30,998 nucleotides of DNA from an uncultured virus (IMG/VR IMGVR_UViG_3300028888_000090) (Duplodnaviria; Heunggongvirae; Uroviricota; Caudoviricetes; Crassvirales). The position numbers were made by a program, and so were the translations under genes. Numbering within the stretch: position 1 is the stretch's first letter; each line of letters begins with the position of its first letter. Shown piece after piece: positions 1 through 30,998 of the stretch. The notes below the pieces were generated by a model. The model was given only the letters and a program-made list of their open reading frames with translations, did no database searches and was not told the origin of the DNA. Where the stretch lies: the IMG/VR virus record IMGVR_UViG_3300028888_000090. One strand, given 5' to 3'.

Positions 1-214
1 TAACTTTAATACTATAAGTATGTAAAACTTGTTCTACCTCCCCTTTAGAAAGGGATTTGATTGGTATCTCGTTCCCTTTATCATCAGTTTTATACATTTG
101 TGATACAGCAAAATCACAACATTTTTTATTAAAGTGAGGACCATAATGAGATAGATAAATACTAAGATCTTCTGGCATCACTTCATAAGCAGTAAAATTT
201 TCTCTATTATGCAT
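1..214 (-). CDS. Partial hypothetical protein, truncated by the window edge (not in the ORF track)
   Basis: Hand-translated from the ATG at 214: MHNRENFTAYEVMPEDLSIYLSHYGPHFNKKCCDFAVSQMYKTDDKGNEIPIKSLSKGEVEQVLHTYSIKV..., open to base 1. The YLSHYGxHFNKK..FAVS motif resembles an uncharacterised Bacteroidetes phage protein family (from recall). Confidence 0.8.
   Translation of the reverse strand, partial: MHNRENFTAYEVMPEDLSIYLSHYGPHFNKKCCDFAVSQMYKTDDKGNEIPIKSLSKGEVEQVLHTYSIKV
34..55 (+). repeat. Dispersed GC-rich motif, copy 1
   Basis: CTACCTCCCCTTTAGAAAGGGA, inside CDS 1..214; one mismatch to the core. Confidence 0.75.
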
Positions 215-221
215 AATATTA

Positions 222-257
222 TAAATTAAGAGGGTAGTAAGAAGTGTTACTACCCTC
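222..257 (-). terminator. Intrinsic terminator-like hairpin
   Basis: Perfect 11-bp stem GAGGGTAGTAA/TTACTACCCTC (230-257) with a 6-nt loop, followed on the minus strand by TTAATTTA. It lies just after the stop of 267..491. Confidence 0.7.
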
Positions 258-266
258 AGGTTAAAC

Positions 267-491
267 TTACATACGACCTCTACGATAACGACTTCTGCTC
301 ATACGCTCACTTCTACGTACGCGTCTATCGTCATTAGAATCATCGTAATCATCATCACGATAATCAACGTCTTCATCTTCCATGCATTCTTCTAAAAGAT
401 CTTCAACATCTTCAATCTCTTCTCTCATTTTTTTAACTTTCTTTAAAAGATGTTTACCATCTTCTTCTTTACGAAATCTCATTATAAGCAT
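267..491 (-). CDS. Small hypothetical protein: helical N-terminus, acidic block, Arg/Ser-rich tail
   Basis: 74-aa ORF co-oriented with the operon, with AAAGGAG upstream of the ATG. Confidence 0.75.
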   Translation of the reverse strand: MLIMRFRKEEDGKHLLKKVKKMREEIEDVEDLLEECMEDEDVDYRDDDYDDSNDDRRVRRSERMSRSRYRRGRM

Positions 492-510
492 AATAATTCT
501 CCTTTCTTTA

Positions 511-1002
511 TTAATTGTTTCCAGACTTAGTAGCGTTAATAAATTCTTTCATCATATTTTTATATTCTGCAAGTTCCGCACGAAGAGCTTTAAGTTCTTC
601 ATTTTCTTGCTTTGCAGCTAATGTTCCATTAAGTTCATCAGCTATAGTAGAATATTGTTCATAAAGTCTTTTTTCAAGTTCGATATTACTAATAGCTCGT
701 TTCTTTGTATCAACCATTGAATTAACATGAACTTTAAGAGAATCTTTACTATCTGCTAAAATAAAACCTATAGAGCCAAAATCAGCAATCGAAATGTTAC
801 TGGGCACTTGTTTGAACTCACGATTTTCTCCGTTAATGGTTGCAGAAATATCTACAACCATACAAGGAATTTGAACTCCGTTATTTTTAATATAACTTGG
901 ATAAGGTGCACTAGTCTTAGTAATTGGAGCTGCAAACAATTTGAAATCTCCTCTTGTATCAAGACCATGAAGAATATTACCTTGTACTAAATTTGAAAAC
1001 AT
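511..1002 (-). CDS. Hypothetical protein with C-terminal coiled coil
   Basis: 163-aa ORF, tightly packed in the operon, with a heptad-like C-terminus (ENEELKALRAELAEYKNMMKEF). Confidence 0.8.
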   Translation of the reverse strand: MFSNLVQGNILHGLDTRGDFKLFAAPITKTSAPYPSYIKNNGVQIPCMVVDISATINGENREFKQVPSNISIADFGSIGFILADSKDSLKVHVNSMVDTKKRAISNIELEKRLYEQYSTIADELNGTLAAKQENEELKALRAELAEYKNMMKEFINATKSGNN

Positions 1003-1013
1003 AATGATTAATT

Positions 1014-1412
1014 TTAATTGTTAGTATTAGTTTCTGTTGTACTTTGAGTTGCTGCCGGAGCTGCAGGACCAAACGTCATAAGTTGAAGGATATTAGCAAC
1101 TTTATCATAATAGATAAAGTAAATGCCAGCACCAGTGAGTTGTTCAGCCGTAGCAGCTTCTCCACCAACAAGAGTCAAAGGTTGTGTAAATTCATTGGAG
1201 GCGAATAGGATTGGGAGAGTACCTGCTCCATCAGGAAGAGCAGTATTAAGTCTAAACAAAATTGCTCCATTACCATTAAGGAATCTAAAAGCTCTCTTAG
1301 GAATTCCTATTACAACATTGTCAGTATTAACTGTAATATTTGTACTTTCAATCAAAGGAATACCAAGTCTATTCGCAAAATTAAACGGATAATTAGTAGT
1401 AGCACCAAACAT
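1014..1412 (-). CDS. Hypothetical beta-rich protein
   Basis: 132-aa ORF with AGGAGGT upstream of the ATG and alternating hydrophobic, beta-strand-like segments. Confidence 0.8.
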   Translation of the reverse strand: MFGATTNYPFNFANRLGIPLIESTNITVNTDNVVIGIPKRAFRFLNGNGAILFRLNTALPDGAGTLPILFASNEFTQPLTLVGGEAATAEQLTGAGIYFIYYDKVANILQLMTFGPAAPAATQSTTETNTNN

Positions 1413-1430
1413 AATATTACCTCCTATAGA

Positions 1431-2384
1431 TTAATTGAAGAAACTAGTTTGACCAAAACCACCCATTAAGAAAGGTAGAAGATAAGCAGGAATAGAACCA
1501 CAACCACAGTTGCTACCATTATTAACAGGAGTGTTATTAACAGCAGTCAGGTTAGGATAAGCAACAGGAACAGTATTCGGTTGTTTTGCAGCAATAGCAT
1601 CAATCTTATCATCTAAAGCACGCATAGCAGCATTGAAAGCCTCAGTCTGTTTATCATTACTAATTTGACCACGCAACTGAGTAATAATATCTCCCTGAGT
1701 GTTAATCTTATTCTGCAACTCGCGTTCTTTAAGGTCACAGAACTCTTTAGTAATCATAGCATTCTGATTCAGAATAGCATTCAGAACACTATTGGTATTA
1801 CGCTCATTCTGAGTAGCAAGAGTATTCGTTTGTTGACAAACAGCAAGTTGATCGGCAGCTTCATTCTGAGCAAGTTGCAGACGAATATTAGAATCGTGTG
1901 CAGCCATTTGAGCTTGCAAAGCAGCGGTTTGATTAGCAGTAGCTAATCTGTTCTCACAACAACACTCACAGAGCTGACGAGAAAGGTCTGCATTACCAAG
2001 AGCAATAGCGTTCTGAACCTGCAAACCACTCATACCAACTTGAGCACCAACTTGCTGAATAGAACTCTGAAGCTGACCAACAAGAGTGTTAATAGTTTCA
2101 ACATTCGTGTTAATAATTTGAGCAAGAGTGTTCAGATTATCAAAACGACCATTCATAATTTCAGCAAGATACTGACGACCTTCATTACCAAACTGAGCAG
2201 CATAATCACCAAAGTTACCATTACAACCATTACGCTGCCACATCATCCACAAGAAGATGAGCCACATCCAGTTATTACTATTACCAAAACCACCACCATT
2301 GTTCATAGCAAGAAGAAGGTTCGGGTCGATACTAGAAGTGTTACCACCTACTCCAGGAAAAATAGCAATTCCATCTTTTTCCAT
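1431..2384 (-). CDS. Gly-rich, membrane-anchored coiled-coil protein with a CECCC motif (317 aa, start revised to ATG 2384)
   Basis: GGGFG..WMWLIFLWMMW hydrophobic segment, long Gln/Asn-rich heptads and a CECCCENRL motif. The TTG start at 2456 in the ORF track overlaps a promoter -7 box, so MEKDG is preferred. Confidence 0.8.
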   Translation of the reverse strand: MEKDGIAIFPGVGGNTSSIDPNLLLAMNNGGGFGNSNNWMWLIFLWMMWQRNGCNGNFGDYAAQFGNEGRQYLAEIMNGRFDNLNTLAQIINTNVETINTLVGQLQSSIQQVGAQVGMSGLQVQNAIALGNADLSRQLCECCCENRLATANQTAALQAQMAAHDSNIRLQLAQNEAADQLAVCQQTNTLATQNERNTNSVLNAILNQNAMITKEFCDLKERELQNKINTQGDIITQLRGQISNDKQTEAFNAAMRALDDKIDAIAAKQPNTVPVAYPNLTAVNNTPVNNGSNCGCGSIPAYLLPFLMGGFGQTSFFN

Positions 2385-2453
2385 TTTAATTTCAAGTTTT
2401 AAGTTAGAATTAAGTTTACTACAATCTTTTATAATGCGCATTAAAAGATGGAA

Positions 2454-2461
2454 CAAAAGTA
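2454..2461 (-). promoter_or_regulatory. Bacteroidetes sigma-A -7 element (TACTTTTG)
   Basis: Matches TAnnTTTG, about 70 nt upstream of ATG 2384 and just downstream of a terminator. No clear -33 box. Confidence 0.5.
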
Positions 2462-2497
2462 ATCATAGTAGTTGGTGTGGAAGAATGATTTTAATAT

Positions 2498-2532
2498 AAA
2501 ACAAAAACGGCTAACTATCAAGTAGTTAGCCG
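2498..2532 (-). terminator. Intrinsic terminator
   Basis: 10-bp stem CGGCTAACTA/TAGTTAGCCG (2508-2532) followed on the minus strand by TTTTTGTTTT, downstream of the HTH gene. Confidence 0.85.
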
Positions 2533-2542
2533 CGAATGTCAA

Positions 2543-2564
2543 TTCCTTTCTACAGGGGAGGTAG
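2543..2564 (-). repeat. Dispersed GC-rich motif, copy 2
   Basis: Reverse complement is CTACCTCCCCTGTAGAAAGGAA; lies between the HTH stop codon and its terminator. Confidence 0.85.
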
Positions 2565-2864
2565 TTAATCTTTACTTCTAAGTTTCCTTATAGCTTCACG
2601 AATTTCATCTCTATACCAAGTAAGTTCTTTAAAACCTCTTCTTTTACGACCAGCAGGAATCTTTTTAGCATCAAGTAAATCATAAAATCTATTATTAGAA
2701 ATATTCATTTCTAAACAAACTTGTTCTCTGCTAATAGGTTCATGCGTTACAATTCTAAAAATTTCAATTGCTTCATCTTCTGTAATTTCAGAAGTACCTG
2801 CTTTAAATTTATTACCAACTTTAATTAAAGCATCTCCTAGTCTATTTGCTAGTTCTTGATTCAT
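2565..2864 (-). CDS. Putative helix-turn-helix DNA-binding protein (AlpA/excisionase-like)
   Basis: C-terminal ISREQVCLEMNISNNRFYDLLDAKKIPAGRK...WYRDEI fits the MerR/AlpA/Xis-type winged-HTH pattern. Confidence 0.65.
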   Translation of the reverse strand: MNQELANRLGDALIKVGNKFKAGTSEITEDEAIEIFRIVTHEPISREQVCLEMNISNNRFYDLLDAKKIPAGRKRRGFKELTWYRDEIREAIRKLRSKD

Positions 2865-3240
2865 GTTGTTTGAATTTGAAAAATACTATCAATAATATGA
2901 ATACTCCTACTATACTTATATTAAGAACAAACAATTCTTTATTAGATACTGGAATACCAATTATGTTATCATAATAAGCAAGAATATCAGATATAAGAAT
3001 GTAATATAAAGGAAGTCTATGATAAATACAAAATTTGAATACAAAAGAAGATATGTAAAGAAATAGCCAAGTAAGAATAGATTGACCACCAATAACAGAA
3101 AGTATTTCACCATTAATATTACAATAAGATAGAATACTATTTAACACATAGCATAACATTATAATAAATGGTATTACTTTTATAATTAGTAATTCTATTT
3201 TATAAAGTGTTTTACCAACACCACCCGCCACCTTTGTCAT
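2842..3240 (-). CDS. Polytopic membrane protein (about 4 TM)
   Basis: Four long hydrophobic segments; overlaps both neighbours; AAAGGAG precedes the ATG. Confidence 0.75.
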   Translation of the reverse strand: MTKVAGGVGKTLYKIELLIIKVIPFIIMLCYVLNSILSYCNINGEILSVIGGQSILTWLFLYISSFVFKFCIYHRLPLYYILISDILAYYDNIIGIPVSNKELFVLNISIVGVFILLIVFFKFKQHESRTSK

Positions 3241-3376
3241 ATCTTCTCCTTTCTACTGTTACTCCAGCTTTTGGAGCCATAGGTTTAGGACGTCCTGGAG
3301 TAGGACTATTAAGTTTACTTTTACGACTACTTTTAGTAGTACTTCTACTATTTGAACTGCTTTTTCCTCTCGGCAT
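3212..3376 (-). CDS. Small basic protein, 54 aa (below the ORF-track cutoff)
   Basis: Hand-translated: MPRGKSSSNSRSTTKSSRKSKLNSPTPGRPKPMAPKAGVTVERRRYDKGGGWCW*. It has an AT-rich leader, fills the gap on the coding strand and overlaps the next gene. Confidence 0.7.
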   Translation of the reverse strand: MPRGKSSSNSRSTTKSSRKSKLNSPTPGRPKPMAPKAGVTVERRRYDKGGGWCW

Positions 3377-3398
3377 AATTGGATATGTTTTAGATGAT

Positions 3399-3510
3399 TA
3401 TTTGCCCGATTTAGGGTCAATCGTGACCTACAATCGAATTTTATACTGATGATTATAACTTATTCATAAAAGAAGTGAAACGCTCTTAAATCCGATTTCA
3501 AACTATACAA
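3399..3510. repeat. ~110-bp intergenic element, copy A
   Basis: Shares TATTTGCC, GTGACCTACAATCGA-TTTTATA, AACGCT and CGAWWTCAAAMTATACAA at near-identical spacing with 19887..19997. Confidence 0.8.
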
Positions 3511-3524
3511 GAACGTTTCACTTC
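3467..3524 (-). terminator. Long hairpin, possible terminator after the holin-like gene
   Basis: GAAGTGAAACGCTCTT (3472-3487) pairs with AAGAACGTTTCACTTC (3509-3524). The one mismatch is a G-U pair on the minus strand. 21-nt loop, followed by TTTTAT. Confidence 0.55.
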
Positions 3525-3539
3525 CATTACTATCAATAA

Positions 3540-3866
3540 CTACTTTGGCATAGTCTTATTAACTTGCTTATAATTAATACCTAATCTTTTACATAAAGGT
3601 CTAAATATAATATCCCAACTTACAGGAGCTAAAATAGCACTGTTAATAAGAAGTTTAACATCTTGACCAAGGAGATAATATACAACCCCCGTAGAAAGGA
3701 TGCATCCAAAAAGGATTAATCTTTTCATCCAAGTAGTAACTTCTTTATCTTTATTGAGTTCATCAACTAGTTTGATTACAAGATATGTAAGAACATTAAC
3801 AATAATGCAATATCCAAAATCAAAACTGTTGATTGTAGTATCAATAATTTGAGATATAATTTCCAT
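3540..3866 (-). CDS. Putative holin (small membrane protein, 2-3 TM)
   Basis: 108 aa with hydrophobic helices and a basic C-terminus. Function inferred from topology only. Confidence 0.5.
   Translation of the reverse strand: MEIISQIIDTTINSFDFGYCIIVNVLTYLVIKLVDELNKDKEVTTWMKRLILFGCILSTGVVYYLLGQDVKLLINSAILAPVSWDIIFRPLCKRLGINYKQVNKTMPK
3680..3700 (+). repeat. Dispersed GC-rich motif, copy 3
   Basis: ATACAACCCCCGTAGAAAGGA, inside the holin-like CDS. Confidence 0.8.
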
Positions 3867-3868
3867 AG

Positions 3869-4111
3869 TTATTTTAGTTTGAATAAGTCGATTTTATTAC
3901 TAACAAGATTAGCTAAAACATTTCTAACAAAGTCATCTTCATTTTCATTATGATGATTAGCAACATAAGTATTAATAACTTTTACTATTTGTTTTAGCAT
4001 AATATTATTCTCGTGAGTTTCTCTTAGAAGTTGTTTAAAAGCCGGACTTCTAATTGTATCTTGAATATCTTCTAAGATATCAAGAACATAATCTTCTTCT
4101 TTACTTGTCAT
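3869..4111 (-). CDS. Hypothetical protein
   Basis: 80-aa helical ORF separated by 2 nt from the next gene. Confidence 0.7.
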   Translation of the reverse strand: MTSKEEDYVLDILEDIQDTIRSPAFKQLLRETHENNIMLKQIVKVINTYVANHHNENEDDFVRNVLANLVSNKIDLFKLK

Positions 4112-4244
4112 TGTTCTTTGCTTCTTTATGATGTTTAATTAAATCTAAAATACTAATAAATTTAACATTATGTTTTTTATTAGTATTAAGAATATCATTT
4201 TGTTTTTCTTTAGAAACTTCTTTTATTGGAGTTGTTTTAATCAT
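4101..4244 (-). CDS. Small hypothetical protein, 47 aa (below the ORF-track cutoff)
   Basis: MIKTTPIKEVSKEKQNDILNTNKKHNVKFISILDLIKHHKEAKNNDK*. It fills the gap and overlaps the next start (ATGACAAGTAA). Confidence 0.5.
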   Translation of the reverse strand: MIKTTPIKEVSKEKQNDILNTNKKHNVKFISILDLIKHHKEAKNNDK

Positions 4245-4264
4245 AATTGTAATTGTTTAAGTAA

Positions 4265-6670
4265 TTATAAAGACAATGTGAACATTTCAGATACGAGATT
4301 ATCTAATACAGCTATAGCTTTAATTGTAAGTCCACTTTGGTATTGAATTGGAGTTGTATAAACTTGAGAACTTGTTGTTGGTGTTGTACCATCGGTAGTA
4401 TAGTAAATTGTACTTCTAATAGCTTTACAATGTAAATTATAGTAATCTGTATTATTATCTGTAGTAAGAGTAATATATGGTTTTAAACCTGCACTTGTAA
4501 ACCAATTACCTGTAAACTGTATATAACTTTTACTTGCATCATTATGGTCATACACGTAATTGATATTATCACTTAAATATCCATGCTTTACATATTCCCA
4601 TTTATTGTTATTATTAGAATTATATTCTAAAATTGATATTGTCCAGCAATCAAAAACATCTGCATTTGGTATAGTTATATGATCTTTAAGAGTAGTTTGC
4701 GTATGCAAATCAGTATATATTTTATTAGTACTGGATTTATATGTACCATTAAGATATACAAACATTTTGTAATAACATCCAATACCTGTAACACAACCAA
4801 AGTATAAAGCTAATTCTTTTGGGGTATTACAGCCAAATAACGGATATTGTATAATAGCATCATTACTTGAACCAAAAGAAATTGTTTCGCCATCGTCTTG
4901 ACTTACAACAAGTGGTGTTTCTAATAACATATCTTCACAAGAGTTATAAAAACTAGACTTAAAAACACCATTAGAATTAAACATTATAGGAAATTCTTTA
5001 AGAGGTGTATAAGCAAAAGCATTACTAAAGTTGGCTTTTAAATCAATTGCAGGAGGATATTCTAGAGCACTGTTACTAAAAAGAGATAAACAATAACCAC
5101 TCATATTATAATTGTATCTGATTGTAGATTTATTGCCTGAAAATAGTGAAGTGATCCAATCAGTTATGTTCATCGGACTTGCTTGTTCAGCATTAATATA
5201 ACCATTTATAGTAATACTTGTAAAAAGTGGTGAATAATTTAAATCTGTAAGATTATCATCTATTATATAATCCGGAAACAACAGAGCATTTAGATTGCCA
5301 CTTATACTACCGTGTATATTATCACGCCCTTCTATATAATGATTCACATTTAATTCTGAAAAAGACTTTAAATATAAAATTCCGGTACTAGGAATTTGAA
5401 TAACTTCTTGATTACCATTTGGAGTATGCCAAGTTATAGCATCTTCTGAATACCATATACGATATAAATATACATTACTGTTTGGATCAGCATTTAAAGT
5501 TATATAATTACTACTAGCTTGAGTAAATGCTATAGTTTTTGTTATATCTATATAATGATTAGAATTGTCTTTAGCGGAAATTGTAAATGTTAAAGTGTGT
5601 GATATCGTACAATCAACAATGAATCTTGAATTTAAATCATCAGTATATTCACCATTATCAATTTTTACTTTATAATCATAATTATTAGTGTCTAAATCAG
5701 TAATAAATTGTGGTATAAATCCAATATTATTGGAATCGATAGCATAAGCTTCAAATTCAATTTTTTGATTTATATTAAAATCTTCATGAACATTTTCTTG
5801 TGCTTCAGCTACAACAGTATTAGTTTCATCTAGAGCTCTAGCATATATGGTATAATCTAAATATGGAAATATACGTATGGTTGCAGAATTTCCATAAATA
5901 GTAGTCCAAGGACTATCATCAATTTTATATTGAAGGACTTGTTGATTAGTATATATATTATAGTCGTTACCTCCTTGATTGTGTATTGCTATACCTGGTT
6001 CTTCTGACAAACCACTTATGCTGGCAACAGCATTACCATAATTTGTGATAAGTTCAAAAGCAATAGTTCCGCTATATGTTTGTAAAAGACTAATCTGCAT
6101 ACTTAAAAGCATATCTCCAATATTAACTTCTGTACCAAGTATTAGAGATACATCTTCTAAAGTCATTTCATTTTCTTCTAGAAAGTCATTAGTAATAATG
6201 GTGTTATCCATAACTACATAACAATCGTTTTCTGTAATATAAGCAGAATTATCTAATACAGCATTATATAAAACATTGTTTATTTTGACTTTGTCTATTG
6301 TTACAGGAGAAGTAGCATCGTGTACTATAGTATATAGCATAATTTGAGTTTCATTACTGGTGCTCCTATATGAAGGTAGAATCATATCACCCATATTCAT
6401 ATTTAGTATCTCAATAGCACTATTATCGTCACTAGGATTATCACCACCAGGACTATAATTGTCTTGACTAACTGAAATAGTTGCAAGAGTCCAATAATCT
6501 TTATCAGATATTGGAATTTTACGAGGAACATCTTTAATAGCTTGATAAAATTCTATTTTACCATTTATCATATAATATACTACAGATAATCTTTCATATC
6601 TTTTATTATAATCGTGTTCTTCAAACAAAGCAGCTAATTGAACACGAATATCATTATTTTCTTCAGACAT
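4265..6670 (-). CDS. Multidomain accessory virion/adhesin-like protein with a C-terminal CHB_HEX_C/Fn3-associated domain
   Basis: 801 aa. The C-terminus STIYYTTDGTTPTTSSQVYTTPI..TIKAIAV is the classic chitobiase/Fn3-associated motif. The N-terminal Y..L.V...Y...VP..I.I...YW module is CBM5/12-like, and the central region is degenerate LRR-like. Confidence 0.7.
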   Translation of the reverse strand: MSEENNDIRVQLAALFEEHDYNKRYERLSVVYYMINGKIEFYQAIKDVPRKIPISDKDYWTLATISVSQDNYSPGGDNPSDDNSAIEILNMNMGDMILPSYRSTSNETQIMLYTIVHDATSPVTIDKVKINNVLYNAVLDNSAYITENDCYVVMDNTIITNDFLEENEMTLEDVSLILGTEVNIGDMLLSMQISLLQTYSGTIAFELITNYGNAVASISGLSEEPGIAIHNQGGNDYNIYTNQQVLQYKIDDSPWTTIYGNSATIRIFPYLDYTIYARALDETNTVVAEAQENVHEDFNINQKIEFEAYAIDSNNIGFIPQFITDLDTNNYDYKVKIDNGEYTDDLNSRFIVDCTISHTLTFTISAKDNSNHYIDITKTIAFTQASSNYITLNADPNSNVYLYRIWYSEDAITWHTPNGNQEVIQIPSTGILYLKSFSELNVNHYIEGRDNIHGSISGNLNALLFPDYIIDDNLTDLNYSPLFTSITINGYINAEQASPMNITDWITSLFSGNKSTIRYNYNMSGYCLSLFSNSALEYPPAIDLKANFSNAFAYTPLKEFPIMFNSNGVFKSSFYNSCEDMLLETPLVVSQDDGETISFGSSNDAIIQYPLFGCNTPKELALYFGCVTGIGCYYKMFVYLNGTYKSSTNKIYTDLHTQTTLKDHITIPNADVFDCWTISILEYNSNNNNKWEYVKHGYLSDNINYVYDHNDASKSYIQFTGNWFTSAGLKPYITLTTDNNTDYYNLHCKAIRSTIYYTTDGTTPTTSSQVYTTPIQYQSGLTIKAIAVLDNLVSEMFTLSL

Positions 6671-6760
6671 AATTGTAAATATTATAAAATAAATACTGTA
6701 TTATTATTTATAAGTTACGGAGTTGTAAGTCCTGTTGTATTTCCCATCCAATTAGCTACA

Positions 6761-7456
6761 TCATACTGTATATTCTGTAACCGTTACACTACTACTATTT
6801 CCATTACTATCGTAAAGAGTAAGAGTAATATCACCATGAATTTCTTCGGATTCAAATATTATCGTTGCGCCTACAAGATAAGAACCATTTGCTAAATCAA
6901 CTTGTAGTCCTATACTAGAAGCTTGATCAATAAGTTCTTGGGTCATAGGCATTGCTTGATAATACATAATAACAGTATTTTCATTGTGAGGTGGAGTACC
7001 TCCATCAAGCGATGCCATTATAACAGGATATTCAGTGTTTCCAATTTTACATCTAGATATATCAGGGTAAGCACTATCAGCTAAATCGCACTGAATCATT
7101 ATTACGCTTATTTCAATAGAGTTATCTTCTGAATCAAAACGATAATGAGGTTCTGTTACTCCATGTTCAGTATAAGGAGGAAACAAATAGAAATTAGGCT
7201 CACCTCCAGAAGTAGGTTCTGAACTTTCTCCAGGAGTAGGTGCTGGACTTTCTCCAGCACCTGTTTTATTATTCAATCGCTTCCAATAATGTTTATCTGT
7301 AATAGAAATGTGTCTAGGAACATTTTGTTTAGCAATATAAAAATCTATAACGTCACCAACAGTATGGGTAACAATTGTTAATTCTTTATATGTTCTTTCA
7401 TAATCGTGTTCTTGAAATAAAGTTTTCAAAGAACTATTAATTGTTTCTTCTGCCAT
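6761..7456 (-). CDS. Accessory virion protein, paralog of the N-terminal ~225 aa of 4265..6670
   Basis: LFQEHDYERTYKELTIV...FYIAKQNVPRHISITDKHYW aligns with LFEEHDYNKRYERLSVV...FYQAIKDVPRKIPISDKDYW. Confidence 0.75.
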   Translation of the reverse strand: MAEETINSSLKTLFQEHDYERTYKELTIVTHTVGDVIDFYIAKQNVPRHISITDKHYWKRLNNKTGAGESPAPTPGESSEPTSGGEPNFYLFPPYTEHGVTEPHYRFDSEDNSIEISVIMIQCDLADSAYPDISRCKIGNTEYPVIMASLDGGTPPHNENTVIMYYQAMPMTQELIDQASSIGLQVDLANGSYLVGATIIFESEEIHGDITLTLYDSNGNSSSVTVTEYTV

Positions 7457-7474
7457 AATTATTATTATTATTTA

Positions 7475-10400
7475 TTAAGGTTGATTACTAATAATAGAAC
7501 TTGATTGTTTTAATTGCAATACATAATTACCTGAAGAATCAACTGTTAATACTTTACCAGCATCAGCAACAGTCGGAGTAGGAAGATTAGGAAGAAGATT
7601 ATAAAGCGATGTTATACTTCTGACTCTTTCTTCCAAAGAATGCAAATAAAAATCATTTACAACAAAATCGGAAACTTTTGAACCAACAACTAGAGTTCCA
7701 CCAAAATCACCCATTATGTGAGCTTGATATTTTCCAAAAGGTTGTATTATACCAGCAGTACCAGCAGGAATTGGATTAAATAATAGTGTATCTAATGTAT
7801 TTAATTGTTGAGTGCCTCCTGCTACTACATCTTTCCAATAATAATGATTTAATGTTGTTGTTCCTTGTTGATAATCAAAACAAGAAAATTGAACATAGTT
7901 GGCATTTGAAGGACTTTTTATTACTTTACGTAGTGGTGTAAAATAAATATCTCCAACAAAGCCGTCAGGAATTCGCATATAAGCAAGAAGATAAACTTCA
8001 GATGTATTAGCTGTTGTATCAAAACGAGCATCTATAGGCCAAGAGCAATTTGTTGCAAAAGCAAATGTTGCTGTTGGAGGAGTGTCAACAACAGCGGCAA
8101 TATAATAAGAAATTATTTCATTATTTATAGAGTCGTTTATTGTTAGTTTTCCAACAATATTTCCCTTTGTAGAACGAGCGTGACACAAACCTATATATCT
8201 TCCTGTTTCGTTAGCAGTTTTTGTCCAATGATATACATTAGTATGATTATAAACAGCAGACGCTGGACAAAAATCACTTATATCAACAAGAGTCATATTT
8301 ACACTGTTCAATTCACATAACACATTATAGCTATAAGCAACTATGGCAGTGCTTGAATCTCCCTTTGTTTGTATAGCTATATCTTTACTTGTAATTCTAT
8401 GATTACTTTTTGATGAAATAACTATGCGATTATTAGTTGTATCTTTTTCTAGTGTTATACCAGTTCCTTGCTTGAAATCAAGATTTACATTTGTACTTTG
8501 GTCTGCACCAAAAGATGTTAAAGCTTCTTCATTTACTTGTATATTAAGATTACCATTGTTTGGTATTGGACTTGCAGCACTAACATGATTAGCTATAGCA
8601 TAAAAACTATTAACAGTATACACGTTTGTTGCTGTATTCTTTTCTACAAACAAATGTAATAGAAGTTCAACATAATCTTTTGAATGAAGATTTTGATTAA
8701 ACAGTCTTTTTGTTATAACATATTGTGTTGTAGATGCTTGAATTGTTGTAGTAAAGTCTTCACCAGCATCTGTTAAAGATACTCTATCACCATTTGAAAA
8801 ATTAAGCTTATAGTCAATATCTCTTTTAGCTATTAAAGCTTCAAGTATTTCTACTGCTGTTTTATTACAAGTACAATTTTCATTAACAACTGTTAAATAA
8901 TTATATCCGCTAGTAAAGTCGACAACAAGAGGAAGAGAAGGTTTATTCCAAATATAAGAAGAACTGTTGGGATTTGTTTGATTCCAATCAGCTTGACTAA
9001 AATTATTAACAAGTCCCCCAGTAGCTGTTAAAGAACTAGGATAAGTAGCACCAGGTTTATTAGAGTAAGCTTCAAGATAAACTTCATATCTTTGATTACC
9101 TATAATGGAATACAACACAACACTATAAAGATACGATTCATGGTTTGTTCCTGGAGCTGAAACATTAGTACCTAAATCAGATTCACTAAGATGTAACCAA
9201 TAAGTACGACCAAGTTCTGTAAAACGAACATAATAAGATAATTTTTTACCAGTTTTAACTGCAGCAACAATTTCGTCAGCTGTTTTGTTACAAGTTAGTA
9301 TTTCAGAACTAAATGTCTCGCTTGGACTACTTAAACTACTATAAAGTTCTACAATATATTCATCAATAACAGGTTTGTTTTTTATATAATCAAGAGCAGA
9401 TACATTGGTTTGATTCCAATCAGCTTGAGGAAGACTATAATAAAAACCTGTAACAATTTCGTTTAAATCAGAGTCTGGATCATAATTTGCAGATAATGTG
9501 ATATTATAATAAGAAGCTGTTTGATTATTAATTTGAGCAGCCTCATCATAAACACGTAATTTAATATAAGAATACAAATATGTATCACTAATTTCTATTC
9601 CTGATAAACTAGAAAACACAGTTTCTAGTTCTCTATATACATACAAGTCTTCACTATTACTATCAGAAACTAGAGTTTTAAGATAATATTTAACTTTTTT
9701 CTGAGCTTTATAAGCATTGAATAAATCTTGTGCTGTAAATTCAAATGTAAAACCTGGAGAAACATCTCTTGCAGCTGCGTAAAGATCTTTATTACAAACT
9801 ATTATTGCATTATATATATCATCTGCAATTAGAGGTTTGTTTTTAATATAGTCAAGAGCGTGAGTATTATCTTGATTCCAATCTGCTTGAAGTTGACTAA
9901 GACCTGTTGTTTGAGTAATAGTAATATCATCATTAACATTATTAACATAATGTTTAAGTTGGAAAAGAATATTTACTTTATCATTGCCATACTCATAAAA
10001 CAAGAAAGTTTCATAAGAATATAGGATATTATTACTTATAGTCCATTCTGCATTAGCTTGATTTAATATAAAAGATGCGTGTTGTACTGGAATAGCTAAT
10101 ACAAAAACAGCTTTCTTACCATCTAGACAAATATTCTCTGTAATATCTGCTGCACTCTTATCACAAGTAAACACGTATGGATCTTGTTCAGTATCAGAAC
10201 CGGTTCTAGTAATAGTAATAAAGTATACACCTAAATCTTCTGGTATTGTAGGTTTATGTTTTATATAATCATCTTGTGTTGGATCTGTTTGATTCCAATC
10301 AGCTTGAACATTCTGAAGACCACTAACTAATGCAGTTACAGGAAATTCAATTGTATTACCATTTTGAAGAGTAAGAATGATATTTCCTGTCTGGCTATTA

Positions 10401-12004
10401 TAAGTACCGTTTACAACAACACTTTCAAGAGGTAAATCTATAAGTTGTGGTGTTCCAAGAGGTGAACCGTTTTGGTCAAGAAGTTGTCCTGTTATAACAA
10501 AAGTAGAATTATCAATCGACAAACTTAAAGAAGCAGCATAAGGTGTTGAACTAGCTAAAGCACCAATATCAGAAGCTTGAGTAGGAACATTGATATTAAT
10601 TGTTGTATCTATTCCAGAGGCAGGATCAAAAGTATCTAAAACAACATTGTTTTGTTTAATAGTTAAACTTCCAATATCTTCTAAATTTGCATTACCTCCT
10701 TCAGGTAGATGGTGTTGTAAACTACCATAAGTTTCAACATACCAATTTCTAAACTGAATAGGATTTAAATCTGACACAAATCGTAAATAAGCACCATATC
10801 CAGTAGGAAGTCCAGAAGATAATTCAGTACCAATTAAAGTAGTATATCTTTTGTTAGTAGTAGCATTATCTCCTTGCATTAAAACAGTAACACGTTCTGT
10901 TGCTGATGCTCCGGGAGTAGCAGATATAAGATGACTAGTAAACAGAAGACTGTTCTTAAATCCAAAACCAGTAGCATTTACAATAGCCTGCTCTTCATCT
11001 GACATTTCATTCAGAAATCTAGATTCTATAGAATCTTTATTAGCTAAAACAGGAGTAGTATAAAAACCATTACTAACTTCTACATTATATTTATCTTTAG
11101 AAGCTATATAATCTAAAAGATCTTGATATTCACTTGGAGCAGGAATGTGCCAATTTGTAGGGGCAATACCTTTCATTTCACCAGCTGTTTCTGTTGATGT
11201 TTCTCCATTAGATACTGCAGAAAAGTTATATTTAAGACCTTTAGATTCAGTTAAAGAACTTTCATTATTTGTTAAATAATAATAGGGTATAGTAGTACTA
11301 TTTAATTCAGTTCCATTATTAACAATAGAAGAGCCATTAGCGATAGGAGTACCATCAGGAAGTTTAGTACATCTATAGTTCTCTGCAAGCCAAACTTTAT
11401 CTCCAACAATTACAGCACCATACCAGTTATCATCGAGATCTTTTACAGCATTTGGAAAATAAAAACCATCAAAAATAGCATCTGGATCTACCGGCGTTGG
11501 AATTTCTGGTTTATTCTTAATAAAGTCAAGAGCATCAGGATTTGTTTGATTCCAATCAGGTACAGGAAAAAAACGATCAGCATGAGAAATATTATAGCCT
11601 ATACCCTGTTGATTATGCGCAGGACGCCATGTAGCATTTACTGTAAATACAATATATGTTTCTCTCAAAAGATAATATAATTGAAATATACCTCGTGTAT
11701 CACCATCACTGCGTCTTTGAAGATTTGTTTTCCATGCAATTAAAGAAAATCTTACATCATCATTATTATTTTTACATAATACTTTCCATGCAAGAGTTTT
11801 TTTATCATCAATAGCTGCTGTCAATATTTCTTCTGCTGTTTTATCACAAGAAACGTTTAATGACGTTATCTCAGTTATATCGCTAATGTCTGAGCTTAAT
11901 GTGATAGTAAAAATATCATCAAAAACATCTAATTCTCCATCTCCTCTTACATATTGTTTTTCAGTACCACCGAAATCAATCTGTTTTCTTTTAATTTTTT
12001 TCAT
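7475..12004 (-). CDS. Large modular tail fibre/receptor-binding protein with a FISUMP (Fib_succ_major) domain
   Basis: 1509 aa with five DWNQ..YIxNKP fibre repeats and five CxK(T/S)A.EI-type modules. FISUMP motif KDLDDNWYGAVIVGDKVWLAENY...GLKYNF...APTNWHIP..SEY...NATGF...YLRFV at about 10770-11450. Confidence 0.75.
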   Translation of the reverse strand: MKKIKRKQIDFGGTEKQYVRGDGELDVFDDIFTITLSSDISDITEITSLNVSCDKTAEEILTAAIDDKKTLAWKVLCKNNNDDVRFSLIAWKTNLQRRSDGDTRGIFQLYYLLRETYIVFTVNATWRPAHNQQGIGYNISHADRFFPVPDWNQTNPDALDFIKNKPEIPTPVDPDAIFDGFYFPNAVKDLDDNWYGAVIVGDKVWLAENYRCTKLPDGTPIANGSSIVNNGTELNSTTIPYYYLTNNESSLTESKGLKYNFSAVSNGETSTETAGEMKGIAPTNWHIPAPSEYQDLLDYIASKDKYNVEVSNGFYTTPVLANKDSIESRFLNEMSDEEQAIVNATGFGFKNSLLFTSHLISATPGASATERVTVLMQGDNATTNKRYTTLIGTELSSGLPTGYGAYLRFVSDLNPIQFRNWYVETYGSLQHHLPEGGNANLEDIGSLTIKQNNVVLDTFDPASGIDTTININVPTQASDIGALASSTPYAASLSLSIDNSTFVITGQLLDQNGSPLGTPQLIDLPLESVVVNGTYNSQTGNIILTLQNGNTIEFPVTALVSGLQNVQADWNQTDPTQDDYIKHKPTIPEDLGVYFITITRTGSDTEQDPYVFTCDKSAADITENICLDGKKAVFVLAIPVQHASFILNQANAEWTISNNILYSYETFLFYEYGNDKVNILFQLKHYVNNVNDDITITQTTGLSQLQADWNQDNTHALDYIKNKPLIADDIYNAIIVCNKDLYAAARDVSPGFTFEFTAQDLFNAYKAQKKVKYYLKTLVSDSNSEDLYVYRELETVFSSLSGIEISDTYLYSYIKLRVYDEAAQINNQTASYYNITLSANYDPDSDLNEIVTGFYYSLPQADWNQTNVSALDYIKNKPVIDEYIVELYSSLSSPSETFSSEILTCNKTADEIVAAVKTGKKLSYYVRFTELGRTYWLHLSESDLGTNVSAPGTNHESYLYSVVLYSIIGNQRYEVYLEAYSNKPGATYPSSLTATGGLVNNFSQADWNQTNPNSSSYIWNKPSLPLVVDFTSGYNYLTVVNENCTCNKTAVEILEALIAKRDIDYKLNFSNGDRVSLTDAGEDFTTTIQASTTQYVITKRLFNQNLHSKDYVELLLHLFVEKNTATNVYTVNSFYAIANHVSAASPIPNNGNLNIQVNEEALTSFGADQSTNVNLDFKQGTGITLEKDTTNNRIVISSKSNHRITSKDIAIQTKGDSSTAIVAYSYNVLCELNSVNMTLVDISDFCPASAVYNHTNVYHWTKTANETGRYIGLCHARSTKGNIVGKLTINDSINNEIISYYIAAVVDTPPTATFAFATNCSWPIDARFDTTANTSEVYLLAYMRIPDGFVGDIYFTPLRKVIKSPSNANYVQFSCFDYQQGTTTLNHYYWKDVVAGGTQQLNTLDTLLFNPIPAGTAGIIQPFGKYQAHIMGDFGGTLVVGSKVSDFVVNDFYLHSLEERVRSITSLYNLLPNLPTPTVADAGKVLTVDSSGNYVLQLKQSSSIISNQP

Positions 12005-12014
12005 AGCAATTTAT

Positions 12015-12941
12015 TTATTCAGAATCATTATCAGATAGTAAATCACCTTCAACATAAATTTCATCAGGGGTTTCTCCTACATCAAAAGAACCAGTTCTTA
12101 ATCTAAAACCAACTCCTTTAGATACACCATTTTCGGTAACAACCCACTCTTCATAATCGTCATCATCAACAATATATAACACACCATTGATATGAACTAC
12201 AAGAGTACCAGGAACAAATTCACTACCAGGAAGAACGTGCCAATAAGAATAAGTAGCAACTTGGTCGTCTGTAAGACCATACAATTCTTCCAAATAAGGA
12301 GTAACAACAATGCCTTTAAGCACGTGCATTGTAGGATTAGTAGTAATCAAATCATCAATAGGATTATTTTCAGAAGGTTCGACAATAACTTGAGTTTCAT
12401 CACCTTCGATTGTGATAAAGATATTAACAGAACCGTCTTCATCATAAGGTATTGTAAAGCTGATATTATCTTTATAATTTTCAACAATACAATTAAGTTG
12501 AGCTTTCACATAATTAAGAAGAGTACTAGCAACTTTTGCATAGTAATTACTCTCTTTTGGAGTATTACCTGACATTACAGATAATTGTTTTGCTGCAAGA
12601 GCTGCTTTAAACATATGATAACATTCAACAACAGGCATATTTTTATTATCACAAAGAGCCTTACAAGAATGCAACATCGACTCTCCCAACTCTACCATTA
12701 CTAGCAGAAGTTTGTTATAAACAAACAAAAACTCAATAGGAATATTAACTGGAATAGAAGTAATATGTAGAGTTTCTGTTAAATTTATAGGAGTTGTCGA
12801 ATGTTGTTCTTCAGTATTTGAATCTGTTGTCTGATTATCATCAGTAGAATTTTCATCATTTGTTTGACCACCAGTATTCGGATCTTCCGTAGTAGGAGTA
12901 TCAGTGGTCGGTTCTTCTAAAACGTCATTATCATCAGGCAT
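12015..12941 (-). CDS. crAss-like conserved structural protein (tail hub/fibre-attachment-like) with an acidic disordered N-terminus
   Basis: The IP.E...VY.KLL......G..ML..C.A.C...N...V.C..MF..A.A pattern resembles a conserved crAss tail-region protein; it lies immediately upstream of the fibre gene. Confidence 0.5.
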   Translation of the reverse strand: MPDDNDVLEEPTTDTPTTEDPNTGGQTNDENSTDDNQTTDSNTEEQHSTTPINLTETLHITSIPVNIPIEFLFVYNKLLLVMVELGESMLHSCKALCDNKNMPVVECYHMFKAALAAKQLSVMSGNTPKESNYYAKVASTLLNYVKAQLNCIVENYKDNISFTIPYDEDGSVNIFITIEGDETQVIVEPSENNPIDDLITTNPTMHVLKGIVVTPYLEELYGLTDDQVATYSYWHVLPGSEFVPGTLVVHINGVLYIVDDDDYEEWVVTENGVSKGVGFRLRTGSFDVGETPDEIYVEGDLLSDNDSE

Positions 12942-12943
12942 AA

Positions 12944-13177
12944 CTATAGTGTTAATAATTTTCTTGTAATGTTTAATAATTTATTTCGTTGAAGAGTACT
13001 TAATTGAGGTACAATTTTATAGCAATCAGTTACTATGTTTGCTATATAAAATAAATTAGCTTTACGACTATTAATATTATACCCCTCATCATGGCAATTA
13101 ACAATAGTGTAAGCTAATTTATTTCTTCTTTCATTAAGTATTTTCAACATTCTTTCTAATACATATTCATTAGCCAT
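12944..13177 (-). CDS. Hypothetical protein
   Basis: 77-aa ORF, tightly packed in the operon. Confidence 0.75.
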   Translation of the reverse strand: MANEYVLERMLKILNERRNKLAYTIVNCHDEGYNINSRKANLFYIANIVTDCYKIVPQLSTLQRNKLLNITRKLLTL

Positions 13178-13182
13178 AAGAA

Positions 13183-13806
13183 TTAGGTGTTGAAAATTTT
13201 ATTTGAAACGTAAATAGAATATTCACCAATAAGAATATTTATTTTGTCATTAATGTGAGCTATTCTTGCAATAGCATCTTGACCATCATAAATTATAGGT
13301 ATAACCGCGTCTGCAATTTCCTTTGTCCATTCCTCTTTAAGTTTAGATGCAACATTTATTTCGTTAATTTCATATACAGATAAAGCAGAATAAAGTTTAT
13401 AATATTCAGTATTAATTACTTTAGCTAAATTATTACTTATTAATTCTTTGTTTTTATCAATGTTATTGTGAGCAATAATATAAGAACATTCTTGAGATAT
13501 CTTAAAACCAAGTGCTTTAAATCCTAGTTGAATTGCTTTATCACATTGACGAATTTCTCTTTTTTCTGCATCTTCAAAAGTTTTATTTAGAACAGCATTA
13601 AGTTTAGCTATGTTATCTCCCATTTCTTTCATTGCTTTACTCATTTCAAGCAATGGTTTATCTTTAGTTTTAGCCTTGAAATAATCTATCAATCTTGTAA
13701 TTAAAGTATAACAAATGAAAACACAACTAGAAATAATAACTGTAACGTAAGAAGAATTGCGAACACTTTCGTTTATAATTTCATTAATTGTTTTTAATTC
13801 TTCCAT
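13183..13806 (-). CDS. Membrane-anchored helical protein (207 aa, start revised to ATG 13806)
   Basis: N-terminal TM segment YVTVIISSCVFICYTLI followed by a coiled coil. The GTG at 13824 lies inside a hairpin stem. Confidence 0.7.
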   Translation of the reverse strand: MEELKTINEIINESVRNSSYVTVIISSCVFICYTLITRLIDYFKAKTKDKPLLEMSKAMKEMGDNIAKLNAVLNKTFEDAEKREIRQCDKAIQLGFKALGFKISQECSYIIAHNNIDKNKELISNNLAKVINTEYYKLYSALSVYEINEINVASKLKEEWTKEIADAVIPIIYDGQDAIARIAHINDKINILIGEYSIYVSNKIFNT

Positions 13807-13811
13807 ATTAG

Positions 13812-13847
13812 TAAAATCTACCACCCCTGTAGAAGAGGTGGTAGATT
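13812..13847 (-). terminator. Terminator/attenuator hairpin after the capsid gene block
   Basis: 11-bp stem AATCTACCACC/GGTGGTAGATT (13815-13847); the minus-strand 3' arm ends ...GATTTT. The loop carries the dispersed motif. Confidence 0.7.
13818..13838 (+). repeat. Dispersed GC-rich motif, copy 4
   Basis: CTACCACCCCTGTAGAAGAGG, in a hairpin arm and loop. Confidence 0.8.
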
Positions 13848-13859
13848 AATATTGTTGTG

Positions 13860-14840
13860 TTAGTCTTGTGTTGCAGCAGTAATCGCACTATTAGTATCAG
13901 CAGTCAATTCCTTTTCCTTAACAGCAGTCAATATAGCATCAATTGCTGAAATCTTAGTAACAGGAACGGCAATATAAACATTTTGCCAAACTCTTTCATC
14001 ACGAGTTTTGGAAGCATCTCTTCCAACTTTGAAACGAAGAGTATAAACAGCGTAACCGGTCGTACTATATTTACCATTGGTAGCGTCAGTACCATTACGA
14101 TTAGCACCAGAATCATTCAGAGTGTAATCAGCAACGGCTTCAGGATAACCAGGAATAAACTCACGACCTTCAGCAGCAGTATGGTAAAAACCTTTACCTG
14201 CAGCGCAGAAAGAAGCAAGATGTTGAATATCAGCTTTGTCACCAATAGGTTTCTCAGCATGAGTTACAGTAAGAGATGTTCCAGTAAGATCATCAATAGC
14301 CACAACTTCCCAATCCTCACCAACATTATTACAAGTAATAGTCAATTGACCATTGCTTCTAGTAGTAGTAAAAGGAAATTTGTCATTGACTTTATTATCC
14401 ATAGCTGTTTTAAAAGCAGCAGCTTCAGCATAAGCGGCATTATCTGTTTTAGCTACGATACCAACAGTCCAACTATTTCTCTCGTGAGGAACAACACCTT
14501 TCTTAAAGAAACGAAGTGTATATTCTTCACCAGGAGTAGTAGTAGGCATTGTGAAAACTACAGAGAAAGTAGCACCTTTAAAAGGCAAAGCTTTAACTAC
14601 TGACAAAGTATCAACATCAACTTCCGGAATAATAAAAGGATGCTGACCATTAGGGCGACCAAGAGCAATCGCGAAATTTTTAGTAGGAGCACTGGAAGTC
14701 AGAGCAGTACCACTACCCAATTCAAAGAAAGTAATAGCACCATCAGCAAGACCTGACAAATCATTAACATTACCATCAGTCAGACCATAATTGAGAATGC
14801 TGTTCTCTCCTTGTTCTTTTACAATTAAAAGTTGTCTCAT
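13860..14840 (-). CDS. crAss-like conserved virion protein (gene 73-like, probable auxiliary capsid protein)
   Basis: 326 aa, beta-rich, third gene after MCP in the conserved Crassvirales capsid block, followed by a terminator. Confidence 0.6.
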   Translation of the reverse strand: MRQLLIVKEQGENSILNYGLTDGNVNDLSGLADGAITFFELGSGTALTSSAPTKNFAIALGRPNGQHPFIIPEVDVDTLSVVKALPFKGATFSVVFTMPTTTPGEEYTLRFFKKGVVPHERNSWTVGIVAKTDNAAYAEAAAFKTAMDNKVNDKFPFTTTRSNGQLTITCNNVGEDWEVVAIDDLTGTSLTVTHAEKPIGDKADIQHLASFCAAGKGFYHTAAEGREFIPGYPEAVADYTLNDSGANRNGTDATNGKYSTTGYAVYTLRFKVGRDASKTRDERVWQNVYIAVPVTKISAIDAILTAVKEKELTADTNSAITAATQD

Positions 14841-14864
14841 TGTTTAATAAATTTGATTTGTTAA

Positions 14865-15764
14865 TTAATATTGATAATTACCAGCAGCAGGAGTATTAGC
14901 ATTAGCGTTAATCTCTCGTTGTTGGGTTTGTTGATTATATGAACCTCCACGAACAGAAATCATATATAAATCAACAGCGTGCTTAAGAACATCTATGTGT
15001 ATATTTTCAGGAAGATTACAATCAACGTTTTCTCCTTCAATATCAGAAGCATATCTCACAACATTAGGAATTGTTATATAAGACATACGAAGTTTATTTG
15101 GAACAAGATTATTCTCAAGAACATAATAAGTATTACTTTCATATTCTTGAGTTCTAAATCTACTTATATATAAATCATACGTATCATCATTATAAACTAC
15201 TAATATTGGAGTACGAAGACGGCTCTTAAGAATAAAATCATTAAGAGTATTTGCAAGTTCTGAATGATCAATTATTCGAACAGGAAACCAAGTAGTAACA
15301 AATTGATTTTCATCTAGATCGATAGGAGCATCTCCTGCATGAGTCCCTGTATATCCAGTTTTTGTACTTTTATAATTAAGCGAAAAATCAACGAGATAAA
15401 GATATTCAGGAACAACTGTAGTAGATACATCATCTATAGAACCAGCGTTATCATATTTATTAGACATCTTTCCTGTAAGAACATCAGTTGAATTAAATTC
15501 CATAAAAGGAGTAGCAGAAGCCATATCTAATTCAACAACTTTATATAAGGAACGAAGAGCATTTACTTGATTTAACTTTGTAACATCAGCAATTACTCTA
15601 TCGTTCCTTACACCAACATTCTCACGCACTAATTGATTTATAATATCTGAAATGGACGTATTAATAAATACATCAATCTCTTCAGGAAGAATAGCCCGAA
15701 CATTTTGCATACCCATTTGTTGGGCATATTGACGAAACCATACGTGCATTTCAGCAATATTCAT
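14865..15764 (-). CDS. crAss-like tail ring/adaptor protein (gene 74-like)
   Basis: N-terminal M...EMH..F.......LPEEID.FIN and C-terminal C.LPE..H..V...AV motifs typical of crAss ring proteins, plus synteny. Confidence 0.7.
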   Translation of the reverse strand: MNIAEMHVWFRQYAQQMGMQNVRAILPEEIDVFINTSISDIINQLVRENVGVRNDRVIADVTKLNQVNALRSLYKVVELDMASATPFMEFNSTDVLTGKMSNKYDNAGSIDDVSTTVVPEYLYLVDFSLNYKSTKTGYTGTHAGDAPIDLDENQFVTTWFPVRIIDHSELANTLNDFILKSRLRTPILVVYNDDTYDLYISRFRTQEYESNTYYVLENNLVPNKLRMSYITIPNVVRYASDIEGENVDCNLPENIHIDVLKHAVDLYMISVRGGSYNQQTQQREINANANTPAAGNYQY

Positions 15765-15776
15765 AGTTCAATTATT

Positions 15777-16868
15777 TTAATTAAGTTTAAGTTTATTTTC
15801 AAGAGCAGTACGAATAGCTTTATTCGCATCATTCTCGAACCAAGCAATAGCTTCATTCATATTAGAACCAACAAAAGTACCATCCGGCATAGAAATTTGT
15901 TGATTAAATTCAGAACGAACTAACTCACCACGAGTAATAAGAGTTTCAATGAATGCTTTCATTTGAATATTTTTATCGCTAACAAGCTTATTAAATTTAT
16001 CAGGATTTGTATTAACAAAGTCCATAACAATAGATTGCTTAACGCTCTGGTCTTTAAGCATAGCTTCAGCAAGATTATCATTACGAATAATACTAATAGC
16101 GATAAACACAGAATCAAACTTATCATTATCAGCAGAAAGTCTAACAAAGTTAGCCATTGCATCACTTCTTTCTTTAGTAAGTTTCTTCTGACGTTCTTGT
16201 TCTCTAGCTTCATCCTTAATATAAAAACGAATTGTAGGATCAGAATTAATCAAAGCAACGTCTTTAGCAACTTCCTTATAAAGTAGACAATGACGATACA
16301 TCAAATACGCCTCAATATCTTCAGGATGACCATATTGATATTTAGTACTCTCAAGAGCATTAAGAGCTTCAATCTTTTTCTTAAGAGCATCCTTAATAGC
16401 AGAAGTATTTGACCTATCTACTTTGTCATACTCAGCATTAATAGCATTTTCTTTCTTTTGAATTTCAAGATAATCTTTCTTGTGGTCATATACAAAGGAA
16501 GTATTCAAAGAAACATCATTTTCACTAATAGTGAATTGAATATTACTAAGCCAAGCTTTTACTCTTGTGATATAATCAGGATTATTAGGAGAAATACCAA
16601 TTAATGCAGGGAAATAAGCATCTACTTCTTTAGCATTCGAAGAAAGAACTTGACAAGAACGAATACAAGAACCAATAGTTTCTCTACGTTGTCCAAGAAC
16701 TTTCATATTAGCTTTACGATAATTTGAATAATTATGAACAAGACTAATCGTAACAGATCTCTTGTCAGTATAAGGAGCATTCAAATCTTCTTCAAAGCTA
16801 TTAACCTTTGGAGTTTCCTGTTTTGCTGAAGTTTTAACTTCTGTACCAGTATTTGGTTTAATTTCCAT
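15777..16868 (-). CDS. crAss-like conserved protein following MCP (gene 75-like)
   Basis: 363 aa, directly downstream of MCP, with a C-terminal G.NMNEAIAWF motif. Confidence 0.65.
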   Translation of the reverse strand: MEIKPNTGTEVKTSAKQETPKVNSFEEDLNAPYTDKRSVTISLVHNYSNYRKANMKVLGQRRETIGSCIRSCQVLSSNAKEVDAYFPALIGISPNNPDYITRVKAWLSNIQFTISENDVSLNTSFVYDHKKDYLEIQKKENAINAEYDKVDRSNTSAIKDALKKKIEALNALESTKYQYGHPEDIEAYLMYRHCLLYKEVAKDVALINSDPTIRFYIKDEAREQERQKKLTKERSDAMANFVRLSADNDKFDSVFIAISIIRNDNLAEAMLKDQSVKQSIVMDFVNTNPDKFNKLVSDKNIQMKAFIETLITRGELVRSEFNQQISMPDGTFVGSNMNEAIAWFENDANKAIRTALENKLKLN

Positions 16869-16900
16869 ATTACTTCTATTTTTAGATTAATGATTAATTA

Positions 16901-18376
16901 TTACAGCACGCACTTGAGTTGCAACATCTTAGTAGCGTTATTTACTTGCAAACCCATAGTACTCTTAACTTCGTAACGGCTCATATCAATTTCAGTTGCG
17001 ATAGAATTTGCAGGAACACCACCCCAAGATGCAGGAATAGGAGTCAGACCTTTCAAAATACCAACAATATGAATTTGACCTTTCAGACGAACCATACGAA
17101 CATTGCGAACACCCTCATAAGTACTCATATCAATAAGGAATGCCTGATGAGAACTCATAGGAAGACCAGTACGAGGATGAATGTTACCATTGGATTTATC
17201 ATTGTCAGCAATCGTACCTTTATCCAAGAAAGGCAGATGTTTAACAGTGATAATATGACCATCGACAGTCTTATATCTACGGAAATATTTACCATAAGAC
17301 AGACCACCATCAAAGTCCTCAATCATCTTATCACCAAGAGGAGTAGCAAAGCCTTCAGCTTTAGCATCGTTACGCATAGCCATATCAAAGTCTTGCATAA
17401 AGCCTTTACCAGCCATAAGAACAACCTCCATAGTACCATTATCGGTATCCTTATCAAGAACGTCACCAATAGTACGCTCAATCTTGTTCAGAGTAAGAAC
17501 TTCACCATAAGTATCATAGTTAGACTCACGACAAATTTCCATCATACCAGCAGTCTTACGAATAGGTTGACCATTATCAGGATCAATCATAGTAACTTCA
17601 CCATTAGCGTTACAGTTGTATTCGCTAAGCCAAAGTTCCTCTTCATTCATAATACGACGCTGAATTTCAAATTGACGCATTTCCTCATTAATCCACAGAT
17701 TAGTAGTACCACCACCAGCAGTCTTAAATTCATAAGTAACAATAGTATTAGAAATGTTACCTGCAATCTCCTTAGAGTAACGAAGAACTTCAAGTTGTGA
17801 AGTCATCTTACCAGGTCCCATAACATTACTACGGTTACCTTTAGAATAAGACAAGCTAACAGTAGGAGCAGTCATACTCCAATACTTACCAGCAGAAAGA
17901 TTGTCCAAATCGACAAAACTATTAGGATTCGGAGAAGTAAGTTGCAGACGATAAAGATAACCGCCATGAGAACCTTCACCAAGATCCTTCATAATACGAA
18001 CATGGGTACGACCATCAGGAGCCATCAAACCATATTGTTCAATAAGCCAATGAGTAGCAAATTCAACTTCAAACATAGCACCACCTTTACCAGGAGTAGT
18101 ATTAGCTTTGTTGAAGTAAACAACATAGTCATTAAACTTCATTCTACCCATTGTTTTCCAAGTCCAAGTTTCAGTACCAATATCAACAGTACCGGCACTA
18201 CCTTGACCCTCAGTAAGGAATGTCAGAGGAAATCTATCATCATCCATACCAAAGGTATAAGTCAGAGTCTTATTGATTTCCTCAGGTTGAGTAAGCATAA
18301 GATGAGCAATGGTTTCCTCATTAGAATAACCTCTGTCATCATAATTACCACGAGAAACTTCTCTAAGTTTGTACAT
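16901..18376 (-). CDS. Major capsid protein (Crassvirales, HK97 fold)
   Basis: 491 aa; the MYKLREV.RG.YDDRGYSNEE start and Y.TVDGH..TV.H.P..D.G motifs are crAss MCP-like; canonical position in the block. Confidence 0.9.
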   Translation of the reverse strand: MYKLREVSRGNYDDRGYSNEETIAHLMLTQPEEINKTLTYTFGMDDDRFPLTFLTEGQGSAGTVDIGTETWTWKTMGRMKFNDYVVYFNKANTTPGKGGAMFEVEFATHWLIEQYGLMAPDGRTHVRIMKDLGEGSHGGYLYRLQLTSPNPNSFVDLDNLSAGKYWSMTAPTVSLSYSKGNRSNVMGPGKMTSQLEVLRYSKEIAGNISNTIVTYEFKTAGGGTTNLWINEEMRQFEIQRRIMNEEELWLSEYNCNANGEVTMIDPDNGQPIRKTAGMMEICRESNYDTYGEVLTLNKIERTIGDVLDKDTDNGTMEVVLMAGKGFMQDFDMAMRNDAKAEGFATPLGDKMIEDFDGGLSYGKYFRRYKTVDGHIITVKHLPFLDKGTIADNDKSNGNIHPRTGLPMSSHQAFLIDMSTYEGVRNVRMVRLKGQIHIVGILKGLTPIPASWGGVPANSIATEIDMSRYEVKSTMGLQVNNATKMLQLKCVL

Positions 18377-18421
18377 ACAATTAATAATTTTTAGATGATT
18401 AATAATTTTGTTTATATGAGA

Positions 18422-19708
18422 TTACTCAAAAACAAGTTTAGTCTTATCTCCGCTTTGTGCAGGCTTATTAATCTTAATACGACGTTGAGTACGATTTTCT
18501 TTAGATTTAGCTACAAGGCGATGAACACCTTCTTCTTTAATAGCCATATCCACCAAATCTTTATAAGTACCACCAGTCCAAAGAAGCCAAGCGTCAAGAA
18601 GTTCTCTTTCAAGAAGTTCTTTATCAGACAGCTTATTGAGATCTCTAGAGTATCCTGTCATTCTATTACCATTAGCATCTGCCTCTGTTGCTTTAGAAAC
18701 ATAAGCATAAAAATCATCTAATTTGTAGGTAATCTTCTGACCATTTACTTCTTTTACTATTGTTTCAGGAAGCAGATAACCGCCAATCCTACGCTCTTTA
18801 ATAGCCTTATTAACATTGTTGAAATAAGCTTCAACATCAGCTTGTTCTTGAGCACGAGCAGCAGCGGCTTTCTCTTCTATATCTTTACGAGTTTGGTTGT
18901 CTTTAGCAATAAGAGCTTCTAATTGAGCTTTAGCCTCATCATAAAGACTACCAGTACTCTTAAGATATTTAATATAATTTTCATTCAAAGATTTATTACC
19001 AAATTCTTGAGCAGCCATTCTAATAACTGCTTCAAGTTGAGCGTCATTATCCTTGTCAAGTTCAATTTTACTTCTATCAGGAATATCACCAAAACCTTTA
19101 GGTGTACCCTTAATAGTTACATAATCAACAAATTGCTTAAGCAGAGGATTATCAGAATACAACTTATTAATAGCACCTTGTTGAATTTCATTAGATTTAA
19201 GTTCAAAGACAGCATCAACATAAGCTTTGATACCAGCAGCGTCATTTGTAAATTCTACATTCTTTCCATTTTCATCAGTAATATCAACACCAAAAGTTTC
19301 TTTAATAGAATCAATGGAAATCTCAGCAGCTTCATTGCTATCAGTAACATCGTTATCTTCAAGCCACTTCTTTACATCTTTAGCTTCTTTGAATACTTCG
19401 CCTTTGTCATTTACAAGATCTCCTTTATCATTAATCTTATAAACTACACCATCATATTCAACTTCAGTGCCTTCCTCAATATCATGAGGAATTTGATTTT
19501 GGTTTTCATCATTATTTTCCTCATTTTGATTATTAGAAGCAGGTTCGTTGTTTTTACCTGTAATATCCTCAGTACCACCACCATTCAGATGAGTAGTTTC
19601 TTCCTGAGTTGCAGGATTATTATTTTCATTAGCATTAGGATTATTACCAGCATTACCTCCTTGTTGAGGTGTTGTTTGCTGAGTACCTTCAAAATCAATT
19701 TCTGGCAT
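18422..19708 (-). CDS. crAss-like conserved protein upstream of MCP (gene 77-like, probable scaffold)
   Basis: 428 aa with an acidic, N/Q-rich disordered N-terminus and a helical body; immediately upstream of MCP. Confidence 0.6.
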   Translation of the reverse strand: MPEIDFEGTQQTTPQQGGNAGNNPNANENNNPATQEETTHLNGGGTEDITGKNNEPASNNQNEENNDENQNQIPHDIEEGTEVEYDGVVYKINDKGDLVNDKGEVFKEAKDVKKWLEDNDVTDSNEAAEISIDSIKETFGVDITDENGKNVEFTNDAAGIKAYVDAVFELKSNEIQQGAINKLYSDNPLLKQFVDYVTIKGTPKGFGDIPDRSKIELDKDNDAQLEAVIRMAAQEFGNKSLNENYIKYLKSTGSLYDEAKAQLEALIAKDNQTRKDIEEKAAAARAQEQADVEAYFNNVNKAIKERRIGGYLLPETIVKEVNGQKITYKLDDFYAYVSKATEADANGNRMTGYSRDLNKLSDKELLERELLDAWLLWTGGTYKDLVDMAIKEEGVHRLVAKSKENRTQRRIKINKPAQSGDKTKLVFE

Positions 19709-19755
19709 AAAATTAAATTTAATAAGATTATTACTTTATTACTTGCTAAAAGCAC

Positions 19756-19790
19756 TGCAAAGATATAATATTTTCAATATCAATGATACA
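19756..19790 (-). promoter_or_regulatory. Bacteroidetes sigma-A-type promoter for the scaffold/MCP block
   Basis: TATCTTTG(CA) at 19758-19765 matches TAnnTTTG, about 50 nt upstream of ATG 19708. Confidence 0.65.
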
Positions 19791-19886
19791 TCTAATAACT
19801 TTATTTTTTGCAGCACAATGTTTAGGTATAATATCATTACTGCTAATGTATATAAGCCGTTTCGGATTGGAGTAACTTGCAATCCA

Positions 19887-19997
19887 TATTTGCCGTTTTT
19901 GGCTGTCCTGTGACCTACAATCGACTTTTATATTATAATGATACAATTATACCATATTCGATTATTAACGCTAAATACACGAAATCAAAATATACAA
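19887..19997. repeat. ~110-bp intergenic element, copy B
   Basis: Same conserved boxes and spacing as 3399..3510. Confidence 0.8.
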
Positions 19998-20035
19998 TAA
20001 AATAAGTCCTCTTTACTACTAGAATAAAGAGGACT
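19996..20035 (-). terminator. Intrinsic terminator after the TerL-portal operon
   Basis: 11-bp stem AGTCCTCTTTA/TAAAGAGGACT (20005-20035) followed on the minus strand by TATTTTATT. Confidence 0.8.
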
Positions 20036-20059
20036 AAGTAACTTGGGAATGCACCAAGA

Positions 20060-20338
20060 TTATAGCATAGCAAAAAGAATTAGCACAAAAGCTACAATAG
20101 CACCAATACTAATACGGAGAGTTTCTTTAAGATTAAACCTTGTTCCAAGACAAGCTAAAATAGCTGTAGAAACTAAGCTTACAATAGCACCCCCGTAAGA
20201 AGGATTAAATGATATACACCATCCACCAAATATGATTGCGTTAATTACAACGCCACTAATAAAAAGAACCCAAGTTGCACTGCTAATAGACAACAACTGT
20301 TCTTTTACTTTGTTAAATAATTCTTTAATCTTCTTCAT
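20060..20338 (-). CDS. Small 3-TM membrane protein (92 aa, start revised to ATG 20338)
   Basis: The MKKIKELF start overlaps the FTR stop (ATGAAGAAGATTAA); three hydrophobic helices. Confidence 0.7.
   Translation of the reverse strand: MKKIKELFNKVKEQLLSISSATWVLFISGVVINAIIFGGWCISFNPSYGGAIVSLVSTAILACLGTRFNLKETLRISIGAIVAFVLILFAML
20185..20204 (+). repeat. Dispersed GC-rich motif, copy 5 (variant)
   Basis: TAGCACCCCCGTAAGAAGGA, inside the membrane-protein CDS. Confidence 0.6.
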
Positions 20339-20555
20339 TTTTAATTTCAGTTTGATGAACATAAAGTTTACAATGACAAATATTATTTTGTAGATAATCA
20401 GAACAAGGACATTGGTCATGACCATATCGGTCTTTAATATAAGTAGGACAATGCCCTTCATTTATAATAACACTATTGATGATGTCAGTAAGTTCTTCAT
20501 CATCAGGATTAAGGACAAATCCTTTTTTACGAACAATTTTAACTAATGTACTCAT
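20325..20555 (-). CDS. Ferredoxin-thioredoxin reductase catalytic-subunit-like protein
   Basis: LNPD...G.CP(T)...CPC...CHC.LY matches the FTR beta-chain Fe-S motif except at the first CPC. Confidence 0.8.
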   Translation of the reverse strand: MSTLVKIVRKKGFVLNPDDEELTDIINSVIINEGHCPTYIKDRYGHDQCPCSDYLQNNICHCKLYVHQTEIKNEED

Positions 20556-22964
20556 TTACTTATCATATTTATTTTTATTCATTTTAGCAATTCTTTCTTT
20601 ACTTTCAATATCTTCACGTTTAACTTGTCTATCAGCAGCTTTATTATAAATATCTGATTGAAGTTTTTCTCTATCAAGCATAAGCTTTTCACTAGCAAGA
20701 CGAGTTTTGTTTTCTTCAGCAAGTTGAGAAAGTCTATCTCTAGCAGCAGTATCTTCACCTGGAGCAAGCAAACTCATATCAACATCCATATATTTAAGTT
20801 GCAGTTCATATTGATACTTTTGAGCCTGAAGTCTTTCATCAACTTCTCCTTGCGCTTGAATAACTGCAAGTTTATTATTGAGTTCTTCTTGTTTAATCAT
20901 TTGTTCTGCTTGTTGCATATCAGCTTCGTGCTGACGTTTAATATCCATAAACTTAGCAACAGTTTCTTTAATTTGAGTTACATTCTCTCCTGTAATAGCA
21001 GCAATTGCCATATCAAGATCTCCGTTTTGAGCAGCACTAAAAGCCCATTGACGAAGTTGATTAATCTTATCAAGTTCTTTCTGGTCATTCTTAACAAGAA
21101 TACCATAGTCAGCCATTATATAAGAATTAGCATCAAGACTTAAATAACGACGATTGTTTTTATCATCAAAGAATGTTGTTTGAAGTCCATCAACATAAGC
21201 AAGTTTAGCATAATCTAAATCACGCTGATAATCTAGTTTACGCATCTCATCAAACATAGCAACAATAATGACACTACCCATAGATGAACGAGCAATAGCT
21301 TCTTGAGTAGTAGCTTGACCTGCAGATTGTGCAATCTCACCATATCGTTGCATATTCATATCTACAAGCTCACGACCTTCTTGTTTAATTGCTTCTATGA
21401 GTTGTGTAAGTTGATTTATGTAATCTCCAAGATTAGCATTAAGAAGTCTAATCTGTGCCATCTTTTGAGAATTACTATCTTCTTCATCATTAACTAGCAA
21501 TACTCCATCAGCAGCCATTTTATAAATCTTATCTTCTTCTGCACCAGCAATTAGAGACTCAGGTAAAAGAAGAATAAGCATTTTGTTTTTAGCAATAACC
21601 ATTTCTCTATGATAAGAAATGATATTACGCATAACTTGGAAAGGAGTAATAAGTTGGATAATACTAAACTTACCAAACAAAGGAAGAACCTCCATCATTC
21701 CGTTATAGGGGAGTTTACCATTTCTTTGATAAACAACCGGTCTAGCTTTAATAGGATAAACACCGGTCCAACGAGTACCAATTCTATATCCTTCGTACAC
21801 TTGAGGTTCATAAGCCCAATCAATGTCAATATTACCAAGTTCAGGATTTAAGGTATATCCTTCTTCAACAACACGTTGAGTAGTGAAACCCATTTCATTA
21901 ACATAAGTAAGAATACCTCTACGTGCTTCACCTTTCCAAACAACGTGCCAAACTTCAAAAAGATTAGTATTTTCAGCAGCTATTTGAACAGGTTGTTTTT
22001 TAAATAATTCTCTTTCTTGTTTACCAAACTTTTCACAAGCAGCAGGATATGTTTCAAAATAATTACTATAAAGAAATTGAGTTCTAGTATTACTAATATC
22101 TGCTGTAGAATAGTATCTTTCAAGAAACTCTCTATCTTCTTTAGATAGGAGTTCATCAAACATATCAATAATTTGATTATAAGACATTAACATCTTACGA
22201 GCAAACATATCATGGTCTTCAACAAAGAACTCAGAATTAGGAATAGGATAAGCCTCAATTACAGGAACATTTTCTTTATAAATCTCAGTCCCTCTAATGT
22301 CAGTATAAGTATAACATTCACCAAGAGAACAATAGTTAAAGAAAGCAGAAAGATAAGTAACATTATCTTTTGTTATACTTCTGATATAATCAAGAAGGTC
22401 TTGTGCTTGTTTACTTTCTTCATCAATATAATTCTCGTTAAAATTCTTTACAAATTCTTCAGGATCAGGCATAGCATCTTGTGGATTAAGTTGTTCCACA
22501 GGAGTACCTTGTTGTTGTGCTTGATTTTGCATTTCAGCCCAACGTTTTTCAAACTCTTGTTTAAAAGCTTGTTGAGCCATAATAGCAATCTCTTCTCTAA
22601 GTTTAGCGTTCTTCTTTAGAACAATCTCAGGATTATTAGCACCAACAACGAACTCATGAATACCTTTAAAATATTCACTAACATATCTCCTAATGACATC
22701 AGACATAATATCATAATTCCTCATAGTAGCAGGAAAACGAGTATATTTCTCGTTAGCTGCATTATAAGGATTAAGAGTCTTTTTGTAAAACTCATTAGGA
22801 ATGTTTCCGTGAAGAATATCTAGTTGTCTTTCCGTTTCGTTTCTATCATTAAACGAAATTCCTGCATCAATTATATAATCAATACAGTTTTGATACCAAG
22901 CAGGCTTATTCTTCTCAGCACTACTTACTCTTTGTTGAGGAAAATTAACAGAATGTGTAATCAT
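20556..22964 (-). CDS. Portal protein (start probably ATG 22964)
   Basis: About 800 aa with FP.Q.V...EK and RNYDI motifs and a coiled-coil C-terminus; located between TerL and MCP. Confidence 0.88.
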   Translation of the reverse strand: MITHSVNFPQQRVSSAEKNKPAWYQNCIDYIIDAGISFNDRNETERQLDILHGNIPNEFYKKTLNPYNAANEKYTRFPATMRNYDIMSDVIRRYVSEYFKGIHEFVVGANNPEIVLKKNAKLREEIAIMAQQAFKQEFEKRWAEMQNQAQQQGTPVEQLNPQDAMPDPEEFVKNFNENYIDEESKQAQDLLDYIRSITKDNVTYLSAFFNYCSLGECYTYTDIRGTEIYKENVPVIEAYPIPNSEFFVEDHDMFARKMLMSYNQIIDMFDELLSKEDREFLERYYSTADISNTRTQFLYSNYFETYPAACEKFGKQERELFKKQPVQIAAENTNLFEVWHVVWKGEARRGILTYVNEMGFTTQRVVEEGYTLNPELGNIDIDWAYEPQVYEGYRIGTRWTGVYPIKARPVVYQRNGKLPYNGMMEVLPLFGKFSIIQLITPFQVMRNIISYHREMVIAKNKMLILLLPESLIAGAEEDKIYKMAADGVLLVNDEEDSNSQKMAQIRLLNANLGDYINQLTQLIEAIKQEGRELVDMNMQRYGEIAQSAGQATTQEAIARSSMGSVIIVAMFDEMRKLDYQRDLDYAKLAYVDGLQTTFFDDKNNRRYLSLDANSYIMADYGILVKNDQKELDKINQLRQWAFSAAQNGDLDMAIAAITGENVTQIKETVAKFMDIKRQHEADMQQAEQMIKQEELNNKLAVIQAQGEVDERLQAQKYQYELQLKYMDVDMSLLAPGEDTAARDRLSQLAEENKTRLASEKLMLDREKLQSDIYNKAADRQVKREDIESKERIAKMNKNKYDK

Positions 22965-22981
22965 AAAATAATTATTATAAT

Positions 22982-23185
22982 TTAGTGTTTCCATTTAGCA
23001 GCATTTAAAGCAAATGTTGCCATTTTCTTTTGTGCAGGAGTTCCGTTTTCTTTAAACCAAGTAGCAGAATGTCCAGTACGTTTTTTAAGTGCTGTAAACT
23101 TTCCTCTATTTTCAGGTTTAATATAAATACCTCCATCTTTAAATTTAGAAGTGTTACCAACTTCATCCAAATGTCTTCTACTCAT
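22982..23185 (-). CDS. Small basic crAss-like protein
   Basis: 67 aa, GGIYIKPENRGKFT...ATFALNAAKWKH; tightly packed between TerL and portal. Confidence 0.75.
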   Translation of the reverse strand: MSRRHLDEVGNTSKFKDGGIYIKPENRGKFTALKKRTGHSATWFKENGTPAQKKMATFALNAAKWKH

Positions 23186-23188
23186 AAT

Positions 23189-25471
23189 TTAAAACCAAGC
23201 TCGTTCTAATATACTATTTCTATCTTTAAGAACTTGTTTACGATGAGCAAGTTCTTTTGCTGCTTCAATATCAACAAGTTTCCATTGAAGCGCACGAATA
23301 ATCATTTCAGAAACTCTATCATAGTTACCGTTTGCACTCCACATTTTAAGTTCAACAATAGTCTGATAATCGTAAATGAAATGAAAAAGTCTTTTAGGTC
23401 TACCAAGTTCATCTTTGCCTATTTCTGAATAAAGCATTTCTTTAAGAAGACGAAGACCTTCAAGTTTTTTAGTACCACCTTGTCCATCACCACCACCCAT
23501 GTTGATGCCATAAGTAGAAGTAACTGCACCTTTCAAAGAAGTATCCCAAAGTTGAACAGGATCTTTCATAAGATACTTAAGTGCTTTCCACTTCTTAAAA
23601 TTACTTACAGTTTCACCACGGTTAACCTCAACACCAACAGTACCGATACAATTATAATATTTAGCTAATAAATAACAAATTCTATCAGCTTCTTCAAGTT
23701 CTTCTGGACGACCATAATAAGCTGCTACAAGCATTGTTTTAAAGCCATTATAAGCAGTAGGATTCATCCAAACTTTAATACTGTTATGAGAATGTTTGTT
23801 TGTAATAGCATTTCTCTCTTTATTGACACCTACCGGGTCATAACTAATAGAGTATAATCCAGGAGGAGTTCCATTTATAGTGTTACCATACTGGTCTTGA
23901 TAAGGATGTTTCTGAGGGTTGAACCATATTCTAATACAACCATGAGGATGTTCATTACTTTTACGTGGAACACCTTTAATATAATCAAAGAAATCTACAT
24001 TATATCTTCCGCCTTCAGCTTCAATTCTAGCATTGCTTTTGAAAATAACTTTATTCTCTTTTTCATAAAGCATTCCATCAGTATAAAAATTAAAAGAATT
24101 ATCAGTACGAAGACGCTCTTCCCATTCTAATAGTTCTTCACTAGTGAAAATGTTTTCAGTAGCAGAACTAAAAGATTCACAAGGCATATTAGCATATTGA
24201 CCAAGATAGTTAATATACTCAGCAAAAGTTTTACTACTTTTTCTTTTAAGTTCACGTTCTTCAAAAGCAATAGATAAACCAATGTTCATATTAGAATTTC
24301 CATCTTTATCCATTGCCTGTTGTCCATCTAATTGACCTTCAAGACCCCAACAATAAGGTTTAAAATAACCGCAAAGTTCATGACGACAATCTTTATCCCA
24401 AACATTCTCAAAAGGCATAAAATGAGAAGATTTAGGATCATAAAAGTTTTCACTAAATCTTTGCATATTACCAGATGTTGCAGTTCCCCAAGCCATAAGA
24501 GTACCAGTAACATAAGCACCAGTACGCATAGCAGGTTCAGTAACAGCCATAAATTCATCAAAGTTTTCCATAGTTGAAACCTCTTCAACTTTGACTTTCA
24601 TAGCATCCTTACCAATAGCACAATCAGGGTTATTCATTGCTGAAACACTAAGAAGTGCACTATTCCAAGACTTAGGTGATACAACACCATTGGGAAGTTT
24701 GAAACCTAAAACAAAGTTTTCTTTATCAGTAGAAAGAATACCACGTTTAAAGAAAGTTTTAGTTTCATAAAAGCGAAGATTGTTAATAGTAAAGTCTGAT
24801 AAACCTCCACGTTGATTGAGATATTTCTTATCATCAGCAACATGAATTACAACTTTACGAGGGTTAAGGTTTATATCATTAGCTGTATCAGATGCTTCAA
24901 TATAAGAGAAGCCACCACGACGAGTTTTATCAATTAAAAGATGGAATCCGTTTCTAATAACAAATTCCATAATATGCCAAGTCCAAAACTGAGCATCAAT
25001 AAATCTAGGAAAGTCATAAACTTTTTTACCAGTACTAGATTTATCACTATGCTTTACAGATTTAGTATCAAGTTGTTCAATTAAAGTATAATTAAGGAAA
25101 TTGTAATGTCCACCTGTAATTCTAACTTCTTGTATTTTACCATTACGTAATAAGCAAGGAGCTGAAAAACCATGTGCTCTACGATATTCTTCTCTTTTAC
25201 GAAGCTGTCTATGAGGAATACTATCTTCTCTATAAGTAGTATATTGTTTATACTGTCTATAGAAATTAGCCATTTCTGTAAATAAATGAGTATTTACAAA
25301 CTTATCCCCAGGTTGAATATTAAGAAGAAAACCCCCACTATCACCAATCATAAAAAGATCGTCTGGATCATCATATCCGGCATCTTTTGCATGAACATAA
25401 TGACTTTTATCCTCATTAATGTATTTAAGAAAAGGATAATCTTCTATATATTTTTCAACATTAGTTTCCAT
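23189..25471 (-). CDS. terL: Terminase large subunit
   Basis: Walker A-like KTRRGGFSY, Walker B-like VKVEE, coupling motif WGT, and RNase H-like nuclease residues (SYDP, GVEVN, NYDRVS); 760 aa, uninterrupted. Confidence 0.93.
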   Translation of the reverse strand: METNVEKYIEDYPFLKYINEDKSHYVHAKDAGYDDPDDLFMIGDSGGFLLNIQPGDKFVNTHLFTEMANFYRQYKQYTTYREDSIPHRQLRKREEYRRAHGFSAPCLLRNGKIQEVRITGGHYNFLNYTLIEQLDTKSVKHSDKSSTGKKVYDFPRFIDAQFWTWHIMEFVIRNGFHLLIDKTRRGGFSYIEASDTANDINLNPRKVVIHVADDKKYLNQRGGLSDFTINNLRFYETKTFFKRGILSTDKENFVLGFKLPNGVVSPKSWNSALLSVSAMNNPDCAIGKDAMKVKVEEVSTMENFDEFMAVTEPAMRTGAYVTGTLMAWGTATSGNMQRFSENFYDPKSSHFMPFENVWDKDCRHELCGYFKPYCWGLEGQLDGQQAMDKDGNSNMNIGLSIAFEERELKRKSSKTFAEYINYLGQYANMPCESFSSATENIFTSEELLEWEERLRTDNSFNFYTDGMLYEKENKVIFKSNARIEAEGGRYNVDFFDYIKGVPRKSNEHPHGCIRIWFNPQKHPYQDQYGNTINGTPPGLYSISYDPVGVNKERNAITNKHSHNSIKVWMNPTAYNGFKTMLVAAYYGRPEELEEADRICYLLAKYYNCIGTVGVEVNRGETVSNFKKWKALKYLMKDPVQLWDTSLKGAVTSTYGINMGGGDGQGGTKKLEGLRLLKEMLYSEIGKDELGRPKRLFHFIYDYQTIVELKMWSANGNYDRVSEMIIRALQWKLVDIEAAKELAHRKQVLKDRNSILERAWF

Positions 25472-25824
25472 TACAGAGCAATCAATAACAATAAAAGTAA
25501 GAAAAAAGCACTAGCACCACTGCCAGCGCCTATAGCAACATTTCTTTGCTTTTTAACTTTATTTATACTATCTTGACAAGTGTTCTCACAAGAATTAAGA
25601 TTTAGTTGAAGAGCATTAATCAAAGCAGAATCTGTTTTAAGAATACCATGAAGTTCTTCATTGATGGCTTTTTCATAATCTAGTTCAACCATTTTAGCGT
25701 TTGCAATTCTTAAATCTTCAATTGCAATTAACACACTATCTTTTCTTGGATTTTGCGACCAACTTATAAAACAACTCGATAGTAGCACTATCATCAAGAT
25801 TATATATCGTTTCAATCGTATCAT
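25471..25824 (-). CDS. Putative spanin component (signal peptide/lipobox, coiled coil, C-terminal TM)
   Basis: N-terminal signal containing LSSC, a heptad region and a hydrophobic C-terminus; overlaps the upstream gene by 89 bp in a different frame. Confidence 0.55.
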   Translation of the reverse strand: MIRLKRYIILMIVLLSSCFISWSQNPRKDSVLIAIEDLRIANAKMVELDYEKAINEELHGILKTDSALINALQLNLNSCENTCQDSINKVKKQRNVAIGAGSGASAFFLLLLLLIAL

Positions 25825-26050
25825 TCTTAGTTATTTCAAGATGTTTAACTTTAGCGTGTTGTCTATCTTTAGTAACATAAAGAGTATCTATGGTACTCTT
25901 TTCTACGGGGGAGGTATAATTAAACTTATTTTCTTTTTTAGCTTTATTGTATCCTACAGTATAACCAAGAGCAAACCATATACTAACAAAGAAAAGAAGA
26001 ATAATATACAGTATAATATATCCTCCGTATTTATCCCAAATCTTTTTCAT
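25736..26050 (-). CDS. Putative inner-membrane spanin (Rz-like)
   Basis: N-terminal TM anchor followed by a periplasmic part; directly after the endolysin-like gene. Confidence 0.55.
   Translation of the reverse strand: MKKIWDKYGGYIILYIILLFFVSIWFALGYTVGYNKAKKENKFNYTSPVEKSTIDTLYVTKDRQHAKVKHLEITKNDTIETIYNLDDSATIELFYKLVAKSKKR
25896..25917 (-). repeat. Dispersed GC-rich motif, copy 6
   Basis: Reverse complement is ATACCTCCCCCGTAGAAAAGAG; inside the i-spanin-like CDS. Confidence 0.8.
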
Positions 26051-26651
26051 CTAATAAAGTATAAGTGAAACTATTACCATAAAGAGTACTTTGTTTTTTA
26101 CAAAGTGCAATAAACTTAGCAAAATCCTTAGGGTCGGCAAAAACTTGACAACCAGCAGAATACATATCAATAGTTTCTCTAGTAAAACCTTGATTACTTC
26201 TATGAATGTTTATACCAAACAAACCTTCTTTAATAGTTTGAGGAAACATATCATATACATTATCCATATTACCATCGCGATAAACTTTAACAGGTTTTGC
26301 TTGAACTAAAGCTTCATATTCTCCTTTATGTTTACCAAGTTTCCAACATCCGCGATATTGACCTGGAACAAGAATTGCAGTACCTTTAGGATTACCAAGT
26401 TTCTTACGCATATAATAATATCCAGGTTCTGTAGTGATATTATAATAAACACTTTTCAAACCTGAAGCGTCTCTATAAAGAACAGCAAGAATGTCATCGT
26501 ATTTATTTGTAATAACATTGTTGTTATTCTTTCTAACACCAATAATGTTGAGGTTATAAAAACCTTTAGCAAAATAAGCATAACCTTTCTTACTTAAAAT
26601 AAGAGGAAGATTAGCCTTTGCAACCTTATAAAAAAGATTATTCTTTTTCAT
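26031..26651 (-). CDS. Putative endolysin, L,D-transpeptidase (YkuD)-like cysteine peptidase
   Basis: GINIH-x14-SAGCQV matches the H-x14-17-S-x-G-C catalytic signature; adjacent to spanin-like genes. Confidence 0.7.
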   Translation of the reverse strand: MKKNNLFYKVAKANLPLILSKKGYAYFAKGFYNLNIIGVRKNNNNVITNKYDDILAVLYRDASGLKSVYYNITTEPGYYYMRKKLGNPKGTAILVPGQYRGCWKLGKHKGEYEALVQAKPVKVYRDGNMDNVYDMFPQTIKEGLFGINIHRSNQGFTRETIDMYSAGCQVFADPKDFAKFIALCKKQSTLYGNSFTYTLLDEKDLG

Positions 26652-26654
26652 TGT

Positions 26655-27647
26655 TTAATCAAATAATGTTGGTTGTTCAACAGGTTGTTTTGCTTTTAGT
26701 GCCTTAAGAGAAAGAAGTCTATCATTGAAAACAGCATCAGCTTCATTACGCAAATAGTTAATGCGAAACCAATTAATAATTTCATCTTTTGTTTCATCAA
26801 CGTGGTAACCATCTTTATCACGTAAAGGTTGTCCATATTTGTTAAGAATAAAAGGAGAACCAATATGACAAAGACCTAAACCAACACAAGGTATTTCAAG
26901 AATTCTTTCAGTAAGTCTAGCATAAATACTTAACTGCATTGTATAGTGACTTCCATTACACTCATCAAGATGATTTAACGGTGGAAGCATTTTTTCATTC
27001 TTTCTAACCCAAAGATTAGTTAATTGATTAGGAATAGTAGTTCTATCTTTTTGATAGTAACCACTTTCAAATTTAAGACCATCACGATTAGTCTTCCAAT
27101 CAAGAATAACAAAATCAGTAGGACGAATACATAAAATATCAATAGTACCACTAATCAACAACTCAGGGTCAAAAACTCCTATTTCAGAATATATAGTATA
27201 ACCTCTATCAACATAGAATTGAAACACTCTATAAATCTCATCATATTTATTATTTGTAGCTTCTTTAAATTGTTCCACATCTAAAGGGTTAACACTTAGA
27301 TTTGGAATATCAGCTACAGTAATACAACGACCACTTTCAAGTTGTTCAAGATATCTAATAGCTTCTTTAAATTTACTAACATTCTTTATAGCATCTTCTA
27401 AACCATTATGTGTATCGGTACCTCTTCTACAGGCTTCATCCTTTATCTGATTCCATTGACGAAGAATCTCTTTTTCACTAACACCTTGTTCTTTAGCTTT
27501 CTTATGCGCCCAATATTTTACATCAAACTTAGGAGCATATTGACCAATTATAGTAGTAGTTGAAATATATTCATTACCATTACTATCGGTGTATTTATGT
27601 GGTCCTTCGTCAAAATAAAGATGTATATTTTTATAAATATCTTTCAT
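26655..27647 (-). CDS. PD-(D/E)XK family nuclease
   Basis: HKY...ISTTTII, GT.TH, SE..V, SGTIDIL, ILDWKT and Y..QLS.Y motifs; a conserved crAss gene near TerL. Confidence 0.85.
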   Translation of the reverse strand: MKDIYKNIHLYFDEGPHKYTDSNGNEYISTTTIIGQYAPKFDVKYWAHKKAKEQGVSEKEILRQWNQIKDEACRRGTDTHNGLEDAIKNVSKFKEAIRYLEQLESGRCITVADIPNLSVNPLDVEQFKEATNNKYDEIYRVFQFYVDRGYTIYSEIGVFDPELLISGTIDILCIRPTDFVILDWKTNRDGLKFESGYYQKDRTTIPNQLTNLWVRKNEKMLPPLNHLDECNGSHYTMQLSIYARLTERILEIPCVGLGLCHIGSPFILNKYGQPLRDKDGYHVDETKDEIINWFRINYLRNEADAVFNDRLLSLKALKAKQPVEQPTLFD

Positions 27648-28058
27648 TTATTCAAACATTATGTCATTATCTTTTTTAACAACTTGTGCAACTATTTCTC
27701 CAGTTTCATTATTTTCATCAACAATTTCTGTATTAACAGAATTAGCCATTTGGTATAATTTTCTTATACGTTCAAAATCCCATTTTGCTCTATCTAATAC
27801 AGAATTATCTACTTTTACACAAATAGTTTTTGAATGATAATCGTTATTTATATAATTAATAATTTTTTCAATAACACCGCTTATTGTAATATGTAGTTGC
27901 TCTTCATTAATTATATGAAGTATAGTATCATAAGATAACACATCACCTACTTTTAAATCAAAATGTTGTTCAAAGTCTCTTTCTTGAATATTTTGAAGTA
28001 CACTGTTTAAACGACAACCATCGTTATTTATAACATTAATTCTTGTAATCTTTTTCAT
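27648..28058 (-). CDS. Hypothetical protein
   Basis: 136-aa ORF abutting the nuclease start. Confidence 0.7.
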   Translation of the reverse strand: MKKITRINVINNDGCRLNSVLQNIQERDFEQHFDLKVGDVLSYDTILHIINEEQLHITISGVIEKIINYINNDYHSKTICVKVDNSVLDRAKWDFERIRKLYQMANSVNTEIVDENNETGEIVAQVVKKDNDIMFE

Positions 28059-28079
28059 AATTTATGTTTTATTAAGATT

Positions 28080-28694
28080 TTACATATAATTATCAGCATC
28101 CATACTACTACTAACTACATTACCACCACGAGACAATTCTGTTTCTTTCTCATAAAGGAGATTTTGTTTAGCTTCTTCAAGTTTCTTAATAAGAGAAGGA
28201 ATTTCACCTGCTTTCTTATTAACTTGATCTACAAGACCTAATACAACAGAAATAGTTTCAAGGTTTGTTTCAGTATTAAGTTTTTCATTAAGTAATTGAT
28301 TAACTTTATCAATACTTAAATTTATATTATGGATACCTTTTAAAATATTCTCTACTGTTCTTCCTGCTTCTCCTATATTCTCATTATAATATCTTTTAAT
28401 AAGTTTAATTACAAGAGCATCAGGAATGTAATCTGCTGGTAAATCAGCTTGTTCAATAGCCATTTTAAGAGATTCAGCATCACTTAAACCTGCTTGTTTA
28501 GCAGGAGACTTAGGATCACCAAGATAATAAACTACAATAGCTTCTTTAACATATTGTTCTTTATGTTTAGATTTATCTCTACGATAAAGTTCACGAATAT
28601 CTTTATCAAGAAGCTGTGCAGTATTAGGAGGCACCGGCATCCCATTATCATCAATAGTGATTAGTTGAGTAATATCAAGTTTAACTTTTGCCAT
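28080..28694 (-). CDS. crAss-like conserved helical protein (gene 86-like; small terminase candidate)
   Basis: 204 aa with RD.SK.K and DPKSP motifs and a coiled-coil C-terminus ending in RGG. The function is inferred from position. Confidence 0.5.
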   Translation of the reverse strand: MAKVKLDITQLITIDDNGMPVPPNTAQLLDKDIRELYRRDKSKHKEQYVKEAIVVYYLGDPKSPAKQAGLSDAESLKMAIEQADLPADYIPDALVIKLIKRYYNENIGEAGRTVENILKGIHNINLSIDKVNQLLNEKLNTETNLETISVVLGLVDQVNKKAGEIPSLIKKLEEAKQNLLYEKETELSRGGNVVSSSMDADNYM

Positions 28695-28703
28695 AATTTA
28701 TTC

Positions 28704-29201
28704 TTAAGAAATAAAAGGAGTTAAATTAATACAAGAATAACACATAAATCTAGCAAAAGCATCTTTATCTGAACATTTACTAGCACGTTTATCTTTTAGA
28801 TATTTATTATATTGCCATCTATGTTTCTTAACAAACATACTAGTTTGATACTTATACAATCTCTCACGAGCAACATCTGCACCAATATTAGCATTAAGTT
28901 CTCTTTTAAACACTGCATATTGTTCAGGTTCCATCGTATCTCTGGCAGTTGCTACAAGTTCTTTTCCGTTAATTTCTTTAAACTTTTGCTTATGAGCAGG
29001 AACTCTCATATTTCCAATATAAGGAATACCTGTCCAACGTCCTTCTTGTAGAAAAGCCTCAGCATCTCTTTCACATTGTTCAATCAAAGAATCTAGAATT
29101 TCTTTATCAACACTATTATCTTCAATTGAATCAATAATATCTTTCTTTCTACAAACAGTTACTTCATAACCTCCATTAGGAAATCTAAAAATTTCTGACA
29201 T
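28704..29201 (-). CDS. Hypothetical protein, possibly divergent HU/IHF-like
   Basis: Two helices followed by FLQEGRWTGIPYIGNMRV, which weakly resembles the HU L..G..V.I.GFG.F motif. Confidence 0.4.
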   Translation of the reverse strand: MSEIFRFPNGGYEVTVCRKKDIIDSIEDNSVDKEILDSLIEQCERDAEAFLQEGRWTGIPYIGNMRVPAHKQKFKEINGKELVATARDTMEPEQYAVFKRELNANIGADVARERLYKYQTSMFVKKHRWQYNKYLKDKRASKCSDKDAFARFMCYSCINLTPFIS

Positions 29202-29231
29202 AACTTAATAGCTTTAGCAGGTTAATTGGAA

Positions 29232-29271
29232 TAAAGATTAACTCCACTACCCCCGTAGAAAGGTGGAGTTA
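29232..29271 (-). terminator. Intergenic hairpin (weak terminator/attenuator)
   Basis: 9-bp stem TAACTCCAC/GTGGAGTTA (29239-29271); the 15-nt loop holds the dispersed motif; the U-tract is weak. Confidence 0.5.
29247..29263 (+). repeat. Dispersed GC-rich motif, copy 7
   Basis: CTACCCCCGTAGAAAGG, in a hairpin loop. Confidence 0.8.
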
Positions 29272-29278
29272 TATGTTG

Positions 29279-29818
29279 TTACTTAAGTGGAGTAACTGTA
29301 ACATAAGGATCTTCTATTTTTGTAGGTTTATCGTAAAGAGCAACAATATCACAATTAGGAATAATCTTAAATTCAACAAAAAGTACTTCCTGAGAATCAT
29401 TATTGACTAAAAGTGTTTGATAAAGATCTTTATCTATGTTAGCATCAACGATTTTTGCAAAATAATCAAGAGTAAGACGATTACTAGGAGCTGCACAGTG
29501 GTGTGCAAGTTGAATTTGACTGTTAGAAATTAAAAGTTTTTGTCCAACTTTAGCAGTACTCACAATACTTTCATCACTTTTACCTGACTTAATGAAAATA
29601 GGAATAATACCTATAGAAGCATTTTTCTTCTTACTTCTACAAGTCATAAAAATAGTAGAAAGTTTTTCGTGATAAACAAGACCAATTAGAGAATAATTTG
29701 GAGCAACAGTAATTCCTTCAGTTACACCAAGAAGATACTCACTAGTTAGTTCTTCTAACTTTGTTGGGAAGTTGAATTTCACTTCCGACATCTCTGTCTT
29801 TACAATAAATTCTTTCAT
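29279..29818 (-). CDS. Hypothetical protein, first gene of the late operon
   Basis: 179-aa ORF downstream of the promoter at ~29922. Confidence 0.8.
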   Translation of the reverse strand: MKEFIVKTEMSEVKFNFPTKLEELTSEYLLGVTEGITVAPNYSLIGLVYHEKLSTIFMTCRSKKKNASIGIIPIFIKSGKSDESIVSTAKVGQKLLISNSQIQLAHHCAAPSNRLTLDYFAKIVDANIDKDLYQTLLVNNDSQEVLFVEFKIIPNCDIVALYDKPTKIEDPYVTVTPLK

Positions 29819-29920
29819 AATAATTAATATGTTTAGTTAAACAATTTGGATTAGTCCAATTATCATTATTTACTTTGGTATCAATAGCAAGACTATTAGT
29901 AGTTGCTCATCAATTCCAAA

Positions 29921-29957
29921 GCAAATATACAAAATAATTTTCAATATGACCAACAAA
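29921..29957 (-). promoter_or_regulatory. Bacteroidetes sigma-A-type promoter heading the structural operon
   Basis: TTGG(29950-29953)-N20-TATATTTG(29922-29929), with a TTTG immediately adjacent at 29954-29957. Confidence 0.7.
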
Positions 29958-30089
29958 ATTTGCAAAAATTTTAATTTTTCACCATATAGTAGAAAATTCT
30001 ATTAGTTGCAGCACCAAAATCATCATCACAAGTAACACCGGTTGCAGCACTTCAAGACGGGTCACATATTAGCTTGCACTAGCTAGTTA

Positions 30090-30850
30090 GAGTAGTACTA
30101 CCAGTACTAGTAATAATAATACTTAAAATAATAATATTAATTCTGTATTTTTTATATAAAATATAATATATAATATATAACATATATGATATATATATAT
30201 ATATAAATATATATAAAGTAAAAAATATAATATATAAAAATATATAGATGATATAATATATAATATAAATAATATAAATAAAGATATAAATATTAAAAAT
30301 AATAATATTATAAAATATTTTAATAGTAATATAAACGTAGTTTATATTACTATTTCCTATTAGTATACACAAGGGTCTTTTCAAAGTACTACTTTTAGTA
30401 TTCCAGATTGTAATTTTGGAACTCCTACTAATAGTATTTTTATTATTATTTATTATAGTAGTACTCTTGATGGACATTACATAGCTATACCAATGGACGA
30501 TTTTAAGAGAGATAATGATTAAGTTGTGGATGAAAATAATGATGTTTGTAATAATATTGATTAAAATGCTACAATTTGGGCTAATTTTGATACTGTTGGA
30601 ACAATTAAATATTGTCGAATTGTTAGTGAAATTAGTAATATTTAAAATTAAGGAGATTTTAATAACAAACATATAAACGATTTTAAGAGAGATAGAAGTA
30701 AAGAAGATTGTTAAGGTTTGAAGAAAGTTTATGAGAAAGAAAATAATTAAGATTTTGATAGTAAACAAAATACGATAATGAAGATGTTTTTGATAAAATA
30801 TATTGTGCTTATGTTAAGATAAAATGTATAGAAAATATAATTTATAGATG
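30090..30850. other. Extremely AT-rich low-complexity non-coding region
   Basis: Near-pure A/T, (TA)n tract at about 30130-30330; 18-bp direct repeat; no credible ORF. Confidence 0.75.
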
Positions 30851-30998
30851 CAAGCGTGAACCTATTGATATTCATCCCCTCCCATTAACTAAGCGACTGA
30901 ATGCCCCCGCCACTCATTCTCAACTAACAAATTCTTCTCATCCTCAACAAAACAAAATTTGCTATGATAGTTGTCATAGTGCACAGGGAGGACCTGTG

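Follow-up and report, generated by a model that had tools for sequence, protein, structure and literature searches.

A strand-specific, regularly spaced DNA word in Obtuvirinae crAss-like phages and its possible role in priming

Why would a crAss-like phage scatter one short word, CCCCYGTAGAA, through its genes and intergenic DNA, and what would read it? The window, that is, the whole 30,998-nt stretch of DNA analyzed here, comes from an uncultured Crassvirales virus of the Obtuvirinae lineage from sheep gut. It contains five exact matches, at 2548-2558(-), 3686-3696(+), 13824-13834(+), 25901-25911(-), and 29250-29260(+), where 100 dinucleotide-preserving shuffles average 0.00, and two degenerate cores, CCCCTTTAGAA at 40-50(+) and CCCCCGTAAGA at 20190-20200(+). 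When a 25-nt weight matrix trained on relatives was scanned over the window, these seven sites scored 20.5-35.4 bits and everything else fell below 8 bits; simulated sequence yields 0-0.2 hits. The seven sites and five exact 11-mers listed in an earlier note on this DNA are the same ones; its sites are correct, but its start positions include about 3-6 bases of flank. The full word spans approximately 17-25 nt and is asymmetric (A-S-C-W-CCCC-Y-GTA-purine run-(A)TG). Its 5' half is sharply specified, with a C/T choice as the sole variable core position, and is followed by R-R-purine positions.

Four copies are located in ORFs, as the earlier note had described; three are antisense and one is sense. 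Copy 1 (34..58, +; 20.6 bits), whose degenerate core CCCCTTTAGAA carries one mismatch, is antisense in ORF 2-214 (-) at the codons AAA GGG GAG. Copy 3 (3680..3704, +; exact, CCCCCGTAGAA, 28.3 bits) is antisense in ORF 3540-3866 (-) at ACG GGG GTT, and copy 5 (20184..20208, +; 20.5 bits) in ORF 20060-20461 (-) at TAC GGG GGT. Copy 5 is indeed degenerate with respect to CCCCYGTAGAA, yet the GTAAGA of its variant spelling CCCCCGTAAGA is a legitimate form used by relatives. It is probably a stand-in for the copy that the majority of relatives retain some 720 nt off, within the gene upstream of MCP. The sense copy, copy 6 (25893..25917, -; exact, CCCCCGTAGAA, 31.0 bits), is read as ACC TCC CCC GTA GAA in ORF 25736-26050 (-), which is conserved in 12 loci; relatives carry a convergent (+)/(-) word pair at this locus. 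The codons previously quoted for these four copies are exact, and GGG, CCC, ACG, and TCC each account for 2-3% of their own codon family in five large genes.

The remaining three copies are intergenic (2548, 13824, and 29250). Copy 2 (2540..2564, -; exact, CCCCTGTAGAA, 30.0 bits) lies right past the stop of ORF 2565-2864, and 14 nt downstream of it is a terminator-like hairpin (2507..2533, -) with an 11-bp stem and a T-run. The surrounding 91-nt stretch folds at -21.7 kcal/mol (z = -3.6); the hairpin is a neighbor of copy 2, separate from the word. Copy 4 (13818..13842, +; exact, CCCCTGTAGAA, 35.4 bits), lies between the stop of ORF 13860-14840 and an ATG at 13806, and 29 of 50 relatives have its ortholog. 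A hairpin (13816-13846; -21.4 kcal/mol, z = -6.3) with a 13-bp stem and then a U-run on the gene strand encloses this copy. Copy 7 (29244..29268, +; exact, CCCCCGTAGAA, 27.9 bits), between ORF 29279-29818 and ORF 28704-29201, sits inside a weak 9-bp-stem hairpin that is not significant (-13.5 kcal/mol, z = -1.6). Among six copies that were folded, only one occupies a significantly stable hairpin of its own.

The word extends well beyond the window. Exact copies number 14 in MH552500 and 12 in MT774394, with none for the reversed control, and 18 of 30 IMG/VR records hold 9-26, the reversed control being absent from all 30. Complete Obtuvirinae genomes contain 9-26 exact copies per ~90 kb. In four genomes, 12, 16, 12, and 18 copies fall within genes, compared to 0.21-0.33 in 300 codon-preserving shuffles. 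The word is therefore real and kept by selection at the DNA level, as the earlier note had proposed; this in-gene excess, together with its occurrence in different frames and on both strands, means that it is not a protein repeat. Each of the three checks by which the earlier note could have been refuted favors the word, namely frequency relative to codon-preserving shuffles, occurrence in related genomes, and conservation of the copies inside genes.

Other crAss-like phages have their own spellings. The Obtuvirinae form, ASCW-CCCCY-GTAGAA-RR, shares the core CCCC-Y-GTA-purines with words such as CCCCGT(A/G)GAG in crAssphage (31 copies, re-derived de novo), CCCCGTAAA in cr8_1, and the shorter CTCCAGAAG in crAss001 (27 copies, re-derived de novo). 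Core spellings vary by lineage (GTAGAA, GTAAAA, GTAAGA, GTRGAG) and 5' flanks genome by genome (TAGCTC, TACAAC, GACCTC, AAGCTC). In these crAss-like phages, 20-30 words are distributed over the two strands of each ~90-100 kb, using rare codons where they are overprinted on genes. The word is thus common to the phage studied here, its relatives, and the prototypical human crAssphage. An over-represented word was also looked for in phi14:2 and is apparently absent.

In MH552500, the ten copies on the + strand and thirteen on the - strand are spaced with a coefficient of variation (CV) of 0.31 and 0.25, respectively, and the per-strand mean of 0.28 compares with 0.70 when strand labels are shuffled. 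For four genomes combined, the label shuffle gives P < 0.00025 with weight-matrix calls. crAssphage, with 18 and 13 copies per strand (CV 0.31 and 0.43), behaves similarly (0.37 vs 0.73 after label shuffle, P < 0.0002), and the two strands of crAss001 have CVs of 0.45 (P = 0.0008) and 0.54 (P = 0.038). The per-strand result owes its strength to calling sites with the weight matrix, which adds variant copies: when calls are limited to exact or regex matches, regularity within strands is weak, several strands are not significant, the label-shuffle P is 0.017, and pooled spacing seemed no less regular than per-strand spacing. When strand is ignored, spacing is also regular, with CVs of 0.41-0.69, largest gaps of 7.3-10.7 kb, and P values between <0.0002 and 0.04. 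Regularity per strand well beyond that of the pooled positions speaks for a reader that works on a single strand over a symmetric protein binding the duplex.

With respect to genes, 89 sites divide into 24 sense, 33 antisense, and 32 intergenic, the latter in the ~11% of sequence that is non-coding, hence an enrichment there. The earlier note's view that the word is not an ordinary promoter agrees with this distribution; its description of the word as orientation-independent fails, as the word is strand-specific and, in relatives, recurs at even intervals along either strand. Close opposite-strand pairs are enriched (11 observed vs 4.67 expected, P = 0.006), with copies as near as 28, 40, 86, 97, and 109 bp, and convergent pairs outnumber the others 8 to 3. 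Both strands bear words almost everywhere, sense-strand copies being sparse in the structural module.

From genus to genus, copies recur at orthologous positions, in-gene copies among them. One at about -1100 from the MCP start is present in 54 of 70 loci, within otherwise unalignable coding sequence, and is on the opposite strand in L297 and L306. It is missing in ten loci, eight of which have a substitute no more than 2.5 kb away, two of these on the other strand; a same-strand word is found in the surrounding 5 kb in 53 of 57 loci. A lost copy is replaced nearby, and the flipped copies show that no particular spot requires one orientation. The word is asymmetric, independent of gene direction, evenly spaced per strand, and positionally conserved. 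The best explanation is that it is this lineage's spelling of a strand-specific signal kept at regular intervals by Intestiviridae crAss-like phages, placed in intergenic DNA where possible and otherwise in tolerant parts of genes.

What reads this signal can be proposed only tentatively. The word may well serve, although the odds are somewhat against it, as a set of fixed sites at which a divergent DnaG-like primase encoded by the phage lays down primers. Strand synthesis would then begin at each copy, a fixed start that a replication enzyme of the phage recognizes once the DNA is single-stranded through unwinding or displacement; the likeliest such enzyme is this divergent DnaG-like (TOPRIM-type) primase. 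Either strand could be primed at intervals of about 7-9 kb regardless of the direction in which a fork or strand-displacement front travels. Recognition and initial copying would fall to the specific 5' segment (A-S-C-W-CCCC-Y-GT) and the loose purine run. In MH552500, the candidate primase matches PHROG 12622 'DNA primase' (E = 5e-60), is 45% identical to crAssphage gp21, and has an invariant D-F-D motif; its Atlas neighbors carry Toprim_2 and Zn_ribbon_DnaG. Its companions in these phages are a family B polymerase and, in place of a DnaB-type helicase, a Dda-like SF1 helicase. The lineage-specific flanks and core spellings are counted as a sign of a phage-encoded reader.

A role for the primase in template recognition is an assumption, its N-terminal region having no cysteine pairs and no match in Pfam or PDB sequences. 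Such a primase alone does not imply the word, because phi14:2 has a homolog (30% identity to crAss001 gp80) and no word was found there. A single bidirectional origin with priming of the lagging strand only does not fit, as both strands carry words nearly everywhere. Priming also leaves the sparse sense-strand copies of the structural module unaccounted for, and intervals of 7-9 kb would make for long Okazaki fragments. The flipped copies and the weakness of per-strand regularity under exact or regex calls likewise count against this reading.

The earlier note had favored a duplex binding site for a phage architectural, organizing, packaging, or ejection protein, with regular sites organizing or marking the genome; genome partitioning was also among its suggestions. 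This is unlikely, though the regular pooled spacing, the strand flips in place, the two of eight substitutes on the other strand, and lineage-specific flavors that suit any co-evolving phage protein all agree with it. A long, non-palindromic, strictly asymmetric word whose per-strand CV is well below the label-shuffled value is not what such a protein would be expected to leave. Candidate binders are also wanting: the 'IHF-like' proteins of crAss phages hit the tail ring protein 2 family, PF25702 (E = 1e-53 and 6e-57), and phi14:2 has the ring protein and virion proteins with no detectable word. The two proteins previously put forward are unsupported as DNA-binding proteins; the 'HTH' label of 2565-2864 comes down to a sub-threshold HTH_17 hit (E = 0.008), and the 'HU-like' label of 28704-29201 finds no support.

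Quite unlikely is a promoter role, in which a phage RNA polymerase (one example being the two-barrel RNAP of the virion, with its preference for single-stranded templates) would give rise to non-coding, antisense, or primer RNAs. The word resembles promoters of single-subunit RNAPs in its specific upstream part and purine-rich initially transcribed stretch, and its flavors are lineage-specific. According to a preprint (10.1101/2020.03.07.982082), phi14:2 gp66 is efficient in transcribing single-stranded and denatured DNA, but the preprint also describes early gp66 transcripts without a common upstream motif, and middle and late promoters of host sigma type. phi14:2 has the RNAP and no detectable word. 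Moreover, the copies show no gene-orientation preference, and strand-specific RNA-seq of crAss001 resolves three modules tracking ORF orientation (PMC8375218).

An improbable reading is that of a site for a phage site-specific nickase or processing nuclease, comparable to those behind the localized interruptions seen in single strands of T5, phiKMV-like, and tf-like phage DNA. The word would suit it in being asymmetric and conserved, in its many copies, and in varying by lineage; its TAC/GTA core loosely recalls TACT/RTGMC and CCTA/CTCC, and nickase-site co-evolution has been proposed for tf (PMC3517423). The sites of tf, T5, and phiKMV-like phages are, however, described there as confined to one strand and uneven, whereas regular arrays occupy both strands here. 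Because opposite-strand copies lie so close, the DNA would break through both strands if every copy were nicked constitutively.

Distinctly improbable, too, is a Chi-like or recombination signal for a translocating helicase-nuclease, protecting phage DNA or directing repair from any break. Strand-specific words in both orientations at regular intervals, the favored convergent pairs, and the RecT and PD-(D/E)XK exonuclease encoded by these phages speak for it. Known Chi sites, however, are 5-8 nt, far shorter than a 17-25 nt word with phage-specific flavors. G002/G003 mosaic breakpoints are not enriched at words (~3 of 27 boundaries within 100 nt vs ~1.6 expected), and Gam-like nuclease inhibitors are annotated in crAssphage and cr8_1. 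It is very improbable that the word has no phage function and spread by molecular drive, for instance through a selfish nuclease or biased gene conversion, an origin that has been suggested for DNA uptake sequences of bacteria (DUES): its enrichment in non-coding DNA and unconstrained coding regions parallels that of DUES, but drive predicts neither even per-strand spacing nor nearby replacement of lost copies, DUES are described as not evenly spaced (PMC1939737), and copies of the word persist at orthologous sites in different genera. The readings that count as disfavored are constitutive nicks, ordinary promoters, terminators, and protein repeats.

Literature searches gave no published description of the dispersed word or, as the earlier note had also stated, of its function; the word can be compared with several known systems. 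DnaG and T7 gp4-type primases use sites of 3-5 nt that occur by chance at high density (T7 5'-GTC-3'-based, E. coli CTG, Firmicute CTA/TTA). If the priming reading is true, the word is like these in being read on one strand of single-stranded DNA and in combining a specific part with a copied part that begins with a purine. In addition, its complement contains YTA, then C and a G-run, and the phage encodes a TOPRIM-like primase. It differs in being 17-25 nt long, rare, evenly spaced, and overprinted on genes; the phage primase lacks zinc-ligand cysteines in its N-terminal region, and priming at the word is a prediction. Promoters of the T7/T3/SP6 group are ~20 nt, highly conserved, and multi-copy, with a purine-rich start and variants that co-evolve with the polymerase. 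The word shares this length, conservation, copy number, lineage-specific variation, and purine-richness. Unlike these promoters, which point with genes, 33 of its 57 genic copies are antisense, and these crAss-like phages are without a T7-like RNAP.

Long sequence-specific priming signals on opposite strands are exemplified by ssiA and ssiB of RSF1010, which are used by the primase RepB' with no DnaB-coupled primase (PMC8567376). The enriched close opposite-strand pairs of the phage word recall this arrangement. However, ssiA/ssiB are a single pair of 40-nt inverted repeats that form hairpins, located at one origin and served by an AEP-type primase, while the word has ~25 mostly hairpin-free copies genome-wide and the primase is TOPRIM-like. 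The nick motifs of T5, phiKMV-like, and tf/LUZ24-like phages, for which enzyme-site co-evolution has been proposed (PMC3517423), are also short, asymmetric, conserved, multi-copy phage words, although on one strand and uneven, in contrast to regular arrays on both strands with pairs 28-109 bp apart. Finally, DUES (USS/DUS; PMC1939737) are over-represented and non-palindromic, occur on both strands with some inverted pairs, and lie in ORFs yet are enriched in non-coding and unconstrained coding DNA, all of which the word resembles. DUES are bacterial, function in DNA uptake, and occur about once per kb without even spacing, whereas the word is carried by a lytic phage, with roughly one copy every 3-4 kb and regular spacing within either strand.

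The window belongs to a crAss-like phage and is its structural module, where PHROG matches identify the major head protein, the portal, and the large terminase; its genes all lie on the - strand and its G+C content is about 31%. The exact pattern CCCCYGTAGAA occurs here five times, at 2548 (-), 3686 (+), 13824 (+), 25901 (-), and 29250 (+), compared with an average of 0.00 over 100 dinucleotide-preserving shuffles. One- and two-mismatch versions of this pattern are found at 40 (+) and 20190 (+). A weight matrix 25 nt long, for which four relatives supplied 89 copies, assigns 20.5–35.4 bits to seven sites in the window and less than 8 bits to all of the rest, and yields 0–0.2 matches in simulated sequence. 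Since the matrix finds the same seven sites that the earlier note had listed, and nothing else at 8 bits or more, that list is correct and complete. The unusual GC-rich codons quoted at the in-gene copies are also exact: GGG, CCC, ACG, and TCC each account for 2–3% of their own codon family in five large window genes.

Of the seven copies, those at 2548, 13824, and 29250 fall between genes, those at 40, 3686, and 20190 lie antisense within ORFs, and one lies sense within ORF 25736–26050, which encodes a protein conserved across 12 related loci. Five copies are on the strand opposite to the genes. The peptides encoded at the in-gene copies are KGE, STGV, SYGG, and TSPVE, and a protein-coding repeat is ruled out by the different frames and strands in which the word is read. 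The sole long word-free gap in the window is a 10-kb stretch with two tail-region proteins, one of 801 aa (4265–6670, -) with C-terminal Fn3_assoc and CHB_HEX_C_1 domains, and one of 1509 aa (7475–12004, -) with a Fib_succ_major domain. These domains are carbohydrate-related, and both proteins are likely receptor-binding. No tRNAs were found in the window.

The word is long and asymmetric. From 31 exact copies in the window and two GenBank relatives, its consensus is A-S-C-W-CCCC-Y-GTAGAA-R-R with (G)(A)T(G/T) as a weaker tail, and a broader version reads A-S-C-W-CCCC-Y-GTA-R-R-A-R-R, a GC-rich arrangement in which a C-run leads into GT(A) and then into a run of purines. The information profile stays sharp between -4 and +12; specification is tight in the 5′ half and loose in the purines after it, and the sole core position that varies is C/T. 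The word is not palindromic, and its flanks are unrelated past about 25 nt, therefore it is not a mobile element. Several spellings exist. AGCC(G/C)CCCCGTAAA is found in one clade of loci anchored on the start of the major capsid protein (MCP) gene and in the crAss-like phage cr8_1, where there are about 25 copies and the 10- and 11-mers reach tens to hundreds of thousands of times expectation. The GTAAGA spelling, that of the window copy at 20190, occurs in other low-copy relatives. Each genome gives the 5′ flank a flavour of its own, namely TAGCTC in the related genomes G002 and G003, TACAAC in the IMG/VR record G008, GACCTC in MH552500, and AAGCTC in G011. Such lineage- and genome-specific flavours imply a co-evolving, phage-encoded reader, that is, a putative protein recognising the word. 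G008 has two flavours, TACAAC on both strands and a CTCGCC type (6 copies) on the - strand only.

The nearest named relatives belong to the Intestiviridae, subfamily Obtuvirinae, with about 77% nucleotide identity in MCP, portal, and TerL. Exact copies number 14 in MH552500 (Wotdevirus), 12 in MT774394 (Hacihdavirus), and 0 in MT774384 (Fohxhuevirus), with no match to the reversed-pattern control in any of the three. The nearest record, a 9-kb fragment (G001), has two copies. Two collection scans returned many crAss-sized contigs with several matches each, and in a set of 30 such records all contain at least one exact copy (9–26 in 18 records, 1–6 in the other 12), the reversed pattern being absent from 30 of 30. 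From 80 MCP-anchored loci collected, 73 were used for weight-matrix counts (72 usable anchors and the window), giving 220 words in 1.10 Mb, or 2.0 per 10 kb versus 0.027 per 10 kb in simulated sequence.

Selection at the DNA level, the core inference of the earlier note, is backed by the codon-preserving shuffle proposed there as a check. The long ORFs of four whole genomes contain 12, 16, 12, and 18 in-gene copies, far above the means of 0.21–0.33 (maximum 2–3) in 300 shuffles that keep both protein and codon usage. The same comparison within the window, run on a gene list without ORF 25736–26050, is underpowered, with one in-gene exact copy versus 0.02 expected and 41 of 2000 shuffles reaching it. 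The word is also enriched in non-coding DNA, as 32 of 89 sites are intergenic though just 10–12% or so of the sequence is non-coding.

Some copies are conserved in position. Of the 70 loci that span the position some 1100 nt upstream of the MCP start, 54 have a word there, antisense in the preceding gene, and 29 of 50 loci have a counterpart of the window copy at 13824. The coding sequence around the -1100 word is N/D/G-rich and hardly alignable, yet YCTTCTACGGGGGRGCT is retained. In two loci (L297 and L306), the strand of the word at this spot, some 1120 nt upstream of the MCP start, is the reverse of that in about 50 relatives, as if a signal of about 20 nt had been inverted in place inside a coding region. 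The -1100 copy is absent from ten loci, the window included, and eight of these have a substitute at most 2.5 kb away, which is on the same strand in six cases and on the opposite one in two. Across the loci, the surrounding 5 kb contains a same-strand word in 53 of 57 cases. As lost copies are replaced nearby, it is density or spacing that is conserved, and not particular places alone.

Spacing was tested in relatives, the seven copies of the window being too few. With exact or regular-expression calls, pooled spacing is regular (CV 0.41–0.69, maximum gap 7.3–10.7 kb) and per-strand spacing uneven (CV 0.40–0.79, several strands not significant); a strand-label shuffle gives P = 0.017 for five genomes, two of them close relatives. 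Strong per-strand regularity is seen with weight-matrix calls only, which add variant copies: in MH552500 the CV is 0.31 on the + strand (n = 10) and 0.25 on the - strand (n = 13), a mean of 0.28 versus 0.70 after label shuffling, and four genomes combined give P < 0.00025. The motif had been labelled orientation-independent, which is not borne out, spacing being regular on each strand separately. Gene direction is ignored, with 24 of the 89 sites sense, 33 antisense, and 32 intergenic. Both strands carry arrays nearly genome-wide without a clean strand switch, one strand being depleted in the structural module, where sense-strand copies are sparse. Opposite-strand copies no more than 300 bp apart number 11, compared with 4.67 expected (P = 0.006). 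Eight of these pairs are convergent and three divergent, the nearest 28 and 40 bp apart.

Comparable words exist in other crAss-like phages. In the prototypical crAssphage (BK010471), a de novo k-mer search recovered CCCCGT(A/G)GAG within a word of about 25 nt present in 31 copies, 18 on the + strand (CV 0.31, P < 0.0002) and 13 on the - strand (CV 0.43, P = 0.001), the mean per-strand CV being 0.37 versus 0.73 for shuffled labels. Two close convergent pairs in this genome, 28077 (+)/28174 (-) and 95745 (+)/95866 (-), lie at module junctions just upstream of the two genes annotated as RepL-like replication initiators (28718–29272 and 96138–96794), and may be origin regions. The word of phage crAss001 (MH675552, Steigviridae) is shorter, CTCCAGAAG, and present 27 times, with 17 on the + strand (CV 0.45, P = 0.0008) and 10 on the - strand (CV 0.54, P = 0.038). 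The crAss001 genome also contains 36 runs of at least 10 T (or A), about 100 times expectation. For Cellulophaga phage phi14:2, no comparable word was detected among k-mers of 7–12 nt, the top ones being at most about 20 times expectation, and a gapped search that recovers the crAss001 word gave codon-periodic patterns only. A 14.9-kb contig from a ‘Bacilli’ MAG (L379, JAZSIL010000189.1) encodes an endolysin-like protein 73% identical to the product of window ORF 26031–26651; it probably stems from a crAss-like phage and was misassigned to the bacterial bin.

The replication module lies outside the window. Relatives of the window phage encode a family B polymerase, a Dda-like SF1 helicase, SSB, and a divergent primase (PHROG 12622, E = 5e-60) that is 45% identical to crAssphage gp21. 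This primase has an invariant D-F-D motif, and its Atlas neighbours carry Toprim_2 and Zn_ribbon_DnaG; searches of Pfam and PDB sequences gave no match, and neither assigned a fold class. Its N-terminal region has no cysteine pairs, and a search of 50,697 phage records finds the N-terminal 148 residues in 28, each from the Intestiviridae. In four genomes the primase gene itself contains an orthologous word in antisense orientation, at 25800 (+) in MH552500, 79733 (-) in G002, 82600 (-) in G003, and 72574 (+) in G008. No tblastn-detectable copy of the primase N-terminal domain is present in crAss001, which has a DnaB-type helicase and still has its shorter word. The primase family of crAss001 is shared by phi14:2, which also has the virion RNAP and the ring protein and in which no word was found. 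A phylogenetic profile for the reader singled out no candidate. The HTH and HU-like proteins put forward in the earlier note as candidate binding proteins found no support. Proteins annotated as ‘IHF-like’ were rejected as readers, as these ‘IHF subunit’ proteins match the tail ring family PF25702 (‘Phage tail ring protein 2’) in MH552500 (70762–71448, E = 1e-53) and BK010471 (60006–60710, E = 6e-57). The MH552500 gene sits in an unannotated 1.8-kb gap.

The word is long, asymmetric, regular per strand, indifferent to genes, replaced nearby when lost, and lineage-flavoured, with a specified 5′ half followed by purines. These properties may be read as marking where template-directed synthesis begins on single-stranded DNA, with the priming of DNA strands as the leading candidate. 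Without a DnaB-type helicase to tether it, a primase might depend on high-affinity sites of this kind. Because arrays occupy both strands almost everywhere, a single bidirectional origin does not fit, and strand displacement, or forks running in both directions, would have to be assumed. Against priming, the 7–9 kb spacing is long for Okazaki fragments, and in phi14:2 a homologous primase is present while no word was detected.

An alternative in which the words are constitutive nick sites is unlikely. The nick motifs of tf, T5, and phiKMV-like phages are all on one strand and unevenly spread (PMC3517423), whereas the word forms arrays on both strands. Moreover, opposite-strand pairs 28–109 bp apart make constitutive nicking at every copy implausible. 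A Chi-like site is another candidate, against which both the length of the word and its phage-specific flavours argue. Mosaic breakpoints between G002 and G003 show no clustering at words.

An ordinary promoter is disfavoured by orientations unrelated to genes. Early transcripts of the phi14:2 virion RNAP have no common upstream motif, the middle and late genes of this phage have host sigma-type promoters (10.1101/2020.03.07.982082), and transcription in crAss001 proceeds in three modules and follows ORF orientation (PMC8375218). A hairpin, as in ssiA/ssiB and G4-type origins, does not define the word either, as one of the six window copies that were folded lies in a significantly stable structure. 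With a U-run after it, this hairpin (13816–13846, -21.4 kcal/mol, z = -6.3) probably serves as a terminator too. An intrinsic terminator is disfavoured as the identity of the word, the copy at 13824 being the sole one inside a hairpin with a U-run. The in-gene copies among the six fold no better than shuffles (z -1.3 to +0.2), and near 2548 the stable structure belongs to a distinct terminator that lies downstream of the word. Elsewhere in the window, a terminator-like hairpin with an 11-bp stem (230–257, -) lies between ORF 267–491 and ORF 2–214. A known RNA family is dismissed, as the only Rfam match in the window, to mir-787 at 3470–3526 (-), is below threshold (29.3 bits versus a gathering score of 57, E = 0.048) and taken as a chance hit.

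Returning to strand priming, a more specific and more doubtful proposal is that crAss-like phages of the Intestiviridae, among them the most abundant phage of the human gut, possess a hard-wired priming map. Evenly spaced, long, lineage-specific start signals on each strand, overprinted on genes, would be read by the divergent, cysteine-less DnaG-like primase without a DnaB-type helicase. If so, the positions at which new strands start would be genetically fixed instead of stochastic, and about 25 long sequence-specific initiation signals would constrain the coding sequence of essential genes. Such a replication scheme would have no described precedent in any tailed phage, and would offer a direct handle on DNA copying in the most abundant human gut phages, a lineage-specific signature for classifying crAss-like contigs, and a clean system for studying a second code laid over the protein code. 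Whatever its function, the word is strongly selected, widespread, and easily tested in cultured crAss001 and crAss002.

In the openly accessible literature, no description of the word was found, including by searches with the exact 11-mers of the window phage and crAssphage, in agreement with the statement of the earlier note that the motif has no described function. New here are the Obtuvirinae spelling and its variants, the quantified turnover, the strand flips, and the enrichment of close opposite-strand pairs with the resulting argument against nicks, as well as phi14:2 as a negative case and the identity of the ‘IHF-like’ proteins as tail ring proteins. The systems nearest to it in how they act are the sites recognised by DnaG/T7-type primases and ssiA/ssiB of RSF1010 (PMC8567376), and the nearest in genomic pattern are bacterial DNA uptake sequences (PMC1939737) and phage nick motifs (PMC3517423). 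From each of these known systems the word is set apart by the failure of a defining feature.
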